Source: Nitrospiria bacterium (GTDB taxonomy: Bacteria > Nitrospirota > Nitrospiria > Nitrospirales > NS-4). From it: DNA of 64,000 nt. How positions within the stretch are numbered: the stretch's first letter is position 1; each line of letters opens with the position of its first letter. Positions 1 to 64,000 of this stretch are shown here, one piece after another. The stretch is from NCBI GenBank assembly GCA_041490525.1, contig JBGPTH010000014.1, forward strand, positions 1,983 through 65,982, given 5' to 3'. The notes below the pieces were generated by a model. The model made no database searches and was not told where the DNA came from. It worked only from the letters and a program-made list of their open reading frames with translations. Made by a program: the position numbers and the translations under genes.

Positions 1-2
1 TT

Positions 3-434
3 CTGGTCGTGCTCTTCGTCCTGTTGACGATTACGCCCTTGACGGCCCTCGTCCTGAAAAGCGCCAAAACGACGACCGAGATGGTCTGGGGCATCATGCC
101 CGCGCGCGCCGGCTATGCCCTCGTCCTGAACGCGGTCATGGTCATCTTGCTGATGACCCTGATGGGCTACGCGCGGTCGTCGTCCCGGGTCCACTGGCAT
201 GTGTACGGGGTGATGCAGGACACCTCGCAGTACGCCTATTCACCGGCGCTGGGCTACGCGGCGGCCCTCATGGCGTTGAATACGTTCCTCTTCTGCCTCA
301 TGGTGGCGTTCATCTTCTGGGTCGCCTCGCTGGGCGGGGAGAAGAAGGGGGGGACCACCGGCGTTCAGCAGACGAAGGACAGCCTGGCCCCGGGCGTGAG
401 CCCCACCCCCGTCCCGGCGGGCGGGCCGCGCTAG
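3..434 (+). CDS. C-terminal part of a cytochrome bd-like oxidase subunit-type membrane protein (5'-truncated by window edge)
   Basis: Frame open from window start; hydrophobic helices and motif MGYARSSSRVHWHVYGVMQDTS..YSP resembling Nitrospira-type bd-like subunits; heads a cytochrome c cluster. Confidence 0.65.
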   Translation: MVVLFVLLTITPLTALVLKSAKTTTEMVWGIMPARAGYALVLNAVMVILLMTLMGYARSSSRVHWHVYGVMQDTSQYAYSPALGYAAALMALNTFLFCLMVAFIFWVASLGGEKKGGTTGVQQTKDSLAPGVSPTPVPAGGPR

Positions 435-452
435 CAGTGGAGGCGTCTCATC

Positions 453-1286
453 ATGACTGAAACCCAGTTGCTGCAGACCATCGGGATGAGCGTGATGGCC
501 CTGGGGGGGGCGCTCCTGCTCTTCGTCAAGGCCCGCTTCGTCCGCGTGGTCGCCTTCGTGGCCATCGTGCTCGGGGCCTTCGCGCTCGTGGCGCTGAGCA
601 TCCCGCAGATGGCCTCCCTGCCGCCGGCGGTGGAAAAGTTCGACGTGGCCTCGCTCAAGGACAAAAAAGACCTGGCCGCCATCGGCCAGAAGATCTTTTT
701 CGGCAAGGGCCAGTGCGCCCTGTGCCACACCATCGGGACCAGCGAGGGGCGCTGCCCGGACCTCAAAGGGATCGGCTCCAAGCTGACGCGTCAGTTCCTG
801 TACGAAAGCCTCACCCAGCCCCAAGCCTACGTGTACATGGATTACCAGCACGTCGGGCCGCCCAAGTTTTTCCCGGCGAAGATGCCGTACATCGACAAGA
901 AACCCATCGGCCTCAACAAGAACGAAATCCTGACGGTGATCGCGTTTCTCCAGAACATGTCCGGCGAGGAGATCACGGTGGACCCCTCCGAGATCGAAGG
1001 GCCGAAGGAGGTCGCTTTCATGCCGGGGGATAAGGCGGGGGGGCAAAAAGTATTTCAGGTGCTGTGCGCCAGGTGTCATGCGGTCGGGGTCTCGGAAAAA
1101 GGCAGGGCCGACCTCTTGCCGGCCCTGGGCAAACAGACCGATGCCGGGCTGCGTCACGCGATCCTGTCCGATCCCAAGGCGGGGAGCAAGGACCATCAGG
1201 GTCTGGATCGCAAGCTGGTCGTCAAGGACTTCGACGATCTGGTGGCCTATCTCCTGAACGCGAAGGCGACGGCCAAGCCCTTGTGA
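453..1286 (+). CDS. Membrane-anchored dihaem cytochrome c
   Basis: Two N-terminal TM helices; CxxCH motifs CALCH and CARCH; GGAGG SD upstream. Confidence 0.85.
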   Translation: MTETQLLQTIGMSVMALGGALLLFVKARFVRVVAFVAIVLGAFALVALSIPQMASLPPAVEKFDVASLKDKKDLAAIGQKIFFGKGQCALCHTIGTSEGRCPDLKGIGSKLTRQFLYESLTQPQAYVYMDYQHVGPPKFFPAKMPYIDKKPIGLNKNEILTVIAFLQNMSGEEITVDPSEIEGPKEVAFMPGDKAGGQKVFQVLCARCHAVGVSEKGRADLLPALGKQTDAGLRHAILSDPKAGSKDHQGLDRKLVVKDFDDLVAYLLNAKATAKPL

Positions 1287-1309
1287 GGGAATCTGAGGAG
1301 GGGAGCGGC

Positions 1310-2032
1310 ATGAAGGGGTCCTCGCTCGCATTGAAAGGCGCCGTGCTTCTCGCGGCGGTCTTTGTGATTCTGAAGTTTGCTCTGCCGTTGATCACGGCGC
1401 CCTTGCCCATGAGCCTCATCTGGCTCTACTTATTTTTGGCGACCATCGGCATCATCGTGTTCGGGACGCTGAGCGGGGAGTCCACGGAGGCGCTCCTCGG
1501 GCCCGTCTCCCGCTTTTTGAGCGGGGAGGGGATCAGGGGAGCCACCAAGGCCCTGCGTCTTGCGGTGCTCGTGCTGTTCCCGCTGCTGGTCGGCTGGGAG
1601 ACCTACAGCGGCCTCGTGTCCAGCACGCAGCCGCCTGGCGAGAACCGGACCATCCATCCGGCGCCCCCCGGGGAATTCGTAGGCCTGGCGAATCCCGTTG
1701 CGAACACGCCGGAGAACGTCATGATGGGGAAGGGGCTCTACGCCGCCTTCTGCTCGCCGTGCCACGGCCCCAAGTTCAACGGCAACGGCCCGGCTTCCGA
1801 CGGGTTCAATCCACCGCCGGCGAATTTCGTGGATCCGGGGACGATCGCCCAGTTACAGGAGTCCTATCTCTTCTGGCGCATCAAGAAGGGTGGGGTGGGG
1901 CTGAACGTCGAGGGGCATCCCTGGAAGTCGGCGATGCCGCGCTGGGAAGTGGAGTTGCCGGATGACTGGATCTGGAAGATTATCATGGCGGAATATGCGG
2001 GTTCGGGACATAAGCCCCGGACGTGGGAGTAG
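1310..2032 (+). CDS. Membrane-anchored monohaem cytochrome c
   Basis: ATG at 1310 after GAGGAGGGGAG; three TM segments; CSPCH; distal Met candidate in SAMPRW. Confidence 0.85.
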   Translation: MKGSSLALKGAVLLAAVFVILKFALPLITAPLPMSLIWLYLFLATIGIIVFGTLSGESTEALLGPVSRFLSGEGIRGATKALRLAVLVLFPLLVGWETYSGLVSSTQPPGENRTIHPAPPGEFVGLANPVANTPENVMMGKGLYAAFCSPCHGPKFNGNGPASDGFNPPPANFVDPGTIAQLQESYLFWRIKKGGVGLNVEGHPWKSAMPRWEVELPDDWIWKIIMAEYAGSGHKPRTWE

Positions 2033-2035
2033 GCG

Positions 2036-2986
2036 ATGAAGACTGTTCCATCAGGACGCGCGCTGGCGGCCCTCATGGCCGCGACGATGGGTGTGTTGTG
2101 GGGAACGCCGGCGCCGGCGCAAGAAAGCGTCGTCGTCCGGGTGAAGCTCATCCAAGGCGAAGTCCCAACGGATCCGCTCTCCCCGGAATGGGAGAAGGTG
2201 CCGGCGACCGAGTTTCCGATGTCACCCCAAGTTCATTGGCAGAAGCGCATCCTACAGACGACCGTCAAATCCATCACCGTGCGGGGCGTCCATAACACCA
2301 AGCAGATCGCGTTCCTCGTGGAGTATGCCGACCCGACGCAAGATCCCGCCGACGCGGCCGCCCTGGAGTTCATGGTGGGGGAGAAAAAGGCCCATTTCGC
2401 GCACGGCCAACCCATGGCGCAGGTGGAAGGGGGGCTGGTCAACATCTGGTACTGGCGGAATGATACACCCGGTGCCGCGGACATGTCCGCTCAGGGTTTT
2501 GGGACCCTGAAGAAACAGGCCCAACAGGACGTCCAGGCGAAAGGCGTCTGGAGGCCCGACAAGGTCAAGGTCAAGCACAAAGAGCGGAAACTGAATGTCC
2601 GGAAGGACCCGAAAGGGGAGCCGATGAAGGATCCCAAGACGGGTGATCCCCTGTTCGACGAAGAGACCAAGGTGGTGGAGGAGGACGTGACCGGCGTGTG
2701 GCGCGTCGTGTTCACCCGTTCGCTCACTACTGCCGACAAGGACGATGTCCAGATCCAGCCGGGGACGTTCCCCAATATCGCCTTCGCCGTGTGGGACGGG
2801 AAGAAACTGGAGAGCGGCGATGTGAAGGAAGCCGGCTCACAAAAGGCCATTACGTCCTGGTGGTACTTCAACGCGGAGCCTCCGACCGATTATTCGATTT
2901 ACCTCTACGGCCTCATGGCGGTGGTCCTGGCCGCGGGGGTGGAGTTCGTCATCATCCGCAAGGTGAAAAAGGGGCAGCCGGTATGA
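2036..2986 (+). CDS. Ethylbenzene-dehydrogenase gamma-like (DMSO reductase type II) heme b domain protein with signal peptide and C-terminal TM anchor
   Basis: Motifs EW..VP, VRGVHN..IAF.VEY.DPT, NIWYWR, AQGFGTL, WRVVF.RSL, IAFAVWDG..QK. Confidence 0.75.
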   Translation: MKTVPSGRALAALMAATMGVLWGTPAPAQESVVVRVKLIQGEVPTDPLSPEWEKVPATEFPMSPQVHWQKRILQTTVKSITVRGVHNTKQIAFLVEYADPTQDPADAAALEFMVGEKKAHFAHGQPMAQVEGGLVNIWYWRNDTPGAADMSAQGFGTLKKQAQQDVQAKGVWRPDKVKVKHKERKLNVRKDPKGEPMKDPKTGDPLFDEETKVVEEDVTGVWRVVFTRSLTTADKDDVQIQPGTFPNIAFAVWDGKKLESGDVKEAGSQKAITSWWYFNAEPPTDYSIYLYGLMAVVLAAGVEFVIIRKVKKGQPV

Positions 2987-3780
2987 CCCGGCAGCAAGTC
3001 CTCGGGACCCTCGTCGCGGCGGGCGTGACGGCGCTGGCCGGGTTCGCCGGCTGTGCGCTGTTCGAAAGCGCGCACGTGAGCAAGGGACGGGCGCTCTACG
3101 CGTACTACTGTTCCCACTGCCACGGGGCGCACGGCAAACCGGGCGAAGGCTTTAACTGGAAGTCCATGCCGGACCCCAAACCCAAGGACCTGGCCAACAA
3201 GGACGAGATGAGCACGCTGAAGGACGAAGAACTCTTCGCGACCATCTCCCGCGATATGAAGGACACGACGCCGAACGTCGGCGACAAGATCGGCGACGAC
3301 GAGTTTGCGGTGCCCACCATGCCGACCTTCAAGCACACGCTCTCGGAAGAGGAGCAGTGGTCGCTCGTGGCGTTCGTGCGCACGCTGCACGGGACGAAGG
3401 TGGGCCAGGTGGACTGGGCGTCGCTGAAGAAGGACCGCCCCAAGGGAGCGCCGATTCCGAAGCCCGTGCTGACGGCCACCCCCGCCGATGAGGCCAAATT
3501 GGCGGAGCGCGGCAAGCAGCTGTACTTCAACAAGTACGGCTGCAACGCCTGTCATAAGATCGGGACGACCGGCGGAGAGGTCGGGCCGCCTTTGGACCGG
3601 GCCGGGTTTCGGCTGAATGCCTCCTGGGTGTACCGGTGGATCCGCTATCCCCAGATCATGAAGCCCGAGACCAAGATGCCCAATCTCGGGATCAGTGATG
3701 ACGACGCGAAGGCCCTCATGTATTACCTGAAGACCCTGAACGCCCCGCCGCCCGAGAAACCTCTGCCGGCGTCGTCCTAA
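2983..3780 (+). CDS. Dihaem cytochrome c lipoprotein
   Basis: ATGA overlap with previous stop; lipobox FAGC; CSHCH and CNACH; PETKMP distal Met. Confidence 0.85.
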   Translation: MTRQQVLGTLVAAGVTALAGFAGCALFESAHVSKGRALYAYYCSHCHGAHGKPGEGFNWKSMPDPKPKDLANKDEMSTLKDEELFATISRDMKDTTPNVGDKIGDDEFAVPTMPTFKHTLSEEEQWSLVAFVRTLHGTKVGQVDWASLKKDRPKGAPIPKPVLTATPADEAKLAERGKQLYFNKYGCNACHKIGTTGGEVGPPLDRAGFRLNASWVYRWIRYPQIMKPETKMPNLGISDDDAKALMYYLKTLNAPPPEKPLPASS

Positions 3781-3804
3781 ATTTCACATGGCACGTTCGA
3801 TTCG

Positions 3805-3832
3805 GTAGGGGCACGGCGCGCCGTGCCCCTAC
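3805..3832. repeat. Perfect 28-nt GTAG-type REP palindrome between convergent genes
   Basis: GTAGGGGCACGGCG|CGCCGTGCCCCTAC is self-complementary. Confidence 0.8.
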
Positions 3833-3833
3833 G

Positions 3834-4712
3834 TTATCGAAAGATCACCCCGCTCCAGATTCCCGCAAGAATGAGTGCGCCCACCCAGGCGTGCTGCCTG
3901 AACAGCGTGAAGGCCGCGGCGGGAGAGACCCCGCGCTTGACCCGCCAGCTCTGGTAGGCGAACAGTGCGGAGGCCAGAACAAGCGCCAGATAGAACGGCA
4001 GGGTGAGGCGGGCGGCCATCCCGACGAGGGTCAGGAAGAGGACCATTACGGCCAGGGCCCCCAACACAGCCAGCCACGTCCATCGCCCGAAGAGGAGGGC
4101 GGCGGACAGGACGCCGATGCGCACGTCATCCTCGCGGTCTTGGAGCGCGTAGATCGTGTCATACCCGATGGCCCAGAAGACGGTCGCCAGGAAGAGGCCG
4201 ATGGCCGGCCAGCCGATCTCGTTGCGCACGGCGGCCCAGGCCATGATGGCGCCCCATCCGAACGCGATGCCGAGCACGGCTTGCGGGCAGGCCATCACTC
4301 GCTTGGCCAGCGGGTAGAGGACGGCCAGGAGGACGGCGACGGGCGCGAGCGCGATGGTGAGCGGATTGAGCAGGGCGACTAACCCCGCCGCCACGAGGAT
4401 CAGCCCGACGAACACCCCCAGGGCGGTCCTTGGCGGTATGCGGCCCGAAGCCACGGGGCGGTTCTGGGTGCGCCGGACGCGGCGGTCCAGGTCGCGGTCC
4501 CCGAGATCGTTGATGGTGACCCCCGCGCTTCGCATGACGAAGGCCCCGGCGATAAAGATGGTCGTGAGCGAAAGAGGCGGATGCCCGTCGCCCGCCAACA
4601 CCAGTGCCCAGAGCGTCGGGAACACTAACAACAGGGATCCGGTCTGATTGCGAAGCCGGATCAGATCGGCCAGGGAGGACCAGGAGACCGGGCCGTCCGG
4701 GGGGTGCGCCAT
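3834..4712 (-). CDS. ubiA: 4-hydroxybenzoate polyprenyltransferase
   Basis: RSAGVTINDLGDRDLDRRV.RT.NRP.ASG and YDTIYALQDREDD motifs; only the C-terminal 293 codons of the 3834..6410 ORF. Confidence 0.92.
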   Translation of the reverse strand: MAHPPDGPVSWSSLADLIRLRNQTGSLLLVFPTLWALVLAGDGHPPLSLTTIFIAGAFVMRSAGVTINDLGDRDLDRRVRRTQNRPVASGRIPPRTALGVFVGLILVAAGLVALLNPLTIALAPVAVLLAVLYPLAKRVMACPQAVLGIAFGWGAIMAWAAVRNEIGWPAIGLFLATVFWAIGYDTIYALQDREDDVRIGVLSAALLFGRWTWLAVLGALAVMVLFLTLVGMAARLTLPFYLALVLASALFAYQSWRVKRGVSPAAAFTLFRQHAWVGALILAGIWSGVIFR

Positions 4713-4817
4713 GGGCCGCATGCTACCGGGATGGACAGCGGGGATCAAGTAGGGTATAAGGCACACTATCTCGTGCACATCGCGGCTCCCCCCATTCCAT
4801 TCAGGAGACTCAGGCAC

Positions 4818-6707
4818 GTGTGCCTCTCGGCTCCGGTCCTGCGCCCCGTCCTCCGGATATTCCTGGTGCTTCTGCTGACGGGATTGGCCGGATGCGGCCA
4901 AAAACTCGTGTTTCCACGCCTGGAGTTCAAATCCGAAGAACGCGCCGCTCCCAGCATCCCCCTGACCGTCCGCCTGGACATCCCGGACGCGTTGCGACAG
5001 GCGCAGATGTTCTATCGGGACTCGTGCAACGTGCCCCAGGCGATCCCCTTGGGAGAGCGCCTGGCCGAACAGGTCAAAGCGGACGCCGCCCAAGTGTTTG
5101 AGAAGACCTTTGAAGGCAAACCCACCGATCCAGCGGACGCCGTCCTCACCGCGGTCCTGGAGACCAGCGAGATAGACCTCCATATCCCGCGCAGGGAAAT
5201 CGGGGAGTATCCCTTGAAGGTCTTGGTCCGCCTGCGGCTGCGGGTGAAGGATGCCGAGGGAAAAATCCTGTTCGATGAAGCCATCAAGGGCGAAGGGAAA
5301 TGGACCGCCAGGACGGATGGGACCGAGTGCACGGTCCAGGGCCTGATGCTGCCGGTCACGGAGGCGGTGGAAAAGCTGTCGGACCGGGAGGTGGAGAGCC
5401 TGACCCAATCGGTCAGGATTCGGGATACGGCGATCCGACTGCAGACCCGGAAGGAGATGGGGGCCGCGGGGAGACCGCCCGCGGGACCTCCTGCGCAAGT
5501 ACAACCTGGGCGGGAACCCCCCGGGCTGAGCTTTCGGGCGTCGCTGGAAGACGAGAACCGCAATCAGGTTCTGGATGCCGGGGAGAAGGTCGTAGTCCGC
5601 GTGGAGGTCTCCAACAGCGGTCCCGGCGTGGCGCGGGGGGTGGCCGTCGTCCTCTCGGGAACGCCCGCCCTCGTCAAGGAGTTCATCAATCCGACCCAAA
5701 TGGGCGATCTGCAGCCGGGTGAGAAGAAGCAGGTGGCGATCACGTCGACGCTGTCGTCTGCCCTGGCCGACCAGCAGGCGGAACTGGTGGTCCAGGTGAC
5801 CGAGGCGGCCGGCTTCGGCGTGCCGACGAAGAAGCGGTTCGTCGCGGTGATCCAGTCTGGGAAGGGGGAAGGGGAGACGGTCGAGGTGCTCTCCGTCGAC
5901 GTGGACCAGGTCCCGGCGCGTGTGCAGGGCTTTGATCGGCGCACCTCGTACGCCGTCGTGGTGGGCATCGGGATCTATCGGGAGGAAGGGGTGCCGCGCC
6001 TCAAATATGCCAAGCGGGATGCGGAGGTGGTCGGCAAGCATCTGACCGCCATCGCGGGGTTCCCCTCCGAGAACGTTCGGGTGTTGACGGATGAGCGGGC
6101 CCTGCTGACGGATCTTCAAGACGCCTTTGAGGACTGGTTGCCGCAAAAGGCCAACGCCTCGGGGATCACCATCATCTATGTGGTGGGCAACGGCGTGATC
6201 AATCAGGCGAGCGGCGAGCTTCTCCTGGTTCCGTATGAAGGCCGGGTGGATGCCGCCCGTCGTGCCTATTCCATCAAGCGGCTCCAAGAGGCCTTGAGCC
6301 GCTTGCCGTCCCGGCTGAATATCATTTTTGCCGATCTGTCGTTTCCCAGCACCAAGGACGACGCAGGCCCCGGCCCGAAGACCCTCCTCTGGGGGGACCG
6401 CAAACCGCAAGGGAAAGGACGTACGGTCACCGTGGGGTCGTCATCGGTGGCCGGGCCCAGCCTGCCATGGGATGCCGCCCAGCACGGCCTGTTCACCTAT
6501 CACTTCCTCAAGGCCATCCGGGGGCACGCAGATGCCAACGGCAACGGGTGGGTGGATCTCGGTGAGGTGCTGACATTCCTGAAGGAGCAGGTTCCCAAGG
6601 CCGCCGCCGATCTCAAGAAAGAACAGGCGCCGGTGGTCAGTCCGGAGGTGGACCCGGAGGGCCCGATCGGGTCCTTTCCGGTCAGCAAGGCGAAACGCCC
6701 GAGCTAG
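4818..6707 (+). CDS. Lipoprotein with Ig-like (CARDB-type) middle domain and C-terminal caspase-like (peptidase C14) domain, catalytic residues apparently absent
   Basis: GTG at 4818 after AGGAG; lipobox LAGC; YAVVVGI..Y...LKYA.RDA, HGLFT..FL..I.G.AD.NG.G.V...E. Confidence 0.7.
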   Translation: MCLSAPVLRPVLRIFLVLLLTGLAGCGQKLVFPRLEFKSEERAAPSIPLTVRLDIPDALRQAQMFYRDSCNVPQAIPLGERLAEQVKADAAQVFEKTFEGKPTDPADAVLTAVLETSEIDLHIPRREIGEYPLKVLVRLRLRVKDAEGKILFDEAIKGEGKWTARTDGTECTVQGLMLPVTEAVEKLSDREVESLTQSVRIRDTAIRLQTRKEMGAAGRPPAGPPAQVQPGREPPGLSFRASLEDENRNQVLDAGEKVVVRVEVSNSGPGVARGVAVVLSGTPALVKEFINPTQMGDLQPGEKKQVAITSTLSSALADQQAELVVQVTEAAGFGVPTKKRFVAVIQSGKGEGETVEVLSVDVDQVPARVQGFDRRTSYAVVVGIGIYREEGVPRLKYAKRDAEVVGKHLTAIAGFPSENVRVLTDERALLTDLQDAFEDWLPQKANASGITIIYVVGNGVINQASGELLLVPYEGRVDAARRAYSIKRLQEALSRLPSRLNIIFADLSFPSTKDDAGPGPKTLLWGDRKPQGKGRTVTVGSSSVAGPSLPWDAAQHGLFTYHFLKAIRGHADANGNGWVDLGEVLTFLKEQVPKAAADLKKEQAPVVSPEVDPEGPIGSFPVSKAKRPS

Positions 6708-6731
6708 GCCATCGAGACGGACGAGGCCTGC

Positions 6732-6760
6732 TTGATTCCCCACGACAAGCTTGCTAAAGT
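6732..6760 (+). promoter_or_regulatory. Sigma70-type promoter of tRNA-Thr
   Basis: TTGATT-17 nt-TAAAGT with extended TG, 8 nt before the tRNA. Confidence 0.65.
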
Positions 6761-6768
6761 CGCGCGAG

Positions 6769-6843
6769 GCCGGCGTAGCTCAGTGGTAGAGCAGCTGATT
6801 CGTAATCAGCAGGTCGGTGGTTCAATCCCACTCGCCGGCTCCA
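6769..6843 (+). tRNA. tRNA-Thr(CGT)
   Basis: Acceptor GCCGGCG/CGCCGGC-T-CCA, D arm AGCTCAGTGGTAGAGC, anticodon stem GCTGA/TCAGC with loop TTCGTAA, T loop GGTTCAATCC. Confidence 0.97.
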
Positions 6844-6890
6844 GCAATAATCAATCGCCTCTTTCCCAATCTCTTCTCGGCTCACTCGAA

Positions 6891-8318
6891 TCACAGCCCT
6901 GCGTTGGCGAGAGCCCAGACAAGGGACAGGGTCAGGCGCGTCGCGGATGCGAGAATGTCGGGGCTGATCTTCTCGGGCGTATCGGTCGGTTGGTGAAAGT
7001 CCGGATGCGGTCCGGAGCTGACGATCGCGGCTGTGGGGATGGCGGCCTCGGCGAACGGGACATGATCGCCTCCGGGGAAGAGGCCGAAGAGTTCCAGCTG
7101 GGCACCCAGGCCGACGGTGTCGGCGGCGGCTTGGGCCGTGACTTTCTCCAGTCGTGAGAGCCCCACCGTGAGCTTGCCGGTCCCGACCCCGGCATGGTCC
7201 ACATTGATCATCGCCTTGGTGTCGGAAAGCGGCCGGGCCGGATGGGCGACGTAGAACCGGGATCCCAGCAGTCCCTGCTCCTCCCCGGCAAGGGCCAGGA
7301 AGAGAATGCTTCGCTTGGGCTTAGCCTCCGCGGCCGCGAGCACTCGGGCCACCTCCAGCAGGACCGCCGAGCCGGAGGCGTTATCGTCGGCTCCGGGAAA
7401 GACGGTCCCATCCTGGACGCCGAAATGGTCATAGTGGGCGCCGAGGATGATGGTCTCGTGGCGGAGGTCGGGGTCTGAACCTGGCCAGAGGCCAAGCACG
7501 TTGGCCGCGTCGGCGTTCGATTGGCTCTGGTCCATCTCGATGGTCATGACACTGCCGGTCTCCACGGACCGGGGGGAGAGGGCCCGGTCCATATCTTTTT
7601 GAAACGATTCCAGGGTTATCCGGACCGGCACCAGGAAGGTGTCCGCCACGGCGGGGGCAATCCACAGACCGGGGAGGGCCTCGGCGGGGTCCTCGCCGTA
7701 GAAGGCCATCGGGCGTTGGCTCATGCCTCGTCGGTGTTCGTAAGGGGTCAGGAGGGGTCCGGTGACGGTCAGGTAGGCCACGGCTCCTTTCGCCCGGGCG
7801 GTCCTCACTTTCTCTCGGTGCGTGCCGCGCCCGGTATAACCCTTTGGCTGCCCTCGGAGGAAGAGCACCACCTTTCCGCTCACAGACAAACCGGCGTACT
7901 CGTCCAAACCGAGCACGGAATCTGCAATCCCATAGCCGACGAAGACCACCTGGACCGAGGCCAGGTGAGCCTGGGCCCCGTTCAGGATAGGGATGAAATC
8001 ACTCGTGTTTTGAAGCCTTTTGGTGTGACCGCCGGCCGTAAGGCTGACCTTCACCGGAGGGCAGATCTGAAGGGCCCGGATGGGGAAGGATTGGAGAGAA
8101 GCCTGGGGCAAACGCCGTTGAAGGTAGGCCGCGGCGGCCTCCCCGCCCGGAGTCCCGGATTGGCGGCCGTGGAACAGGGAAAGGTCCCGGACGGTTTCCA
8201 TGAGGCGACCCTGCGACACGTGGGCGTCCAGGCGGTTCTGAATCGGTGGCTCGCCGGTAAGGGGGTCCAAGGGAATCAGCGTCAGCGTCAGGAGGACCAA
8301 GAGAAGAACGCCGCGCAT
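6891..8318 (-). CDS. M28 family Zn aminopeptidase with PA domain, secreted
   Basis: Signal peptide; GAHYDH, GADDNASG, GEEQGL.GS, GDH.PF, FHQPTD motifs. Confidence 0.9.
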   Translation of the reverse strand: MRGVLLLVLLTLTLIPLDPLTGEPPIQNRLDAHVSQGRLMETVRDLSLFHGRQSGTPGGEAAAAYLQRRLPQASLQSFPIRALQICPPVKVSLTAGGHTKRLQNTSDFIPILNGAQAHLASVQVVFVGYGIADSVLGLDEYAGLSVSGKVVLFLRGQPKGYTGRGTHREKVRTARAKGAVAYLTVTGPLLTPYEHRRGMSQRPMAFYGEDPAEALPGLWIAPAVADTFLVPVRITLESFQKDMDRALSPRSVETGSVMTIEMDQSQSNADAANVLGLWPGSDPDLRHETIILGAHYDHFGVQDGTVFPGADDNASGSAVLLEVARVLAAAEAKPKRSILFLALAGEEQGLLGSRFYVAHPARPLSDTKAMINVDHAGVGTGKLTVGLSRLEKVTAQAAADTVGLGAQLELFGLFPGGDHVPFAEAAIPTAAIVSSGPHPDFHQPTDTPEKISPDILASATRLTLSLVWALANAGL

Positions 8319-8448
8319 GGAAAAATTATACCACGAGGGAAGGGGAGACCTGGCGGGCCACCCTCCGGTATAAAAGGGTGGGGAGGCTCAGGGCCTGTCG
8401 GGGGCGCGCCCGGACATCCTGACAGTACGCGCCATCTTATCTTTCTTC

Positions 8449-8477
8449 TTGCTTTCTGTTCCGTCTTTCTGTAGAGT
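8449..8477 (+). promoter_or_regulatory. Putative sigma70 promoter of the desaturase
   Basis: TTGCTT-17 nt-TAGAGT. Confidence 0.5.
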
Positions 8478-8635
8478 CAGCGCCGCTTGGTCGCCTCCAG
8501 AGGGCTGCGGATGAGGGTGCCACTCCAAATGGTGCGGCGTGGAAGTAGCGTGGCCCCACCCCAACCTCATCCAAAAGACGCGGCAGTATTTTTACGAAGA
8601 GACTGCAATTCACCCGGATATGTGAGGGAGGGAGC

Positions 8636-9514
8636 GTGGAGCGTATTGCCGGAAGTGCGCAGCCGTCACCGATGCGAATCGACTATGCCGCGCTGTCGTT
8701 GTTCCTGGCGATCACGATTACGGCGGCCGTCGCCGTTCCGGTGTACGGGTATTACATCGGGTATACCTGGGTGGACTGGACACTCTGCGCCGTGCTCTAC
8801 CTGGCCTCGGGGTTGGGCATCACGGTGGGCTACCATCGCCTGATCGCCCATCGGAGTTTTGAGTGTCAGCAGTGGATCAAGATCGCCTTGTTGATCACCG
8901 GCGGATGGGCGCTGGAGAATTCGGCCTACAAATGGTGCGCCGACCACGTCAGACACCATGCCCGCTGTGATCAGGCCGAGGATCCCTACAACGCCACGCT
9001 CGGTTTCTGGCACAGTCACGTGCTGTGGGTTTTCTATAAAGATCCCACGCAGCATCATGAAAAATACGCCGCCCAGTTCCAAAGGGATCCGCTCGTCATG
9101 TGGCAACACCGCTACTATATCCCGGTCGTGCTCTCCGGCATGGCCCTCCCCTTCGCGGTGGGTTACGGAGTCGGAGGGTGGAAGGGGGGACTCGGATGTT
9201 TTCTGCTGGCCGGCCTGGGGCGGATGTTTTTGGTGCTGAATTCCACGTTCTGCATCAATTCCATCTGCCACCTGTGGGGGAAACAGCCACATACGACGGA
9301 GGACTCAAGCCGGGACAATTGGGTCGTGTCGTTGATTACCTTCGGAGAGGGGTACCACAATTACCACCACGCGCATCAGCGGGACTACCGGAACGGGCCC
9401 TGGTGGTACAACATCGATCCGTCGAAATGGCTGATCTACGGCTTGTCCAAGATCGGCGTGGCCTGGAATCTCTGCCGGGTCCAACCTGAGCGGACACGGT
9501 TTGCGGCGGAGTGA
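8636..9514 (+). CDS. Membrane acyl-CoA delta-9-type fatty acid desaturase
   Basis: His boxes HRLIAH, HVRHH, HNYHH; FGEGYHNYHH and DPSKW motifs. Confidence 0.92.
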   Translation: MERIAGSAQPSPMRIDYAALSLFLAITITAAVAVPVYGYYIGYTWVDWTLCAVLYLASGLGITVGYHRLIAHRSFECQQWIKIALLITGGWALENSAYKWCADHVRHHARCDQAEDPYNATLGFWHSHVLWVFYKDPTQHHEKYAAQFQRDPLVMWQHRYYIPVVLSGMALPFAVGYGVGGWKGGLGCFLLAGLGRMFLVLNSTFCINSICHLWGKQPHTTEDSSRDNWVVSLITFGEGYHNYHHAHQRDYRNGPWWYNIDPSKWLIYGLSKIGVAWNLCRVQPERTRFAAE

Positions 9515-9605
9515 CGGCAGGCCTGCAGCGCAATGGGATGAAGGGACGCAACGCTCAACAGTTAACGGACCGCCTCGCGGTTCTCCATGACGAAAGGAGT
9601 GACGA

Positions 9606-9890
9606 ATGGCCAAAGCGATGACAAAGTCACAGGTTACCGAACACTTGGCAGGAAAAGCGGGCCTCACCAAAAAGGCGGCCGCTCAAATTCTTGATGACCT
9701 GGCCGCGCTCGCGTATAAGGAGGCCAAGAACACCTTTACCTTGCCTGGGCTCGGGAAGCTGGTGTTGGTGAATCGGAAAGCCAGGATGGGCCGCAACCCG
9801 CAGACCGGCGAGCCCATCAAGATTCCAGCCAAGCGGGTGGTCAAGTTCCGGGTCGCGAAGGCGTGCAAGGACGCCGTGCTGAAAAAATAA
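9606..9890 (+). CDS. hup: Histone-like DNA-binding protein HU
   Basis: GLGKL..V.RKAR.GRNPQTGEPIKIPAK.VVKF. Confidence 0.95.
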   Translation: MAKAMTKSQVTEHLAGKAGLTKKAAAQILDDLAALAYKEAKNTFTLPGLGKLVLVNRKARMGRNPQTGEPIKIPAKRVVKFRVAKACKDAVLKK

Positions 9891-9916
9891 CTCGGCTTGC
9901 TATCGAGACCAATCAG

Positions 9917-9960
9917 GGAGGGCTGTCCGGGTGACTCCGGGCGGCCCTCCTTCGTTTCTT
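9917..9960 (+). terminator. Intrinsic terminator after HU (probably bidirectional)
   Basis: GGAGGGCTGTCCGGG-TGAC-TCCGGGCGGCCCTCC stem followed by TTCGTTTCTT. Confidence 0.75.
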
Positions 9961-10309
9961 ACAGGAGGGCCTTCACCTTCTCGGGGGGCCGTCCCAGGAC
10001 CGCCCGGTCCCCCTTTTCGATGATCGGGCGCTGGATCAACTCCGGGTAGACGACCATCAGGTTGATGAGCTCCGCGTCCGACACCGCTTTTTCATGGAGG
10101 CCCAGTTTTTTGTAGGTCTCCTCCCCGGTCCGGAGGATCTCGCGCGGCGAGAGGCCGAGCTTCGTGAGCAGCCGTCTCAGCGTGGCGGCGGACATCGGAG
10201 AGGCGAAATAATCGATGGTCACGAAGGGCGCCTTCGCTTCGCGCAGCAGCGCCAGCGTTTGGCGGCAGGTTGAGCAGGTCGGCTTCTGATACACGATCAA
10301 TTTCTCCAT
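9959..10309 (-). CDS. ArsC/Spx/MgsR family thioredoxin-fold protein
   Basis: YQKPTCSTCR, LIQRPII motifs; ATG at 10309. Confidence 0.85.
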   Translation of the reverse strand: MEKLIVYQKPTCSTCRQTLALLREAKAPFVTIDYFASPMSAATLRRLLTKLGLSPREILRTGEETYKKLGLHEKAVSDAELINLMVVYPELIQRPIIEKGDRAVLGRPPEKVKALL

Positions 10310-10415
10310 GCGCGAGTCCTCCCCACCTGCGCTTGGTGATACCAATGAAGAAGACGGGTTGTCAAGCGGAGGCGGGTGGGAGGAGGCTCGCGCTCCCCGG
10401 AGGAGAAGGGTGGGC

Positions 10416-11399
10416 GTGAACCCGGTAGGCCTCGGCTTCGGGTTGATCGGCATGGGGCGGCACGGGAGCCGCTACGCCCGCCACCTTGTGGAGGGGATTC
10501 CGGGATGCCGCCTCACGGCGGTCTCGCGCCGCGATGTGGGGGCTGGACAGGCGTTTGCGGATCGCCATGAGGTGGCGTTCGTGGGGGACTGGCGGGATCT
10601 CATTCGCCGTCCCGACGTCACCGCCGTGGTGGTCGTCGTCCCCCCGGCGCTCAACCGAGAGGTGTGTCTGGCGGCCGCCCAGGCAGGGAAATCCCTGTTG
10701 ATTGAAAAACCGCTGGCGCTGACGGCCGCGGAAGCCGTTGAGATGGTCCGTGCCGCGCGCGCCGCCGGGGTCCGGCTCATGACCGCTCAGACGCTCCGGT
10801 TCACGCCGGTCTTGCGCCGCCTCCGGGAGCGCCTTCCGCTCGTCGGGGCCCTCGACTACCTCACGCTGACGATGCGGGCTGAGCGGCCCCCGCACCGGTG
10901 GCTGGATGATCCGGCGCAGGCGGGCGGGGGGGTTCTTATCGAAATCGGTATCCATTTGTTGGACCTCATCCGCTTTCTCACCGGTGAGGAAGCGGTGGAA
11001 GTCTCCGCCGAACTCGCCAGGCGGCACACGCGTCGGGTCGAGGACTTGGCCTGGGCGAGAATCCTCCTGGCGTCTGGTGTCCGGTGCCTCCTCGAGGTGT
11101 CGCGGGTATCTGGCGGCCGCCTGGTCCGTGTGGAGGCCGTCGGCCAGGCGGGGCAACTCATTGCGGAGGTCGATCGGAGTGTGCTGAGTCGGATCGAGGG
11201 GCGCAGTCTCGTCGAGACGGAGTCGGTTCCAGACCGGCCGACGATCGTCACGGTTCTGGAAGAATTCGCCCGAAGCCTCTCGACAGGAACTCCGTTGCCG
11301 GTCTCCGGGGAGGACGGTCTGCGGGCCGTGGCGATGGCCGAGTCGTGCTACCAGTCGGCCCGCGAGGCCCGGCCGGTCCGGGTTCCCCTTCTCTCTTGA
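10416..11399 (+). CDS. Gfo/Idh/MocA family oxidoreductase
   Basis: GLIGMGRHG, LIEKPLA, GGG.L.EIGIH..D motifs. Confidence 0.9.
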   Translation: MNPVGLGFGLIGMGRHGSRYARHLVEGIPGCRLTAVSRRDVGAGQAFADRHEVAFVGDWRDLIRRPDVTAVVVVVPPALNREVCLAAAQAGKSLLIEKPLALTAAEAVEMVRAARAAGVRLMTAQTLRFTPVLRRLRERLPLVGALDYLTLTMRAERPPHRWLDDPAQAGGGVLIEIGIHLLDLIRFLTGEEAVEVSAELARRHTRRVEDLAWARILLASGVRCLLEVSRVSGGRLVRVEAVGQAGQLIAEVDRSVLSRIEGRSLVETESVPDRPTIVTVLEEFARSLSTGTPLPVSGEDGLRAVAMAESCYQSAREARPVRVPLLS

Positions 11400-11478
11400 C
11401 CCTTGCCCCTCGCGCATGATACCTGATAAAAAACGCCCTTCGGGGCGGGCGCGCTGAAGAGGATCTGGAATCACACCC

Positions 11479-11859
11479 GTGGGAGTGGAAGAAGGACGAT
11501 TTGCGCAGCCCCGCGGATTTGCGGTGGCCACGGCCGATTCGCGTAACCTCCGGGACCTCCGCCAGCGCCGCTACGGACAACCGGTGTACGTGGCGTCGGG
11601 CCATCCGCTGGCCCGTAAAGGCCAGGTGGCCACGTGGGAGAAGTTCAATGTGCGGCTGGCGGTGGTCAAATTCCCGGACAATGCGGTCTTGGGGTACGAC
11701 CCGGCAGACCTGCTGCTCCCCACGCGGTTCGAGGCGGACGGGACGCCCCTCTTCGAGGTCCGCCACTGTGAACTCTGCCAAGCACCCTTCATCCTGACGC
11801 AACAGGAGGTGGAGGACAAGCGGGACCTCGCCCGCTGCCTCGCCTGCCAGGACGTCTGA
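11479..11859 (+). CDS. Hypothetical protein with C-terminal CxxC...CxxC zinc-ribbon-like motif
   Basis: Host-like codon usage; CELCQ and CLACQ. Confidence 0.6.
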   Translation: MGVEEGRFAQPRGFAVATADSRNLRDLRQRRYGQPVYVASGHPLARKGQVATWEKFNVRLAVVKFPDNAVLGYDPADLLLPTRFEADGTPLFEVRHCELCQAPFILTQQEVEDKRDLARCLACQDV

Positions 11860-11877
11860 CCGCTGCCGCGGACCCGC

Positions 11878-12765
11878 CTACAACCGTCTCCCCAGTCTCG
11901 TAAACCGATCGGCCAACAGGACGCCGGTGGCTTTCCACCCGTGCGCCTGCAGGGTGTCCTGAACTGCTGCGATCCGGGTGCTGAAGTTCGGGTGGGTTTT
12001 AAAAAAGGCGCGGTCGTCGCCTTTCACGGCGCGGAGCCGGTTCAACAGGCCCAGGTAAGCCGTGGGGTCGTACCCCGCGCGGGCGGCAAAGGCCACGCCC
12101 AGGGTGTCGGCCTCGATTTCTTTGCTTTGGTCGAGCCCCTCGTCGAGCAGCTTTTTGACGGCGGTATCGATGAGTCCTTTGAAGGCCTCGGGATTCTGCT
12201 TCGCATACGCCAGGCCGGCTTCGGAGATGCCCCCCAGCTGTTTGCTCCGCTGGATCACCTCGAGGATGTGCTTCTGGCTCACATGGCCGATCTCATGCCC
12301 TAGCACAGCGGCCAGCTCGGCCTCGTTCCGGATTTGCTTCAGGAGGCCGTGCGTGATGAAGACGTAACCCGCCGGCGCTGCGAAGGCATTGATCGACTCG
12401 TGGTTGAGCACGGCGAAGTGATAGGGGATGTCGGGGCGGTCGCAGGTGAGCGCCACGGCCCGGCCGACCAGGTTGACGTAGCGGGTCAGGTCGGGCTGGT
12501 CCTGGACCCCGCCGTACCGCGCCACGACTTGGAGCGAGATGGCGGCCCCGAGGGATTGTTCTTCCTCGTAGCCGATCGGCAGGAGTCCGCTGACGAGCGT
12601 CCCCCCGCCGTGTATGACCTTGGCGAGCCGATCATCTCCGGACCGTCTGGCCTGCTCCTCGGCGACTTGTTGAATCTCCGCGCATCCCCCTAAGATGCCC
12701 GTCACGGCGAGCGCCGCGAGCGCCCCGGACAGGGGGGCGAAGGTGTGCCAGGTCTTATTTCGCAT
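11878..12765 (-). CDS. M48 family metalloprotease lipoprotein
   Basis: Lipobox LGGC; INAFA.P.G..FIT.GL, HEIGH, E.EAD, HP motifs. Confidence 0.9.
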   Translation of the reverse strand: MRNKTWHTFAPLSGALAALAVTGILGGCAEIQQVAEEQARRSGDDRLAKVIHGGGTLVSGLLPIGYEEEQSLGAAISLQVVARYGGVQDQPDLTRYVNLVGRAVALTCDRPDIPYHFAVLNHESINAFAAPAGYVFITHGLLKQIRNEAELAAVLGHEIGHVSQKHILEVIQRSKQLGGISEAGLAYAKQNPEAFKGLIDTAVKKLLDEGLDQSKEIEADTLGVAFAARAGYDPTAYLGLLNRLRAVKGDDRAFFKTHPNFSTRIAAVQDTLQAHGWKATGVLLADRFTRLGRRL

Positions 12766-13267
12766 ATTCCCCGAGCCCCCCATCTTTGAGGAAGTCTTCG
12801 ACCTCCTGGTCGGTGATCTGATATGCCGTCATACGGTCCACGGCCTCCCGCTGCTGTTTCGTGATGCCGACGCGATTGGCATACCCCTCTGAGACCTTGT
12901 CCAGGCCCCGGGCTCCGGCCGAGGCCGTCACCTCCGACGATTCCGTGCGCCGGAAGGTCTTGCCCAGCCTGGCCAGCTCGTCATCCTGGCCGGACGGCTT
13001 GGTGGCCGTGGTCTTGTTGGCGAAGATCCAACCATTCACTCCAGTCGCGGTGCGGACTTCGAACCAGGTGCCGTCTTTTCTGAGGACCTCCAGGGAGTCC
13101 CCGAATTTCAGGTCGGCGACCACGCGGTCGAGCGAGGTCTTCCCCGCGCGGAGCTTTGCCGTCTTCCCCTGCACGTAGACCGTCTCCGCCAAGGCCTGCC
13201 CCAGGAAGAATCCGATACCGACGATCACTGTGATGATGAACAACGCGAGTCGTTTACGGATTATCAC
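12755..13267 (-). CDS. Secreted bacterial SH3 domain protein
   Basis: Signal peptide; LRAG.....V...L..GD.LEVL...G.W..V....G..GWI. Confidence 0.75.
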   Translation of the reverse strand: MIIRKRLALFIITVIVGIGFFLGQALAETVYVQGKTAKLRAGKTSLDRVVADLKFGDSLEVLRKDGTWFEVRTATGVNGWIFANKTTATKPSGQDDELARLGKTFRRTESSEVTASAGARGLDKVSEGYANRVGITKQQREAVDRMTAYQITDQEVEDFLKDGGLGEYAK

Positions 13268-13283
13268 GCGATCCTCCTTCCGC

Positions 13284-15506
13284 TCACTTGGCTTTCAAGA
13301 CGTAGACGCCGTCCCAGTCCGGCGACGGCGGGGCGGCGAGGTACTCTTCCGCCCGATGCAGATACACCTTGGACGGACCATCGGCGGGGTCCAGGGCCAG
13401 GGCGTTCGCGAAGTGCTCTTTCGCCTTCGCGAAATCGCGTCGTTTGTAGGCGGTCAATCCTTCGAGGTAGGCCTCCTTCATCTTCCGTTTCACGGGGTCC
13501 AGTTGGCCCTTGCGGGCGAGCAATTCGTAGACCACCACCGGTTCCAACTTGCCCTTCACCCGCATGACGTCCACTTCTCGAGCCTCGATGTCGCGCTGGG
13601 CCAGCTCGTAGGTGCGCGGGCCCAGCAGGATGAAGGTCTCGTAGAACTTGTTGGCCCCCTCCAGGCGGGAGGCCAGATTGACGCTGTCGCCCATCACCGT
13701 GTACTCCATCCGCGCCTGCGACCCCATGTTGCCCACCACCAACGGGCCGGAGTTGATGCCGATGCGCGCTGTGATCTCCGGATGCCCCTGGGCCTTCCAT
13801 TTCTCACGCAGGTGAACGAGATCCGCCTGACTATCCAGCGCGGCGTAGCACGCCAGCGTCGCGTGGTCGGGTTCGCCGCGCGGCGCCCCAAAGATGGCCA
13901 TGATGCCGTCCCCCAGGTACTTGTTGACGTTCCCACGATGCTTGAGGATGATGTCGGTCATGGCCGACAGATACTCGTTCAACAGCTCCACGAGGGCCTC
14001 CGGCTGGAGCTTCTCCGAGATGGTGGTGAAGCCGGCCACGTCCGAGAAGAAGACCGTCAATTCCTTCTTTTCGCCCCCTAGCTTGATGCCTTCGGGATTG
14101 CGCATGATCTCATCCACGACCTCGGCCGCCATGTACCGGTCGAACACGGTCCGTAGGAGGCGGCGCTGGCGGCCCTCCGTGAGGTATTCCACGGTGGCGG
14201 CCACTCCGAAGGTCATGGCCAGTGCCCCCTCGGGAAAGGCCAGCTCAAGCCAGACGGCGTGGGACATGAAGGCGTGCACGGCGAGCAGGTAGTAGGCGAC
14301 CGCGCCCCCAAGGATGAGGCCGAATTTGAGGGCCTGGCGCTGGAGCATCATGAACCCCCACGAAGTGCTGAGGCAGAGCGCGAGGGTCGTCAGCGCGAAG
14401 GCCCAGTAGGGAGCCGGCTGCATGGCCCGGCTGCGAAGAATGTTGTCGAGGGCGGTCATGTGGATCAGGACCCCGGGGGTGAACGGGGAGAGCGGCGTGA
14501 CGCGAAGATCGTAGGTGCCGGCGGCGGTGGTGGCCACGAAGACGATCCTGTCTCGAAACAGGGCCGGATCGAGGAGGGGCCGCTCCCCTTTTTGCATTGC
14601 CGCGTATGACCGAAGAACCGCCCCGATGGAATACGCACGGTACGTCTTCTGGTCCAGCGGCCCGTGCCAATCGATCACCATGTCCCCCTGGGCGGAGAGA
14701 GGAACCGTCGCCGACCCGAGCTGAAGGGCCCGGGGGCCGATCGTCGCGCCTCCGGCCCCCAGCACGTATCGGGCCACGGACGTCGCGAGCTGCATCTGCA
14801 TCTGGGCGCGATTGGAGGTGTCCGCCAGCAGGGGCAGGCGGCGCGTGGTGCCGTCGGAATCGGGAGACAGATTGATGAATCCCAACCCGCGTGCGGCCTC
14901 GGCCAGGGGAGGAATGGGCAGCTTGACGCCCTGGTAAGGCTTGGGATGATCTGGGGGCCTGTCCCCCCCGACGGGCATGGTGGCTTTGGCCAAAAGGTGG
15001 GGCCGGGGGGCCGGAGTCGGGGCGGACTGGAGCAGGTACGGGAGAAACACGTTGCCCGCAGCGCGGACTTCCTCCGCAAAGGCGGCATCGAATTCCTCGG
15101 CCCCCTCATCCGGCTCGAGGAATAGGATGTCGAAAACGATGGCCCTGGCGCCGGCCTCCCGAAGATAGTGGACCACATAGCCATGGCGGTCCCTGGGCCA
15201 GGGCCAGCGGCCGAAGGTCTCCAGGCTGGCTTCATCGACCGCCACGAGGAGGATGTTCTTGTCGGCCAGGGCCGGGTCGGCGTACTGGTGGTAACGGTGA
15301 TCGAGCGTCTTGAGCTCGGCGATGGTGAGCAGGCCGGACTGGTGGAGGGCCACGGTCAGGAGGAACACGGCAACTCCCACGGCGGTTGCGGTGAGGCGTT
15401 TCTTGAGGGTCTTGGAGAGTTCCACGGAGAATCCCACGGGAGCGAGGTCAGTATGGCGTATGGGATTCCATTTTTCAAGCAGCTTCCTTGACACCTCGTA
15501 AGGCAT
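13284..15506 (-). CDS. CHASE2-domain class III adenylate cyclase with C-terminal TPR-like segment (true start may be GTG at ~15425)
   Basis: VAVDE.SL..FGRWPWPR, DILF.EP, PGV.IH; three TMs; FSDVAGFT, KYLGDG, YTVMGDSVNLASRLE (Lys/Thr suggest ATP specificity). Confidence 0.9.
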   Translation of the reverse strand: MPYEVSRKLLEKWNPIRHTDLAPVGFSVELSKTLKKRLTATAVGVAVFLLTVALHQSGLLTIAELKTLDHRYHQYADPALADKNILLVAVDEASLETFGRWPWPRDRHGYVVHYLREAGARAIVFDILFLEPDEGAEEFDAAFAEEVRAAGNVFLPYLLQSAPTPAPRPHLLAKATMPVGGDRPPDHPKPYQGVKLPIPPLAEAARGLGFINLSPDSDGTTRRLPLLADTSNRAQMQMQLATSVARYVLGAGGATIGPRALQLGSATVPLSAQGDMVIDWHGPLDQKTYRAYSIGAVLRSYAAMQKGERPLLDPALFRDRIVFVATTAAGTYDLRVTPLSPFTPGVLIHMTALDNILRSRAMQPAPYWAFALTTLALCLSTSWGFMMLQRQALKFGLILGGAVAYYLLAVHAFMSHAVWLELAFPEGALAMTFGVAATVEYLTEGRQRRLLRTVFDRYMAAEVVDEIMRNPEGIKLGGEKKELTVFFSDVAGFTTISEKLQPEALVELLNEYLSAMTDIILKHRGNVNKYLGDGIMAIFGAPRGEPDHATLACYAALDSQADLVHLREKWKAQGHPEITARIGINSGPLVVGNMGSQARMEYTVMGDSVNLASRLEGANKFYETFILLGPRTYELAQRDIEAREVDVMRVKGKLEPVVVYELLARKGQLDPVKRKMKEAYLEGLTAYKRRDFAKAKEHFANALALDPADGPSKVYLHRAEEYLAAPPSPDWDGVYVLKAK

Positions 15507-15518
15507 CTCAGGTATAAT
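15488..15518 (+). promoter_or_regulatory. Consensus sigma70 promoter of gltA
   Basis: TTGACA-19 nt-TATAAT followed by AGGAGGAGG SD. Confidence 0.6.
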
Positions 15519-15535
15519 ACCAGGAGGAGGTTCGC

Positions 15536-16672
15536 ATGCCGCATGACTTCATGCCCGGTCTGGCCGGCGTGCCGGCTGCCCGGTCCAAGATCAGCGATGT
15601 GGACGGCCAAACCGGGGTGCTCGAGTACCGCGGGATCCGGATCGAGGACCTGGCCGCGAAGAGCACCTTCCCGGAGACCGCCTATCTCCTCCTGTTCCAC
15701 CGCTTGCCGGCCCGCCTGGAACTGGAGCGGTTCGCCGGCGATGTCACCCGCCACCGGCGGCTGAAGTTCAAGATCATTGACCTGCTCAAATGCCTGCCGG
15801 AACACGGACATCCCATGGACGCGCTCCAGGCGGCCGTCGCCGCGCTGGGGATGTTCTATCCGGGCCGGAACGTCCGTGACCAGGAGAACAATTACTGGTC
15901 GGTCGTCCGGCTGATCGGCAAGCTCCCCACGATCGTGGCGGCCTTCGCCCGCATCCGGCACGGGGACGACCAGGTCCCGCCCCGCGATGACCTGAGCTTC
16001 AGCGAGAATTTCCTCTATATGCTGACCGAGCGGGTGGCGGATCGGGTCGTTGCCGAGGTCCTGGACGCCTGTCTCATCCTCCATGCCGAGCACACGATGA
16101 ATGCCTCCACGTTCTGCGGGCTGGTGACCGCGTCCACGCTGGCCGACCCCTACACGGTCGTTGCCTCCTCGATCGGAGCTCTCAAGGGGCCGCTGCACGG
16201 CGGGGCCAACGAAGAGGTGATGGCCATGCTCCGGGCAATCGGGACGGTCGACCGCGTGCGCCCATACCTCGAAGCCAAACTGAAGGCCAAGGAGCCGATC
16301 ATGGGCTTCGGTCATCGGGTCTATAAGGTGAAGGACCCCCGGGCCGTCATCCTGCAACAACTGGCTCAGAAGCTCTTTGCCCACTGCGGGAAGTCCCCTC
16401 TCTATGAGCTGGCCAAGGCAGTGGAGCGGGTCGGCCTGGAACTCCTGGCGCCGAAGCGGGTCTTTCCGAATGTCGACTTCTACTCCGGCATCGTCTACGA
16501 CCAGATGGGCATTCCGAGCGACACCTTTACCCCCCTTTTTGCCATGGCTCGGGTCGCCGGGTGGCTCGCGCATTGGCTCGAGCAGTTGCAGGAGAACAAG
16601 CTCTACCGGCCCGACCAGATCTACGAGGGCGAGCATGGTCGCCGCTACCTCCCCCTGGACGAGCGGGAGTAG
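15536..16672 (+). CDS. gltA: Citrate synthase
   Basis: GPLHGGANE, MGFGHRVYK..DPRA, PNVDFYSG. Confidence 0.95.
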   Translation: MPHDFMPGLAGVPAARSKISDVDGQTGVLEYRGIRIEDLAAKSTFPETAYLLLFHRLPARLELERFAGDVTRHRRLKFKIIDLLKCLPEHGHPMDALQAAVAALGMFYPGRNVRDQENNYWSVVRLIGKLPTIVAAFARIRHGDDQVPPRDDLSFSENFLYMLTERVADRVVAEVLDACLILHAEHTMNASTFCGLVTASTLADPYTVVASSIGALKGPLHGGANEEVMAMLRAIGTVDRVRPYLEAKLKAKEPIMGFGHRVYKVKDPRAVILQQLAQKLFAHCGKSPLYELAKAVERVGLELLAPKRVFPNVDFYSGIVYDQMGIPSDTFTPLFAMARVAGWLAHWLEQLQENKLYRPDQIYEGEHGRRYLPLDERE

Positions 16673-16819
16673 GCCCTTCCCGCTTTTCCCTTGTGCGCTT
16701 GTGCCAGCCGCCGGACTGGATTACAATGCCGCCCTCATATCGGCGCGGGGCGTTCCGGAGTCTAGGGGCCCTGGAAGAGCAGAGGAAGCAGGGCGGACGC
16801 TGAACGGCAAAGGGGACTC

Positions 16820-18304
16820 GTGAAAGGCACACGGCATCCGAAATCGTCGGCGAAGCGAGCCGAGGAGAGAACCCGACTCTCCTCCGGTGCCGTGCGTGTC
16901 GAACGCGATACGATGGGAGAGTTGGAGGTGCCCGTCGAGGCCTATTACGGCGTGCAGACGGCGCGGGCGGTGGAGAATTTTCCGATCAGTCCGCTGCGGG
17001 TGCCCCGCCCCATGCTGCGGGCTCTGGGCCTGATCAAATGGGCGGCGGCCAGGGTCAATGCGGAACTGGGGTTTTTGAACCCCAAGGTGGCCAAGGCGAT
17101 CCAGCAGGCCGCGCGGGAGGTGAGCGACGGCCGGTGGGACAATCAGTTTCCGGTGGACATCTTCCAGACCGGGTCCGGGACCTCGTCCAACATGAACGCC
17201 AACGAGGTGATCGCGAATCGCGCGGCGGAACTGCTGGGCGGGGAGCGGGGCAGCAAGCTCGTCCACCCCAACGATCACGTCAATTTCGGGCAGTCCAGCA
17301 ACGACGTCATCCCGACCGCGATCCACCTGGCTGCGCTAGAGCAGATCGACCGGGAGCTCCTTCCGGCGCTGAAGCGCCTCCACACCGCCCTGGCGGCCAA
17401 GGCCAAGGAGTTCGACCCCATCGTCAAGATCGGCCGCACGCACCTGCAGGACGCCACGCCCATCCGATTGGGCCAGGAGGTTTCGGGCTACGCCCGGCAA
17501 ATCGAGCTGGGCATCCAGCGGGTGGAGCGGACCCGCGCCTCGTTGGGCGAACTGGCGCTGGGGGGCACAGCCGTGGGCACGGGCCTCAACACCCATCCCG
17601 AGTTCGCCCTGCGCGTGATCGCCCTGCTGGGCCGGGAGACAAAATGTCCGCTGCGGGAAGCGCGGAACCACTTCGAGGCGCAGGCCGCGCAGGATGCCCT
17701 GGTGGAGGCCAGCGGGGCGCTCAAGACCGTCGCGGTGAGCCTCATGAAGATCGCCAACGACCTCCGCTGGCTGGGATCCGGCCCCCGGTGCGGGCTGGCC
17801 GAAATCATTCTGCCGGAGACCCAGCCGGGTTCCTCCATCATGCCGGGAAAGGTCAATCCGGTCATCGCCGAGTCCGCCATGATGGTGGCGGCCCAGGTCA
17901 TTGGGAACGATGCGGCGATCACGGTGGCGGGGCAGGCCGGCAACTTCGAGCTGCTGGTGATGCTGCCGGTGATGGCGCATAACCTGTTGCAGTCCATCGC
18001 GCTCCTGGCGCGGGCCTCCGAGAATCTGGCCATCCGGTGCGTCGAGGGGATCGTCGCGGATCAGGAGCGGTGCCGGGCCGGCATCGAACAGAGCCTGGCC
18101 ATGTGCACGGCCCTCGCTCCTGAGATCGGCTACGAGGCGGCCGCCGAGATCGCCAAGGAAGCCTACCGCACCGGCAGGACCGTTCGCGAGGTGGCGCTGA
18201 AGAAGAGGGTCCTGCCGAAGGCTCGCCTCGATCACCTGTTGGATCCCCGGCGGATGACCGAACCGGGCCTGACCGGGGGCAAGCCGGGGGGCGCCGGCGG
18301 GTGA
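16820..18304 (+). CDS. fumC: Class II fumarate hydratase
   Basis: QTGSGTSSNMN.NE, HPNDHVN..QSSND, GSSIMPGKVNP. Confidence 0.93.
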   Translation: MKGTRHPKSSAKRAEERTRLSSGAVRVERDTMGELEVPVEAYYGVQTARAVENFPISPLRVPRPMLRALGLIKWAAARVNAELGFLNPKVAKAIQQAAREVSDGRWDNQFPVDIFQTGSGTSSNMNANEVIANRAAELLGGERGSKLVHPNDHVNFGQSSNDVIPTAIHLAALEQIDRELLPALKRLHTALAAKAKEFDPIVKIGRTHLQDATPIRLGQEVSGYARQIELGIQRVERTRASLGELALGGTAVGTGLNTHPEFALRVIALLGRETKCPLREARNHFEAQAAQDALVEASGALKTVAVSLMKIANDLRWLGSGPRCGLAEIILPETQPGSSIMPGKVNPVIAESAMMVAAQVIGNDAAITVAGQAGNFELLVMLPVMAHNLLQSIALLARASENLAIRCVEGIVADQERCRAGIEQSLAMCTALAPEIGYEAAAEIAKEAYRTGRTVREVALKKRVLPKARLDHLLDPRRMTEPGLTGGKPGGAGG

Positions 18305-18397
18305 GATGTTTTGACAAAGCAATTTTGTGTGTGCTAGCGTGGCTGCCGATTTCTTCCTAAGGGGGAGCGCTCTTCTTGAAGAGCGCCACGGTCGCCG

Positions 18398-19771
18398 ATG
18401 AGCGCGCGGCACTTGGTCATCGTCGTCGGAGCAGGCCCTGCCGGGCTGGCCGTGGTCAACGTCATGTCCAAGCACGGCCACGACGTGGTCGTCCTGAACC
18501 GGGACATCAAGTTCGGCGGGCTCGCAGAATACGGCATCTATCCCACTAAGCACAAACTGCGCGGCGGGCTTCGCAAGGGGTACTGGGAAATCCTCAGCCG
18601 TCCCAATGTCCATTACTTCGGCAACGTCACGGTGGGCAACGGGAGCCCTGTGACCGTTCCGGAACTGAGAGCCTTCGAGCCGGGCGCTCTGGTTTTTTCG
18701 ACCGGGGCCCAGGGAACCAAGACCATCGGCGTGGAGGGGGACAGCGCCCGCGAGGTCTATCACGCCAAGGACTGCGTGTATCACTACAACCTGCTCCCCG
18801 GATTTGGCACACGCCCCTTTGACGTGGGGCGGCGTGTGGCGGTGATCGGCATCGGGGACGTCATGGTGGACATCGCCAATTGGCTTACCCATCGCCGGCG
18901 CGTGGAGGAGATCCATGTGGTGGTCCGGAGGGGACCGGCCGAACGGAAATACAATCCCAAGGAAATTCGCGCCGTGTGCGCCTACATCGACCAGGGCGCC
19001 CTCGCCAAGGAGGTGGCCCGGATCGGGCCCCGCCTGGAGGCGGTGGGGCAATCCCCCGAGAAGGTCCTGGGCGAAATGCGCGCGGAGTTCACCAAGTGCG
19101 AGCCCGCGGTCGGGCCTACCCGGATCCTGTTCCACTTCCTGTCCTCCCCGAAGCGCGTGCTGACGGATCCGCAGAATCATGTGGCCGGCCTGGAAGTGGA
19201 AGAGACCAGGCTGGAGCGCAAAGGGGAGGATGTGGCCGCCGTGGGGCTGAAGACCGTCTCGACGGTCCCGTGCGACAGCGTGGTCTTCGCCGTCGGCGAC
19301 CGTGTCGATGATGCCGTGGGTTTGCCATACAAGAACGGCACCTTCGTGACGAACCCCCAGCGGACACAGAACGATCCGGACGACAGCCTCTTTCAAGCCT
19401 ACGACGAGGCCGTGGGCGCGGTCCTCCCGGGGGTCTTCCTCTGCGGCTGGGCGCGCAAGGCGAGCGAAGGGCTCGTGGGCGTTGCCAAACGCGATGGGGA
19501 GTGGTGCAGTGAGGTGGTGTTGCGCTATCTGGCGATCAAGGCGCCGCTCCCGGAGGCCGAGATCGCCGAGAAGCTTGGCCGGTTGGAGGCCTTGCTGGCG
19601 GGCCGGCAGCCGGAGGTGGTCCGGGCCGGCGATCTGCTGGCCTTAAGCGCGATGGAACAGGAGGAGGGGCGGCGCCGGGAGATCGAGGAGTTCAAGTTCC
19701 CCACGAACGAGGAGATGCTGAGCGCCATCCGCCGGAAGAGAGCGGAGGCCAAGGTCTCGGTGCCGCGCTAG
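18398..19771 (+). CDS. Adrenodoxin-reductase/FprA-like FAD-dependent ferredoxin-NADP(H) oxidoreductase
   Basis: VVGAGPAG, GGL..YGI.P, VIGIGDV..D, VVRRGP, GW.....G.VG. Confidence 0.7.
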   Translation: MSARHLVIVVGAGPAGLAVVNVMSKHGHDVVVLNRDIKFGGLAEYGIYPTKHKLRGGLRKGYWEILSRPNVHYFGNVTVGNGSPVTVPELRAFEPGALVFSTGAQGTKTIGVEGDSAREVYHAKDCVYHYNLLPGFGTRPFDVGRRVAVIGIGDVMVDIANWLTHRRRVEEIHVVVRRGPAERKYNPKEIRAVCAYIDQGALAKEVARIGPRLEAVGQSPEKVLGEMRAEFTKCEPAVGPTRILFHFLSSPKRVLTDPQNHVAGLEVEETRLERKGEDVAAVGLKTVSTVPCDSVVFAVGDRVDDAVGLPYKNGTFVTNPQRTQNDPDDSLFQAYDEAVGAVLPGVFLCGWARKASEGLVGVAKRDGEWCSEVVLRYLAIKAPLPEAEIAEKLGRLEALLAGRQPEVVRAGDLLALSAMEQEEGRRREIEEFKFPTNEEMLSAIRRKRAEAKVSVPR

Positions 19772-20622
19772 CTCTCCCCCCACTTCAGCTTCTTCCGCAA
19801 GACATCATAATAAGACTGTTCGGGGAAGCGGATCAGCTTGGTTTTGTGCTCCGACGCCCGGATCTCGACGATGTCGCGGGGGCGCAGCGCGATGCCGACC
19901 TGCCCGTCGAACGTGGCCATGGCGCCTTCGTCCTTGCTGACCAGGACGACTTCCACCAGGGCCTCCTGCGGAATCACGATCGGGCGGTTGGTCAGGGTGT
20001 GGGGCGAAATCGGGGTGAGGATCAGCGCATGGACCGAGGGGTTGAGGATCGGTCCGCCCGAGGAGAGGGAGTAGGCCGTGGAGCCCGTGGGGGTGGAGAT
20101 GATCAGCCCATCCCCGCGTAAGCTGGTCACGAACTGCCCGTTGATGGAAATTTCCAACTGGATCATGCGGGACACGGCGCCCTTGCCCAGCACCACATCA
20201 TTCAGGACCGAGGCCGCCGCGACCTGCTCGCCCAATCGCAGGATACGGGAGCGGAGCATCAGGCGCTCCTCCTCCTGGAACGCCCCTGCAAAGATTTGCT
20301 CGAGGGCGTGGTAGAGCTCATCCCGCGTCACCTCGGTGAGAAAGCCGAGGCCCCCCACATTCACGCCGAGGATGGGGGTGGGCCGGCCTTCCACCATCCG
20401 GGCCCCGGCCAGCATGGTCCCATCACCCCCCAGCACCACCAGGAGGTCTGCGAGGGCGGCGAGGTCTTTCTTCGGGTAGGCCGTGGTTTCCCCGATGAGG
20501 GCGGCGGTGGGGGGATCGAGCAGAGGGTCCCTGTCTCGCGCCCGCAGCCACGGCACCAATTCGCTCAGGATGGCTTTGGCGTCGGGGAAATCCGGCTTGA
20601 TCAGGATGCCGATGCGCTTCAT
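19768..20622 (-). CDS. nadK: NAD kinase
   Basis: LGGDGTML, LGFLT, LND, DGLI.STPTGSTAYSLS.GGP. Confidence 0.95.
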   Translation of the reverse strand: MKRIGILIKPDFPDAKAILSELVPWLRARDRDPLLDPPTAALIGETTAYPKKDLAALADLLVVLGGDGTMLAGARMVEGRPTPILGVNVGGLGFLTEVTRDELYHALEQIFAGAFQEEERLMLRSRILRLGEQVAAASVLNDVVLGKGAVSRMIQLEISINGQFVTSLRGDGLIISTPTGSTAYSLSSGGPILNPSVHALILTPISPHTLTNRPIVIPQEALVEVVLVSKDEGAMATFDGQVGIALRPRDIVEIRASEHKTKLIRFPEQSYYDVLRKKLKWGES

Positions 20623-20630
20623 CTGGGGAC

Positions 20631-20659
20631 ATTCTAGCGGGCCGCCCCCGCCTTGTCAA
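20631..20659 (-). promoter_or_regulatory. nadK promoter (probably leaderless transcript)
   Basis: TTGACA-17 nt-TAGAAT-8 nt-ATG on minus strand. Confidence 0.7.
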
Positions 20660-20855
20660 TGAATGGATCAGTGTCAATACCTACGATATCAGGCCGGGGC
20701 CCCGTCCCGCCGGTCCGCCGGGCATGCGGGCCAGTTCCTAAGAGGAAGCCCCGGCGCCCTCCGGACGCCGGCCGCCGGGAGTGTCCGCCTCCTCCATGAA
20801 TGGACTCCATGGACAATCTCCTCTCTAACGGGGACTCTCTGGGCGCGTTCCGCCC

Positions 20856-20884
20856 TTGACACCTAGAGGGGCGACGGGTAGAAT
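20856..20884 (+). promoter_or_regulatory. clpC promoter
   Basis: TTGACA-17 nt-TAGAAT. Confidence 0.7.
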
Positions 20885-20952
20885 ATGACCAAGATTTAAG
20901 GAGAACCGGCCGAAACGAGTGTGAGACAGCTCCCCAACCGGCGCGAGGAGGA

Positions 20953-23385
<2,433 letters not shown>

Positions 23386-23525
23386 TGAGCCGTTGGTGCC
23401 CGGTGCGGGTCAGTCTCTCTCCTTTCTGTCCGTCCGCCAAACAGTCTGCCTGACCCCTGCATGAGGGCATTTGTCTGGCCGCCCCGGTGGTCGTCCATCA
23501 CTCTTCCCATCCTCTTCCCAGTTCG

Positions 23526-24593
23526 ATGATCCTCGGAATTGAGACCTCGTGCGACGAGACCGCTGCGGCGATCGTGGGCCATGATGACACGCTGCTGGCG
23601 GAGATGGTGTGGTCGCAGGCCGACACCCATGCCCGCTTTGGAGGCGTCGTCCCCGAACTGGCCGGGCGCCGCCACATTGAAACCATCGACCGCGTCGTGC
23701 GGGAAACCCTGGGGCGCGCCGGCGTGGGCCTGGGAGATCTGAGCGCCGTCGCCGTGACCAGCGGGCCCGGACTCATCGGTGCGCTTCTGGTCGGGGTCTC
23801 CTACGGCAAGGCGCTGGCGTATGCGCTGGGCGTTCCGCTCATCCCCGTCAATCACCTGGAAGGCCATCTGAGCGCCGCGTCCGTCGGCCCCGAGCGGGTG
23901 TCTCCTCCCTTCGTGGCGCTGATTGTCTCGGGCGGGCACACGAACCTGTATCATGTGAAGGCTTGGGACGCGCCTGAGGTGCTCGGGCGGACCTTGGACG
24001 ATGCCGCGGGCGAGGCCTTCGACAAAGCCGCCAAGATGCTGGGGTTGGGCTATCCCGGGGGGCCTGTGATCGACCGGTTGGCGCGTGCTGGGGACCCCGA
24101 CCGGGCGCCGTTCCCGCGACCCTATCCCACGTTGGATGATCTCAACTTCAGCTTCAGCGGGATCAAGACCGCCTTGCTGTACTACCTTCGGGATCGGGAG
24201 AGGCGGGGGCAGACCTGGCATGTTCCGGACGTGGCGGCCGGGTTCCAGCGGGCGATTGTGGAGGTCCTGGTGGAGAAAACCCTGGCGGCTGCGGCGCGCG
24301 CCGGAGCGCGTCAGGTGGTGGTCACCGGCGGCGTGGCTGCAAATTCCGCCCTCCGCGCCCGGTTCGAGGCCCGCGGCTCGGAAGCGGGGATTCAGGTCCA
24401 CTTCCCGCCGTCTCATTACTGCACCGATAATGGCGCCATGATCGCCGTCGCCGGGGCGCGCCTCTTCCGGGAGGGGCGCGCTGCCGGCCTGGCGTTAGAG
24501 CCCCGCGCGAACTGGGGCCTTGGAGGCCGCGTGCCCGGCGCGCCGGCCGACGCCCTTGAGAAGGAGAGAAGCCATCCCCGCCCTGCACGGTAA
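23526..24593 (+). CDS. tsaD: tRNA N6-threonylcarbamoyltransferase
   Basis: ILGIETSCDET, HLEGH, SGGHT, DDAAGEAFDK, CTDNGAMIA. Confidence 0.96.
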   Translation: MILGIETSCDETAAAIVGHDDTLLAEMVWSQADTHARFGGVVPELAGRRHIETIDRVVRETLGRAGVGLGDLSAVAVTSGPGLIGALLVGVSYGKALAYALGVPLIPVNHLEGHLSAASVGPERVSPPFVALIVSGGHTNLYHVKAWDAPEVLGRTLDDAAGEAFDKAAKMLGLGYPGGPVIDRLARAGDPDRAPFPRPYPTLDDLNFSFSGIKTALLYYLRDRERRGQTWHVPDVAAGFQRAIVEVLVEKTLAAAARAGARQVVVTGGVAANSALRARFEARGSEAGIQVHFPPSHYCTDNGAMIAVAGARLFREGRAAGLALEPRANWGLGGRVPGAPADALEKERSHPRPAR

Positions 24594-26220
24594 TCTGACG
24601 GGCCTCAAGCCGAATCACGTGCGCCGGCTCGAGCACATCTACCGCCGGCGGGTGCCCGAGCAGGCCGTGATCTCCTGGGAGCTTGCCCGCTTCTGCACCG
24701 GGCTCTCCCGTGAGATCGGCCGCCAGATCGCGGTCCTGATCAGCCGTCGGGGCACCATTGAAGACGTGATCGTGGGGAACGACCATGAGGTCGTCCTGCC
24801 GGACCTCTCGGGGTATCGGTTGGGACGCCGCCTGCTGCGCGGGGTGCGGATGGTCCACACCCATCTTCGAGACGAGCCGCTGAGCCAGGACGACCTTACC
24901 GACCTGGCCCTCCTGCGGCTCGATCTGATCGCCGCAGTCGGCGTCCTGGAGGACGGCCAGCCCGGTCATCTGTACGCGGCTAACATTCTCCCTCCCAATC
25001 CGGCCGGCAAGGCCTACGAAGTTTGGACCCCGATCGCCCTGCAGGATTACCAGGCGGACCTGGGCCGGTTCCTGACCGCCCTCGAAGAGGAACTGGCCCG
25101 GACCAGGCCCGCCCATGAGGTGGGGACCTCCCGGGAGCAGGCGATCCTGGTCAGCGTCTCGAAAGAGGGCCGGGCCGACCAGGAGGACTCACTGGTGGAG
25201 CTGGGTGAGCTGTCCCGGTCTGCCGGCCTGGTCGTCCTCGACGTGGTCATGCAGCGACCGCAGACCATCCACTCCAAATATCTCCTCGGGAGCGGCAAGC
25301 TCAAGGAAGTCGTGATCAAGGCGCTCCAGCACGGGGTGGAGTACCTCGTCTTTGATCAGGACCTGTCGCCGGCCCAGGCGGCGGCCATTGCCGAAATGAC
25401 GGACCTCAAGGTCATCGACCGGACCCAGTTGATCCTGGACATTTTCAGCCGCCGGGCGCACAGCCGGGAAGGGAAGATCCAGGTCGAACTCGCGCAATTG
25501 CGGTATCTCCTGCCCCGCCTCGCGGGCCAGGGCACGGCCCTGTCGAGGCTGGCGGGCGGGATCGGAGGGCGGGGGCCGGGCGAGACCAAGCTGGAAGTGG
25601 ACCGTCGCCGGGTCAGGGACCGGATCGCCCACCTGGAGCGGCAGATGGAGGCCTGGGCCCGGCATCGCGGGCAACAGCGAGCCCGACGGCTCCGCCGTGA
25701 GGTGCCGATCCTCTCGATCGTGGGTTACACAAACGCAGGCAAGTCCACACTGCTCAACGCGCTCACCTTGAGCCACGAGACGGCCGAGGACCTGCTCTTC
25801 GCCACGCTCGGGACGGCCAGCCGGCGGTTACGGTTTCCGGCGGAGCGGGACGTGATCGTGACCGACACCGTCGGATTCATTCGGAACCTCCCGGCGGAAC
25901 TGATGGGAGCGTTTCGCGCCACCCTGGAGGAACTCCATGACGCCGATCTCCTCCTGCATGTCGCGGACATCAGCAGCCCGACCCTTGACCGGCAGGTGGC
26001 GGTCGTGGAACGTGTGCTGACAGATCTGGGCCTCGCCGGGGTCCCCCGCGTGTTGGCGCTGAATAAGGCGGATCTGGTCGAGCCCGCCCTGGCGTCCGCC
26101 TTGAGCGCTCGGTTTGGAGGTCTTGCGGTGTCGGCGCTCCGGCCGGAGACGCTGATCCCGTTGGTCACCGAATTCGAGGATCGCCTGGCGAGTTTGACCA
26201 AGCAGGGGATTCCTTGCTAA
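24574..26220 (+). CDS. hflX: GTPase HflX, long N-terminal form; start ambiguous (ATC 24574 with SD, or TTG 24520)
   Basis: VGYTNAGKSTL, LFATL, DTVGFI, NK.D; HGNLTGLK N-terminus. Confidence 0.93.
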   Translation: MPALHGNLTGLKPNHVRRLEHIYRRRVPEQAVISWELARFCTGLSREIGRQIAVLISRRGTIEDVIVGNDHEVVLPDLSGYRLGRRLLRGVRMVHTHLRDEPLSQDDLTDLALLRLDLIAAVGVLEDGQPGHLYAANILPPNPAGKAYEVWTPIALQDYQADLGRFLTALEEELARTRPAHEVGTSREQAILVSVSKEGRADQEDSLVELGELSRSAGLVVLDVVMQRPQTIHSKYLLGSGKLKEVVIKALQHGVEYLVFDQDLSPAQAAAIAEMTDLKVIDRTQLILDIFSRRAHSREGKIQVELAQLRYLLPRLAGQGTALSRLAGGIGGRGPGETKLEVDRRRVRDRIAHLERQMEAWARHRGQQRARRLRREVPILSIVGYTNAGKSTLLNALTLSHETAEDLLFATLGTASRRLRFPAERDVIVTDTVGFIRNLPAELMGAFRATLEELHDADLLLHVADISSPTLDRQVAVVERVLTDLGLAGVPRVLALNKADLVEPALASALSARFGGLAVSALRPETLIPLVTEFEDRLASLTKQGIPC

Positions 26221-26358
26221 CATACGTTCCATCTCGTCCAGATTCGACCAGTCCCTCCGTGGCTGGCCTCATCCGCTATCATCATGGTTCTTGCGGGTCG
26301 GTCGAGGAAGAAAGCGGTCGGATCGTAGGTTCCGGGGGCAGGCCGATGTGGGGGAGCC

Positions 26359-26988
26359 ATGGCCGTCGGGAAGCGGCTCCTGAAGCTGCTCGATCAAGAA
26401 TTCCCGGTTCCCGCAATGGCCCTCCGCCACGAGACGCCGCTGCAACTGCTGATGGCGACGATCCTGTCGGCCCAATGCACGGATGAGCGGGTGAACCAGG
26501 TTACCAAAGGCCTGTTTACCCGCTATCGGACGGCTGCCGATTACGCCCGCGCCGATCCGGCGGTCCTCGAGCAGGATATTCGGCCGACCGGGTTTTATAA
26601 AGCCAAAGCAAGAAGCCTGATTGGATGCGGGCAGGCCCTGGTCAGCCGGTTCGGAGGCAAGGTCCCCCGAACCATGGAGGAACTGGTCACCCTGCCGGGG
26701 GTTGGACGCAAAACCGCGAACGTCATCCTCGGGAATTGTTTCGAGGTACCGGCCGTCGTGGTGGACACCCACGTCATACGGGTCAGTCGGCGGCTGGGCC
26801 TGGTGGACACGGACGATCCGGTCAAGATCGAGACGGCTCTGCAACACGTGCTCCCGAAGGAACGCTGGACGCGGGGATCGCACCAGTTGCTGCTGCATGG
26901 ACGGCACATTTGTCAGGCCCGGGCCCCCAAGTGTCACCAGTGCCAGTTGTATGCGCTCTGCCCCTGGGAGGGAAAGCGTCCCGCATGA
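26359..26988 (+). CDS. nth: Endonuclease III
   Basis: ILSAQCTDERVN, LPGVGRKTANV, VDTHV, C.AR.PKC..C.L...C. Confidence 0.96.
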   Translation: MAVGKRLLKLLDQEFPVPAMALRHETPLQLLMATILSAQCTDERVNQVTKGLFTRYRTAADYARADPAVLEQDIRPTGFYKAKARSLIGCGQALVSRFGGKVPRTMEELVTLPGVGRKTANVILGNCFEVPAVVVDTHVIRVSRRLGLVDTDDPVKIETALQHVLPKERWTRGSHQLLLHGRHICQARAPKCHQCQLYALCPWEGKRPA

Positions 26989-27878
26989 TCCGGAGCATGA
27001 CCGGGTATGGCCGCGCGGAAGGCCGTCATAAAGGCACCCCGATCGTCGTCGAGGTGCGCTCGGTCAACCATCGTCACTGTGAGGTGGTATCGCGACTGCC
27101 CCGTGCCCTGCAGGCCTATGACGAGAGGGTTCGCGGGGTGGTGCAGGCCCATCTGTCCCGAGGGCGGGTCGATGTAACTGTGACCTTCAGCGGAGAGCGG
27201 GACACCGGCCGGGGGCTCATGTTGGACTTGACGCTCGCTCGCCGGTATCTCGCGCTCCTCACCGACCTCCGGCGGAAGCTCAAGCTGGCCGGGTCGCCCG
27301 ACGTCGGGCTGGTGGCCGGGTTTCCGAACGTGATCAAGCCCGCCGAGCTGGCGGTCGAGGACCGGGGAGCGGTCCGGGCCGTCGAGCAGGTGCTGACCCG
27401 GGCGCTCAAGGCGGTGGCCGGCATGCGCGTTCACGAAGGGCGTGCCCTGGAACGGGACCTGTCGGCGCGCGTGGATGAAATCGAGCGGCATCTGGCGGCG
27501 ATCCGCCAGCGCCTGCCGGACATCATCCAGGAGTATGCCGCGCGCTTACGGGGACGCGTCACACGCCTCCTGGAGGGGACGGGAGAGGGGAAGGATCGGA
27601 TCGACCCGAGCCGCCTGGCCCAGGAAGTGGCGCTCCTGGCCGACCGGAGCGACGTCAGCGAAGAGTTGACGCGCCTGGACAGTCATTTGGAACAGTTCAG
27701 GGGGTTCCTCAGGAAGTCCGAGCCGGTGGGCCGCAGCCTGGATTTCCTGCTGCAGGAGATCAATCGGGAGATCACCACGATCGGCTCGAAGGTCGGGGAT
27801 GTGGCGGTGACCCAAGAGATCGTGGCGGTGAAGGCGGAACTCGAAAAGGTGCGGGAGCAGGTCCAGAATGTCGAGTAG
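26985..27878 (+). CDS. yicC: YicC/YloC family endoribonuclease
   Basis: MIRSMTGYGR, RSVNHR, GRSLDFLLQE.NRE..TI.SK, EK.REQVQNVE. Confidence 0.93.
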   Translation: MIRSMTGYGRAEGRHKGTPIVVEVRSVNHRHCEVVSRLPRALQAYDERVRGVVQAHLSRGRVDVTVTFSGERDTGRGLMLDLTLARRYLALLTDLRRKLKLAGSPDVGLVAGFPNVIKPAELAVEDRGAVRAVEQVLTRALKAVAGMRVHEGRALERDLSARVDEIERHLAAIRQRLPDIIQEYAARLRGRVTRLLEGTGEGKDRIDPSRLAQEVALLADRSDVSEELTRLDSHLEQFRGFLRKSEPVGRSLDFLLQEINREITTIGSKVGDVAVTQEIVAVKAELEKVREQVQNVE

Positions 27879-28518
27879 CGGGTCGGGCGTCCGGCGTCGG
27901 CGCGGCGTGTTGTTCGTGGTGTCCGCCCCCTCGGGAGCCGGCAAGACGTCGCTGTGCCAGGATCTGGTCACCGTGGTCCCGGATTTGCGGCACTCGGTGT
28001 CCTATACGACCCGCCCGCCGCGTCCGGCCGAGGTCCCTGGCCGCGACTACCACTTTGTGGATGTGGCCGCATTCCGGGCCATGATCACGGACGGGGCGTT
28101 CCTGGAATGGGCCGAGGTTTACGGGAATCTCTACGGGACCCCGCTGGTGCTCATTCGGCAATGGCGAGACCAGGGCATTGATGCCCTGCTTGATATCGAC
28201 GCGCAGGGGGCCGCGCAGATCCGAAACCAGGAACCGGAGGCCGTCTCGATCTTCATCCTGCCGCCGACCCTGGAGCACCTGCGTCGCCGCCTGGAAGCCC
28301 GGCGGGCCGATTCGGCGGACGAGATTGCCCGGCGGCTCAGGAAGGCCAAGGATGAAATTAAGCGGTACCGGGACTACACCTACGTTGTCATCAACGATGA
28401 CTTTAAGTCCGCGGTGCGCCAGCTTGAGGCGATCGTGCTGGCCGAGCGAAGCCGGACCTCGGGGTTGGACCTGTCCGGGTTGGAACAGACCTTATTGGGG
28501 AGTCAGGAGGAGGGATAA
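27868..28518 (+). CDS. gmk: Guanylate kinase
   Basis: SAPSGAGKT, SVS.TTRPPR, FLEWAEV.GN.YGT. Confidence 0.96.
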   Translation: MSSSGSGVRRRRGVLFVVSAPSGAGKTSLCQDLVTVVPDLRHSVSYTTRPPRPAEVPGRDYHFVDVAAFRAMITDGAFLEWAEVYGNLYGTPLVLIRQWRDQGIDALLDIDAQGAAQIRNQEPEAVSIFILPPTLEHLRRRLEARRADSADEIARRLRKAKDEIKRYRDYTYVVINDDFKSAVRQLEAIVLAERSRTSGLDLSGLEQTLLGSQEEG

Positions 28519-28878
28519 ATGGAGGCATTGTCGTTGTTGCCGGAAATACAGGGATCGACGGTCGATTCCAGGAGCCGTCTGGTGATCATCGCCGCCCAGC
28601 GGGCCCGCCAGCTTATGCAAGGGGCCACGCCCTCGGTGATCACGAAGCATATCAAGCCCACCACGATTGCGTTGGAGGAGGTGCTGCGCGGCCGCGTGCC
28701 CTTCCTGGTCGGCAAGGAGGCGCGGCAGGCCATGAAGGAGGCGAAGAAACAGCGGGAGCGCGAACTCGAACGCCTGACCACCCCGCCGGTCGTCGCGGAA
28801 GACGCCAGCGAGATCAAAAAGGACCTGAGCGTCATAGTGGATGATTCCCCAAAGACCGAAGTCGGGGAAGAGGACTGA
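28519..28878 (+). CDS. rpoZ: RNA polymerase omega subunit
   Basis: SR.RLVIIAAQRARQL...KP..IALEE; position between gmk and coaBC. Confidence 0.9.
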   Translation: MEALSLLPEIQGSTVDSRSRLVIIAAQRARQLMQGATPSVITKHIKPTTIALEEVLRGRVPFLVGKEARQAMKEAKKQRERELERLTTPPVVAEDASEIKKDLSVIVDDSPKTEVGEED

Positions 28879-28885
28879 CCGTCCC

Positions 28886-30184
28886 ATGCCCCCCGCCACC
28901 GGCCCAGGCATCTCCGGACGCCATGTCGGGAAGACGATCGTCCTCGGCGTCACCGGCAGCATTGCGGCCTACAAGTCGGTAGGCCTCGCGCGCCGTCTGA
29001 TGGCCGAGGGCGCGACCGTGCACGTGGTGATGACGGGGACAGCCCAGCGATTCGTGGGGCCGCTGACCTTTGAAGCATTGACCGGCCACCCGGTCGGCAC
29101 CGATCTTTTTGCACCGTCGAGAGAAGAAGTGGGTGTGGGAGGGGCGTCTGCGGGGCCCCCTCCCACACGAATGATCATGCCGCACCTGGCCCTCGCGGAA
29201 GCGGCGGACTTGGTCGTGATTGCTCCCGCCTCGGCCCACTGTGTGGCCAAGCTGGCGCATGGCTTGGCCGACGACCTGCTGTCGACCCTAGTCCTCGCGG
29301 CGACGTGTCCCGTGCTGGTGGTCCCGGCCATGGACGGCGGTATGTGGGACCACGCGGCGGTCCGTGATAACGTCATCACGCTCCGCGCGCGCGGGGTCAC
29401 CGTGCTGGAACCTGACATCGGACCGCTGGCCTCCGGGAAGGTGGGGAAGGGGCGCTTCCCCGAGGAAGACGCCATTCTTGCGGCGATCGCGGGCGCCCTG
29501 ACCCCCCGCAAGGATTACCGCGGGCGGCGCGTGCTCGTCACGGCCGGCCCCACGCAGGAGGCCCTCGATCCGGTGCGGTTCCTCTCCAACCGCTCGTCGG
29601 GAAAGATGGGCTGGGCGCTCGCCGAAGCGGCCCGCGAGCGCGGTGCCGACGTGGTGTTGGTCGCCGGTCCGACCGCTCTTCCCCCGCCGGCCGGCGTGTC
29701 CTACGTGCCGGTCGTCACGGCTGAAGAGATGCGCAAGGCGGTCACGGTGCGCTTCCCCGACGCCGACGTGCTGGTGATGGCGGCGGCGGTCGCCGATTTT
29801 CGCCCGGCGCGCCCCGCCCGGAGTAAGATCCCGAAGGGCAGATTGGGAGGGGCGAAGGCACTGAAGCTGGCGCTTGAACCGACGCGCGACATCCTCAAGG
29901 ATTTGCCGCCCAGGCGGGCCGGGCAGGTTATGGTGGGCTTCGCGGCGGAGACGGACGGCCTGATTTCCAAGGCCGGTCGCAAGCTGGCCGAAAAGGCCCT
30001 GGACCTGATCGTGGCCAATGACGTCACGGAGCCCGGAGCCGGATTCGGCACCGACACCAACCGGGCCACGTTGCTCGACCGGGCAGGCCGCTGCGTGCCG
30101 CTGCCCCTGTTGTCCAAGCGTGACCTGGCGCACCGAATCCTCGACACCGTGCTCGCGCTGTCGCCGGGCAAGGCGCGCTCCTAA
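28886..30184 (+). CDS. coaBC: Phosphopantothenoylcysteine decarboxylase/synthase
   Basis: GVTGSIAAYK, PAM, TAGPT.E..DPVRF.SN.SSGKMG, VGFAAET. Confidence 0.96.
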   Translation: MPPATGPGISGRHVGKTIVLGVTGSIAAYKSVGLARRLMAEGATVHVVMTGTAQRFVGPLTFEALTGHPVGTDLFAPSREEVGVGGASAGPPPTRMIMPHLALAEAADLVVIAPASAHCVAKLAHGLADDLLSTLVLAATCPVLVVPAMDGGMWDHAAVRDNVITLRARGVTVLEPDIGPLASGKVGKGRFPEEDAILAAIAGALTPRKDYRGRRVLVTAGPTQEALDPVRFLSNRSSGKMGWALAEAARERGADVVLVAGPTALPPPAGVSYVPVVTAEEMRKAVTVRFPDADVLVMAAAVADFRPARPARSKIPKGRLGGAKALKLALEPTRDILKDLPPRRAGQVMVGFAAETDGLISKAGRKLAEKALDLIVANDVTEPGAGFGTDTNRATLLDRAGRCVPLPLLSKRDLAHRILDTVLALSPGKARS

Positions 30185-30198
30185 AGGAGACCGGACTG

Positions 30199-31140
30199 AT
30201 GGCCAAAGAAACGGGATCGCGGGCGTTCGTGACCAAGGCGAAGAGTCTGGCCGACGCCGGGAAGTTTGCGGACGCCATCAAAGTTCTCCAGGACGGATTG
30301 AAGCAATACCCGAGCTTTACGAGCGCGCGGGTGCTGCTGGGGGAGATCTATTGGACCTCCGGGGACGTCCCGCTGGCGCGGGTTGAACTTGAGCAGGTCA
30401 CCAAGGCCGTGCCCGACAATTTCGCCGCGCATCGCAGGCTGGCCCTCATTTATCGTGAGGTGGGGGATTATCCCTCGGCGTTGGAGTCCTGCCGGATCGT
30501 CCTCCAGGGCAATCCGCGGGACCAGGAAATGCGGAGCCTGCAAGCGGCGGTCCAGGCCCTGACGGGCTCGAGTGCTCCCTCGGCCGTTTCGGAGGAAGGA
30601 AAGACGGACGCGCTGGCCACGGAGCCCCCTTCCCTCCAGATCCCGATCGAGATGCCCCAAACCTCCATCGATCTGCCGGTGTTCTCCAACGTCGTTCTGG
30701 CGGAGTCCGATGCCCTCGACAGTGAGACCTTGGCGGAACTCTACCTTGTTCAGGGGGAGCGTGAGAAGGGGCTCGCGGTCTACCGCCGGCTGGCGGCCAA
30801 GAGCCCCGGCAACGACCGCCTTCAGGCTCGGGTCGAAGCCCTCGAGACGGAGCCGGCCCAGGACACCGAGGTGGCGAGTGCCCCGGACCGGGCCCCCGAG
30901 CCGGCTCCGCAGGGCCGCGAGGAACCGCAAGGTCGGCCGGAAGCCCCGGCACTGGAAATGGAAGAATCCCCGGCCCCGTCGGCCGCGGAAGACACGGGCG
31001 CGATGCAGAAGCCTCCCCCCGCGGAGAAGCCCCTAGCCCAGGCGCCTCTTCTGGAGACGCCGGCTCAGACCCGGCGGAAGGCGCGGATTCGCCGCCTGGA
31101 AGGATGGCTCCAGGTCGTCCGGGAACGGCGGCGGGCGTGA
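30199..31140 (+). CDS. Tetratricopeptide repeat protein with acidic Pro-rich linker
   Basis: TPR-like helical repeats (ARV.LGEIY, A.H..LA.IY); [10 protein letters not shown] motif. Confidence 0.75.
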
Positions 31141-31165
31141 CGATGGATCGCGATGGAGTCGCGGC

Positions 31166-31621
31166 ATGATCAGAATCCTGGTCCTCCACGGACCCAATCT
31201 CAATCTCCTCGGGTCCCGCGAGACGCAGGTGTATGGGACGGCTTCGCTCGAGGCGATCAACAAAGACCTGGAAATTCTGGCCCGGGCGGAAGGCGTGGCG
31301 CTCACGATCCATCAGTCCAATGCCGAGGGCGAGCTGGTGGACTGGATCCAGAAGGCGGACGGGCAGTTCGACGCGCTGGTGATCAATCCCGGCGGGTACA
31401 CCCATACGAGCGTCGCGCTCCGGGACGCGATCGCGGGGGTCGGGATCCCGACCGTGGAGGTGCATCTGTCCAACCTCTATCGGCGGGAGGAATTCAGGCG
31501 GCATTCCTACATTGCCGGGGTCGCGGTCGGCCAGATCTGCGGATTCGGGCCGGACAGTTATCTGTTGGGTCTCCGGGCCGCCATCGCGCACCTCAAATCG
31601 CAGCGCGCGGTCAAGGAATAA
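31166..31621 (+). CDS. aroQ: Type II 3-dehydroquinate dehydratase
   Basis: [33 protein letters not shown]...REEFR. Confidence 0.96.
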
Positions 31622-31646
31622 TCAGAGGAAACGAAAGGACCGGGAA

Positions 31647-32204
31647 TTGATTACGACATCCGAATTTCGCAACGGGGCCAAGGTCGAATTGGACGGGGAG
31701 CCGTTCACCATCATCGAGTTTCAGCACGTCAAGCCCGGCAAGGGCGGGGCCTTTGTCCGCACCAAATTGAAAAGCCTGAGATCGGGGAACCTCATCGAAC
31801 GGACCTATCGTTCGGGCGAGAAGCTCCCGACGCCCGACCTCGAGGAGCGGACGATGAAATTCCTCTATGCCGCGGGCGACCACTACACCTTCATGGACAC
31901 CGAGAACTACGAGCAGTTGACCTTCGACCGGGCCCTATTGGGCGACGGGTGGGACTTGCTCAAGGAGGACATGACGGTCACGCTGCTTCTGCATGACGGA
32001 ACCCCCATCGGCATGGAGCTTCCCATCTTCGTGGCGCTCACGATCGTCAAGACCGACCCGGGTGTGCGCGGGGACACGGCGTCGGGCGGATCGAAACAGG
32101 CCGTGCTGGAAAGCGGGGCGACCATCAAGGTCCCTCTCTATCTCGGGGAGGGGGTTGTGGTCAAGGTGGACACTCGCACGCGCGAATACGTGGAACGGGC
32201 TTGA
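31647..32204 (+). CDS. efp: Elongation factor P
   Basis: TTG start after AAAGGA; HVKPGKGGAFVR, PGVRGDT, VDTR..EY..R. Confidence 0.96.
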   Translation: MITTSEFRNGAKVELDGEPFTIIEFQHVKPGKGGAFVRTKLKSLRSGNLIERTYRSGEKLPTPDLEERTMKFLYAAGDHYTFMDTENYEQLTFDRALLGDGWDLLKEDMTVTLLLHDGTPIGMELPIFVALTIVKTDPGVRGDTASGGSKQAVLESGATIKVPLYLGEGVVVKVDTRTREYVERA

Positions 32205-32743
32205 TGAAGCCTCGGGCTCCCAAGACGACTTCCAAGGCCAAGGCGGCGGGGCCGAAGCCCGCGCCGGATGCCTTGATCGATCCGAAGGTCTTGCACGAGC
32301 TGGTCGAGATCTTCCAAGCGGCCGGGGTCTCCGATCTCGAGGTGGAGCGGAACGGACTGCGTGTCCGGTTGCGCAGGGAAGAGCCCGGCTCTTCCGCCTT
32401 GGTCAGGGAAGTCACCATGCCGGTGTCCGACGCCGCGCGCGCTTTGTCCCCCTCGGAGGGCCTGGCTGCCGCTCAGGCCCGCGAAGGGCTGGTGACCGTG
32501 ACGTCGCCGATCGTCGGTGTCTTTTACCGTTCGGCTTCTCCCGAGAACGATCCCTACGTCGAAGAGGGCTCCTACGTGAAGAAGGGCCAGGTGCTCTGCA
32601 TCGTCGAGGCTATGAAGCTGATGAACGAGATCGAGTCGGAGACGGACGGGCGGGTCATCAAGCTCCTGGCCGAAAATGCGAAGCCGGTCGAGTACGGCGA
32701 GCCGCTGTTCCTGATTGATCCGAAGGCGGGCCCCGAGGGGTGA
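32201..32743 (+). CDS. accB: Acetyl-CoA carboxylase biotin carboxyl carrier protein
   Basis: SPIVG.FYR, IVEAMKLMNEI biotinylation motif. Confidence 0.96.
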   Translation: MMKPRAPKTTSKAKAAGPKPAPDALIDPKVLHELVEIFQAAGVSDLEVERNGLRVRLRREEPGSSALVREVTMPVSDAARALSPSEGLAAAQAREGLVTVTSPIVGVFYRSASPENDPYVEEGSYVKKGQVLCIVEAMKLMNEIESETDGRVIKLLAENAKPVEYGEPLFLIDPKAGPEG

Positions 32744-32746
32744 ACG

Positions 32747-34096
32747 GTGTTCAAGAAAATCCTCATTGCCAATCGAGGTGAGATCGCGGTCCGGGTCATC
32801 CGCGCGTGCAAGGAGCTCGGTGTTCGCAGCGTGGCCGTCCACTCGGAGGCCGATGCGAACGCCCTTCACGTCCGGCTGGCGGACGAGGCCCTGTGCATCG
32901 GGCCCCCCGACGCCGCCCTGAGCTACCGGAACATCCCCCACATCCTGAGCGCGGCTGAAATCACGGCCTGCGAGGCCATCCACCCGGGCTACGGTTTCCT
33001 GGCCGAAAACGCCCACTTCGCCGAGGTCTGCGAATCCATCGGCATCAAGTTCATCGGCCCCACCTCCCACAGCATCGCGCTCATGGGCGACAAGTCCAAG
33101 GCGCGGGAGATCTTGAGCCGCCAGGGGCTTCCGGTATTGCCCGGCAGCGAGGGGGAGATCGCCAGCGAGCAGGAGGCCGCCGAGGTAGCCTCCAAGATCG
33201 GGTACCCCGTGATCATCAAGGCGTCTGCGGGCGGCGGGGGCCGCGGCATGCGCGTGGTGAACAAGGAGGAGGAACTGGCGCACGCCTTTCAGACCGCGCG
33301 GGCCGAGGCCGCCGCCACCTTCGGCGACCAGGGCGTATACGTGGAGCGGTACTTCCTCGAGCCCCGGCATATCGAAGTCCAGATCCTGGCCGACGAGCGC
33401 GGCCGGACGATTTCGCTCGGCGAGCGGGACTGTTCCGTCCAGCGCCGCTACCAGAAGCTCATCGAGGAGACCCCTTCGCCGGTGGTGGACGACCGCCTGC
33501 GTCGCGAGTTGGGGCGGGTGGCCGTCGAAATCGCGCAGGCTGTCCGCTATCGGAACGCCGGCACCGTGGAATTTCTCCTGGACAAGGATCACCGGTTTTT
33601 CTTCATGGAGATGAACACCCGGATCCAGGTCGAGCATCCCATCACCGAGGAGGTGACCGGGATCGACCTGGTCAAGGAGCAGATCAAGATCGCCGCCGGT
33701 CAGCCGCTGTCCGTGAAGCAGCAGGACGTGAAGCTGAACGGCCACAGCTTTGAGTGCCGGATCAACGCCGAGTGCCCGGACAAGTTCACGCCGTCCCCGG
33801 GGCGGATCACCCGGTTTCACGCGCCGGGCGGGCCGGGGATCCGCGTGGATACGGCGATCGAGACTGGCTGCGAGATCCCGTCCCAATATGATTCCCTCAT
33901 CGCGAAGCTGATCGTGCATGGCCGCTCCCGTGACGAGGCGATGGCCCGGATGCGGCGGGCGCTCGAGGAATGCGTCGTCGAGGGGGTCAAGACCACGATC
34001 CCGTTGCACCGCCGGATCTTTGAGGACCCGGACTTCCAGAAGGGCCGGTTCTCCACGACATTCCTCGAGCGGTTCTGCGCGGTGTATCCCACCTAA
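32747..34096 (+). CDS. accC: Biotin carboxylase
   Basis: [42 protein letters not shown]. Confidence 0.97.
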
Positions 34097-34108
34097 CCCC
34101 ACGAGGCC

Positions 34109-34780
34109 GTGACCCGCACACACCCGCCCGCCCCGGACGCAGCTCAACGCGTCCTTTTCACGGGAAGACTCTATCTGATCCTCGATCCGTCCGTCGCGGG
34201 TTCCCGCTCTCTGCCTGATCTCGTGGGAATGGCGCTGGCCGCCAAGGTCCGAACCTTTCAGTTGCGGATGAAGACCCCGGAGACGGGTGCCTTCTATGAG
34301 ATGGCGTCCGCGCTCTGTCCGTTGGTGCAGGATGGTGGGGGAGCCTTCATTGTGAACGACCGATGCGATGTGGCCCTGGCCGTGGGGGCTGACGGGGCCC
34401 ATCTGGGCCAGGAGGATCTGCCGCTGGCCGACGCGCGGGCGTTTCTGGGGCGGGAGAAGCTCATCGGCGTCTCGACCCACAATCTGACCCAGGCGCTCGA
34501 GGCCGAGGCCGGGGGCGCGGACTACATTGGCTTCGGCCCGATCTTTCCCACGACGACGAAAGAGAAGCCCGACCCAGTGGTGGGCGTGGCGGGCCTGCGT
34601 GAGGTGCGCGCTCGCGTTCGCATCCCGATCGTGGCCATCGGGGGGATCACCGCGCGCAATACCGCGGAGGTGATGGCCGCCGGCGCCGACGCCGTGGCGG
34701 TCGTCTCGGCAATCCTGGCCGCCGCTGATCCCTCGGCGGCCATTGCGGAGCTGATGAAGGCGATCGAATCCAGGGCTTAG
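34109..34780 (+). CDS. thiE: Thiamine-phosphate synthase
   Basis: QLR.K, IVNDR.DVA, GAHLGQEDL, STH, GP.FPT.TK, AIGGI. Confidence 0.93.
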   Translation: MTRTHPPAPDAAQRVLFTGRLYLILDPSVAGSRSLPDLVGMALAAKVRTFQLRMKTPETGAFYEMASALCPLVQDGGGAFIVNDRCDVALAVGADGAHLGQEDLPLADARAFLGREKLIGVSTHNLTQALEAEAGGADYIGFGPIFPTTTKEKPDPVVGVAGLREVRARVRIPIVAIGGITARNTAEVMAAGADAVAVVSAILAAADPSAAIAELMKAIESRA

Positions 34781-34976
34781 ACGCGGGTCCTGCCGCCGGT
34801 TTCCCCCGCCGGCTTCGGCTGCGAAGACTGGCCTCTAGGCGGCGGGTGGCCCCCTACCAGCGCCACCCGCAAGAAACTCAACCTCCGCTCAAGAAAAAGC
34901 GTGTGGCGGTGAGGCCTTGGGAGGAAGAAAAGGCCTGGCAACTTCCTGAGAGTTGCCAAGCCCCTCTCCTGCTTCA

Positions 34977-36314
34977 TCAGGACTTGATATCACCACTCGG
35001 CAATCCAATATCCACAAGAATTGTAGTTTCTCCAAGTTCCTGCAGCACATTGAACCAAGCGTTCTGGCTCTCTGACAACCTATCATGGGGGCCTTTAACC
35101 TCAGCGAAAGCATGCTCGGTATTCTTCCATATGAAAAGGTCTGGAAGCCCTCGCCGGTTTTCGTTGAAGTTCTTTAATAGTCGATGCATGATTGAAAGCA
35201 GTTGGGATTTGGGCAGGTGTGTGATGACATTCCGAAGATCGTTCAGCGAAAACTTATCCCAGTTTTCGATAGGCCGACATGGCTTCCCGTAATGATCTGA
35301 ATAAGCCTGCTCCAATTCTTGGTTCAGATCAGCAAACTCAAGGACCTTCAAACGTTCGGTTATCAAGCGCTCTCGTTTGGCGAAAAACTCTGGATGGAAA
35401 AAGTCCTGCGGCATGTCCTGCATTTTCGATGGAAAGGGTCCGAACAGTGGCTCCCAGACGCCATCGATTCGAGCAAATATTACATCCCAGAAGAGCAGCG
35501 CCATTAGAGTCCACCAAAGTTGGTTCTCTCCCCATATCCCATCCCACCCTTCACTTCTCAGGTGGTGAAGCGCGACCTGTTCAACAAAGCCCTCAAATTG
35601 ATCGGGCAGTTGAAATTGTGCCTTTCCATGTTCTGTGATCTTTGTAGCGGTAATGCTCATCGTCTGAATTTCTGGATGTTGTGCTGCTGGTATTAACCCT
35701 TGACCTTTGGGAATGGGTGCGGCAGACCTAGACGGGAACAGCAGAAAGAGACGATAGGTTTGCCCATGCCTTTCACGGCGAAGGCGTCCGGCCTTTTCGA
35801 GCCATTGCACCAATGTGCTTGGCCGTCGCCCATCTTCCGTGGCGAGATGCTTCTTGAGATCTGCTTGGAGCACGCCAGGATCACGGGAAACTAAATCCAG
35901 GATCTTATCGACGATATCTGCATCCTTCTCAGCCGTTTCCGCGGCACCTATCCACATCTGAAGTTCCGGGGTCTCCGATAGCGCTTTGCGCAAATCGGCG
36001 ATCCCTCCTCTGTCGCCCATGACAGCCATCAGGGTACTTCCGGTTTCCACTGCAACGGAGTACTGGATGTCGAATCGTCCGTATTCCCGCTTCACTGCTT
36101 CAACAAAAGCCGGAAGGAGGGGATAAGTTCGGCGGGCATATAGGATTGCGGTCCGGTAATCGTGCGCTTTTTGGGCTGCCTCGATCTTTGCGTGGAGCTG
36201 AAAATACTTGTCAACGACGGGGTCATTTTTACCGATTGAATACGAAGGGGGCAATGGGTCCTTTGGACGAAATTCTGGAAGATTCCAGAAGAGGCGTTTC
36301 AAGAAATTGAGCAT
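34977..36314 (-). CDS. VRR-NUC (FAN1-like PD-(D/E)xK nuclease) domain protein with helical and winged-helix-like N-terminal region
   Basis: GIWGEN..W.TL..LLFWD.IF, QDMPQDF, RGLPDL..W, EVKGP.DRLS..Q..W. Confidence 0.8.
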   Translation of the reverse strand: MLNFLKRLFWNLPEFRPKDPLPPSYSIGKNDPVVDKYFQLHAKIEAAQKAHDYRTAILYARRTYPLLPAFVEAVKREYGRFDIQYSVAVETGSTLMAVMGDRGGIADLRKALSETPELQMWIGAAETAEKDADIVDKILDLVSRDPGVLQADLKKHLATEDGRRPSTLVQWLEKAGRLRRERHGQTYRLFLLFPSRSAAPIPKGQGLIPAAQHPEIQTMSITATKITEHGKAQFQLPDQFEGFVEQVALHHLRSEGWDGIWGENQLWWTLMALLFWDVIFARIDGVWEPLFGPFPSKMQDMPQDFFHPEFFAKRERLITERLKVLEFADLNQELEQAYSDHYGKPCRPIENWDKFSLNDLRNVITHLPKSQLLSIMHRLLKNFNENRRGLPDLFIWKNTEHAFAEVKGPHDRLSESQNAWFNVLQELGETTILVDIGLPSGDIKS

Positions 36315-36440
36315 TTTATGGCTGTCTTGTGGGAGGAGAAAAAGATCCGGGAGTCTTTTCCAGATCTTCTAGGCGTTCTTCAGAGACGGTCTGTCGATCA
36401 ATGCCTCCTGGCCAATTTCCCCACACTTTTCCAGCCCCTC

Positions 36441-36491
36441 GTGGCTGCTCACACCCATACCAGCGGCCGTCGGTTCAGGCGCTGGTTAGGC
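36441..36491 (-). repeat. Left part of an integron attC-like site downstream of the HEPN-like gene; right half not recognisable
   Basis: GCCTAAC (RYYYAAC) 13 nt after the TGA, followed by CAGCGCCTGAACCGACGGCCGCTGG. Confidence 0.6.
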
Positions 36492-36504
36492 ATCGACTCG
36501 CTAC

Positions 36505-37149
36505 TCATACTGACGCCGTTGGCGGACAGATTAGAGATTCCATTTCAGCGAGATACTTGTCGTAAGTGTTCCAGCCGAGAGCCACGAGGAGCACCTCGTT
36601 TGCGTAAACGGTGATAGTCGGATTTGACAGTTCGAACGCGAGGTCGGACAGCATTTGTGGGTAGAAGGCGGCAGACAAAGCCTCGAACACCTTCTTGGTG
36701 ATGTCGTGTGGCTCCTCTTCGTCCCAATGGCTGTATTGATTCCTGGCTGCGTAGACGATGAGCCCGACCGGGATACCGTGCCTTTCTCGCCCGATACAGA
36801 AAGGAATAGCGGACTTGTTTGAAGACCGAACCACACCTTGGCAGCTCGAAGGTATCAAGTCGTTTCGCGAAAAGAGTCTGATAGCCATGTAAGCCACTTG
36901 GAGTATCGCACCAGCAAACATGGCCTCTGAAAACTTTAAACTAAAGTACTTGCCAGCCAGCTCCAGGTACCTGTGTAGGGCTGCATTTCTATCCGGCGTC
37001 ATAGGTTGGCAGATTTGGCTGATATCCCAATGTTCGAGGGCCTGCTGATAATACGACCAGCAAGAGTCCAAGCCGGCGTAGAGATGTCTCACGGCGTGCT
37101 CGGTATCTCGAAAGTATTCCTCGGGAGTCTTTAGCGCCGTGACCTTCAT
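36505..37149 (-). CDS. Hypothetical protein with HEPN-like R-x4-H motif, in gene-cassette context
   Basis: ARNQYSH in a mainly helical protein; foreign composition. Confidence 0.6.
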   Translation of the reverse strand: MKVTALKTPEEYFRDTEHAVRHLYAGLDSCWSYYQQALEHWDISQICQPMTPDRNAALHRYLELAGKYFSLKFSEAMFAGAILQVAYMAIRLFSRNDLIPSSCQGVVRSSNKSAIPFCIGRERHGIPVGLIVYAARNQYSHWDEEEPHDITKKVFEALSAAFYPQMLSDLAFELSNPTITVYANEVLLVALGWNTYDKYLAEMESLICPPTASV

Positions 37150-37158
37150 TTGTCGTAT

Positions 37159-37190
37159 GCCTAACTAGAAATTGGCAGAACTGTCTCGCT
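37159..37190 (-). repeat. attC-like right end (core site GTTAGGC) 9 nt upstream of the HEPN-like gene start
   Basis: Minus strand AGTTCTGCCAATTTCTA-GTTAGGC-ATACGACAA-ATG. Confidence 0.6.
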
Positions 37191-37427
37191 ACCTCATACC
37201 CTGTGATCCGATAGCCTATCTCATGGCCTCCATATTGGGAGGCTGAATTGAAAACAGGCTACTTTTTGCGTGGAGGTGTGTCAACTTAATACCATAGGTC
37301 AATCACCAGGTGGCAAGACCCAGAGCGAACTTCACTCATTCTCTAAGGTATGGTGGGACTTGGGTCGCGAATCGCGGAAACTCCCCTCGCCCTCTCCCCT
37401 GAAGCACGGGCGAGGAGTTTGTGGGGG

Positions 37428-37460
37428 GCTAGCGCTTACGCTTGGTTTTCGCTTTCGGTT
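37428..37460 (-). pseudogene. Relic copy of the lpxD 3' end (PKAKTKRKR-stop)
   Basis: 30/33 nt identical to 38759..38791. Confidence 0.75.
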
Positions 37461-37545
37461 CGGGCAAAATCAGCTTGCAACAGTTAGGCCCGGTATTCCA
37501 ATTTTGGATCCACTGTGAGGTAGCTCGAAAAAGGAGGTCAGGAAA

Positions 37546-37875
37546 ATGTCGAGGAGATATATTTCCTTGGGTGGTATGATCTTCGTTGCAATAATGGCTG
37601 CTGGATTTGCCGAACAGCTGACTGCGGAGGAAACGTTATTGGAGGGATTTTTCATCACCAAAGAAATTCGTTTCGATGAAAGCATAGGGGAACGAAAGCC
37701 AACACCTCAAATTCCCAAAAGTTGGCAATTCGTCGGTGTTAGTAACGGAGAAAAGATTAATAGCAACAACCTTTGGTTTCAGGATAAGGATGGCAATATC
37801 TATTTGATACAAGGGTTCAATAGTTACGGGCAGTTTATCGTTAGAGAGGGTATACAGAAATTGAAGGCAAAATAA
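37546..37875 (+). CDS. Small secreted hypothetical protein
   Basis: AGGAGG upstream; signal-peptide-like N-terminus; AT-rich. Confidence 0.6.
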   Translation: MSRRYISLGGMIFVAIMAAGFAEQLTAEETLLEGFFITKEIRFDESIGERKPTPQIPKSWQFVGVSNGEKINSNNLWFQDKDGNIYLIQGFNSYGQFIVREGIQKLKAK

Positions 37876-38143
37876 TGGACCAGCTCCTTCCAACCTGTCT
37901 TCCACTTGGTATCTGTGGGGGTATGGAGCACGTCCCAATAATTACCCTATCATTTTGATCTGATTTTCCAAGGGACCTCCGCTACGCGGAATTGCTTGCG
38001 TGGGACGTTATACCTGCACAACGGAAATGTCTAGTCGCGATAGGAGCGGGTGGCACCGAGCGGGTGCCCTGGTCGCCTGGAGCCGAAAGGCTGAAGCCTA
38101 ATGGGGGAAGGGATGTATAAGGACCCGCGTTCAGGAAGGTGCG

Positions 38144-38209
38144 CCCTTCGACAAGCTCAGGGAAAGCGGAAACCCCTCACCCTAACCCTCTCCCGCAAGT
38201 GGCGAGGGG
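38144..38209. repeat. Two adjacent REP-like elements (CCCTTCGACAAGCTCAGGG and CCCCTCACCCTAACCCTCTCCC-GCAA-GTGGCGAGGGG)
   Basis: Resemble common intergenic stem-loop repeat families; a related element lies at 37383..37417. Confidence 0.55.
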
Positions 38210-38247
38210 AAAAGCGAGACTTTTCGCTACGCTCAGCGTGACAACTA

Positions 38248-38523
38248 TTAGCGGGTGGCGCCCTGATGGCTGGCGATGACCGCGAGAAAAGTCAGCAACA
38301 TTCCCGTAACCTGCCCCTTCTTCTTGTCGGAAGCCTTCTGATCGCTTGCCGGAGGAACCTTCGCTTCCTTAGTTTCAGGGGTATTGAGGGGTGCTGTCGC
38401 CTCGATCTTTGGCTGAGGCGCGGTCGGCTCAGGTGTAGCGGTCAAGGCCGTCGAAGCCATGACGAGTGTCGTGGCAAGCGTCACGACGAAGGCGAGAATT
38501 CCACTCTTCCTCTTAGCAGCCAT
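38248..38523 (-). CDS. Small exported Pro/Ala/Lys-rich protein with C-terminal hydrophobic segment
   Basis: GGAAGGAG upstream of ATG; signal peptide; KKKGQVTGMLLTFLAVIA tail. Confidence 0.55.
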   Translation of the reverse strand: MAAKRKSGILAFVVTLATTLVMASTALTATPEPTAPQPKIEATAPLNTPETKEAKVPPASDQKASDKKKGQVTGMLLTFLAVIASHQGATR

Positions 38524-38759
38524 CGCACACTCCTTCCATTAGGAAGTTTCGCGTCTGAAGTCCTAAATCGTGGAGTGTGCAAACTCCGCGCCGTTGCAAA
38601 GGGCGTGTAACTCTATGGAACGAAAGGGCCTGGTGTCAAGAACAGCCGGCCTATGACGGGGGACAGGTGTGTCATAAACCCTATTAGTGAAGGCTTTTTA
38701 ACGCTTCCAACGCTTCGATGTTGCTTAGGGTTTTGGTTTGCTGCGGAGGGCAGGAGGAG

Positions 38760-48752: not shown

Positions 48753-49121
48753 ATGAAAAAGAGTCGACAAAATAAGGTGGGGCACCTGAAGGGACGGCAT
48801 CGTAAACCGGGGGCGGTCAAGATGGCCCCCGTGAAGGCCAGACGACACGAGGAGACCCCCCACCGGAAGATCTCCGGACATCACAAACCGCCGGAAAAGA
48901 CGAAGGGACAGTCCGCTCTCGCGACCGCGATGGCGGAAGATGAGCTCGAAGAGCGGCGTCGCCTGTTCGCGAAGGCTCGGAAGGGAGACAAGGGCGCGGT
49001 GGCGAGGATCTCCGAACTCTACGGAGCGCGGATCTACACCACGGCCCAGGTCAAAGAAGTCAGTCCTGCTCGCATCATCCTGTCCATGCCCCCTATGCGG
49101 AAACGGGCCCAGCGGGCCTGA
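48753..49121 (+). CDS. Basic Lys/Arg/His-rich hypothetical protein
   Basis: GAGGA upstream; TATAAT ~40 nt upstream; coherent ORF. Confidence 0.55.
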   Translation: MKKSRQNKVGHLKGRHRKPGAVKMAPVKARRHEETPHRKISGHHKPPEKTKGQSALATAMAEDELEERRRLFAKARKGDKGAVARISELYGARIYTTAQVKEVSPARIILSMPPMRKRAQRA

Positions 49122-49148
49122 CCGTCGCGGGGACGGAAAAACACGGCG

Positions 49149-49421
49149 ATGAAAGAACGTGATCCGGAGAAGCTCCAGCTTCTCTACGAGCGGTTTCGCG
49201 ATGTGTGCCTGGTCGAGAAAGAAGTGTGGCGTGAGGTCTTTATGCCACGGGAGCAATCGACGGGCGCCCGCCTGACGAATATCCAGGATCGGTACGAAGT
49301 GGTCATCGACAATCCTGAGGCGGAGGCCACCCTGGAGGCCAATATTCCGCTGGGCCCCAAGGCGTTGGGCGCGGCCATCGCAGAATTCAAGGGCGCCATC
49401 AGCTTCGAAAAGAAGGGGTGA
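49149..49421 (+). CDS. Hypothetical protein
   Basis: Host-like codon usage, fills the gap, follows 48753 ORF. Confidence 0.6.
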   Translation: MKERDPEKLQLLYERFRDVCLVEKEVWREVFMPREQSTGARLTNIQDRYEVVIDNPEAEATLEANIPLGPKALGAAIAEFKGAISFEKKG

Positions 49422-49438
49422 CCGGCGGGACCGCCACC

Positions 49439-49732
49439 CTACTGTACCACCACCCGTAAGCCCCCGTCGGCCAGAATCACCGCAACCTGTTCACAGATTT
49501 TATGGGCTCCCGAATAGACTTCCGCCGATCCCATATGGTCGATGCGATACGCGAGCTCGAAGGCCCGGGTCGGCGTCATCTTGGGAACCGCCCGGCAGAG
49601 CAGGTCGATGACTTGTTGGTAGGTATGGCAATCGCAGTTATAGACGATGACCCGCGCCCCAAGCTCATCGTCGGTTCCTGTGGTGGTCTCCTCAAGGACC
49701 TCGGGGACTGGGGCTGACGGGAACGTGGCCAT
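49439..49732 (-). CDS. clpS: ClpS-like adaptor
   Basis: RVIVYNCDCHTY.QV...L...P.M....A..LA..ID..G.A.VY.G....C. Confidence 0.75.
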   Translation of the reverse strand: MATFPSAPVPEVLEETTTGTDDELGARVIVYNCDCHTYQQVIDLLCRAVPKMTPTRAFELAYRIDHMGSAEVYSGAHKICEQVAVILADGGLRVVVQ

Positions 49733-49876
49733 GGGTATCCTGTCAGGATTTAATTTTACCACACAATGGGTCGGTCACAGTATCCATTGCATTCCCATCC
49801 TTCGCGCTTGTTGGCTCACCGGAGGATCTACCGGGACTCGTCGTATCTCGCTCTGAACGTGACTGCCCTGGGATCC

Positions 49877-50254
49877 ATGACGGCGATCTCCCTCAGCGGC
49901 AAAGTCTGGTGGCCGCTGTTTCCCGTTCTCCTCCTGGTAGTGGTCGTGGCCCTCAGCGCCGCGGTGGTGTGGGCCGTCCGAAGAAAGGCGACCAAAACCG
50001 ACGTCCTAGTTCAGGTCCTGACGCTGCTGTGCTATCTCATCACTGCGGTGGTCGCGATGGCCAGCGAGAGAGGAACCGTCTCACCCCACATTCACAGGCT
50101 CCCGTCGCTCCTGACGCAGGGCCTCATTCTGACGCAGTTGGTCCGCATCTGGCACCGGGACGGCGGGCGTCCGCTACGCCTTCTCAACATGGTCGCCTGG
50201 GGCGGCATTCTGGCCGACACGGCGCTGCACTATCTCATCAGGCCTGGGCCCTAG
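49877..50254 (+). CDS. Four-TM hypothetical membrane protein
   Basis: Four hydrophobic segments. Confidence 0.55.
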   Translation: MTAISLSGKVWWPLFPVLLLVVVVALSAAVVWAVRRKATKTDVLVQVLTLLCYLITAVVAMASERGTVSPHIHRLPSLLTQGLILTQLVRIWHRDGGRPLRLLNMVAWGGILADTALHYLIRPGP

Positions 50255-50281
50255 CCGGTCCCCGCATGGGAACAGGAGGCC

Positions 50282-51025
50282 TCACTTTCGGAGGCCGCAC
50301 GCCCGGGCGATCCCGTCCCGGTACCGGAGCCAGTTATCCAGGGCTTCCTGCATGGCATCGAGGATGAGTTGCTGGTCCGCCGCGCCGGTCGCGTAGGTCA
50401 GCACGGACTTCCAGGCGGACTGGCGATGGCTGGCCTCGACCATGAGATGGACCCTGGTCAGGTCCAGGTACTTCGGATCAATACAGTGGTTCTGCACCAG
50501 ATAGTGCTTCCGCACGGCTTCCTCGATCTGCGCCGGGTCCATGGGCGGAGAAGGATGCAGGAGTTCCCGCCGGTCGTGGAGACTGCCTTCGACAAAGACG
50601 GTGACGACGGCGAGCGCGGTCAGCCAATCCCCCATCAGGGTGATCTTGTCCAACCACTCGCGGTAGGCGCGGCTCTCGGAGAGGAGGCTGACGTCGCGGA
50701 AGTGCGCCCGCTCGAACCCCAGCCCGAGCATCATGTTCAGGAAGAGGTCGGGATGGGATTGGCCGAGGGTCAGGCCGCCGGTGTCCTCCTCGTAGAGATT
50801 GCGGGCCAGATCGCTCCGCACAGGGCGGGGAGGGTTCTTACCGTGGATCCGGCTTAACAACACCGCGAAGTCCCGAACGTACACGGCGTATTCTTGGCGG
50901 TAGTGGATTTCGAGCTGGGCCTTAGTGGTCTGGGGACCGGAAAACAGCGGCCACGCCCAGTGGTCCTTCCGGTCCATGATCGCCAGCAGCTTGTCCCGGA
51001 ACTGATCGCTGGAAAGAACCTTCAT
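50282..51025 (-). CDS. Heme-oxygenase-like diiron oxidase (PqqC/CADD/TenA superfamily)
   Basis: NL.EE..G....SH..LF, VEG, H..VE..H metal-ligand pattern. Confidence 0.75.
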   Translation of the reverse strand: MKVLSSDQFRDKLLAIMDRKDHWAWPLFSGPQTTKAQLEIHYRQEYAVYVRDFAVLLSRIHGKNPPRPVRSDLARNLYEEDTGGLTLGQSHPDLFLNMMLGLGFERAHFRDVSLLSESRAYREWLDKITLMGDWLTALAVVTVFVEGSLHDRRELLHPSPPMDPAQIEEAVRKHYLVQNHCIDPKYLDLTRVHLMVEASHRQSAWKSVLTYATGAADQQLILDAMQEALDNWLRYRDGIARACGLRK

Positions 51026-51063
51026 ACGGGTCTCCCTTGCATCCTTTTAAGGCGGTCGCTAGA

Positions 51064-51363
51064 ATGAGTTATAAGCCGATGGAGCCGATTACGCTGAACA
51101 GCCCGGACGACATCTTCAAGGTCCTCGCGGAGGTGTCGCTCAAGGGGCGTGGGATGACCGCCGAGTGCCTCCTGGATCGCGTCCTTGATGAGGGCTTCAC
51201 CGAGCCCATCTACCTCAATGCCAAGGGGGAGGACCCCGATGCCTTTTATCAGGGCCACCCCAACGCGTGGGCCGTCTATACGATCCGCGAATGGAAGCGT
51301 GTCCTGATGATTTCCGGCGGCCCCGGCCAGGAACGACGGCTCCAAGTCACCGAGACCCCCTGA
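51064..51363 (+). CDS. Hypothetical protein
   Basis: Host-like codon usage; divergent from the diiron oxidase gene. Confidence 0.6.
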   Translation: MSYKPMEPITLNSPDDIFKVLAEVSLKGRGMTAECLLDRVLDEGFTEPIYLNAKGEDPDAFYQGHPNAWAVYTIREWKRVLMISGGPGQERRLQVTETP

Positions 51364-51441
51364 CACGCTCGAAGCCCCAGGGCCGGGCCGGCGGGAACCC
51401 CGGCATTGCGTTTCCCTCCCCCGGAGGGCTACCATACGCGC

Positions 51442-51690
51442 ATGACCATGCTCCTGGTCCCCCGGGACGAAAACGAACTTCTCCTCGTTTCGAGCCTCTT
51501 GGAAGGGGCCGGCATCGCGTACTTTGTCCAGAACGAGCATTTCGGCGGCCTGTATCCCGGGTTGAACCTGTTTCCGTTCAACGAACGGATCATCTTCGTT
51601 GCCGAGCCCGACCTCGATCGCGCCTCTCTGCTGCTGCGGGATTTCCTGGAGGCCGTGGAGGGGACCCCCGAAGCGGACCAGGCGGGCTGA
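51442..51690 (+). CDS. DUF2007-like small protein
   Basis: E..LV.SLLE.AGI.YFV.NE.......P....V...D..RA..LL. Confidence 0.7.
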   Translation: MTMLLVPRDENELLLVSSLLEGAGIAYFVQNEHFGGLYPGLNLFPFNERIIFVAEPDLDRASLLLRDFLEAVEGTPEADQAG

Positions 51691-51696
51691 GGGGCG

Positions 51697-52074
51697 TCAG
51701 TACCACCCGCCGACCAGGGCGTCCTCCTCGAAATACAGATAGCGATGCTTGACGGTGGCGCTGTCGATCCAATCCTCATACACCCACGATTCCCGGCGGA
51801 TCCCGGCGTCGGTATAGCTGACCTCGATCTTATACGGAGACCCCCAACTCCGCAGCACCTGTTCGCGGTTCATGCCCACGACCACCCGCTTCTGGGTGAT
51901 GGCCGTTTCCAAGGTGGGATACCGGTAGCTCGGCAGGACTCGCCACACCAGTATCCCCAGCACCGCGATCACGAGCATCAGGTACAGGACGAGCCGGATC
52001 GGGCGTCGGCGAAGGTAGGGGAGCGGCAGGGACGAGGCGTTCGAGAGACTCATTGATGGAAAAAAGTCTATCAA
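51697..52074 (-). CDS. Membrane-anchored SmpA/BamE-like domain protein
   Basis: TM helix then VGMNREQV..SWG.P, W.Y, YLYFE...LV. Confidence 0.55.
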   Translation of the reverse strand: MIDFFPSMSLSNASSLPLPYLRRRPIRLVLYLMLVIAVLGILVWRVLPSYRYPTLETAITQKRVVVGMNREQVLRSWGSPYKIEVSYTDAGIRRESWVYEDWIDSATVKHRYLYFEEDALVGGWY

Positions 52075-52107
52075 GGAAGCCTTTGCGAGGTCAAGCCTTC
52101 CTCCCGG

Positions 52108-52491
52108 ATGAGGCGCTGCATGTACGTTGAAGTGGAGTCCAATCCCAACTGCGAGGGCTCAGTCTTCCTCCGGTTCCGGGAGCAGGGGCCCGCGCGCCCG
52201 GTGGCGCAGGTCCGCCTCTACGACCGCGTCTCAACGGGAGAGTGGTGCTGGGTGACCGGCTGGCAGGGAGACCCGGCCAATGCCCTCTGCCCGGCGTGGG
52301 CCCTGCCGGTCGAGGATTCCGGATCAGGGGTGGCGTATCTCGTGCGCGGGGGAGAGTGGGGGCTCCGGCTCAGGCCGGTCAAGGCCGAAGAGCCGTGGAC
52401 GTTGGACAGCCCCTGCCAGTGGGGAGAGGCCTACCTCCTCTTGACGGATCTGCGGGATATCCGGTTCGCCGACACCGCCGAAACCGCCTGA
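52108..52491 (+). CDS. Hypothetical protein
   Basis: Coherent ORF with host-like codon usage. Confidence 0.55.
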   Translation: MRRCMYVEVESNPNCEGSVFLRFREQGPARPVAQVRLYDRVSTGEWCWVTGWQGDPANALCPAWALPVEDSGSGVAYLVRGGEWGLRLRPVKAEEPWTLDSPCQWGEAYLLLTDLRDIRFADTAETA

Positions 52492-52542
52492 TCGACCTCG
52501 GACGACCACGGAGCGATGCTCGACCCGGACCCGCGCGTCCCG

Positions 52543-53355
52543 TCAGGGGGCATAGCGGGGCAGGGGGATCTTCTTCTTGACCGGTTCCGCCGGCGGGGGA
52601 AGGGATGCGGCCTTGGCCGAAAAGGGGTTCAGCATCGCCTCATGGGTCAGCTTCGAGTGGTCCTTGATGAATTGCAGGCTGTCCACGGCGAACTCCAGCC
52701 GGCTCACCTTGTCGTTCAGGGTGAGGCGAGGGGGCAGCTCCTCGAGGGTGTACAAGCGATAGGAGAGCGACCAGTCATAGCCGGCCTTGGCCGGCTCCCT
52801 CACCAGACGGCGCCCGTCCTTGGAGACCTGATCCTGGATCAGGATGACGAAGAGGTTGGATCGGAAGGTCGGCGCGTCGTCCGAGGGCGACGGCCGAAAC
52901 TCGGGCACGAGTTTCTGGAGATCCGCAATCGGCACCGGGTAGGGGACGGATACGGGGCCTTCGAGCGAGCCGGCCGGGAGATCGGGACTCAGGAACTCGA
53001 CATCCACCAGAGTGACGATGAGGGGCGGCGCGTCGGCGCCGGTGGTTTTCTCCTCGGCAAACTGGAAGGAGTACCGGATATTCACCTTCTCCCTGGTATA
53101 GACGTACACGTCTTCCCCTATCACGGAGGCCATCTGTTCCTTTAACACGTTCTCCCATTCGTCGAAGGCATGGTATTGGTAGACCCGCTGGGCGGCCAGC
53201 TTGGTCCGGATCTTGTGGGGTTGCCCCAGCGTGGCATGTAGTTCGGGCCGTGCCAGGCCCAGGTACCCGTCCGAGAAGAGACTCCCGGCGTGCGCGGCGG
53301 GAGGGGAGAACCACCAGACCAGGAGGCCAGCAAAGAGGATCGCCATCATTCGCAT
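52543..53355 (-). CDS. Secreted hypothetical protein
   Basis: Signal peptide ending AHA; LGL...EL...LG.P motif near the N-terminus. Confidence 0.65.
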   Translation of the reverse strand: MRMMAILFAGLLVWWFSPPAAHAGSLFSDGYLGLARPELHATLGQPHKIRTKLAAQRVYQYHAFDEWENVLKEQMASVIGEDVYVYTREKVNIRYSFQFAEEKTTGADAPPLIVTLVDVEFLSPDLPAGSLEGPVSVPYPVPIADLQKLVPEFRPSPSDDAPTFRSNLFVILIQDQVSKDGRRLVREPAKAGYDWSLSYRLYTLEELPPRLTLNDKVSRLEFAVDSLQFIKDHSKLTHEAMLNPFSAKAASLPPPAEPVKKKIPLPRYAP

Positions 53356-53521
53356 TGAGGGGCTCCGAGGGTACGCAAATGCTACGGACTGCCCCCCGGA
53401 TTGTCAAGGCGCCCCGCTTGCGCCGCTTGGACCTATCCAGTATAGTCACCGGACGATCCATCGAGAACTCTGTAGGTAGTTCCAGCCCGTCGCCCGTCGA
53501 CGGAACGAGGTCCCGATTTCC

Positions 53522-56500
53522 ATGAGCGGCGTGTCCCCAAGGCCTCTGGAGCTTGAGCAACTGTTGCGCCGGCGCATCGCGATTCTCGACGGCGCGATGG
53601 GCACGATGATCCAGGCGCGTCAGCTCGATGAGGCGGGCTTTCGGGGGCGGCAATTCGCCGACCACCCCACCGATCTGAAAGGGTGCAACGACCTCCTCTG
53701 CCTGACCCAGCCGGACATCATTGAGGAAATCCATCGCCAATATCTCGAATCGGGGGCGGACATCATCGAGACGAACACGTTCAACTCCACGGCGATCTCG
53801 ATGGCCGATTACAAGCTGGAGCCCGTGGTCTATGACCTGAACGTGGCCGGCGCCCAGGCCGCCCGTCGTGCGGTCGAGGCCGTCATGGCGAAGGACCCGT
53901 CCCGCCCGCGGTTCGTGGCCGGGGCGATGGGGCCCACGAACCGCACGGCGTCGATGTCGCCGGATGTCAACAACCCCGCCTTTCGGGCGGTCAGCTACGA
54001 CCAACTGGTCGCCGCCTATACCGAGCAGGTCCGGGGACTGCTGGACGGCGGGGTCGATCTCTTGTTGGCCGAGACGGTCTTTGACACGCTGAACCTCAAG
54101 GCCGCCCTCTTTGCCATCGATCAGTATTTTGAGACCCAGGGACGGCGCGTGCCCGTGATGGTCTCGGTCACCATCACGGACCGGAGCGGCCGGACGCTTT
54201 CCGGCCAGACCGTGGAGGCGTTCTGGAATTCGATCTCCCACATGCCGTTGCTGAGCGTCGGGATCAACTGCGCGCTCGGGGCGAAGCAGATGCGCCCCTA
54301 TATCGGGGAGCTGGCCTCGCTCGCGCCGGTGTACCTCAGTTGCTATCCCAATGCCGGCCTGCCCAACGCCTTCGGAGGGTTCGATGAAACCCCGGAGATC
54401 ATGGCCGCCGACCTCCTGGACTTCGCGTCGAACGGCTGGCTGAACATCGTCGGCGGATGCTGCGGGACGACCCCGGCCCATATCCGTGCCATCGCCGACG
54501 CCGTGCGCGACTGTCCCCCGCGAGTGCCGGTCACCCCCGAACCGTTTACCCGCCTGAGCGGGCTGGAACCGTTGACGATCCGCCCGGAGACCAACTTCGT
54601 CAACATCGGGGAACGCACGAACGTCACCGGGTCCCCCCAGTTCGCCAAACTGGTCCTGAACGCCGAGTACGAGGCCGCCCTGTCTATCGCGCGCCAACAA
54701 GTGGAGGGCGGTGCACAGATGATCGACGTGAACATGGACGAGGGCATGCTGGATTCGGCGGCGGCGATGGAGCAATTCCTGAAGTTGATCGCCTCCGAGC
54801 CGGACATCTCCCGGGTGCCGGTCGTGATCGACAGCTCCAACTGGGCGGTGATCGAGGCGGGGCTCAAGTGCGTCCAGGGCAAGCCGGTCGTGAACTCGAT
54901 CAGCCTGAAGGAAGGGGAGGAGGCGTTCACACGCCGCGCCCGGTTGATCCGGCGGTACGGCGCGGCGGTCGTGGTCATGGCCTTCGATGAAGCGGGGCAG
55001 GCCGACCGGGTGGAACGCAAGGTCGAGATCTGCACGCGGGCGTACCGGATCTTGACCGAGGAGGTGGGGGTTCCACCACAGGACATTATTTTCGATCCCA
55101 ACGTGCTGACCGTCGCCACGGGCATCGAGGAGCACAACACGTACGCGGTGGATTTCATCGAGGCCGTCCGCCGGATCAAGGCCACGCTGCCTCACTGCAA
55201 GGTCAGCGGGGGCATCAGCAATATTTCCTTCTCCTTTCGCGGCAACCACGCGGTCCGCGAGGCGATGCACTCCGCCTTTCTCTATCATGCGATCCGGGCC
55301 GGGCTGGACATGGGCATCGTCAACGCCGGTCAGCTCGCCGTGTACGAAGAGATCCCCAAAGACCTGCTGGAGCTGGTCGAAGACGTCCTGTTGAACCGGC
55401 GCCCGGACGCCACCGAGCGGCTGGTGGCCTTTGCCGAGACCGTCAGGCAGCAGGGCAGAGTTGCCGTGCAGGAGGATGCCTGGCGGGCGGGCACGGTCGA
55501 GGAGCGTCTGTCGCACGCCCTGGTCAAAGGCGTGGTGGAGCACATCGAGGCGGACGTGGAGGAGGCCCGCCGGAAGTACGCCAAGCCTCTGGAGGTGATC
55601 GAAGGCCCCTTGATGGCGGGCATGAACATCGTGGGGGACCTGTTCGGCTCCGGCAAGATGTTTTTGCCCCAGGTCGTCAAGAGCGCGCGCGTGATGAAAA
55701 AGGCGGTGGCTTATCTGTTGCCCTTCATGGAGGAAGAAAAAAAGACCTCCGGCATCAGCCGGGCCCAGGGGAAAATCCTGATGGCCACCGTGAAGGGGGA
55801 CGTGCACGACATCGGGAAGAACATCGTCGGGGTGGTGCTCGGGTGCAACAACTATGAGGTGATCGATCTGGGGGTGATGGTCCCCTGCGACAAGATCCTC
55901 GCGACCGCCCGCGACCGCCAGGTGGACCTGATCGGGCTCAGTGGCCTGATCACCCCCTCGCTGGAGGAGATGGTGCACGTGGCGCGGGAAATGGCGCGGG
56001 AGGGAGTGCAGGTCCCGCTTCTGATCGGCGGGGCCACCACGAGCAAGGCCCATACGGCCGTGAAGATCGCGCCCGCGTACGCGCAGCCGGTGGTCCACGT
56101 GTTGGACGCCTCGAGGGCGGTGGGGGTGGTCAGCCGCCTCCTCAGTCCGGACCAGAAGGCGCCGTTCGCCGAACAAAACCGGCTTGACCAGGAGCGAGTC
56201 CGGCACGCGCACAAGGAGCGCGGGGAGAAGGTCTTGCTCACGTTGGCCGAGGCGCGTGAGCGGAGAACGCCGATCGAGTGGCGAGCCGCCGACATCCCGA
56301 AACCGGCCTTCACCGGCATTCGGGTCCTGGAATCGTGTCCGCTGGGTGAGATTGTCCCGTTCATTGACTGGTCGCCGTTCTTTCACACGTGGGAGCTGCG
56401 CGGGCGCTATCCCAAGATCCTGGAGGACGCGACCGTCGGCCCGAAGGCCAAGGAGCTGTTCGACGACGCACAGGCGCTGCTCAACGAGATCGTGCGCGGC

Positions 56501-57217
56501 AAGCTGCTCACGGCGCGCGGCGTGTACGGTTTCTTCCCGGCGAACAGCGTCGGCGACGACATCGAAGTGTACCGCGACGAGTCGCGCACGTCGGTGCGGA
56601 TGGTGTTCCATACACTCCGCCAGCAGACGCCGAAGCCGGAGGGGCAGTTCAATCAGGCGCTGGCCGATTTCATCGCGCCGAAGTCCACGGGACTTCCGGA
56701 CTACCTCGGCGCGTTCGCGGTCACGAGCGGCATCGGGCTTGAGAAGATCTGCGCGCGCTTCGAGAAGGAGCACGACGACTACAACTCGATCATGGCAAAG
56801 GCGCTGGCGGACCGGCTGGCGGAGGCCTTTGCCGAGCTGTTGCACAAGAAGGCGCGGGAGGAATGGGGCTACGGCGCGGCGGAGGGGCTCGGCCACGAAG
56901 ACCTGATCCGGGAACGCTACCGGGGCATTCGCCCGGCCCCCGGGTACCCGGCCTGTCCGGACCACACCGAGAAGCGCACCTTCTTCGATCTGCTACACGC
57001 GGAGAAGAACGCGGGCATCACCTTGACTGAAACCTTCGCGATGCTTCCGGCCAGCTCGGTCAGTGGATTGTATTTCGCGCATCCCGACGCGAAGTACTTT
57101 GCGGTGGGCAAGCTCGCCCGAGACCAGGTCCTGGACTATGCGCGGCGTAAACAAATGGACGTGGGCGCGATCGAGCGCTGGCTCGCCCCCAATCTGAATT
57201 ACGAGCCGGAGCGGTAA
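53522..57217 (+). CDS. metH: Cobalamin-dependent methionine synthase
   Basis: [62 protein letters not shown]. Confidence 0.98.
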
Positions 57218-57256
57218 GGTGTCTGGCGCCCGGAGGTGTCTTGCTCGATTATCTGA

Positions 57257-57301
57257 GGTGTCTGGCTCAATTTTTCTTCCGAGAAAAATGTGCCTGACAC
57301 C
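57257..57301. repeat. REP-like imperfect palindrome E1
   Basis: GGTGTCTGGCTCAATTTTTCT-TCCG-AGAAAAATGTGCCTGACACC; GGTGTCTGGC also at 57218, directly after the metH stop. Confidence 0.7.
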
Positions 57302-57373
57302 GGGTTTGCTATGCGTCCATCTAGCCACGGGGGATCCGAGGCATCACCTATGAGACACCGCGACGAGGGGAAA

Positions 57374-57406
57374 GGACTAAACAAGGTAACCTGTCCCCTT
57401 TTTCTG
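57374..57406. repeat. REP-like half element E2, a direct repeat of the right arm of E3
   Basis: GGACTAAACAAGGTAACCTGTCCCCTTTTTCTG vs GGACCAAACAAAGTAGCCTGTCCTCTTTTCTG (57784..57815). Confidence 0.65.
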
Positions 57407-57454
57407 GCCGCCAAAATGCCTGCTGAAGCCTAAGCACAGCAAGTCGAGTGATCA

Positions 57455-57724
57455 ATGATGTGGAAAACACTTGGAGAAGCAGCATTCTATTTTGGCTTTG
57501 GGAGCCTGCTGCTTGGTTTTCGTAAGGCCATGACCCCTTCTCGAGAATCTGAGGATAATACCCGACAAATCTTCTGGTGGACCATCAAAGTGTCGCGATG
57601 GGAGCAACGCTATAACTACTACCTTGCAAACTTCATCATCCTGGCGACGGCCAGCGTCGCATTCTTCTTTGGCCTGGTCACACTCTATGCCCTGATTACG
57701 GGCCAGCCGTCGCCTATACGCTAA
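57455..57724 (+). CDS. Small two-TM hypothetical protein
   Basis: Two hydrophobic segments; lies between E2 and E3. Confidence 0.6.
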   Translation: MMWKTLGEAAFYFGFGSLLLGFRKAMTPSRESEDNTRQIFWWTIKVSRWEQRYNYYLANFIILATASVAFFFGLVTLYALITGQPSPIR

Positions 57725-57745
57725 GAATTAAGTGAGGAGTGCGTT

Positions 57746-57815
57746 CAGAAAAAGGGAAAGGCTACCTTCTTTACGGCGTGAGAGGACCAAACAAAGTAGC
57801 CTGTCCTCTTTTCTG
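57746..57815. repeat. REP-like palindrome E3
   Basis: Arms CAGAAAAAGGGAAAGGCTAC / GTAGCCTGTCCTCTTTTCTG, 17/20 complementary. Confidence 0.7.
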
Positions 57816-57826
57816 CTGCCGGGTAA

Positions 57827-58552
57827 ATGATGCCAGATAAAGCAACGCTTGGTGCGAGCGGAGGAGCACCTGAAGATCGGACGGCCATCCTCCGCCGAAG
57901 ACCGGCTCGGACCAGGATACGAATTCTCAACGTTCGGAAAATTTTCCCTCCGGATGACGAGCTTGCAACAATCATCGCTCGCTTATGCATTCTGAGGGAA
58001 GATCTATCTCTTGAAATCCATGGCATTGTCTTTGATCCAATGGAGTTCCTAGACAGGAATTCGATCCCATGGCGGCACAACTACTTCTTCAGGAATTCGG
58101 TCAGGACGCTGATGGAGATCAGGGGAGCGCTACAAACCTTGAACTGCAATGTGGAATTCAAGCGGATCCTTAAAAGGTGTGAACCTAAAGCGCAAGAGTA
58201 TTTCAAAGAATTTTGTAAGCGCATTAACGAGGCCCATGGACTTATTGAGGAAGTACGAAACAGCATTGGGGCACACGTCAAGCACAATGCTGTTGGACGG
58301 GGTCTGAAGTCGGTTCCCTTCGAAAGAACTGGAGTCTGGGAAGAGTCGCAGGATTTTATCCATACACATCATCGTTTTTCGAATGAATTGTTTATTGCCA
58401 TCTTGCAGGGAGGGGATCGTCCTTATGATGTTCCAGACAAGGACATAACGGAAGTCCTAGAAATGACAGGGACCATGGCTCGCCTGACAGAGGCCATTCC
58501 GCTCATTGATATGCTATTTAGGCTTTACCTTCATGAAAGGCATCTGCTCTAA
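57827..58552 (+). CDS. Hypothetical protein with HEPN-like R-x5-H motif
   Basis: EVRNSIGAH in a helical protein; foreign composition. Confidence 0.6.
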   Translation: MMPDKATLGASGGAPEDRTAILRRRPARTRIRILNVRKIFPPDDELATIIARLCILREDLSLEIHGIVFDPMEFLDRNSIPWRHNYFFRNSVRTLMEIRGALQTLNCNVEFKRILKRCEPKAQEYFKEFCKRINEAHGLIEEVRNSIGAHVKHNAVGRGLKSVPFERTGVWEESQDFIHTHHRFSNELFIAILQGGDRPYDVPDKDITEVLEMTGTMARLTEAIPLIDMLFRLYLHERHLL

Positions 58553-58570
58553 TCCGTACAAAGAAGGTCA

Positions 58571-58617
58571 GGGCAGGTCTTGCAATCATCCATCGTCGTA
58601 ATGCAAGACGTCACTCC
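58571..58617. repeat. REP-like palindrome E4
   Basis: GGGCAGGTCTTGCAAT...ATGCAAGACGTCACTCC with perfect GTCTTGCA/TGCAAGAC stem. Confidence 0.65.
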
Positions 58618-58674
58618 GAGAAGTTTCCATGGTTCCATCTTCTTTGCCTACAACGGTAGCTTCCGAGGCACTGC

Positions 58675-59652
58675 ATGATCATCGCTATTGATGAATCAGG
58701 GTCTTTTGCACCGGACGCAAAGGAGCGACACTTCTTTTCTGCGATTCACCTCCGTCAGCGGAGGACGTTCTACAAACTGAAAGAGCGACAATTTACAGAC
58801 TGGGAGATGTCGTTGCCTCGAACTCTGAAGAACGCAAAGGGAGAAATTAAAAGTTCTAGTTTGTCCGATGATCAACTATCGGAGTTTGCGCGCGTTGTTC
58901 TTTGCGGCCAACACTATGTGGGTGTGACACCATTTGCGATTAATCCAACCGATAATCCTAAATCGGTCGTTGAAAAGCATCGCGCAGTCGCCTTGGTTGG
59001 TATTCAGGAGGGGGTAAAAGGCTATACCGCTCAGGGAAAGAAAAAATTAGCAGCTGTTTATCAGGACTTTGGGAATTGGCTACAAAGACTAAGCTATTCG
59101 CAGTTCCTTAAGATTGTATTACTCGGTTCGTGCCTGTCCTCGGCGATCGTAAACACAATGGGGCATGCGATCTCTGGAGGGCATGATGAAGAGCTGATGC
59201 GAATGGAATTTCTTATCGACCGGGATTTCATAAAAGAACCGAGACACCAATTTTTTTGGCGTAACATTTGGCGTAATCAGCTTTACCACGCCAGTAAATT
59301 AAATCCTTTCCCGATGTTAGAGAAGTGGAAGGAGAAGGGCCATCCCTTTTTGACGAAATATATGCGGGAGGGCCATCTGGATTTCAGTGATCTTTTCTCT
59401 AATCACCTCAGGTTCGTTCAATCGCATGCGTATTTCGAGATACGGATAGCCGACGCCGTAAATACCATCCTTTTTCGCTTTTTCAATCAACGGCGGTGTG
59501 CCCTCGCATACAAGTATCTTCGCAGCTGCATTCTGTATGATGGAAAGGTCCATCAGATACTCTTGAGAGACTTTGATCTTGATGCCTGGCGCTATGACCC
59601 CGACGCAAATCCTTGGGGGAAGTTTCCGAGTTCTTCAGAGAAGGTCATGTAA
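58675..59652 (+). CDS. DUF3800-like (RNase H-fold) protein
   Basis: N-terminal IAIDESG, EIK, FLIDR, C-terminal IRIAD motifs. Confidence 0.7.
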   Translation: MIIAIDESGSFAPDAKERHFFSAIHLRQRRTFYKLKERQFTDWEMSLPRTLKNAKGEIKSSSLSDDQLSEFARVVLCGQHYVGVTPFAINPTDNPKSVVEKHRAVALVGIQEGVKGYTAQGKKKLAAVYQDFGNWLQRLSYSQFLKIVLLGSCLSSAIVNTMGHAISGGHDEELMRMEFLIDRDFIKEPRHQFFWRNIWRNQLYHASKLNPFPMLEKWKEKGHPFLTKYMREGHLDFSDLFSNHLRFVQSHAYFEIRIADAVNTILFRFFNQRRCALAYKYLRSCILYDGKVHQILLRDFDLDAWRYDPDANPWGKFPSSSEKVM

Positions 59653-59711
59653 GGGAATTGTGAAATTAATCTGGGTTGGAGTTGACTGTTCAGCCCGCCT
59701 AAAACAAACGT

Positions 59712-59812
59712 GGCGTCAGTCACCGTTTTCCGATTCGCAAGCAAACAGATAATGAAAACGGTGACAGACCCCGACCTATGACTCCTCGGAGAAAACGGTA
59801 ACAGACACCGTT
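59712..59812. repeat. REP-like palindrome E5 plus tandem copy of its right arm
   Basis: GTCACCGTTTTC (59719..59730) / GAAAACGGTGAC (59754..59765) perfect 12 bp; GAAAACGGTAACAGACACCG repeated at ~59791; related half site GGTGTCAGTCACCGT at 60183..60197. Confidence 0.7.
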
Positions 59813-59817
59813 CCTCG

Positions 59818-59869
59818 CTACGGCTGCTTGTCGGTCTTCAGTTGAACGACCTGCTGCGGGTAGGGCATC
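59818..59869 (-). pseudogene. Relic copy of the mscS 3' end (MPYPQQVVQLKTDKQP-stop)
   Basis: 59826..59869 matches 60907..60950 at 43/44 nt. Confidence 0.85.
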
Positions 59870-59878
59870 CGGCGGAGG

Positions 59879-60109
59879 TCATTTTAGCTTGGAGCGGGCG
59901 TCGTCAAAAACCTGAGCAGCGGGTTTGGGAGCGAGTGTCCCTCGTCGGTAGTCCTGATAGCGGCGCTCGGCCTCTTGCAGCCATAGCTCTTCCGCCTCCA
60001 CATCCTCACCGATGTCCAGGCTGGCGATCAGACTGTGCGCGAGATGGGCGCGGTCAGCCGCGGGGAGTTGTTTGGCCTCCTGTTCAAGCTGTGATAATGC
60101 TTTTCCCAT
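59879..60109 (-). CDS. Addiction-module antitoxin component (TIGR02574-like), cognate toxin missing
   Basis: GAGGAGA SD; A..LP..DRA.LA..L..SL.....W..EAERR...Y..G. Confidence 0.8.
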   Translation of the reverse strand: MGKALSQLEQEAKQLPAADRAHLAHSLIASLDIGEDVEAEELWLQEAERRYQDYRRGTLAPKPAAQVFDDARSKLK

Positions 60110-60244
60110 GGTCTCTCCTCTATGGCTGGCGACATTCTGACTGTACTCGTCCAGCCATGAATTTTCAATATCCATTGAAACTGGTGTCAGTCACCGTCGG
60201 ATTTTTTGCTTGACTTGTGAAGTAGGAATTCATACCATGATGGT

Positions 60245-60475
60245 ATGAAAACCGTGGTTTCGGAAAAGGGGCAGGTGACGATCCCCAAGCCGATCCGTGA
60301 TCGCCTGGGCATTCGGGCGGGCCAAGCCTTGGATTTCCGTGCGGAGCAGGGGCAGTTGGTGGCGACCAAGATCACGCCTCAGGACGCAGTCGAGAGCGTG
60401 TACGGGATACTTAAGCTTGGACGGCCGACGGATGCGGTGATGAAAACGTTGCGCGGGACGGCCGGCGCGAGGTGA
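60245..60475 (+). CDS. AbrB/MazE-fold antitoxin
   Basis: VSEKGQVTIPK.IR..LGI..G..L.F. Confidence 0.9.
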   Translation: MKTVVSEKGQVTIPKPIRDRLGIRAGQALDFRAEQGQLVATKITPQDAVESVYGILKLGRPTDAVMKTLRGTAGAR

Positions 60476-60882
60476 TCACGGCAGTCGACACGAGCGTCCT
60501 GCTCGACATTTTCGGCGCCGATCCTGCCTTCGGGAGTCGCTCCAAAGCGGCTCTGCGTTCCTGTATCAGCGAAGGCGGCCTGATTGCCTGCGAGGTCGTA
60601 TGGGCGGAGGTGGCAGGCCTCTTTCCAACATCCGAGGCCGCCCAAGACGCCATGAGGCGTTTAAGCGTGGAATTCAGCGCTATCGAAATCGAAACGGCGC
60701 TGGCAGCCGGCGCGTCCTGGAAGAAGTATCGGGATCGGGGTGGACGGCGGAATCGGGTGGCGGCTGATTTCTTGATCGGCGCGCATGCGTTGTTGCAAGC
60801 CAATCGGCTGTTGACGCGGGATCGTGGATTCTATCGGGCCTATTTTTCCTCCCTGAAGGTGGTCGACTCTTCAAAAGCCTGA
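60472..60882 (+). CDS. vapC: PIN-domain (VapC) toxin
   Basis: AVDTSVL.D, VVWAEV, ADF.IGAHA, LLTRD; GTGA overlap with the antitoxin stop. Confidence 0.9.
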   Translation: MITAVDTSVLLDIFGADPAFGSRSKAALRSCISEGGLIACEVVWAEVAGLFPTSEAAQDAMRRLSVEFSAIEIETALAAGASWKKYRDRGGRRNRVAADFLIGAHALLQANRLLTRDRGFYRAYFSSLKVVDSSKA

Positions 60883-60889
60883 AGAGGCT

Positions 60890-61948
60890 CTATATCTGTT
60901 CGGTCGGCTTGTCGGTCTTCAGTTGAACGACTTGCTGCGGGTAGGGCATCTCGATCTGTTCGTCCTTGAACCGTTTCAGAATGCGCTTGCGGAGCTCGTG
61001 CTGGACCAGTCCCTGGTCCTCGAATTCCCGGACATGGACGCCCAGGGTGAAGTCCAGCGACGACGCGCCGAAGCCGGGAATGAGCCTGACGGCGGGCGCC
61101 GGCTCCGCCAAAAGCCCCGGCACCTGGCCCACGGCTTTCTGGGCCTCCTCGAGCAGCACCCGTTCGACGCGGTCCGGATCGGTCCCGTACGACACGCTGA
61201 CGGTGAGGGACACGGCCATGCGCGGGTCGGGGAGGAAGTAGTTGGTCAGGATGGACTGCGTCAGCTTGTTGTTGGGGATGATCACCAGATTGTTGGGAAG
61301 CATGCGGATCCGCGTCGTGCGCCACCCGATGTCCACGATGTAGCCCTCCTGGCCCGTTTCGAGCTTCACGAAGTCGCCGATCCGCACCGGCTTCTCGATC
61401 AAGAGATGAATGCCGGCGAAGAAGTTGGACAGGGTGTCCTGCAGGGCCAGCGCGACCGCCAGCCCGCCCACGCCCAAGGCGGTGAGAATCGGCGCGATCG
61501 AGACCCCCAGGCCGCTCAGGAGCACCAGCCCGCCGACGATCCAGATCGTCACCTTGATGATCGTGATGGAAAGCCCGGTGGCCGGGAGCGCCAGATTGTT
61601 CTTCCGGAGCGTGTCCCACAGGGTTGACGCCGCCACGTTCGCCAGCGCGGCCGTCGCCGAGACCACCAACAGCGCGTACACGATGCTGAGCGCAGCGGCC
61701 CCGGGGCGCGGCGGCAGGGGCGCGAGATCGAGCGCGACGTACAGGCCGATCAGCACGCACCAGACGGCCGAGGGAAGGCGGAGGCTCCGCACGAGGACAT
61801 CGTCGAGCCGGGTCGGCGTGCGCGCGGCCCAGCGGTAGAGCGCGCGGAGCGCGAGGTGACGAAAGCCGAGCGCCAAGCCGGTGACGACGGCGAAGGCGGC
61901 CAGGCCCTTGAGGGCGGTGATGACTTCGGCGGATAAGCTCTTCATCAT
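60890..61948 (-). CDS. mscS: Small-conductance mechanosensitive channel family protein
   Basis: GVGGLAVALALQDTLSNFFAGI, P.RIGD, IG.R.T.IR, IPN. Confidence 0.92.
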   Translation of the reverse strand: MMKSLSAEVITALKGLAAFAVVTGLALGFRHLALRALYRWAARTPTRLDDVLVRSLRLPSAVWCVLIGLYVALDLAPLPPRPGAAALSIVYALLVVSATAALANVAASTLWDTLRKNNLALPATGLSITIIKVTIWIVGGLVLLSGLGVSIAPILTALGVGGLAVALALQDTLSNFFAGIHLLIEKPVRIGDFVKLETGQEGYIVDIGWRTTRIRMLPNNLVIIPNNKLTQSILTNYFLPDPRMAVSLTVSVSYGTDPDRVERVLLEEAQKAVGQVPGLLAEPAPAVRLIPGFGASSLDFTLGVHVREFEDQGLVQHELRKRILKRFKDEQIEMPYPQQVVQLKTDKPTEQI

Positions 61949-61994
61949 GGAGCGCCCAATATAAATCCGGCCGGTTTTGTTATGATAGCGCGTT

Positions 61995-62420
61995 ATGGCG
62001 GGTGAAGAAAGGTGGGAACACTTCCCCCATCAGGCCGACATGGGCGTGCGGGGGATCGCGCCCTCGAAGGAGGGCGCGTTCGAGCAGGCCGCCCTGGCCA
62101 TGATCGCCGTGATCACCGATCCCCTGGCGGTGAGCCCCACGGAGGCGGTTACGATCGCCTGCGAGGCGCCCGACGACGAACTGTTGCTGGCCGATTGGCT
62201 GAATGCCTTGATCTACGAGATGGCGACGCGCAAGATGGTCTTCGGCCGCGTGGAGGTGCAACTCACCGACCATCGCCTGCAGGCCACCGCCTGGGGCGAA
62301 CCTGTGCTGGTGGCGAAGCATCAGCCGGCCGTCGAGGTCAAGGGCGCGACCTATACGAGCCTCTCCGTCACGCAGGACCGGCACGGAACCTGGATCGCCC
62401 AGTGCGTGGTGGACGTGTGA
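61995..62420 (+). CDS. Archease
   Basis: [32 protein letters not shown]-terminus. Confidence 0.92.
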
Positions 62421-62447
62421 GCGGTAGGCGATAGTGCGGAGGACGCC

Positions 62448-63878
62448 ATGGATCTCGCCTTAGTGCACCGGCAGTCCGACTATGAGTGGCGGATCAAGCC
62501 CTTCGGCAAGATGCGCGTGCCGGGGATCATCTACGCCGATGAGGCGCTCATCCGGGACATGGACATGAAGGTCTATGAGCAGGTCACCAACGTGGCCACC
62601 CTGCCCGGCATCGAGCAGGCCTCCTACGCGATGCCCGACGCCCATTGGGGGTACGGGTTTCCCATCGGCGGGGTCGCGGCGTTCGATCCCGAGCGGGGCG
62701 GAGTGGTGTCCGCGGGCGGGGTGGGGTTCGACATTTCTTGTGGCGTGCGCAATCTCCACACCGGGCTCACGGCGGCCGATATCCTGCCGGTGAAGGAGCG
62801 GTTGGCGGAGGCCCTGTATCGCAAGGTCCCCGCGGGGGTCGGGAGCACCGGCCGGGTGCACCTCGACCGCAAAGGGATGGACGCCATGCTCCTCGGCGGC
62901 GCCCAGTGGGCGGTGGACCTTGGGTACGGCATGCCGGAAGACCTGGAGCGGATCGAAGAGCACGGCCGCATGGCGGAGGCCCAGCCCGAGCAGGTTTCCG
63001 ATCATGCCAAGAAGCGGCAGCAGGACGAGATGGGCACTCTCGGGTCCGGCAATCACTATCTCGAGGTGCAGGAGGTCGAGGCCATCCACGACGCCGGGAT
63101 CGCCGCCGCCTACGGGGTGCGGCGGGGGGACATCCTGGTCAGCATCCACTGCGGGTCGCGCGGGCTCGGCCACCAGATCGGCACCGAATTCCTGAAAAAG
63201 ATGGCGATCGCGGCGGCCGGCCACGGGATCGAATTGCCGGACCGCGAGCTGGCCTGCGCCCCCATCGAATCGCCCATCGGCCGGGAGTACCTGGGCGCCA
63301 TGCGGGGGGCCATCAATTGCGCCCTGGCCAATCGCCAGATCATCACGCACTTGGTGCGGCAGGTCTTCGCCGAGGTGCTGCCCGGGGCACGCCTGCCGTT
63401 GCTGTACGATGTGTCGCATAACACGTGCAAGGTCGAGGAGCACGTCATCGAAGGCCGCCCACGGCGCCTCTTCGTGCACCGCAAGGGCGCCACGCGCGCC
63501 TTCGGCCCCGGGCATCCCGACATCCCCCCGGCGCTGCGCGACGTCGGGCAACCGGTCCTGATCGGCGGGACCATGGGCACGGCCTCGTACATCCTGGCCG
63601 GGACCCGGGAGGGCATGACGCTGGCGTTCGGCTCGGCGTGCCACGGCGCCGGCCGCAGCATGAGCCGCCACCAGGCCACCCGACAGTGGAAGGGCCGCGA
63701 GGTCATCGCCGAACTGGCCGGTCGCGGCATCCTGATCCGCAGCCCCTCGTACCGCGGCGTGGCCGAAGAAGCCCCGGGGGCCTACAAGGACGTGGGCGCG
63801 GTCGTGCAGGCCGCGGACCATGCGCACCTGGCCCGGACGGTCGCGAAGCTGGTGCCGCTGATCTGCGTCAAAGGGTAG
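62448..63878 (+). CDS. rtcB: RNA 2',3'-cyclic phosphate/3'-phosphate ligase RtcB (archease-associated type)
   Basis: MPDAH.GYGFPIGGV, VGFDISCGVR, GTLGSGNHYLE, HCGSRG.G, YDV.HN, HRKGATRA, CHGAGR, EEAP.AYKD. Confidence 0.97.
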   Translation: MDLALVHRQSDYEWRIKPFGKMRVPGIIYADEALIRDMDMKVYEQVTNVATLPGIEQASYAMPDAHWGYGFPIGGVAAFDPERGGVVSAGGVGFDISCGVRNLHTGLTAADILPVKERLAEALYRKVPAGVGSTGRVHLDRKGMDAMLLGGAQWAVDLGYGMPEDLERIEEHGRMAEAQPEQVSDHAKKRQQDEMGTLGSGNHYLEVQEVEAIHDAGIAAAYGVRRGDILVSIHCGSRGLGHQIGTEFLKKMAIAAAGHGIELPDRELACAPIESPIGREYLGAMRGAINCALANRQIITHLVRQVFAEVLPGARLPLLYDVSHNTCKVEEHVIEGRPRRLFVHRKGATRAFGPGHPDIPPALRDVGQPVLIGGTMGTASYILAGTREGMTLAFGSACHGAGRSMSRHQATRQWKGREVIAELAGRGILIRSPSYRGVAEEAPGAYKDVGAVVQAADHAHLARTVAKLVPLICVKG

Positions 63879-63999
63879 GGAGGGTCCTCTGATCAAGCAC
63901 CCGGCCGAGCGTGGCGGAAAGGACGAAGACCACCGAGGCATAATAGAGCCAGACCAGGAAAATGAGGAGCCCGCCCAGAGCGCTGATCAGTCCCGTGCC
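63868..63999 (-). CDS. C-terminus of a YihY/BrkB family membrane protein (5'-truncated by window edge)
   Basis: Minus frame GTGLISALGGLLIFLVWLYYASVVFVLSATLGRVL; stop overlaps the rtcB end. Confidence 0.6.
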   Translation of the reverse strand, partial: GTGLISALGGLLIFLVWLYYASVVFVLSATLGRVLDQRTLPTL

Positions 64000-64000
64000 C

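Follow-up and report, generated by a model that had tools for sequence, protein, structure and literature searches.

Orphaned copies of gene 3' ends recur beside variable low-GC DNA in a Nitrospiria genome

Short orphaned copies of gene 3' ends exist in the genome of a Nitrospiria bacterium (GCA_041490525.1; GTDB lineage Bacteria; Nitrospirota; Nitrospiria; Nitrospirales; NS-4), where they recur and mark variable DNA, and no recombinase is tied to the sites. The pattern of gene-tail relics is real and recurrent, but of a kind already known. Our window, the whole stretch of DNA analysed, comprises 64,000 nt of contig JBGPTH010000014.1 (positions 1,983-65,982, forward strand) and contains two low-GC islets (GC 0.46-0.58 versus 0.62-0.69 in the flanks). 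An earlier note on this sequence had proposed that both islets share one architecture. Indeed, both are set between convergent core genes, thiE/lpxD for island 1 and metH/mscS for island 2, and the 3' end of the right-hand core gene is copied inside each island together with its own in-frame stop. The relic-to-gene spacings are 1331 nt (island 1) and 1081 nt (island 2). Island 1 and its flanks are composed as follows.

34109..34780, + strand: thiE (thiamine-phosphate synthase; PF02581, E 7.7e-65), left core flank
34781..38759: island 1, low-GC islet (GC 0.48-0.57 versus ~0.65 in the flanks)
34977..36314, - strand: 445-aa protein with a C-terminal VRR-NUC nuclease domain (PF08774, E 9.5e-19), inner cargo
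36505..37149, - strand: 214-aa ORF, "HEPN-like" in the earlier note, no family match
37384..37420: REP-like hairpin of family 2 (copy at window position 37390), directly past the stop of the lpxD relic in gene orientation
37425..37463, - strand: lpxD 3'-end relic, own stop CTA at 37429-37431
37546..37875, + strand: 109-aa secreted protein, function unassigned, cargo between relic and lpxD
38248..38523, - strand: 91-aa small signal-peptide protein (ORF), cargo between relic and lpxD
38760..39893, - strand: lpxD (PF04613 + Hexapep), right core flank, with the duplicated tail block at 38756-38794

The lpxD relic (37425-37463) and the tail of the gene (38756-38794) are 87% identical over 39 nt, with a core of 30/33; the relic encodes PKAKTKRKR-stop and functional lpxD ends in PKEKSKRKR-stop. 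As to the cargo between them, the 109-aa secreted protein has 126 homologues in very diverse lineages, mostly as single inserted genes. The gene for the 91-aa protein, which had no family match in the Pfam search, was also called in two independent contigs. Island 2 is made up of the following features.

53522..57217, + strand: metH (five methionine-synthase domains), left core flank
57218..60889: island 2, low-GC islet (GC 0.46-0.58)
57827..58552, + strand: 241-aa all-helical ORF, the second "HEPN-like" gene of the earlier note, no HMM match
58675..59652, + strand: 325-aa ORF with a weak DUF3800 match (PF12686, E 0.009, under the curated cut-off)
59712..59810: REPIN-like inverted pair and one extra REP (family 1), directly past the stop of the mscS relic in gene orientation
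59818..59869, - strand: mscS 3'-end relic, ending KTDKQP-stop, stop at 59818-59820
59870..59882, - strand: illegitimate junction; parE start ATGACC (59882-59877), 7 nt of filler, then the mscS relic
59879..60109, - strand: orphan ParD-like antitoxin (Unstab_antitox / TIGR02574; PF09720, E 3e-11)
60177..60197: REP family-1 half site
60204..60885, + strand: vapBC cassette with promoter, vapB (60245-60475) and vapC (60472-60882) (PF04014, PF01850)
60890..61948, - strand: MscS-family channel gene (PF00924, PF21082, PF21088), right core flank, with the duplicated block at 60907-60950

In the mscS repeat, 43 of 44 positions are identical between 59826-59869 and 60907-60950. The functional gene has an atypical ending, KTDKPTEQI-stop, and the ending of the relic resembles the MscS tails of relatives, KTDRQP-stop and KTDHQT-stop. 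The relic keeps the natural mscS ending, from which that of the functional copy differs. On the far side of the relic stands the ParD-like antitoxin, whose 84%-identical homologue is paired with ParE; in the intact parDE locus (L101), ParE has 97 aa and its start overlaps the antitoxin stop in an ATGA. Homology to that locus breaks off after ATGACC, that is, at parE codon 2. At island 2, the one among the ten relic sites described below where junction character was read, this cut in parE at the relic boundary is an illegitimate junction.

The earlier note had called for a genome-wide search for such copies, and this bore out a recurrent process. With an ungapped score of at least 20 as cut-off, 16 of 2047 core-like genes had a significant direct copy of their tail no more than 6 kb downstream, while the reverse complement of the same 2047 genes, used as a control, gave none. 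Ten of the 16, against zero in the control, are clean relics confined to the tail; they measure 20-68 nt, all keep a stop in frame, and are strongly tied to low-GC variable DNA: eight of the ten adjoin low-GC islets, compared with 21% of all gene ends. The geometry at all ten sites is the same, namely an intact gene, new DNA, and then an orphaned 3' fragment of that gene in the same orientation. The genes concerned have ordinary housekeeping roles; among them are lpxD, mscS, topA and a gene for an aaRS. The inserts measure 0.25-2.8 kb. Two restrictions implied by the earlier note did not hold, as the topA-trmFO and aaRS-rsmH relic sites are codirectional rather than convergent, and promoter/5' ends are duplicated likewise. 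Similar relics occur in an order-level relative, and the process that forms them is therefore general.

Could the repeats have arisen by chance, paralogy or faulty assembly? The assembly is MAG-like, with 62 contigs, and several of the scan matches (C40, C49, C10, C11, C4) are paralogues or repeat proteins. However, the lpxD and mscS repeats score 24 and 30 against a control maximum of 16 over 2047 genes, and their homology is confined to the tail, with an in-frame stop. Moreover, at least five independent assemblies show the very same sequence. Island 1 was found with 99.96% identity and the same gene order in two independent Logan contigs; the island 2 arrangement is identical in JGI, NCBI and Logan assemblies, and the 1351 nt surrounding its relic show 100% identity in five other assemblies. 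An assembly artefact was rejected on finding both islets unchanged in independent assemblies. Taken as an explanation of the pattern, chance, paralogy or artefact has a negligible probability, and for the repeats in the window it is refuted by the control scores together with the independent assemblies. The sampled contigs of the species showed no polymorphism, and its sampled assemblies, all identical, contained neither a donor nor an empty-site allele, nor any circular form.

With an even chance of being right, in our judgement, the relics are scars of an integrase-independent, homology-anchored displacement of gene 3' ends, either HFIR-like or Campbell-like. Exchange would take place between related genomes carrying different DNA behind the same core gene, the incoming DNA pairing with the chromosome via core-gene homology. 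In an HFIR-type event the other end, having no homology or a few tens of bases, would be joined illegitimately. In a Campbell-type event a circular piece with a short gene-tail segment would integrate by a single crossover, as proposed for rhs. Either route would leave one complete gene, the cargo, and an orphan tail copy of 20-68 nt with its stop codon, and the relics would presumably stay short because ordinary homologous recombination would resolve any longer overlap, or the overlap would lead to loss of the insert. The relic-to-gene identity of 87-100% across the ten clean relics points to close relatives as exchange partners; we infer both the recombination pathway and the direction of transfer at the relic sites. 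Against this reading speak the missing donor, empty site and circle noted above. In classical HFIR recipient DNA is as a rule lost at the illegitimate end, not duplicated, and a stretch of 20-68 nt is an inefficient substrate for RecA-dependent crossover. As permissive factors the genome has ComEC and DprA, but both also occur in 10-11 of 14 control genomes, non-competent ones included.

The earlier note had left the choice between homology-anchored uptake and a recombinase acting in trans on gene ends. Homology-anchored recombination fits better than the latter, given the absence of a motif and of a matching recombinase, the cut parE, and the differing breakpoints at topA-trmFO. A related possibility is that the repeats are attL/attR scars of elements that used a tyrosine or serine recombinase and an attP mimicking the gene tail, their integrase having been lost by internal deletion, or else scars of CIME-like or satellite modules that had no integrase of their own and were mobilised in trans. 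Elements that insert into gene 3' ends and are bounded by direct repeats of the target gene's end have exactly this geometry, and 20-68 nt is typical for att identity segments. The same genome holds a canonical case, a tRNA-Phe gene that has an integrase beside it and a perfect 49-nt direct repeat at a distance of 6 kb. Most inserts, too, are complete genes with tidy spacers; such neat whole-gene cassettes would suit att scars and would also fit discrete cassettes in general. In contrast, the ten blocks stem from ten unrelated genes and have no common motif, so that ten specificities would be needed. No integrase was found in the islands, where Pfam searches of 10 ORFs were negative for integrases and transposases, as the earlier note had claimed, and no integrase or integrase fragment occurs in any relic-site insert. 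A six-frame search of the whole genome with PF00589, PF00239, PF07508 and PF01797 gave matches on other contigs only. Apart from xerC, all tyrosine recombinases of the genome adjoin tRNA genes, and the single serine recombinase adjoins tRNA-Glu; a cognate integrase with the same targets is absent from the genome (PF00589, PF00239 and PF07508 profiles). Nor do inserts of that small size, a parE truncated 7 nt from the block rather than at an element end, or one scar per site without length-invariant arrays speak for att scars, which we consider unlikely.

The topA-trmFO locus bears on the same question. The gap between these genes is 19-104 nt in 17 related genomes but 1968 nt here, owing to a 1.8-kb insert, and the topA relic lies directly upstream of a conserved TGTGCTAGAAT box and trmFO; it occupies the ancestral position and context. 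Another genome, G016, carries an unrelated insert of 2.8 kb at the same site, with only ~15-20 nt duplicated around the stop and -10 box, whereas the topA block of the present genome spans -75 to -7, possibly to +10. In this single pair compared, two independent insertions differ in breakpoints and in cargo, which again argues against att scars. A further alternative is that foreign DNA was captured in situ, at a staggered break or by MMBIR-like template switching during replication, with a target duplication that was long and of variable length. The return point would lie 20-85 nt upstream of the departure point, and selection would keep those events at gene ends that spare the gene and its neighbour's promoter. 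Consistent with this, the topA duplication seems to span the tail, the stop and the trmFO -10 box, leaving topA whole and trmFO with its promoter. Both island-2 junctions look illegitimate, as the mscS tail runs into the non-mscS sequence KPTEQI-stop and the far junction cuts parE; the duplicated promoter/5'-end blocks and the continuous variation of block lengths across relics fit as well. However, homology stops within ~2 codons of the stop codon in six of the ten relics, which an arbitrary stagger explains less well than a tail from related DNA. Relic and gene diverge by up to 13%, non-synonymous changes included, and Ku is absent from the genome. We know of no bacterial pathway documented for such duplication in situ at this frequency, and we regard this explanation as improbable.

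What the islets carry gives little sign of defence. On 10 island ORFs, Pfam matched just VRR-NUC, Unstab_antitox, MazE/AbrB, PIN and, weakly, DUF3800. The two supposed HEPN-like genes (36505-37149 and 57827-58552) had no Pfam, PADLOC or NCBIfam match even at E<=10, and their single-sequence AlphaFold models (pLDDT 35 and 53, respectively) were too poor for a structure search. PADLOC was negative; in place of the "defence modules" of the earlier note, the islets carry toxin-antitoxin modules, a VRR-NUC nuclease and small secreted proteins, besides genes without assignment. The proposed layering likewise found no support, each island holding a single relic and no older copies deeper inside.

The vapBC pair is a type II toxin-antitoxin system by its AbrB/MazE-fold antitoxin, PIN toxin and 4-nt overlap (60472-60475). 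This cassette of 0.68 kb has the same homology boundaries in four genomic contexts and also lies behind mscS in a second lineage (L107). Identity at fourfold sites between the two lineages is 0.70-0.72 for the cassette versus 0.53 for mscS; the cassette therefore postdates the split of the lineages, although both have it at the same locus. The vapBC-mscS junctions of the two lineages (7 nt and 36 nt) cannot be aligned. Such a distribution, which would also suit att scars, could equally reflect homology-dependent spread or a site preference. It is improbable, though conceivable, that an undescribed integrase-free targeting process moves small cassettes of this kind. Insertion would take place at gene ends and duplicate 20-85 nt of target sequence, sparing both the gene and the promoter next to it, and a trans-acting recombinase or a REP/RAYT system could take part. 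REP-type hairpins are present in both islands, as the earlier note had observed and a motif census confirmed. Family 1 (AACGGTGACAGACMCC) has 82 matches in the genome versus 7 in the control, and family 2 (CCCTCTCCC...GGGGAGAGG) 17 versus 4, with two copies in island 1. The single RAYT gene (C25:28895-29233) is flanked by REP family 1, with motif copies at 28784-28827.

As in REP/REPIN-RAYT systems, palindromic repeat families fill the intergenic gaps of the islets, and copies of the same motif flank a single RAYT gene. The REPs adjoin the relics rather than the duplicated blocks, however, and show no link to the duplication. Site-specific accretion at gene 3' ends is known from the Streptococcus fda site (reviewed in PMC5704250) and the Dehalococcoides ssrA islands (PMC3146451), and a tandem build-up of islands has been proposed for such att-flanked elements (PMC5704250, PMC3146451). 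Here, as in CIMEs and accretion sites, direct repeats of gene 3' ends bound small modules devoid of recombination genes. Unlike CIMEs, however, our sites have no cognate integrase in the genome and no repeated, length-invariant att copies; breakpoints vary at one site, and at one junction a gene is truncated.

A duplicated tail of the recipient gene is not the usual outcome of HFIR. PMC2884548 cites de Vries & Wackernagel 2002, Prudhomme et al. 2002 and Meier & Wackernagel 2003 for HFIR in natural transformation, and proposes the process as a major source of small variable segments. HFIR resembles our reading in combining one homologous anchor with one illegitimate junction and in integrating foreign DNA without enzymes of mobile elements; unlike the present case, it is known from experiment, though only in competent model species. 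Displacement of rhs C-terminal regions via a circular intermediate has been proposed (Jackson et al. 2009, PMC2935791), and the sequential displacement of T6SS effector-immunity modules in Vibrio cholerae was attributed to HFIR (Kirchberger et al. 2017, PMC5361080). The genes here are housekeeping genes rather than polymorphic toxins, the relics, at 20-68 nt, are short and occur one per site rather than as strings of orphans, and promoter/5' ends are affected as well. In common with those systems, new DNA without an integrase separates an intact gene from an orphaned piece of that gene's 3' region, exchange would be limited to close relatives, and the proposed routes are homologous recombination through a circular intermediate or a homologous anchor with an illegitimate join.

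In two stretches of the window, GC is 0.46-0.58 against 0.62-0.69 in the surroundings; the window spans C14:1983-65982 in a 2.82-Mb genome assembly of 62 contigs. Each of these low-GC islands contains one orphan copy, or relic, of the tail of a flanking core gene. In both cases the inner copy stays in frame and retains a stop codon, and a REP-type hairpin directly follows the relic stop in both islands, so that it resembles a real gene end.

Low-GC islands of the window and their repeats
34781-38759: island 1, between thiE (+) and lpxD (-)
37425-37463 and 38756-38794: island 1 repeat, 39 nt, 87% identical, spacing 1331 nt
57218-60889: island 2, between metH (+) and an MscS-family gene (-)
59826-59869 and 60907-60950: island 2 repeat, 43 of 44 nt identical, spacing 1081 nt

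The earlier note had credited both islands with one architecture, and its convergent flanks, lack of integrase or transposase, hairpins and gene-tail copies all held. The HEPN-like gene found no such support: the two proteins so labelled gave zero matches in Pfam, PADLOC or NCBIfam, even at E<=10, and their single-sequence AlphaFold models were too poor. Among the ten island ORFs, Pfam recognised a VRR-NUC nuclease domain, a ParD-like 'Unstab_antitox' antitoxin, a VapB (MazE/AbrB) and VapC (PIN) pair and, below threshold, DUF3800, with no recombinase or transposase. The cargo comprises TA modules, a nuclease, small secreted proteins and proteins of no recognised family, and it gave no PADLOC match. 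Judged from sequence, it is without recognisable defence character, contrary to the small defence modules proposed before. As there is a single relic per island, and no extra copy of the lpxD, mscS, thiE or metH tails above background deeper inside, the supposed layering by repeated events of this process is not demonstrated. Four family-level relatives had no relic at mscS. The 109-aa cargo protein has homologues that occur as lone inserted genes, contexts that are uninformative because they hold no relics. A third REP-like family, GTAACCTGTCCCnTTTTTCTG, lies between island-2 genes (57360-57410 and 57745-57816) and elsewhere in the genome, for example at C4:105975-106035.

We then compared the last 50 nt plus 10 nt of 2047 core-like ORFs with the 100-6000 nt downstream of each, ungapped and with +1/-2 scoring. 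The ORFs were picked by an ORF/GC3 heuristic rather than a gene caller, so low-GC genes were left out as queries. A direct-orientation score of at least 20 was reached in 16 of the 2047 genes, while the same scan in reverse complement gave a maximum of 16; the two window repeats scored 24 and 30. Six of the 16 matches were paralogues or repeat proteins with long homology, and the other ten were clean tail relics. In these ten, homology begins abruptly 31-75 nt before the stop and terminates between -21 and +8, with an in-frame stop at almost the same position in each copy. Contact with a low-GC islet is seen in eight of the ten, compared with 21% of all core-like gene ends. The genome-wide scan suggested in the earlier note thus came out in its favour, as did the link to variable regions.

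Both islands recur, in arrangement and in sequence, in assemblies made independently (Logan runs, a JGI metagenome and GCA_041498675.1). Five of these match the 1351 nt around the island-2 relic at 100% identity, and two match island 1 at 99.96%. The controls and these assemblies rule out chance as the origin of the repeats, and likewise the assembly artefact that the earlier note had considered. As a pattern, the relics are real, recurrent and statistically well supported.

The topA-trmFO site bears on which copy is ancestral. This conserved neighbouring pair is separated by 19-104 nt in 17 family-level genomes, but by 1968 nt in this genome and by 2822 nt in G016, from another genus of the family. 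Here the topA relic lies directly upstream of a conserved TGTGCTAGAAT box and trmFO, and functional topA ends in a second tail copy, KEV* (the natural ending in the relative G001), followed by 1.8 kb of GC 0.44 with a PIN gene. By its sequence context, the relic occupies the ancestral position. At C21:18565-20435 the relic also contains an additional palindromic insertion of ~60 nt (CTGAGAC...GTCTCAG) that separates the tail from the -10 box of trmFO. The insert in G016 is unrelated, with only ~15-20 nt duplicated; since the two inserts differ, the site has been struck repeatedly and the breakpoints are not shared. The independent 2.8-kb insertion of G016 (C110:2150-5300) is one large secreted-protein gene.

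A second informative junction lies in island 2. The homologue of its antitoxin (59879-60109, -) is 84% identical and overlaps, by ATGA at its stop, a gene for a 97-aa ParE toxin. DNA homology between the window and that locus ends after ATGACC, and the mscS relic follows after 7 nt of filler. Because ParE homology stops there, the cargo was cut within a gene, the mark of an illegitimate junction. Within 59870-60109 the ParD-like antitoxin is left an orphan, its partner cut after two codons exactly at the relic. The relic ends in KTDKQP*, much like MscS of relatives, which ends in KTDRQP* (L107) or KTDHQT* (G004); functional mscS ends in KTDKPTEQI*, its stop 7 nt from vapC. In G004, metH adjoins a 534-nt pseudogene fragment of the mscS 3' part, which an internal TGA interrupts (C29:1-20000). 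Beyond it lies a 10-kb osmoprotection block (trehalose synthesis, ABC transporter, Na-H exchanger) with a second, full-length mscS, and the metH-side islet of that genome holds a ParE toxin gene.

The vapBC unit (0.68 kb) recurs in four genomic contexts, and in each of them homology begins at the promoter -35 and ends 3 nt beyond the vapC stop.

Occurrences of the vapBC unit
Window 60204-60885: behind mscS
L107:173-854: behind mscS
L108:455-1132 (context L108-L111): behind a malK-like gene
L106:3736-4402: between other genes

Between this genome and L107, vapBC is 87% identical (fourfold-site identity 0.70-0.72) and mscS 75% (0.53); the mscS orthologues that carry vapBC behind them are 73% identical in protein. 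Since synonymous sites have diverged less in vapBC than in mscS, the cassette postdates the lineage split, although both lineages have it at the same locus. Co-transfer with the 3' part of mscS was ruled out, as mscS identity shows no rise toward the junction. The junctions themselves, 7 nt here and 36 nt in L107, are unalignable.

The relic geometry is compatible with three families of explanation. Of these we favour, at about even confidence, an integrase-free displacement driven by homology. A linear fragment would pair through homology at one end and undergo illegitimate joining at the other (HFIR), as Kirchberger et al. invoked for T6SS modules (PMC5361080); alternatively, a circle with a short gene-tail segment would integrate by a single crossover, the model that Jackson et al. 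proposed for rhs (PMC2935791). Relics may be short because longer overlaps would undergo normal homologous recombination without a scar, or would later delete the insert. Several observations favour displacement: the ten blocks shared by gene end and relic have no common motif, one junction cuts a toxin gene, two insertions at one site differ in their breakpoints, and one cassette occupies the same locus in two lineages, as homology-dependent transfer predicts. The 87-100% identity of relic and gene points to exchange between close relatives. The sampled assemblies are all identical and showed no donor allele, empty site or circle. In-situ capture with a long target duplication would produce the same geometry, and we consider it improbable.

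That the relics are att scars of elements whose integrase was later lost, or that were moved in trans (CIME-like, PMC5704250), is an unlikely but more serious alternative. The geometry is classical, the inserts are mostly tidy cassettes, and the genome has a textbook case: a canonical island of ~6 kb at tRNA-Phe (C41:15454-21555), with a 49-nt perfect direct repeat of the tRNA 3' end and a tyrosine integrase adjoining the tRNA. Against att scars and for displacement, the few tyrosine and serine recombinases of the genome, xerC aside, adjoin tRNA genes, and whole-genome profile searches placed none at or near a relic; no orphan recombinase of the kind entertained earlier emerged from them. Six-frame searches with PF00589, PF00239, PF07508 and PF01797 gave matches on other contigs only. 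REP/RAYT elements were rejected as the cause of the duplications, since nothing in their positions connects them with the blocks. The genome has one RAYT (Y1 transposase) gene, with copies of the REP family-1 motif on its flanks (C25:28784-29233); the motif also terminates several contigs and therefore probably breaks the assembly. The genome encodes ComEC and DprA and lacks Ku, a predicted gene content compatible with natural transformation.

A second, unbiased search for low-copy direct repeats of 24-120 nt, 150-6000 nt apart, listed seven pairs at 3' ends and five at 5' ends or promoters of core-like genes, so that the phenomenon is not restricted to gene 3' ends as first thought. At C6:71506-72310, a 58-nt block (promoter and first 11 codons) is duplicated around a 690-nt insert, and at C6:1967-2563 a 35-nt promoter/5'-end block surrounds a small insert. 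Such duplications mirror the 3'-end relics, and the cargo thereby gains a copy of a core-gene promoter. The same scan over 1.2 Mb of G023, an order-level relative, gave two clean tail relics and one ambiguous. One of the clean two is a ~150-nt relic of the 3' end and terminator of a groEL-like gene, 1.18 kb downstream (C1:351477-354300), whose identity declines toward its 5' side. Relic density is similar there; therefore the process is general.

Hotspots of gene transfer often lack recognisable mobile-element genes, and the route of DNA entry is mostly inferred. Short gene-tail relics are a scar in the sequence itself, countable in any genome, and their length range, the ancestral position and the truncated gene at one junction bear on mechanism. 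These features argue that many of the small islets behind housekeeping genes owe their origin to ordinary recombination between related genomes rather than to dedicated integrases. If the upper relic length corresponds to the minimum homology for RecA, recombination parameters could be read from uncultured organisms. The kind of event is already known, given its similar density in a relative and its close precedents: 3'-end displacement in rhs and T6SS loci, HFIR and att scars.

What the first reader, a model, noticed from the sequence alone, without database searches (positions are those of the whole stretch)
36441..37190. HEPN-like gene packaged as an orphan integron cassette
Seen (minus strand): GTTAGGC-9 nt-ATG...TGA-13 nt-GCCTAAC, i.e. 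exactly complementary core and inverse-core sites tightly bracketing one promoterless ORF. The downstream site continues CAGCGCCTGAACCGACGGCCGCTGG like an attC left arm, then decays. The ORF carries RNQYSH (R-x4-H). Established: this geometry is the hallmark of integron cassettes, R-x4-6-H is the HEPN RNase motif, and cassettes often encode antiphage genes. Inference: a stranded defence cassette integrated away from any intI.
Basis: partly seen in the sequence, partly recalled or inferred. Interest (0 to 1): 0.7.

Follow-up and report, generated by a model that had tools for sequence, protein, structure and literature searches.

The report
Stranded integron cassette with half attC
The gene is a real former integron cassette from a widespread, unnamed protein family, now stuck in a small foreign island with only half of its recombination site; the idea that it encodes a HEPN RNase rests on one conserved motif only.

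Summary
On the minus strand, GTTAGGC(AT) lies 7 nt before the ATG (37149) and its exact complement (AT)GCCTAAC lies 11 nt after the stop (36505). This combination occurs once in the whole genome.

The cassette origin is supported by relatives. The 214-aa protein belongs to an unannotated family spread over many phyla. Fifteen of 60 homologous loci have a full attC directly next to the gene, several lie in attC arrays, and one lies beside an intI gene. DNA similarity to 23 loci starts exactly at the G of GTTAGGC.

The window copy is a relic and cannot be moved as a cassette. An attC covariance model built here scores real sites at 20-66 bits but this site at 5.5 bits. Only R'' and about 26 nt of the left arm survive.

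The gene was not inserted on its own. It lies in a 3.35-kb low-GC island that is absent from relatives, next to a VRR-NUC nuclease gene. Genes of these two families are adjacent in three separate contexts.

The genome has no intI, but it has a six-site attC array on another contig.

R-N-Q-Y-x-H is conserved across the family. Pfam, profile-profile comparison and fold search all fail to place the protein in HEPN.

The parts
37157..37165 (-). 5' cassette junction: GTTAGGC(AT), the R'-derived core site, 7 nt before the ATG. The recombination point would lie between G (37165) and TT.
   Evidence: Sequence. blastn similarity to 23 homologous loci begins exactly at 37165. The same GTTAGGCAT precedes homologues in L016, L009, L006, L042, L051, L052 and L053.
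36505..37149 (-). 214-aa ORF of an unannotated, cassette-borne protein family. All family-invariant residues are intact.
   Evidence: ORF list. 208 homologues at E<=0.001. 344 clusters at 50% identity in the representative library. No hit in Pfam, NCBIfam, PADLOC or PHROGs. AF2 model with pLDDT 87.8, all-alpha.
36727..36744 (-). Codons for R136-N-Q-Y-S-H141, the R-x4-H motif.
   Evidence: Invariant RNQY.HW in 25 close homologues. R136, Q138 and H141 are at least 90% conserved in 61 sequences down to 23% identity.
36485..36493 (-). R'' core site (AT)GCCTAAC, 11 nt after the stop. It is the exact complement of the upstream site.
   Evidence: Sequence. The identical ATGCCTAAC starts the complete attC of the homologous cassettes in L016/L057 and L009.
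36459..36484 (-). Surviving attC left arm (spacer plus L''-like segment), which also forms a small hairpin, CCAGCGCC-N9-GGCCGCTGG.
   Evidence: Aligns with the left arms of real attCs (L051 26 of 33, also L055, L017 and own-genome C2). The covariance model places it on model positions 1-30. Hairpin fold z = -2.3.
36410..36458 (-). Place where the attC right arm and R' should be. No complementary arm and no GTTRRRY are present.
   Evidence: The best model alignment over 36491-36410 scores 5.5 bits. No hit in the whole window at E<=10 with filters off.
34977..36314 (-). Downstream neighbour: 445-aa protein with a C-terminal VRR-NUC nuclease domain (PD..EVK motif intact by eye) and an N-terminal domain of a small family.
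   Evidence: Pfam VRR_NUC at 9.5e-19. N-terminal domain family of 15 proteins. Members are adjacent to a gene of the 214-aa family in the window, L006 and L142.
34881..38246 (.). Foreign low-GC island (about 50% GC against 65% in the flanks) inserted between convergent thiE and a conserved 91-aa ORF. The left border is approximate.
   Evidence: Composition profile. Relatives have thiE and the 91-aa ORF abutting. blastn shows native DNA only up to about 34768 and from 38247. A contig in run X14 joins 34732 to 38234.

Best explanation
This is a relic integron cassette.

The 214-aa gene belongs to a protein family that travels between distant bacteria as a single-gene integron cassette. The window copy keeps the 5' cassette junction (G|TTAGGC). 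It also keeps the first third of its attC: R'' (GCCTAAC), the spacer and an L''-like arm. The right arm and R' have been lost. IntI could therefore no longer fold and excise it, and the genome has no intI in any case (shown).

The gene did not enter this chromosome as a cassette. It arrived inside a 3.35-kb foreign island, together with a VRR-NUC nuclease gene. The island was inserted in the terminator region between thiE and a small conserved ORF (shown). How the island was inserted is unknown.

What the protein does is inferred. It is an all-alpha protein with no detectable relatives of known fold. Its most conserved polar residues are R136, Q138 and H141. The most likely activity is metal-independent RNA cleavage of the HEPN type, used as a toxin-like or anti-phage effector. 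I put this at about 0.3-0.35. It may work together with the adjacent VRR-NUC protein, since genes of the two families are repeatedly found side by side.
For: Cassette origin:
- The homologue in L016 lies about 220 nt after an intI gene (TIGR02249, 464 bits) and has a complete attC.
- A covariance model built from 21 attCs that flank homologues shows covariation in its helices. It finds 81 sites in homologue loci, including arrays in L049, L059, L052, L081, L047 and L009.
- 15 of 60 non-redundant loci have an attC directly adjacent to the gene.
- DNA homology to 23 loci starts at the G of GTTAGGC.

Relic state:
- The model gives no hit in the window at E<=10.
- It scores the downstream site at 5.5 bits and finds nothing at the upstream site.
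- It scores 30-38 bits on attCs of the same genome.
- The left arm is homologous to real attC left arms.

No intI: best TIGR02249 hit is 88 bits against a cut-off of 265, and only Xer-like hits appear.

Island:
- None of 60 relatives has the gene.
- Gene order in relatives shows the empty site.
- The island is low in GC.

Protein:
- The motif is invariant or nearly so.
- The structure model is confident and all-alpha.
- The gene is linked to the N-terminal domain family of the VRR-NUC protein in three separate contexts, with a different gene order in one.
Against: - The attC model was built here from sites near family members, not from the curated IntegronFinder model. A very atypical site could be missed.
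- The assembly has 62 contigs, so an intI in a gap cannot be strictly excluded. Completeness is 99%.
- HEPN chemistry rests on the motif only. No HEPN Pfam model reaches significance in 86 members scanned; there are two stray hits at E 0.13-0.18.
- hhalign against HEPN_Apea gave 64% probability with a 5-sequence profile. This fell to 3% with a 17-sequence profile, and only the motif aligned.
- Foldseek finds no solved HEPN structure or anything else (best E 0.9, TM <=0.33).
- PADLOC gave no hit.
- In the model, R136 lies in the middle of a helix rather than at its start.
- Most relatives of the VRR-NUC protein's N-terminal domain have no such neighbour.
Confidence: 0.75

Rival explanations
1. 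It is an intact orphan cassette that can still be mobilised. On this reading the downstream site is a complete but unusual attC, inserted at a secondary (attG-like) site by an IntI supplied in trans.
For: Both core sites are perfect. The left arm looks genuine. The model's best alignment ends at AAATTGGCC, which could be a hybrid R'. Insertion of cassettes at attG sites in genomes is documented (Loot et al. 2024, cited in PMC12901181). The genome holds other attC sites.
Against: The site scores 5.5 bits, against 20-66 bits for real sites, including sites in the same genome. There is no arm complementary to the L'' segment and no GTTRRRY within 150 nt. Both flanks are foreign DNA rather than native chromosome, so this is not a cassette inserted into a genomic attG site here.
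Confidence: 0.07
2. The inverted repeat is a coincidence, or it marks the ends of another element such as a MITE or transposon with terminal repeats, around an ordinary island gene.
For: Exact bracketing repeats of 9 nt or more occur at 218 of 68,353 ORF combinations in the genome. A second 9-nt repeat (GCCAATTTC at 37176-37168 and GAAATTGGC at 36419-36411) abuts the first on one side. Together they resemble a split 20-nt terminal repeat.
Against: The same core sites flank homologues in many phyla, and there they belong to full attCs in arrays. Homology to those loci starts at the G|TT point. No transposase and no second copy of the gene are present in the genome.
Confidence: 0.03
3. The functional and mobile unit is a two-gene module, made of the RNQYxH protein and a partner that carries the N-terminal domain of the VRR-NUC protein. 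The cassette marks are only leftovers of the first gene's past.
For: The two families are adjacent in the window, in L006 (partner has a DnaJ domain, 79-nt gap) and in L142. In L142 the partner is 73% identical, the gene order is reversed, and the RNQ(F)xH gene is only 44% identical and still preceded by GTTAGGG. The partner family is tiny (15 proteins), so chance adjacency three times is very unlikely. The partner's relatives sit among restriction, helicase and relaxase genes.
Against: About 57 of 60 loci of the 214-aa family lack this partner, and in arrays the cassette holds this one ORF alone. Six of the nine or so partner-family contexts examined lack the 214-aa family. Reshuffling of neighbouring cassettes in one array lineage could also produce both gene orders.
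Confidence: 0.3
4. The protein is not a HEPN RNase. It is a new-fold protein with some other activity, and R/Q/H serve another active site or a binding site.
For: No significant HEPN match by Pfam, profile-profile comparison or fold search. No PDB sequence match. Other residues are equally conserved and are not part of the HEPN signature: Y12, T16, S94, C118 and the FCIG..G.P.G loop.
Against: R-N-x3-H with a following aromatic residue is the commonest form of the HEPN motif; the Apea examples fetched here read RNQFTHF and RNYLTHY. The protein is all-alpha. It is cassette-borne and neighbours toxin genes, such as MazF in L006. HEPN families are notoriously divergent.
Confidence: 0.5

Closest known systems
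Integron gene cassettes and their decayed or stranded forms (CALINs; cassettes outside integrons; attC x attG insertions)
   Same: The 5' junction is G|TTRRRY, there is a single ORF, and R'' follows the stop with an L''-type left arm. Homologues are bona fide cassettes in arrays and beside intI. The host genome has a CALIN but no intI.
   Different: The attC lacks its right half, so the defining recombination site is not functional. The gene sits in a larger foreign island and not in an array or at a native-genome attG site.
HEPN superfamily RNases (for example the Apea-type HEPN PF18739, HepT/DUF86, the HEPN domains of Cas13 and Csm6, and the KEN domain PF06479)
   Same: A conserved R-N-x3-H motif followed by an aromatic residue, all-alpha architecture, a stand-alone protein of about 200 aa, and a mobile, defence-like genomic setting.
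   Different: No significant sequence, profile or fold similarity to any HEPN family tested. In the model the motif lies mid-helix. Additional invariant residues (Y12, T16, S94, C118) are not part of the HEPN signature.
Anti-phage systems carried on integron cassettes (Darracq et al., bioRxiv 10.1101/2024.07.02.601686)
   Same: A compact single-gene cassette of unknown function, patchy distribution across phyla, and nuclease and toxin genes as neighbours.
   Different: No match to any PADLOC model. No phage or toxicity data. The copy studied here is no longer in an integron.

Membership tests
Integron gene cassette (mobilisable) | 5' boundary at the recombination point G|TTRRRY | tested here: met
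   GTTAGGC at 37165-37159. Similarity to 23 homologous loci begins at 37165.
Integron gene cassette (mobilisable) | Complete attC at the 3' end (R''-L''...L'-R' with paired arms) | tested here: not met
   Model R1 gives 5.5 bits for 36491-36410 and no hit at E<=10 in the window. Real sites score 20-66 bits. Only R'' plus the left arm is present.
Integron gene cassette (mobilisable) | Relatives occur as cassettes in attC arrays or next to IntI | tested here: met
   15 of 60 loci have an adjacent attC. Arrays occur in L049, L059, L052, L081, L047 and L009. L016 lies beside an intI scoring 464 bits.
Integron gene cassette (mobilisable) | Integron integrase in the genome | tested here: not met
   Best TIGR02249 hit is 88.5 bits against a cut-off of 265. 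tblastn with two IntI proteins finds only hits of 26-34% identity on C18 and C21.
CALIN (attC cluster lacking an integrase) in the host genome | Two or more attC sites in one orientation, a few hundred to about 2000 nt apart, with no intI nearby | tested here: met
   G000:C2, six sites at 6521-12025, all on the minus strand, 30-38 bits, low GC, ORFs without Pfam hits. This array is on another contig, not in the window.
HEPN superfamily | Conserved R-x4-6-H motif | tested here: met
   RNQY.HW is invariant in A1. R136, Q138 and H141 are at least 90% conserved in A4.
HEPN superfamily | Significant sequence or profile similarity to a described HEPN family | tested here: not met
   Pfam scan of 86 members gives only HEPN_Apea at E 0.18 and Ribonuc_2-5A at E 0.13, one member each. 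hhalign against HEPN_Apea gives 64% with 5 sequences and 3% with 17 sequences.
HEPN superfamily | Four-helix HEPN core fold | tested here: inconclusive
   Confident all-alpha model. Foldseek against PDB and BFVD gives nothing at E<0.001 and TM <=0.33. Helical bundles are hard for this method, and model coordinates could not be inspected.
HEPN superfamily | Metal-independent RNase activity that depends on R and H | not testable with these tools
   Needs biochemistry.
Known anti-phage defence systems (PADLOC) | Match to a defence-system protein model | tested here: not met
   No PADLOC hit for the 214-aa protein, the VRR-NUC protein or the 109-aa ORF.

The most novel reading that the evidence does not exclude
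The RNQYxH family is a new-fold nuclease effector that works as a compact defence or toxin gene. It spreads as an integron cassette and forms a previously undescribed two-gene module with proteins that share the N-terminal domain of the VRR-NUC protein, whose effector end is swapped between VRR-NUC and DnaJ.
Probability: 0.15. Interest if true: 0.7.

Novelty: new member of a known kind. Interest (0 to 1): 0.4.

Why it matters
This locus gives a clean, datable example of what happens to an integron cassette once it leaves the integron. The 5' junction and R'' survive, and the right arm of the attC is lost.

It also defines an unannotated protein family that cassettes carry across at least ten phyla: about 344 clusters at 50% identity, with no Pfam model and no structural neighbour. 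The family has a three-residue conserved signature that can be mutated directly.

If the family proves to be an RNase or a defence effector, it would add to the growing list of defence genes stored in integrons. The repeated pairing with a VRR-NUC or DnaJ partner would then point to a new two-component system.

If not, this remains an ordinary decayed cassette in a small genomic island.

Tried and rejected
- A simple search for RYYYAAC...GTTRRRY pairs with end pairing gave many false positives in coding DNA. I replaced it with a covariance model.
- RNAalifold on the raw MAFFT alignment of attCs gave no consensus, so I supplied the structure by hand and checked it by pair counts.
- Free-energy z-scores do not separate real attCs from the relic. 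Real sites ranged from z = +0.9 to -2.9, so I did not use them.
- I looked for expression data. Only DNA sediment metagenomes hold the sequence.
- The promoter scan found nothing in the island.
- Profile searches against PDB sequences found nothing.
- The first, thin HEPN_Apea profile gave an encouraging 64%. This did not survive a better profile.
- I asked whether the VRR-NUC gene is itself a cassette. The model found no attC in L142 or the other partner loci. There are only weak hints: a GGATAGGCAT upstream of the gene in L156, and AGGAGGCAT in the window.
- I considered the 14-nt direct repeat 34842/38251 as an att duplication. It is better explained as part of the native terminator palindrome, which is also present in relative L130.

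Full report
**1. The observation**

On the minus strand the region reads GTTAGGCAT (37165-37157), ACGACAA, ATG (37149), a 214-codon ORF, TGA (ending at 36505), GTAGCGAGTCG, ATGCCTAAC (36493-36485), then CAGCGCCTGAACCGACGGCCGCTGG. The repeat finder reports the two arms as 12 nt, 92% complementary, with 9 nt exact. RNQYSH is residues 136-141 (36744-36727).

I tested how unusual this geometry is on the whole genome, which is 2.82 Mb in 62 contigs.
- Of 68,353 start/stop combinations of 100 aa or more, in six frames, 218 are bracketed within 30 nt by some exact inverted repeat of 9 nt or more.
- Only one, this ORF, has GTTRRRY upstream together with its exact complement downstream.
- The geometry is therefore real and unique in the genome. 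On its own it would be only mildly significant.

**2. The gene family and its link to integrons**

The protein has no hit in Pfam, NCBIfam, PADLOC or PHROGs. It does have 208 homologues in the 5.8-billion-protein collection. The 120 listed are 57-78% identical to it. It also has 344 clusters at 50% identity in the representative library, nearly all about 210 aa long and single-domain.

Genome records place the family in Nitrospira, Burkholderiaceae, Desulfobacteraceae, Syntrophales, Planctomycetia, Dehalococcoidia, Thermodesulfobacteriota, Alphaproteobacteria, Methylobacter, Desulfobulbaceae, Verrucomicrobiota, Campylobacterota and Methylomirabilota. This is a patchy, HGT-like spread.

Many loci repeat the window's layout when their flanks are printed:
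- GTTAGGCAT (or GTTRRRY) lies a few nt before the ATG.
- (ATG)CCTAAC lies just after the stop.
- In L009, L016/L057, L017, L048, L045, L052, L055 and L067 the downstream site continues into a full R''...R' element.

From 21 such elements I built an alignment and a hand-specified structure: R''/R' pairing, plus a 12-bp L''/L' helix with one unpaired base on the 5' side.
- 77.5% of cells pair, against 28-42% when the 3' partners are slid.
- 12 pairs show changes on both sides.
- The covariation score exceeds all 500 shuffles.

The resulting covariance model R1 finds 81 sites in the homologue loci. Many were not in the seed, and they score 20-66 bits. Same-strand arrays occur in L049 (8 sites), L059, L052, L081, L047 and L009.

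Of 60 non-redundant loci, 15 have a model-detected attC directly abutting the gene and 17 have at least one on the gene's strand. Among the 40 loci with 55% identity or more, 18 show at least a core site.

Five of the 15 genomes holding a homologue encode an integron integrase above the TIGR02249 cut-off. In one of them (L016 = G011:C18), the homologue with its complete attC lies about 220 nt beyond the 3' end of the intI gene, and attC sites lie on both sides of intI.

blastn of the window against all loci starts exactly at 37165, the G of GTTAGGC, in 23 loci. A cassette boundary should look like this. The family is therefore a genuine cassette family, and the window copy carries its cassette junction.

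**3. The state of the window copy**

With filters off, R1 finds nothing near the gene at E<=10 in the whole window.
- Restricted to 36330-36520, its best alignment (36491-36410) scores 5.5 bits. The left arm is placed correctly and the right arm is mostly unpaired.
- The upstream site gives nothing.
- The same model scores 30-38 bits on seven sites elsewhere in this genome, so the failure is not a matter of host-specific attC style.

The 33 nt from GCCTAAC onward align with the left arms of real attCs: L051 at 26 of 33, and also L055, L017, L016 and the genome's own C2 site. With R'' held fixed, only 4-12 of 500 shuffles reach the observed scores. After about 36459 the similarity ends. There is no arm complementary to the L'' segment and no GTTRRRY within 150 nt.

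Free-energy z-scores did not discriminate real sites from the relic and were not used.

Conclusion: half an attC remains. The element is a relic and not a mobilisable cassette.

**4. Genomic setting**

GC drops from about 65% to about 50% between 34.8 and 38.7 kb. None of 60 relatives from the same family or order has the gene.

In six relatives the order is accC-thiE-(91-aa ORF)-lpxD-MBL, and thiE and the 91-aa ORF converge within a few nt of each other. blastn shows native DNA only up to about 34768 and again from 38247. By eye, the native terminator palindrome continues to about 34880.

The window therefore carries an island of about 3.35 kb (34881-38246) containing:
- the VRR-NUC gene (34977-36314, minus strand);
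- the 214-aa gene;
- a 109-aa ORF (37546-37875, plus strand);

One contig in metagenome run X14 joins 34732 to 38234. This is an empty site in a close relative, but it rests on a single contig with a 48-nt side.

Both flanks of the cassette relic are thus foreign DNA. The cassette was not inserted into this chromosome by an integrase at this spot. It came in with the island. No integrase or transposase lies in the island, so the insertion route is unknown.

The genome has no integron integrase. The best TIGR02249 hit is 88 bits against a cut-off of 265, and tblastn finds only hits of 26-34% identity on C18 and C21. It does have a cluster of six attC sites on contig C2 (6521-12025, all on the minus strand, low GC, ORFs without Pfam hits), plus one site on C9. 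This is a CALIN. 'Away from any intI' is correct, but the lineage is not naive to integrons.

**5. The protein**

In 25 close homologues RNQY.HW is invariant, together with Y12, T16, K72, E75, the FC.G loop and others. In 61 sequences reaching 23% identity, the residues conserved at 90% or more are Y12, T16, A19, G80, L83, A86, S94, C118, G120, P127, G129, A134, R136, Q138, H141, F155 and W193. The R-x4-H pair is therefore a core feature of the family.

AlphaFold2 with the alignment gives a confident all-alpha model (pLDDT 87.8, pTM 0.84). It has two long helices (9-38 and 52-93), a short beta hairpin at 121-127, and a helix at 128-143 that carries the motif.

Tests for HEPN membership gave the following results.
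- Foldseek finds no match below E = 0.9 in PDB or BFVD, with TM <=0.33.
- Profile searches of PDB sequences find nothing relevant.
- Scanning all 86 aligned members against Pfam gives two isolated sub-threshold hits to HEPN-type models, HEPN_Apea at 0.18 and Ribonuc_2-5A at 0.13.
- I built HEPN_Apea profiles from genomes and the protein collection. hhalign gave 64% probability with five sequences. With 17 sequences it gave 3%, and only the 15 motif columns aligned.

HEPN membership is therefore not supported beyond the motif. It is not excluded either, because HEPN families are very divergent. I rate HEPN-type RNase chemistry as the single most likely activity, at about 0.3-0.35. The alternative, that this is a new fold with another activity, is at least as likely.

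**6. The neighbour**

The 445-aa neighbour has a C-terminal VRR-NUC domain and an N-terminal domain of about 200 aa. That domain is found in only 15 proteins, two of them with VRR-NUC and most of the others with a DnaJ domain.

A gene of the 214-aa family is adjacent to a member of this small family in three contexts:
- the window;
- Nitrospira L006, where a 692-aa DnaJ-type partner lies 79 nt downstream;
- metagenome contig L142. There the VRR-NUC partner is 73% identical and lies upstream. The RNQFxH gene is only 44% identical and is still preceded by GTTAGGG 10 nt before its start.

Six other partner-family contexts lack it. About 57 of 60 loci of the 214-aa family lack the partner. The linkage is too frequent for chance, given how small the partner family is, but it is not obligatory. 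It may reflect a facultative two-gene module or shared residence in one array lineage.

**7. Comparison with what is known**

The element behaves like a decayed integron cassette. CALINs, stranded cassettes and IntI-mediated insertion at genomic attG sites are all known (Loot et al. 2024, as cited in PMC12901181). It fails the defining test for a functional cassette, which is a complete attC.

Cassettes often hold anti-phage genes (bioRxiv 10.1101/2024.07.02.601686). Earlier notes of this scan describe several other unannotated, cassette-borne proteins with an Rx4H motif in other genomes. These are unchecked leads, but they suggest this is a recurring theme and not a singular find.

**8. Verdict**

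The cassette origin is well supported, but the element is a relic inside a larger island. The HEPN and defence reading remains a hypothesis resting on one motif. Novelty: a new member of a known kind. Interest is moderate, at 0.4.

Noticed in passing
Own genome, contig C2:5000-13000 (outside the window; locus L154) and C9:4039-4101 (L155): A cluster of six attC sites (30-38 bits, all on the minus strand) separates ORFs of about 170-250 aa with no Pfam hits, in a low-GC stretch. No integron integrase is present anywhere in the assembly, so this is a CALIN. A single further attC lies on C9.
   Followed up: partly
window 37424-37462 versus 38755-38793: A 39-nt relic of the lpxD 3' end (34 of 39 identical, stop codon included) lies inside the foreign island, 1.33 kb from the real lpxD end. 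It suggests that part of the island once lay beside an lpxD gene in a related genome.
   Followed up: partly
window 34780-34870 and 38166-38212: Both island borders coincide with short palindromic sequences that have 5-10 times higher summed contig depth in metagenomes and match many unrelated contigs. These are REP-like repeats and possible recombination hot spots.
   Followed up: no
window 34977-36314; loci L006 6704-8782, L142 399-1712, L140, L143-L147: The N-terminal domain (about 200 aa) of the VRR-NUC protein defines a tiny family of 15 proteins whose C-terminal end is either VRR-NUC or a DnaJ-containing region. Members sit next to restriction-modification, SNF2 or UvrD helicase, relaxase or integrase genes.
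   Followed up: partly
L016 (G011:C18) 1-12642: An intI gene (4704-5765, plus strand) has attC sites on both sides: minus-strand sites upstream of its 5' end, and mixed-orientation sites beyond its 3' end. This is an unusual two-sided layout.
   Followed up: no
L006 5343-5901 and 2422-3399: In the Nitrospira relative, a MazF/PemK toxin gene lies just upstream of the homologue, possibly with an antitoxin. A weak, probably degenerate tyrosine-recombinase ORF lies 2.6 kb away.
   Followed up: no
window 37546-37875 (+): The 109-aa ORF in the island has a signal-peptide-like N-terminus. It has no homologue in relatives and no family hit.
   Followed up: no
window 37168-37176 and 36411-36419: A second exact 9-nt inverted repeat (GCCAATTTC / GAAATTGGC) abuts the upstream core site and lies 64 nt beyond the downstream one. 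The covariance model uses its downstream copy as a poor R'. Its origin is unexplained; it may be a palindromic target site or chance.
   Followed up: partly

What the first reader, a model, noticed from the sequence alone, without database searches (positions are those of the whole stretch)
57218..60244. Island 2: single-gene modules each delimited by related REP-like palindromes
Seen: from the base after the metH stop, every intergenic gap holds a palindrome or half-palindrome ending in a GG(T/G)G(T/A)C(A/T)G-like motif: E1 57257-57301, E2 57374-57406, E3 57746-57815, E4 58571-58617, E5 59712-59812, E6 60183-60197. One foreign gene sits between most successive elements (TM protein, HEPN-like, DUF3800, antitoxin); E1-E2 enclose no ORF. 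A similar GGGGACAGG half site occurs at 38659 in island 1. Established: such palindromes resemble REPs processed by Y1 HUH (RAYT) transposases. Inference: an integron-like but integrase-independent gene-capture array in which REP hairpins act as cassette boundaries for defence genes. This is the best candidate for an undescribed system in the window.
Basis: partly seen in the sequence, partly recalled or inferred. Interest (0 to 1): 0.75.

Follow-up and report, generated by a model that had tools for sequence, protein, structure and literature searches.

The report
REP hairpins in a gene-gain hotspot
The palindromes between the foreign genes after metH are a known kind of small mobile hairpin repeat (REP/REPIN) that depends on a single helper transposase, here first seen in uncultured Nitrospira relatives; they crowd into gene-gain hotspots, but I found no evidence that they capture the genes.

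Summary
The stretch after metH is a low-GC island (45-52% against 65%), and five of its six intergenic gaps hold members of genome-wide repeat families that share a GGKGWCWG core. Only E1 and E5 are strong hairpins. E3 is a decayed one, E2 and E6 are single half-sites, and E4 belongs to a different repeat.

The repeats are REP/REPIN (BIME-like) elements. The genome has one RAYT-type Y1 transposase, flanked by the same half-sites. In sister genera the RAYT genes are flanked by inverted copies of the E2/E3-type repeat.

The "integrase-independent integron" reading is not supported:
- There is no integron integrase and there are no attC boxes.
- The antitoxin-VapBC module is bounded by a 44-nt duplication of the mscS 3' end, not by hairpins.
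- Relatives carry cargo after metH without hairpins, and one carries a REPIN there without cargo.
- 80% of the low-GC segments in this genome have no REP.

What remains notable is a 3.8-fold enrichment of REPs in low-GC DNA, the opposite of the Pseudomonas "REP deserts". The asymmetric hairpin also has a fixed polarity: native gene stop codon, then hairpin, then foreign DNA.

Verdict: a new member of a known kind. An active role in gene capture is unproven.

The parts
53522..57217 (+). metH (B12-dependent methionine synthase). Native core gene that forms the left border of the hotspot.
   Evidence: Pfam Met_synt_B12, S-methyl_trans, Pterin_bind and B12-binding. Orthologues at 75-87% identity in 15 relatives.
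57217..57244 (+). Two direct T-arm half-sites (AGGTGTCTGGC, AGGTGTCTTGC). The first starts at the last base of the metH stop codon.
   Evidence: Family D7; sequence read.
57257..57301 (+). E1: class-A REPIN hairpin (GGTGTCTGGCTC...GTGCCTGACACC), canonical orientation +, with the A-arm facing the island.
   Evidence: dG -15.6 kcal/mol, z = -6.0. About 10 similar copies in the genome. The 42-nt form is nearly invariant in other Nitrospirales MAGs.
57363..57406 (+). E2: decayed class-B REP (GGTAACCTGTCCCCTTTT, carrying a GTAA variant of the GTAG tag).
   Evidence: 80% identical over 40 nt to the right arm of E3 (D4). Matches AGTAGCCTGTCCCCTTTT with 2 mismatches. No significant fold.
57455..57724 (+). 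89-aa ORF, a putative membrane protein with no family match. Flanked by inward-facing class-B REPs.
   Evidence: I7. No paralogue in the genome.
57746..57815 (+). E3: decayed class-B REPIN (inverted REP doublet).
   Evidence: 27-nt arms, 81% complementary (I2); z = -1.3. The same sequence flanks the RAYT gene of G014 (L011).
57827..58552 (+). 241-aa protein, probably HEPN-like (RNSIGAH = Rx5H).
   Evidence: No Pfam, NCBIfam or PADLOC hit. A paralogue at C8:65295-65948 (34% identity) gives a sub-threshold HEPN_AbiU2 hit, E 0.002. Only weak similarity (23% identity, E 0.011) to the 277-aa protein that follows metH in G004.
58566..58617 (+). E4: a diverged copy of a third repeat (class C, GGGTCAGGTCTTGCAAT...). 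Elsewhere this repeat sits just before class-A hairpins.
   Evidence: Six exact core copies elsewhere in the genome; three precede the hairpins of the C16 array. Raised word depth over the 234-nt bin that contains it in metagenomes. Weak fold, z = -1.3.
58675..59652 (+). 325-aa DUF3800-like protein. A widely mobile orphan gene.
   Evidence: Pfam DUF3800, E 0.009. 116 homologues in unrelated contexts. In L029 and L033 it sits between attC-like boxes. In L102 it is followed by a different REPIN.
59712..59812 (-). E5: class-A REPIN hairpin (59712-59772) plus one extra T-arm half-site (59791-59809). Canonical orientation is -, with the A-arm facing the island.
   Evidence: 19-nt arms, 89% complementary (I3). 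dG -20.7 kcal/mol, z = -3.4. Family of about 20 copies.
59818..59869 (-). Displaced original 3' end of mscS, including its stop codon at 59818-59820. It is a direct repeat of 60907-60950.
   Evidence: 44 nt, 43/44 identical, spacing 1081. Its tail matches the mscS end of G004 better than the current mscS tail does.
59879..60175 (-). Orphan antitoxin (Unstab_antitox / TIGR02574-like). Its toxin partner is deleted after the first two codons.
   Evidence: Pfam 3e-11. 87% nucleotide identity to G004, where a 96-aa gene in the toxin position follows it.
60183..60197 (+). E6: single class-A half-site (GGTGTCAGTCACCGT). It lies where homology with the G004 antitoxin module ends and the VapBC module begins.
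   Evidence: 15/16 identical to the left arm of E5 (D19). The alignment with G004 stops about 15 nt before it. No fold of its own.
60245..60882 (+). VapB (MazE/AbrB-type antitoxin) and VapC (PIN toxin).
   Evidence: Pfam PF04014 and PF01850. Absent from the G004 locus.
60890..61948 (-). mscS. Native core gene that forms the right border. Its last codons (60890-60906) are new sequence brought by the inserted block.
   Evidence: Pfam MS_channel domains.

Best explanation
The palindromes are REP/REPIN-type repeats: inverted doublets of a 12-20-nt REP that fold as single-stranded DNA hairpins. They are partly arranged in BIME-like mosaics with tandem half-sites.

There are three sequence classes with a common core:
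- Class A: GGBGTCWGKCWC.
- Class B: GTAGCCTGTCCCC.
- Class C: GGGTCAGGTCTTGC.

These are non-autonomous elements, presumably copied in trans by a single-copy, domesticated Y1 HUH transposase (RAYT / TnpA_REP). That copying step is inferred. Class A has its RAYT in this genome and shows identical copies, so the population looks active. Class B has no perfect copy here, and its matching RAYT is seen in another genus, so the population looks decaying.

The island itself is a core-flanked horizontal-transfer hotspot between the convergent native genes metH and mscS. Class-A hairpins sit a few bases after the stop codons of native genes in a fixed orientation, with the T-arm next to the stop. metH and the original mscS end therefore each carry one, and any DNA gained between them lies between two inward-pointing hairpins.

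The further REPs inside the island are best read as secondary colonisation of permissive, non-essential intergenic DNA, or as relics that arrived with the cargo. How the genes were gained was not observed. Where it can be read (antitoxin-E6-VapBC), the pattern fits homology-facilitated illegitimate recombination anchored in mscS, not recombination at a hairpin.
For: REP-RAYT identity:
- One Y1_Tnp gene in a genome that is 99% complete.
- NCBIfam REP_Tyr_transpos, 77.5 bits.
- The only PDB hit is 4ER8, TnpA_REP, with the HUH motif (HFH) and the Tyr motif (RYILRNPV) aligned.
- The gene is flanked by inverted class-A half-sites.
- RAYT genes of G014, G001, G011 and G012 are flanked by 20-32-nt inverted repeats of the same core, and the G014 pair is the E2/E3 type. 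(A weaker 74%-complementary pair flanks the gene in G013.)

Repeat families:
- 104 half-sites against 7-50 in controls, and 45 hairpin pairs.
- Class B has 20-40 copies per genome in genera g2 and g3, mostly as doublets. G000 has 23 copies, none perfect.
- The 42-nt class-A hairpin occurs in 12 family members. In the GTDB-wide scan it appears almost only in uncultured Nitrospirales.

Position rule:
- The T-arm lies 2-46 nt after the stop of a native co-directional gene in 11 of 24 hairpins in other genomes (a twelfth lies 144 nt after the stop) and within 200 nt in 8 of 28 in this genome.
- A native gene within 200 nt beyond the A-arm is seen in only 6 of 24 and 1 of 28.
- E1 starts at the metH stop. 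E5 follows the original mscS stop.

Hotspot:
- Content downstream of metH differs among six genera.
- Cargo is present without hairpins in G004, G005 and G016.
- A REPIN is present without cargo in G007.

Boundary not at a hairpin:
- A 44-nt direct repeat of the mscS 3' end flanks the antitoxin-VapBC block.

Hairpins are not needed for gene gain:
- 131 of 164 low-GC segments have no REP.
Against: - REPs are 3.8-fold enriched in or next to low-GC DNA. Local GC around them is 0.576 against 0.622 for random intergenic sites. This is the reverse of the Pseudomonas pattern, where islands are REP deserts (PMC3390384). Pure passive colonisation does not obviously predict it.
- Two hairpins at the two ends of one island is unlikely if hairpins (about 1% of genes) and cargo were independent.
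- At the orthologous DUF2784 site the hairpin is kept in two genera while the cargo beyond it differs.
- At the C2 site, hairpin and cargo appear together between genes that are adjacent and hairpin-free in three other genera.
- E6 lies exactly at a homology breakpoint.
- Mobilisation by the RAYT is inferred. Co-occurrence of hairpins and Y1 genes across incomplete MAGs is untidy.
Confidence: 0.7

Rival explanations
1. Hairpin-dependent gene capture. The asymmetric REPIN hairpin just after a native stop codon is an oriented recombination or insertion site. Foreign single-gene modules are inserted on its A-arm side, or travel as hairpin + gene units, through single-stranded DNA chemistry of the RAYT or a host enzyme. 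This builds arrays without an integrase.
For: - Polarity: the 1 kb beyond the A-arm has lower GC than the 1 kb before the T-arm in 22 of 27 hairpins in this genome (p 0.0005). In an independent set from other genomes it is 15 of 19 (p 0.001).
- The DUF2784 site keeps the same hairpin with different cargo in two genera.
- At C2, hairpin and cargo appear together.
- The C16, C30 and C33 arrays have one hairpin cluster per TA or low-GC module, all in one orientation within each array.
- E6 lies at a breakpoint.
- A DUF3800 homologue in another organism is also followed by a REPIN, with the A-arm next to the gene.
Against: - The polarity is largely accounted for by the rule that hairpins sit next to native stop codons.
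- Cargo occurs without hairpins at the same site in three genera, and a REPIN occurs without cargo in one.
- 80% of low-GC segments lack REPs.
- Cargo strand is not fixed: 15 + against 11 -.
- In the 7-copy coiled-coil gene family the hairpin lies outside the conserved unit at a variable distance, and is absent from 2 of 7 copies.
- No alternative joints in metagenome contigs.
- The dated insertion is bounded by a gene-end duplication.
- In other Nitrospirales the hairpin is mostly solitary.
Confidence: 0.12
2. The hairpins are kept by selection as RNA- or DNA-level punctuation at native/foreign junctions: 3'-end stabilisers, terminators or insulators. Their mobility only supplies the raw material. 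Their concentration in islands reflects a need to stop read-through between native genes and acquired toxin or defence genes.
For: - Placement 2-14 nt after stop codons in many independent loci.
- Strict conservation of stem mismatches and of the loop across genera.
- One element in nearly every gap of the island and of the TA arrays.
- REPs are reported to affect mRNA stability and termination in other bacteria (abstracts of PMC3479197 and PMC3733652).
Against: - No U-run follows the stem, and the hairpins are used in both orientations relative to neighbouring cargo genes.
- No RNA data exist for this organism.
- Sequence-level conservation of the loop and mismatches fits protein recognition better than a purely structural role.
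- No Rfam family matches.
Confidence: 0.13
3. The array is a degenerate or atypical integron cassette array (CALIN), and the palindromes are attC sites.
For: - Short promoter-bearing TA and orphan genes separated by imperfect palindromes.
- The DUF3800-like gene is a cassette between attC-like boxes (GCCTAAC...GTTAGGC) in two metagenome contigs.
Against: - No match reaches the integron-integrase cut-off: best 88.5 bits against 265.
- That best hit is an XerD-like gene beside tolQR, without the IntI insertion.
- The hairpins lack the R''/R' boxes RYYYAAC...GTTRRRY (sequence).
- E1 and E5 are inverted relative to each other.
- The same repeats flank RAYT genes.
Confidence: 0.02
4. The island, or each module, is a cargo-carrying IS200/IS605-type element (PATE) with left-end and right-end hairpins, mobilised as a unit by the Y1 transposase.
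For: - Y1 transposase and subterminal-hairpin logic.
- Inward-pointing hairpins flank one low-GC gene at C6:74225-75741, and flank the window island.
Against: - IS200/IS605 ends lie in the same orientation, and the tnpA gene is multi-copy. Here the hairpins are inverted, the Y1 gene is single-copy, and it sits in a REPtron arrangement.
- No second copy of any hairpin-gene-hairpin unit exists in the genome.
- Relative to the REPs that flank the RAYT gene, the cargo lies on the outer side.
Confidence: 0.03

Closest known systems
REP/REPIN-RAYT systems (TnpA_REP 'REPtrons'; Nunvar 2010 PMC2817692; Bertels & Rainey 2011 PMC3116915; Quentin 2018 PMC6006769), including BIME mosaics of E. coli
   Same: - A single-copy Y1 HUH transposase flanked by inverted REPs.
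- REP doublets that form hairpins.
- Extragenic location, close to stop codons.
- Several REP classes in one genome.
- Mosaic clusters with tandem units.
- A GT[AG]G 5' tag in class B.
- The protein motifs NHFH / WQ / YILRNP fit subclass 2.7 of Quentin et al.
   Different: - Low copy number: about 45 hairpins, and 8 or fewer in relatives, against hundreds.
- The host is an uncultured Nitrospirales family.
- The class-A hairpin is asymmetric, with conserved T.T and G.G mismatches and a fixed orientation relative to the upstream native gene.
- The REPs are enriched in low-GC accessory DNA, whereas in Pseudomonas the islands are REP deserts (PMC3390384).
- Tandem half-sites have an 18-nt period.
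Core-flanked HGT hotspots and minimal mobile elements (Oliveira et al. 2017, PMC5635113; core defence hotspots, PMC10250203; Neisseria MMEs with dRS3/Correia repeats, from my own knowledge)
   Same: - Different accessory, TA and defence-type genes sit between the same conserved genes in different lineages.
- No integrase is present.
- Small repeats are present in the intervals.
   Different: Turnover is shown here only between genera, not between strains. The exchange mechanism is not observed.
Integron cassette arrays with attC sites, and CALINs
   Same: Arrays of short genes, often TA, separated by imperfect palindromes that act as single strands. One cargo gene (DUF3800-like) is a true cassette elsewhere.
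   Different: No IntI and no R/L boxes. The palindromes belong to a RAYT system, and cassette orientation is not uniform.
IS200/IS605 elements and their PATE derivatives
   Same: Y1 HUH enzyme; recognition of single-stranded DNA hairpins; no target duplication expected.
   Different: The transposase is single-copy and domesticated. The hairpins are not paired as left and right ends in one orientation around a mobile unit.

Membership tests
REP/REPIN-RAYT (TnpA_REP) system | Y1 HUH transposase with an HUH motif and a catalytic-Tyr motif, typically one copy per REP class | tested here: met
   One PF01797 hit in a genome that is 99% complete. NF047646 scores 77.5 bits, just under the cut-off of 80. 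The only PDB hit is 4ER8, with HFH aligned to HMH and RYILRNPV aligned to DYIYINPV.
REP/REPIN-RAYT (TnpA_REP) system | The RAYT gene is flanked by its REPs in inverted orientation (REPtron) | tested here: met
   G000 C25: GGTGTCAGGCACC and GGTGTCAGACAC upstream, CTGACCCCTTTTTC downstream. G014, G001, G011 and G012: inverted repeats of 20-32 nt at 88-100% complementarity, spaced 674-707 nt apart around the gene.
REP/REPIN-RAYT (TnpA_REP) system | The same REPs are repeated in extragenic space, mostly as hairpin-forming doublets | tested here: met
   104 half-sites and 45 hairpin pairs. Class-B doublets occur across the family. Half of the elements fall outside an over-generous ORF cover that spans 90% of the genome. 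E1 and E5 have z = -6.0 and -3.4.
REP/REPIN-RAYT (TnpA_REP) system | A conserved 5' GT[AG]G guide tetranucleotide on the REP | tested here: inconclusive
   Class B carries GTAG (AGTAGCCTGTCCCC). Class A has GTGC, GTGA or GAGC at the equivalent place.
REP/REPIN-RAYT (TnpA_REP) system | The RAYT cleaves and rejoins its REP as single-stranded DNA | not testable with these tools
   Needs biochemistry.
Integron / attC cassette array | An integron integrase (IntI) in the genome or next to the array | tested here: not met
   TIGR02249 best hit is 88.5 bits against a cut-off of 265. That gene is XerD-like, beside tolQR.
Integron / attC cassette array | attC with R''/R' boxes (RYYYAAC ... GTTRRRY) and uniform orientation | tested here: not met
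   The boxes are absent from E1-E6 and from the genome-wide copies. E1 and E5 are inverted. Cargo strand is mixed.
IS200/IS605 / PATE | Left-end and right-end hairpins in the same orientation bound a unit that recurs at several loci | tested here: not met
   The flanking hairpins are inverted. No cargo unit recurs. tnpA is single-copy.
Core-flanked HGT hotspot / minimal mobile element | Different genes between the same conserved flanking genes in related genomes | tested here: inconclusive
   Met at genus level on the metH side, and for the DUF2784 and C2 loci. Only G004 keeps both metH and mscS as flanks. No strain-level genomes are available, and metagenome contigs show one form only.

The most novel reading that the evidence does not exclude
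The asymmetric class-A REPIN hairpin, parked a few bases after the stop codon of a native gene, is an oriented landing pad. Foreign single-gene modules (TA, HEPN-like, DUF3800, nuclease-like) would be inserted or exchanged on its A-arm side by single-stranded DNA chemistry of the RAYT or a host enzyme. This would give Nitrospirales an integrase-free, integron-like cassette system.
Probability: 0.1. Interest if true: 0.85.

Novelty: new member of a known kind. Interest (0 to 1): 0.35.

Why it matters
In the papers I searched, REPIN-RAYT systems were characterised mainly in Proteobacteria, and I found none describing them in Nitrospirota. This finding shows a family-wide set of such elements in uncultured relatives of nitrite-oxidising Nitrospira. 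One class looks active and one looks decaying, which suits tests of the REPIN-RAYT co-evolution ideas.

Two features differ from the textbook picture and can be tested. First, the REPs concentrate in low-GC accessory DNA rather than avoiding it. Second, the hairpin has a strict polarity: native stop codon, then T-arm, then A-arm, then foreign DNA. If that polarity reflected an active role in gene gain, it would be a new route of gene capture. As it stands, it mainly warns that repeat-delimited gene arrays can arise without the repeats doing the capturing.

Tried and rejected
- **Rfam.** A scan of 56500-61000 at E <= 1 found nothing.
- **Integron reading.** No IntI was found. The partial recombinase at the end of C18 is XerD-like.
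- **Population variants.** Logan contigs of eight sediment metagenomes were laid on the region. Runs with good coverage show the island intact and identical. The few joints at 90% likeness have short sides. They are explained by the 44-nt mscS repeat or by other repeat copies.
- **RNA runs.** None are available.
- **Co-occurrence of hairpins with Y1 genes across 41 genomes.** Ambiguous. Several incomplete MAGs have hairpins but no detected Y1. Nitrospiraceae have Y1 genes but not this hairpin.
- **Hairpin orientation against GC skew (replication direction).** No link, 8 of 24.
- **Hairpin orientation against cargo gene strand.** No rule, 15 against 11.
- **p241 + DUF3800 as a conserved two-gene system.** Rejected. 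The upstream neighbours of DUF3800 homologues are unrelated to each other.
- **Defining a REPIN insertion site.** I aligned the metH 3' spacers of G007, G002 and G017. They are too diverged.
- **Translating regions that contain stop codons through the family tool.** I used six frames with X at each stop for the C30 array only. The other arrays were not annotated by domain search.

Full report
**What is in the sequence**

The window is C14:1983-65982 of a 2.82-Mb, 62-contig genome with 62% GC. Earlier notes of this scan place it in an uncultured Nitrospirales family. The hairpin described below is found almost only in Nitrospirales MAGs, which agrees.

After the metH stop at 57217, GC falls from about 0.65 to 0.45-0.52 until about 59800.
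- metH;
- an 89-aa ORF;
- a 241-aa protein without a family;
- a 325-aa weak DUF3800 match;
- an Unstab_antitox antitoxin on the minus strand;
- VapB and VapC;
- then mscS, archease and RtcB.

The repeats also exist, but they are of unequal quality. Folded as single-stranded DNA:
- E1 is a strong hairpin (z = -6.0).
- E5 is a strong hairpin (z = -3.4).
- E3 is a decayed palindrome (z = -1.3).
- E2 and E6 are single half-sites.
- E4 is a diverged copy of a different repeat (GGGTCAGGTCTTGCAAT), which has six exact core copies elsewhere in the genome.

**More than chance, and genome-wide**

The half-site GGBGTCWGKCWC occurs 104 times, against 7-50 for twenty shuffled versions of the motif. Forty-five convergent pairs form hairpins. 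Many have extra direct half-sites on the outside:
- the GAGCCAGACCCC variant, at an 18-nt period;
- the GTGMCTGAC variant, at about 26 nt.

These are BIME-like mosaics. The elements cluster in about ten loci: C6 (two loci), C16, C20, C25, C30, C33, C49 and the window. They also lie near many contig ends.

A second class, AGTAGCCTGTCCCCTTTT (the type of E2 and E3), has 23 copies with up to two mismatches in this genome, and none is perfect. Genomes of two sister genera hold 20-40 copies each, many of them perfect doublets.

**What they are**

- The genome has one Y1_Tnp gene.
- Its product scores 77.5 bits on NCBIfam 'REP-associated tyrosine transposase', just under the cut-off of 80.
- Its only relative among solved structures is E. 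coli TnpA_REP (4ER8), with the HUH and Tyr motifs aligned.
- Its motifs NHFH, WQ and YILRNP fit subclass 2.7 of Quentin et al. (PMC6006769).
- The gene is flanked by class-A half-sites in inverted orientation.
- In relatives, Y1 genes are flanked by 20-32-nt inverted repeats of the same core. The pair in G014, AGAAAAAGGGGACAGGCTACTTTGTTT, is the E2/E3 sequence.

This is the defining REPtron arrangement of REP-RAYT systems.

There is no integron integrase. The best candidate is an XerD-like gene beside tolQR. The hairpins have no attC boxes.

**Is it a capture array?**

I looked for breakpoints. Evidence against capture at hairpins:

- *The dated insertion.* The closest relative that keeps both flanks (G004, metH 86% identical) has metH, an unrelated-looking 277-aa gene, its own REPIN-like hairpin, a 96-aa gene in the toxin position with the antitoxin, and then mscS. 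In the window the toxin is gone. In its place lies a 52-nt copy of the original mscS 3' end with its stop codon. A 44-nt direct repeat (43/44 identical, spacing 1081) brackets antitoxin + E6 + VapBC. That block therefore entered with a crossover in mscS and an illegitimate join. It did not enter at a hairpin.
- *The same metH site in other genera.* G005 and G016 carry low-GC genes immediately after metH without any hairpin. G007 carries a class-B REPIN there with no cargo. Four other genomes have metH directly convergent with a transporter.
- *The genome as a whole.* Only 33 of 164 low-GC segments have a REP within 300 nt.
- *A recurring gene family.* In a 7-copy coiled-coil gene family, the hairpin lies outside the conserved promoter-gene unit, at a variable distance. 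It is missing from two copies.
- *DUF3800 homologues.* They sit in unrelated contexts. Two contigs show attC-like boxes around them.
- *Population data.* Metagenome contigs from three well-covered samples show the island unchanged, with no alternative joints.

**What speaks for some link**

- REP sites are 3.8-fold enriched in or near low-GC DNA. Local GC around them is 0.576 against 0.622 for random intergenic positions. In Pseudomonas the reverse holds: REPs mark old core DNA and islands are REP deserts (PMC3390384).
- The class-A hairpin is asymmetric, with conserved T.T and G.G mismatches. Oriented from T-arm to A-arm, the kilobase beyond the A-arm has lower GC than the kilobase before the T-arm. 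This holds in 22 of 27 hairpins in this genome (p 0.0005) and in 15 of 19 hairpins from other Nitrospirales genomes (p 0.001).
- Much of this polarity follows from position. The T-arm lies 2-46 nt after the stop codon of a native, co-directional gene in 11 of 24 foreign loci (a twelfth lies 144 nt after the stop), and within 200 nt in 8 of 28 loci of this genome. A native gene is rarely found within 200 nt beyond the A-arm.
- E1 begins at the metH stop, and E5 (minus strand) follows the original mscS stop. Two inward-pointing hairpins around the cargo are therefore what two convergent native genes with 3' REPINs would give.
- Orientation is not tied to GC skew or to cargo strand.
- Two orthologous comparisons keep the question open. 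After a DUF2784 gene, the hairpin sits 2 nt past the stop in G000 and, in degenerate form, in G018, with different cargo beyond it. After a 473-aa membrane gene, three genera have the next core gene adjacent with no hairpin, while G000 has a 597-nt insert with hairpin cluster + DUF2442 module.
- E6 lies at the point where homology with the G004 antitoxin module ends.

**Other arrays**

The C30 array consists of TA-type modules on one strand: DUF6883/DUF4926, a ParE-like gene with a partner, and a Cpn10-like gene. Each module is followed by a hairpin cluster. The C16 array has low-GC genes, each followed by the class-C repeat and a hairpin. So the window's pattern recurs in this genome. In other family members the hairpin is usually solitary, with eight or fewer copies per genome.

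**Conclusion**

The elements are REP/REPIN repeats of a RAYT system, new for this lineage. The island is a core-flanked gene-gain hotspot. I put the passive/hotspot reading at about 0.7. An insulator or terminator role, which can coexist with it, I put at about 0.13. Hairpin-dependent capture I put at about 0.1. The integron and IS200-type readings are effectively excluded.

Mobilisation by the RAYT, the mechanism of gene gain, and any function of the hairpins are inferred, not shown.

Noticed in passing
window 59826-59869 and 60907-60950: A 44-nt direct repeat (43/44 identical) of the mscS 3' coding end brackets the orphan antitoxin, E6 and VapBC. The left copy keeps the original stop codon and resembles the G004 mscS end. 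The toxin partner present in G004 is deleted here after its first two codons. The pattern fits homology-facilitated illegitimate recombination.
   Followed up: yes
L029:2900-4030 and L033:2060-3609: Homologues of the DUF3800-like gene (62-67% identity) lie between attC-like boxes (GCCTAAC ... GTTAGGC, GTCTAAC ... GTTAGCG). In other organisms the gene therefore appears to be an integron cassette.
   Followed up: partly
L102:854-930: A homologue of the DUF3800-like gene at 80% identity, in a JGI contig, is followed 13 nt after its stop by a related REPIN (GGTGTCAGGAACC ... GGTTCCTGACACC). The same arm faces the gene as in E5.
   Followed up: partly
G000 C30:28500-32387 (L036): An array of TA-type modules (DUF6883/DUF4926, ParE-like, Cpn10-like). 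Each is preceded by the same promoter-like block (CTAGACGAATCCCGGCGGCCGGGTGTCTAAGATGGTG, three copies, found only here) and followed by a hairpin cluster with two to four tandem half-sites at an 18-nt period.
   Followed up: partly
G000 C30:28838, C33:27134, C33:28482, C52:6005, C24:35638, C6:1320, C4:106240: A seven-copy family of 105-145-aa coiled-coil proteins (MDQELVQYLD...). It has a conserved TTGACA promoter block and a conserved 3' hairpin. Five copies lie 50-130 nt beyond a REPIN. No family was assigned.
   Followed up: partly
L047-L073 (other Nitrospirales MAGs): The 42-nt hairpin GGGGTCTGGCTCATTTTCTTCCGAGAAAATGTGCCTGACCCC is almost invariant across genera, including its loop and mismatches. 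It is followed by either CTTCYT or GTTTTC. In about half of the loci it starts within 7 nt after a stop codon (TAG, TAA or TGA).
   Followed up: partly
G000 genome-wide: All 23 class-B REP copies in this genome carry at least one mismatch, while sister genera have many perfect doublets. No class-B-flanked RAYT is seen here. This looks like a REPIN population decaying after loss of its RAYT.
   Followed up: partly
G000 C8:65295-65948: The only paralogue of the 241-aa island protein (34% identity). It has an RNTLGGH (Rx5H) motif and a sub-threshold HEPN_AbiU2 match, and it also lies between class-A and class-B REPs.
   Followed up: partly
G000 C6:74225-75741 (L040:3826-5341): One 308-aa gene with GC 0.47 and weak similarity to type II restriction enzymes (PADLOC, E 1e-6). 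It sits between two inward-pointing class-A hairpins, between a DUF2784 gene and a VOC gene.
   Followed up: partly
G000 C30:32250-32387 and C33:31140-31277: Both contigs end in the same sequence, which encodes METVVRPVQNGRGGRRRWNAEQKLAVLQEW. This is probably the start of a multi-copy insertion sequence that breaks the assembly next to the arrays.
   Followed up: no
L019:975-1065 (G004): Between the 277-aa gene and the 96-aa gene in the toxin position lies a hairpin of yet another REP variant (AAAAAGTGGGGGCAGAGTCC ... GGACTCTGCCCACACTTTTT). It is close to the repeats that flank the RAYT of G012.
   Followed up: no

Follow-up and report, generated by a model that had tools for sequence, protein, structure and literature searches.

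Why does the 3' end of mscS occur twice in a Nitrospira-like chromosome, and what became of the toxin that should accompany the antitoxin lying between the two copies? The window, as we call the whole 64-kb stretch of DNA that was analysed, belongs to a 62-contig metagenome-assembled genome (MAG) from a strain-mixed community, and the locus lies between mscS and metH (Table 1). An earlier note had described a 44-nt repeat of the mscS end, the distal copy closing in its own stop codon, and an antitoxin gene whose stop overlaps an ATG from which the sequence passes into this relic. It proposed that one piece carrying the antitoxin and vapBC had arrived with a new mscS allele and cut off the toxin gene, leaving a recent recombination scar.

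Table 1. Features of the mscS-metH locus (positions in the window)
Feature	Position	Strand	Basis or remark
Functional mscS, 352 aa	61948..60890	-	Pfam MS_channel_1st/2nd/3rd
Recombination breakpoint inside mscS	61488..61528		Mismatch counts against haplotype L036
Repeat, proximal copy	60907..60950	-	Part of functional mscS 3' end
vapBC block, insertion of 705 nt	60198..60902		Flank alignments to L036
vapC, PIN-domain toxin, 136 aa	60472..60882	+	PF01850, 3.2e-10
vapB, AbrB/MazE/SpoVT-type antitoxin, 76 aa	60245..60475	+	PF04014, 4.2e-9
REP-like hairpin, right half with flank (ACGGTGACTGACACCA-GTTTCAA)	60174..60197	-	23/24 alignment to L036 1967-1990
Orphan antitoxin, 76 aa	59879..60109	-	PF09720, Pfam E = 3e-11, full profile length
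parE start remnant and junction	59870..59882	-	ATGACC common to intact parE; next 7 nt (TCCGCCG) of uncertain origin
mscS 3'-end relic, 52 nt including TAG stop	59818..59869	-	Encodes (E)MPYPQQVVQLKTDKQP*
Native REP-like hairpin, enlarged loop	59700..59814		84.5% identity over 110 nt to L036 1873-1982
Low-GC (48%) cargo, ORFs of 89, 241 and 325 aa	57218..59699	+	Between relic/REP and metH; composition
metH, conserved far border of hotspot	53522..57217	+	Pfam; 82% nt identity to G004

The two copies of the repeat (59826-59869 and 60907-60950) are identical at 43 of 44 positions and are spaced 1,081 nt apart, so that the unit between them carries vapBC and the PF09720 antitoxin. The pair is unique in the window, where 100 shuffles gave no match, and in the 2.8-Mb genome, and its longest shared exact run is 25 nt, shorter than the usual assembly k-mers. 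The relic ends in KTDKQP* with its own TAG (59820-59818), the functional gene in KTDKPTEQI*. Over all 52 nt the relic is identical to the 3' end of a natural, co-circulating mscS allele, P0004/L037, and the body of that gene has 96% identity to the window mscS; the relic and the functional end derive from different alleles. Lying downstream of the cargo and agreeing with a natural allele, as expected of a displaced gene end, the relic is followed by the native hairpin, which in an unoccupied relative, haplotype L036, comes directly after the mscS stop. The junction reads ATGACC TCCGCCG and then G-ATGCCC of the relic, which is out of frame with that ATG and is today non-coding. Similarity to mscS begins abruptly at 59869 and similarity to parE ends after ATGACC, with at most 1 nt of possible microhomology, as in a non-homologous join. 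The repeat and the passage from the overlapping ATG into the relic, 14 nt later, are real, as the earlier note had described them.

PF09720 is a family of antitoxins that pair with ParE/RelE toxins, and the antitoxin of the window belongs to it. Its open reading frame could be extended to 60175, while a ribosome-binding site (GAGGAGA) and the homologues favour the 76-residue form. Its TGA, ending at 59879, overlaps an ATG in the motif ATGA (59882-59879). The closest homologues with known neighbours come from a genome of the sister genus (G004) and three metagenome contigs (L040, L042 and P0122); they are 84-87% identical in amino acids, and all four are followed by an intact ParE (PF05016) at the same ATGA overlap, so the intact pair expected in relatives does exist. 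At the nucleotide level the identity is 87% to G004 over 59877-60168 and 86% to L040 and L042. Intact parE homologues start with AAATGACCGACGTTGTC..., of which only ATGACC, followed by 7 further nt, is left downstream of the window antitoxin. A window-wide similarity search found nothing of parE beyond this stump, and the genome holds no cognate ParE, only a paralogue elsewhere that is 39-41% identical. Since the relatives keep ParE at the ATGA and the window has no remainder of it, the toxin was lost at the relic junction, leaving the antitoxin an orphan; on the removal of the toxin by a recombination scar the earlier note was right. In a family-wide search the antitoxin was present only in its own genome and in G004. 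Neither the 52-nt relic nor the 14-codon ORF at the ATGA should be annotated as a gene.

The vapBC pair looks intact, with an AbrB/MazE-type antitoxin, a PIN toxin whose GTG start overlaps the vapB stop by 4 nt (GTGA, 60472-60475), and the acidic catalytic residues D6, E41, D99 and D117 present by eye. It is a separate insertion. At the position of the 705-nt block, L036 has 49 nt, consisting of the stop codon, the left REP arm and the loop, and the hairpin half that flanks the block in the window is the remainder of the hairpin that L036 has behind its mscS stop. Both block borders carry CCGAC. The block is absent in G004, L040 and L042, where the region upstream of the antitoxin abuts the stop of the preceding gene. 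By alignment of these flanks, vapBC is an insertion of its own, which replaced the stop codon of mscS and one half of a REP hairpin. The claim that antitoxin and vapBC arrived as one piece does not hold, as the sister genus has the antitoxin-ParE pair beside mscS/metH and vapBC is a separate 705-nt insertion by the same comparison. Attempts to read the border palindromes as attC sites of an integron were rejected: they belong to a family of REP-like hairpins with about 17 loci on many contigs of the genome, and by eye they have no R''/R' ends of the GTTRRRY type.

The mscS gene itself is a full-length member of the MscS family with all three Pfam MS_channel domains. Natural close alleles have 349 aa and end in KTDK followed by QP, PT or LT, and full-length alleles in relatives are 96-99% identical to that of the window, whose exact protein sequence has no entry on record; genomic contexts were taken from near-identical cluster members. 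Homology of the mscS end to L036 stops at 60903, and the functional gene is a PT-type allele in which the vapBC insertion overwrote the natural stop and added EQI*. In its present form it is just three residues longer. The PTEQI* tail is found on at least two mscS bodies, since the body of P0006 is the same as that of P0019, which ends in QP*. Compared with L036, the window has 1 mismatch in 963 nt (62450-61488) and 23 in 581 nt (61487-60907; Fisher p = 2e-9), being almost identical upstream and 4% divergent downstream, which marks a sharp breakpoint within mscS. That two mscS alleles meet here, as the earlier proposal implied, is borne out by the match of the relic to P0004/L037, the PT-type end of the functional copy and this breakpoint.

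The scar is not a one-off assembly artefact, because five longer contigs, which differ in sample and assembler (JGI, NCBI MAG, Logan), show the 5-kb arrangement with both repeats and the junction at 99.98% identity. The junction is also present in at least six shorter contigs, which brings the identical scar to at least 11 independent assemblies, and every assembly that carries the window antitoxin or VapC has it. The diverged haplotype L039 shares this exact junction, and its antitoxin body has 1 difference in about 230 nt. Its relic differs from that of the window at 5 of 51 positions and is the same as the mscS end of L036; a methyltransferase gene comes next, and a search with this gene for a longer L039 contig returned only the same 1.4-kb contig. 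The scar need not be as recent as the earlier note had it, being in every assembly with this antitoxin or VapC and being shared, with another relic allele and another downstream gene, by L039. Between mscS and metH, this Nitrospira-like population has a hotspot whose content varies from strain to strain. At the position of the low-GC cargo, which has only a weak Pfam match to DUF3800, L036 and L039 carry different cargo. Further displaced mscS ends are found at the locus: L036 carries a second relic, and in G004 an mscS pseudogene adjoins the antitoxin. The idea that the second L036 relic starts at the same base as that of the window was discarded, its likeness to a divergent mscS type reaching further upstream. 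A second gene-end relic in the window, of lpxD (30/33), has no sequence likeness to the mscS repeat.

The scar probably arose by recombination that was homologous on one side and illegitimate on the other (homology-facilitated illegitimate recombination, HFIR, or C-terminal displacement), followed by homologous shuffling; the route of recombination and the sequence of its steps are what we infer from the comparisons above, and either variant could have been the donor. The ancestral layout, kept in the sister genus, would have been mscS, a short spacer or REP hairpin, the PF09720 antitoxin, ParE and metH. A single exchange would then have joined two variants of the locus, with homology on one side, in mscS or on the metH side, and a non-homologous join on the other, where base 13-14 of parE was fused to base -52 of a KTDKQP*-type mscS. 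Its product would be a functional mscS, the cargo (vapBC and antitoxin), a 13-nt parE stump and the last 52 nt of the displaced mscS with the native hairpin. vapBC would have entered separately, as a small illegitimate insertion overwriting the mscS stop codon. An antitoxin kept without its toxin would be harmless, so that the scar could become fixed. Later homologous recombination up to the homology border may have moved the block between mscS backgrounds or swapped the sequence beyond the relic, which would explain the haplotype with the same junction and a different relic allele. The anchor-side crossover expected of such an event may be the breakpoint against L036, though this could stem from a later, unrelated exchange, a point that counts against the account. 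So do the search for a haplotype with the same antitoxin (at least 99%) or VapC and an intact parE, which met only scarred contigs, the loose definition of where parE-derived sequence ends and where TCCGCCG comes from, and the possible microhomology of only 1 nt where the two sequences join. For the one junction to stand on two relic alleles, moreover, a second recombination must have converted all 44 nt of the relic up to the homology border.

An unlikely alternative is that the 1,081-bp unit is a small integrase-less cassette that inserts site-specifically at a core within the mscS 3' end and is mobilised by a recombinase whose gene lies elsewhere, with the 44-nt copies as attL and attR. The direct repeats are sharply bordered on both sides, two haplotypes have an identical junction with relics matching two different resident alleles, and the PTEQI* tail occurs on two mscS backgrounds, one of which is also known with its natural QP* end. 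However, while the flanking repeat of an integrase-borne island is there in the 44-nt copies, neither an ORF nor a Pfam match for a tyrosine or serine recombinase is found between mscS and metH, and the left end is a beheaded parE, not expected as the natural terminus of a mobile element. The lpxD relic shares no motif with the mscS repeat, and the second L036 relic begins at another base and derives from a divergent mscS. When metagenomes were scanned for the 19-mer core, 11 loci turned up, each of them either a chance match or a distant mscS gene; such genes share the 19-mer simply because of the conserved MPYPQQ motif and codon bias. Equally doubtful is the wider reading that the 44-nt mscS end is a portable recombination site through which the block moves between strains into the mscS 3' end, by a trans-acting recombinase or with the relic as second homology arm. 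If it were true, gene-end relics would be a general vehicle for the spread of islets in this lineage, with the lpxD relic as a second case.

It is also improbable, and slightly more so, that a linear 1,081-bp donor fragment (mscS base -60 to parE base 14) was circularised and integrated by a Campbell-type single RecA crossover in the 44 nt, duplicating the homology on both sides. The structure is exactly homology-cargo-homology with 44 nt as the homology, and incoming linear DNA has been documented to circularise and then undergo a single crossover (PMC3240628). Yet a homology of 44 nt comes close to the minimum that a RecA crossover needs, the single mismatch would confine the exchange to the first 17 nt, and the breakpoint 540 nt further into mscS is left unexplained. 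A tandem duplication from mscS base -60 to parE base 14 within one chromosome, followed by deletion of most of the second copy, would yield exactly the join of parE stump and mscS; we consider it very improbable. It requires two events, and the relic tail (CAGCCGTAG) is unlike that of the functional copy and equals another natural allele, including the stop, before running into the native hairpin, an allele end and hairpin that a deletion ending at random would not reproduce. An assembly chimera of two strain variants, linked by a shared 44-mer, is hardly credible. The genome is a MAG of many contigs from mixed strains and several short contigs break within the repeat, but both the k-mers of the junction and the complete 5-kb order are found again in the assemblies counted above, including Logan contigs built with short k-mers; the copies share too short an exact run, and path switching in an assembly graph cannot make the join of parE stump and relic.

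The mscS scar is real but ordinary, an event of a known kind, and reveals no new mechanism. In an uncultured lineage of nitrite-oxidiser-like bacteria it provides a clean natural case of small toxin-antitoxin cargo entering the chromosome without mobile-element machinery, and of the way in which an antitoxin comes to be an orphan. An unoccupied allele, several mscS backgrounds that carry the occupied form and a second haplotype with the same junction indicate that the scar has been passed around by homologous recombination, and it can be used as a marker of strain structure.

With type II ParDE-like modules that combine a PF09720 antitoxin (TIGR02574-type) with ParE/RelE, the locus shares the antitoxin family, its 76 aa, its upstream position and the 4-nt ATGA overlap, but the toxin gene is absent past its first 6-13 nt. 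Like integrative islands that target gene 3' ends (attL/attR), it has gene-end direct repeats flanking cargo and a slightly altered functional gene tail; unlike them, it has no integrase, is only 1 kb long and ends on one side in a truncated toxin gene. HFIR is known in Acinetobacter, S. pneumoniae, P. stutzeri and E. coli (PMC3240628; references cited in PMC5361080), and both HFIR and displacement with retention of orphan genes have been described (PMC3240628, PMC5361080). The window has what may be the homologous anchor on one side (the mscS allele switch with its breakpoint), the abrupt non-homologous join opposite and foreign cargo trapped beside the anchor gene; it differs from experimental HFIR in being read from natural population sequences and in the 7 extra nt of uncertain origin at the junction. 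C-terminal displacement with orphan arrays is found at Rhs/CDI and Vibrio T6SS effector-immunity loci (PMC5361080). There, as is proposed for the window, an incoming allele with cargo displaces the resident gene end, which is left downstream as a relic, and events recur at one locus, as the second L036 relic and the G004 pseudogene suggest here. The anchor in the window is a housekeeping channel gene instead of a toxin gene, the relic is only 52 nt long, and the orphan is a type II antitoxin with no functional link to the anchor. In both cases the protective partner survives and the toxic one is lost, immunity at the Rhs/CDI and T6SS loci and the antitoxin in the window.

The PF09720 antitoxin downstream of mscS is an orphan, because its relatives keep an overlapping ParE gene, the window lacks any remainder of one and the genome has only a distant paralogue. 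The antitoxin TGA overlaps an ATG (ATGA, 59882-59879); the overlap is followed by ATGACC TCCGCCG and then by G-ATGCCCTACCCGCAGCAGGTCGTTCAACTGAAGACCGACAAGC-AGCCGTAG, which repeats how mscS ends at its 3' side. In a sister-genus genome (G004, locus L025) the gene order is metH, a 277-aa ORF, ParE, antitoxin and an mscS pseudogene. Its ParE (PF05016, 96 aa) starts at the same ATGA (AAATGACCGACGTTGTC...), and its antitoxin has 87% nucleotide identity to window positions 59877-60168. An overlapping ParE is likewise found in three metagenome contigs (L040, L042 and the contig of the homologue P0122), whose antitoxins are 84% identical. No further ParE similarity occurs in the 64-kb window, and the sole ParE match of its own genome is a 39-41% identical paralogue on another contig. 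The earlier note's view that a toxin gene was truncated at the ATGA is thus borne out by the intact ParE in these four relatives; homologous antitoxins were checked for want of an overlapping toxin ORF, and they do have ParE. In L040 and L041 (~380-543 in both), the antitoxin-ParE pair and the same 34-nt upstream spacer lie behind an ABC-transporter ATPase gene, whereas in G004 this spacer (L025 3890-3926) sits behind the mscS pseudogene; homology between the two arrangements ends exactly where the upstream gene does, at its stop codon.

Features of the mscS locus and related hairpins
Feature	Position	Strand	Remarks
mscS	61948..60890	minus	352 aa, three MS_channel Pfam domains
vapB	60245-60475	plus	PF04014
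vapC	60472-60882	plus	PIN
Antitoxin ('putative addiction module component')	60109..59879	minus	PF09720; most likely extent, 76 aa, RBS GAGGAGA; ORF open up to 60175
mscS 3'-end relic	59869..59818	minus	copy of mscS 3' end, own stop
REP-like hairpin	59700-59814		beyond relic
Low-GC cargo	57218-59699		2.5 kb between relic/hairpin and metH, the next gene; 48% GC vs genome 62%
REP-like hairpins, other examples in the same genome	C33:26977-27022; C20:27217-27273; C6:175-220

The relic and the hairpin behind it are a genuine mscS end, displaced together with the flank native to it, since the relic matches the P0004 allele (locus L037) at 52/52 positions of its 3' end and, in the unoccupied haplotype L036, the hairpin follows the mscS stop. 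The close natural alleles encode 349 aa with tails KTDKQP* (P0004, P0019), KTDKPT* (P0003) or KTDQLT* (P0005), and the remainder of the P0004 gene is 96% identical to the window mscS. In L036, which carries the P0003 allele (98%), the hairpin directly after the stop is the one behind the window relic (84.5% over 110 nt) and belongs to a genome-wide REP-like family. This family, GGGGTCTGTCACCGTTTCA...TGAAACGGTGACTGACGCC, occupies ~17 loci, often close to the end of a contig; some members stand in tandem with GGGGTCTGGCTCCGG repeats. The functional mscS represents another allele type: its PT runs on into EQI*, because homology to L036 ends at 60903, its natural stop codon having been overwritten; different mscS alleles were therefore involved, as proposed earlier. 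The 44-nt core of the repeat (59826-59869 vs 60907-60950, 43/44 identical) is the sole such pair in the window (chance expectation 0) and in the 2.8-Mb genome.

The vapBC module, whose two genes overlap by 4 nt, is convergent to mscS and lies 7 nt past its stop. A 705-nt block (60198-60902), with CCGAC at both borders, stands in place of 49 nt of L036 comprising the stop codon, left hairpin arm and loop, while the right hairpin half and flank persist next to the antitoxin, on its upstream side (60174-60197). The vapBC block is an insertion separate from the antitoxin. The ~1.08-kb piece described earlier, with antitoxin and vapBC, is not a single unit, as the vapBC block is missing from G004, L040 and L042, where the region upstream of the antitoxin borders directly on the stop codon of another gene, the preceding one.

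A breakpoint, a sign of homologous exchange, lies within mscS. From archease into mscS (62450-61488) the window and L036 differ at 1 position in 963 nt; in contrast, the remaining 581 nt of mscS have 23 mismatches (p = 2e-9). The tail PTEQI* is also found on another mscS body, P0006, which equals P0019 (ending QP*) apart from the tail and an internal gap. A second haplotype, contig L039, shares the junction ATGACCTCCGCCGG|ATGCCC in identical form and carries the same antitoxin, with 1 difference in about 230 nt of body. The L039 relic differs at 5/51 positions and is identical to the L036 mscS end (PT*), and a UbiE-type methyltransferase gene follows in place of the low-GC cargo. Since the identical junction adjoins another relic allele and neighbour, it probably arose once and was later set into different flanks. 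Shared by several assemblies and by the diverged L039, the junction is not private, and its supposed recency is not demonstrable. A 1-nt deletion near the 3' end of the L039 antitoxin (300-335; tail DDAPPS* vs DDARSKLK*) hints at decay of the orphan, or could be a sequencing error in a thin, low-coverage contig. Within the window cargo are ORFs of 89, 241 and 325 aa of no solid family, the last with a weak DUF3800 match and the 241-aa ORF with a 34% paralogue on contig C8; in other haplotypes the short conserved elements are the same and enclose different cargo.

Further mscS ends have been displaced at the same locus. L036 has, at 2539-2722, a second REP hairpin, GATCGAGATGCCCTACCCGCAGCAGG and a divergent MscS-type tail (MPYPQQDIHIKDAP...), a second relic (2611 onward) resembling distant mscS genes such as that in L043. 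In G004 (contig C29) the mscS pseudogene beside antitoxin-ParE (3927-4609) has an internal deletion and one TGA, and a full-length mscS (14419-15498) lies 10 kb away, beyond an osmoprotection cluster (otsB, otsA, treT, solute-binding protein, Na+/H+ exchanger); the arrangement resembles a further mscS displacement. The window itself has a duplicated lpxD 3' end (37428-37460 vs 38759-38791; 33 nt, 30/33, ~1.3 kb apart), with no likeness to the mscS repeat by sequence comparison. The displacement process recurs in the lineage, given the second L036 relic, the G004 pseudogene and the lpxD relic.

The scar is probably the product of one exchange between two locus variants that combined a homologous side with an illegitimate one. 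Misassembly of the repeat region is extremely unlikely. Although the source is a MAG in 62 contigs (Nitrospirales/Nitrospira-like organism), five longer contigs of independent origin (JGI 3300053057, NCBI GCA_041498675.1, Logan SRR35959925, SRR29604879 and SRR29604901) show the same 5-kb order, junction and both repeat copies included, at 99.98% identity, and the junction recurs in contigs of SRR35969162, SRR35962390, SRR29605738, SRR35968830 and JGI 3300053058; the JGI 3300053056 contig has mscS-vapCB only and ends short of it. The longest exact match between the two repeat copies is 25 bases, and the parE stump/relic join cannot result from path switching in an assembly graph. Tandem duplication followed by deletion is very improbable, leaving unaccounted for a relic tail that is another natural allele.

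A circularised fragment integrated by a single crossover would give the same final structure, but the crossover would have to fall within at most 44 nt, which makes it a doubtful route. The identical junction on two alleles would be neatly accounted for by a site-specific cassette with the 44-mer as an att-like site; such a cassette is nevertheless unlikely, having no recombinase and a beheaded toxin gene at one end, while the lpxD and mscS repeats share no motif and the presence of a 19-mer of the repeat in distant mscS genes as well has a trivial cause.

In the favoured single exchange, the illegitimate side would have joined parE base 13-14 to mscS base -52. Either the incoming piece was anchored in mscS and consisted of an mscS 3' half, vapBC, the antitoxin and the parE stump, or it was anchored in metH, consisted of an mscS end, the hairpin and the low-GC cargo, and cut the resident parE. 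The two orientations fit equally well, the second being no less likely because the sister genus has antitoxin-ParE beside metH; the mscS-anchored arrival assumed in the earlier note is compatible, but its direction is not certain. Of that account the scar that cut the toxin and the different alleles stand, while the age, the 1.08-kb unity and the certainty of direction do not. Later homologous recombination up to the homology border may have produced the L039 and P0006 forms.

At present mscS is presumably intact with three additional residues, and the vapBC module looks complete. The antitoxin of the window haplotype, with promoter-like sites and an intact ORF, seems to lack a partner; most likely it is just a neutral leftover, and at best it would guard against ParE modules of its own type that come in. 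The relic and a 14-codon ORF at the ATGA are presumably non-coding leftovers, and through the 44-nt repeats the 1,081-bp unit could, on rare occasions, be lost.

The mscS scar is a fresh instance of a known phenomenon. The favoured exchange, with one homologous and one illegitimate side, would have the pattern of homology-facilitated illegitimate recombination (PMC3240628), and corresponds to the 'displacement with retained orphan' described at Rhs and T6SS loci (PMC5361080).
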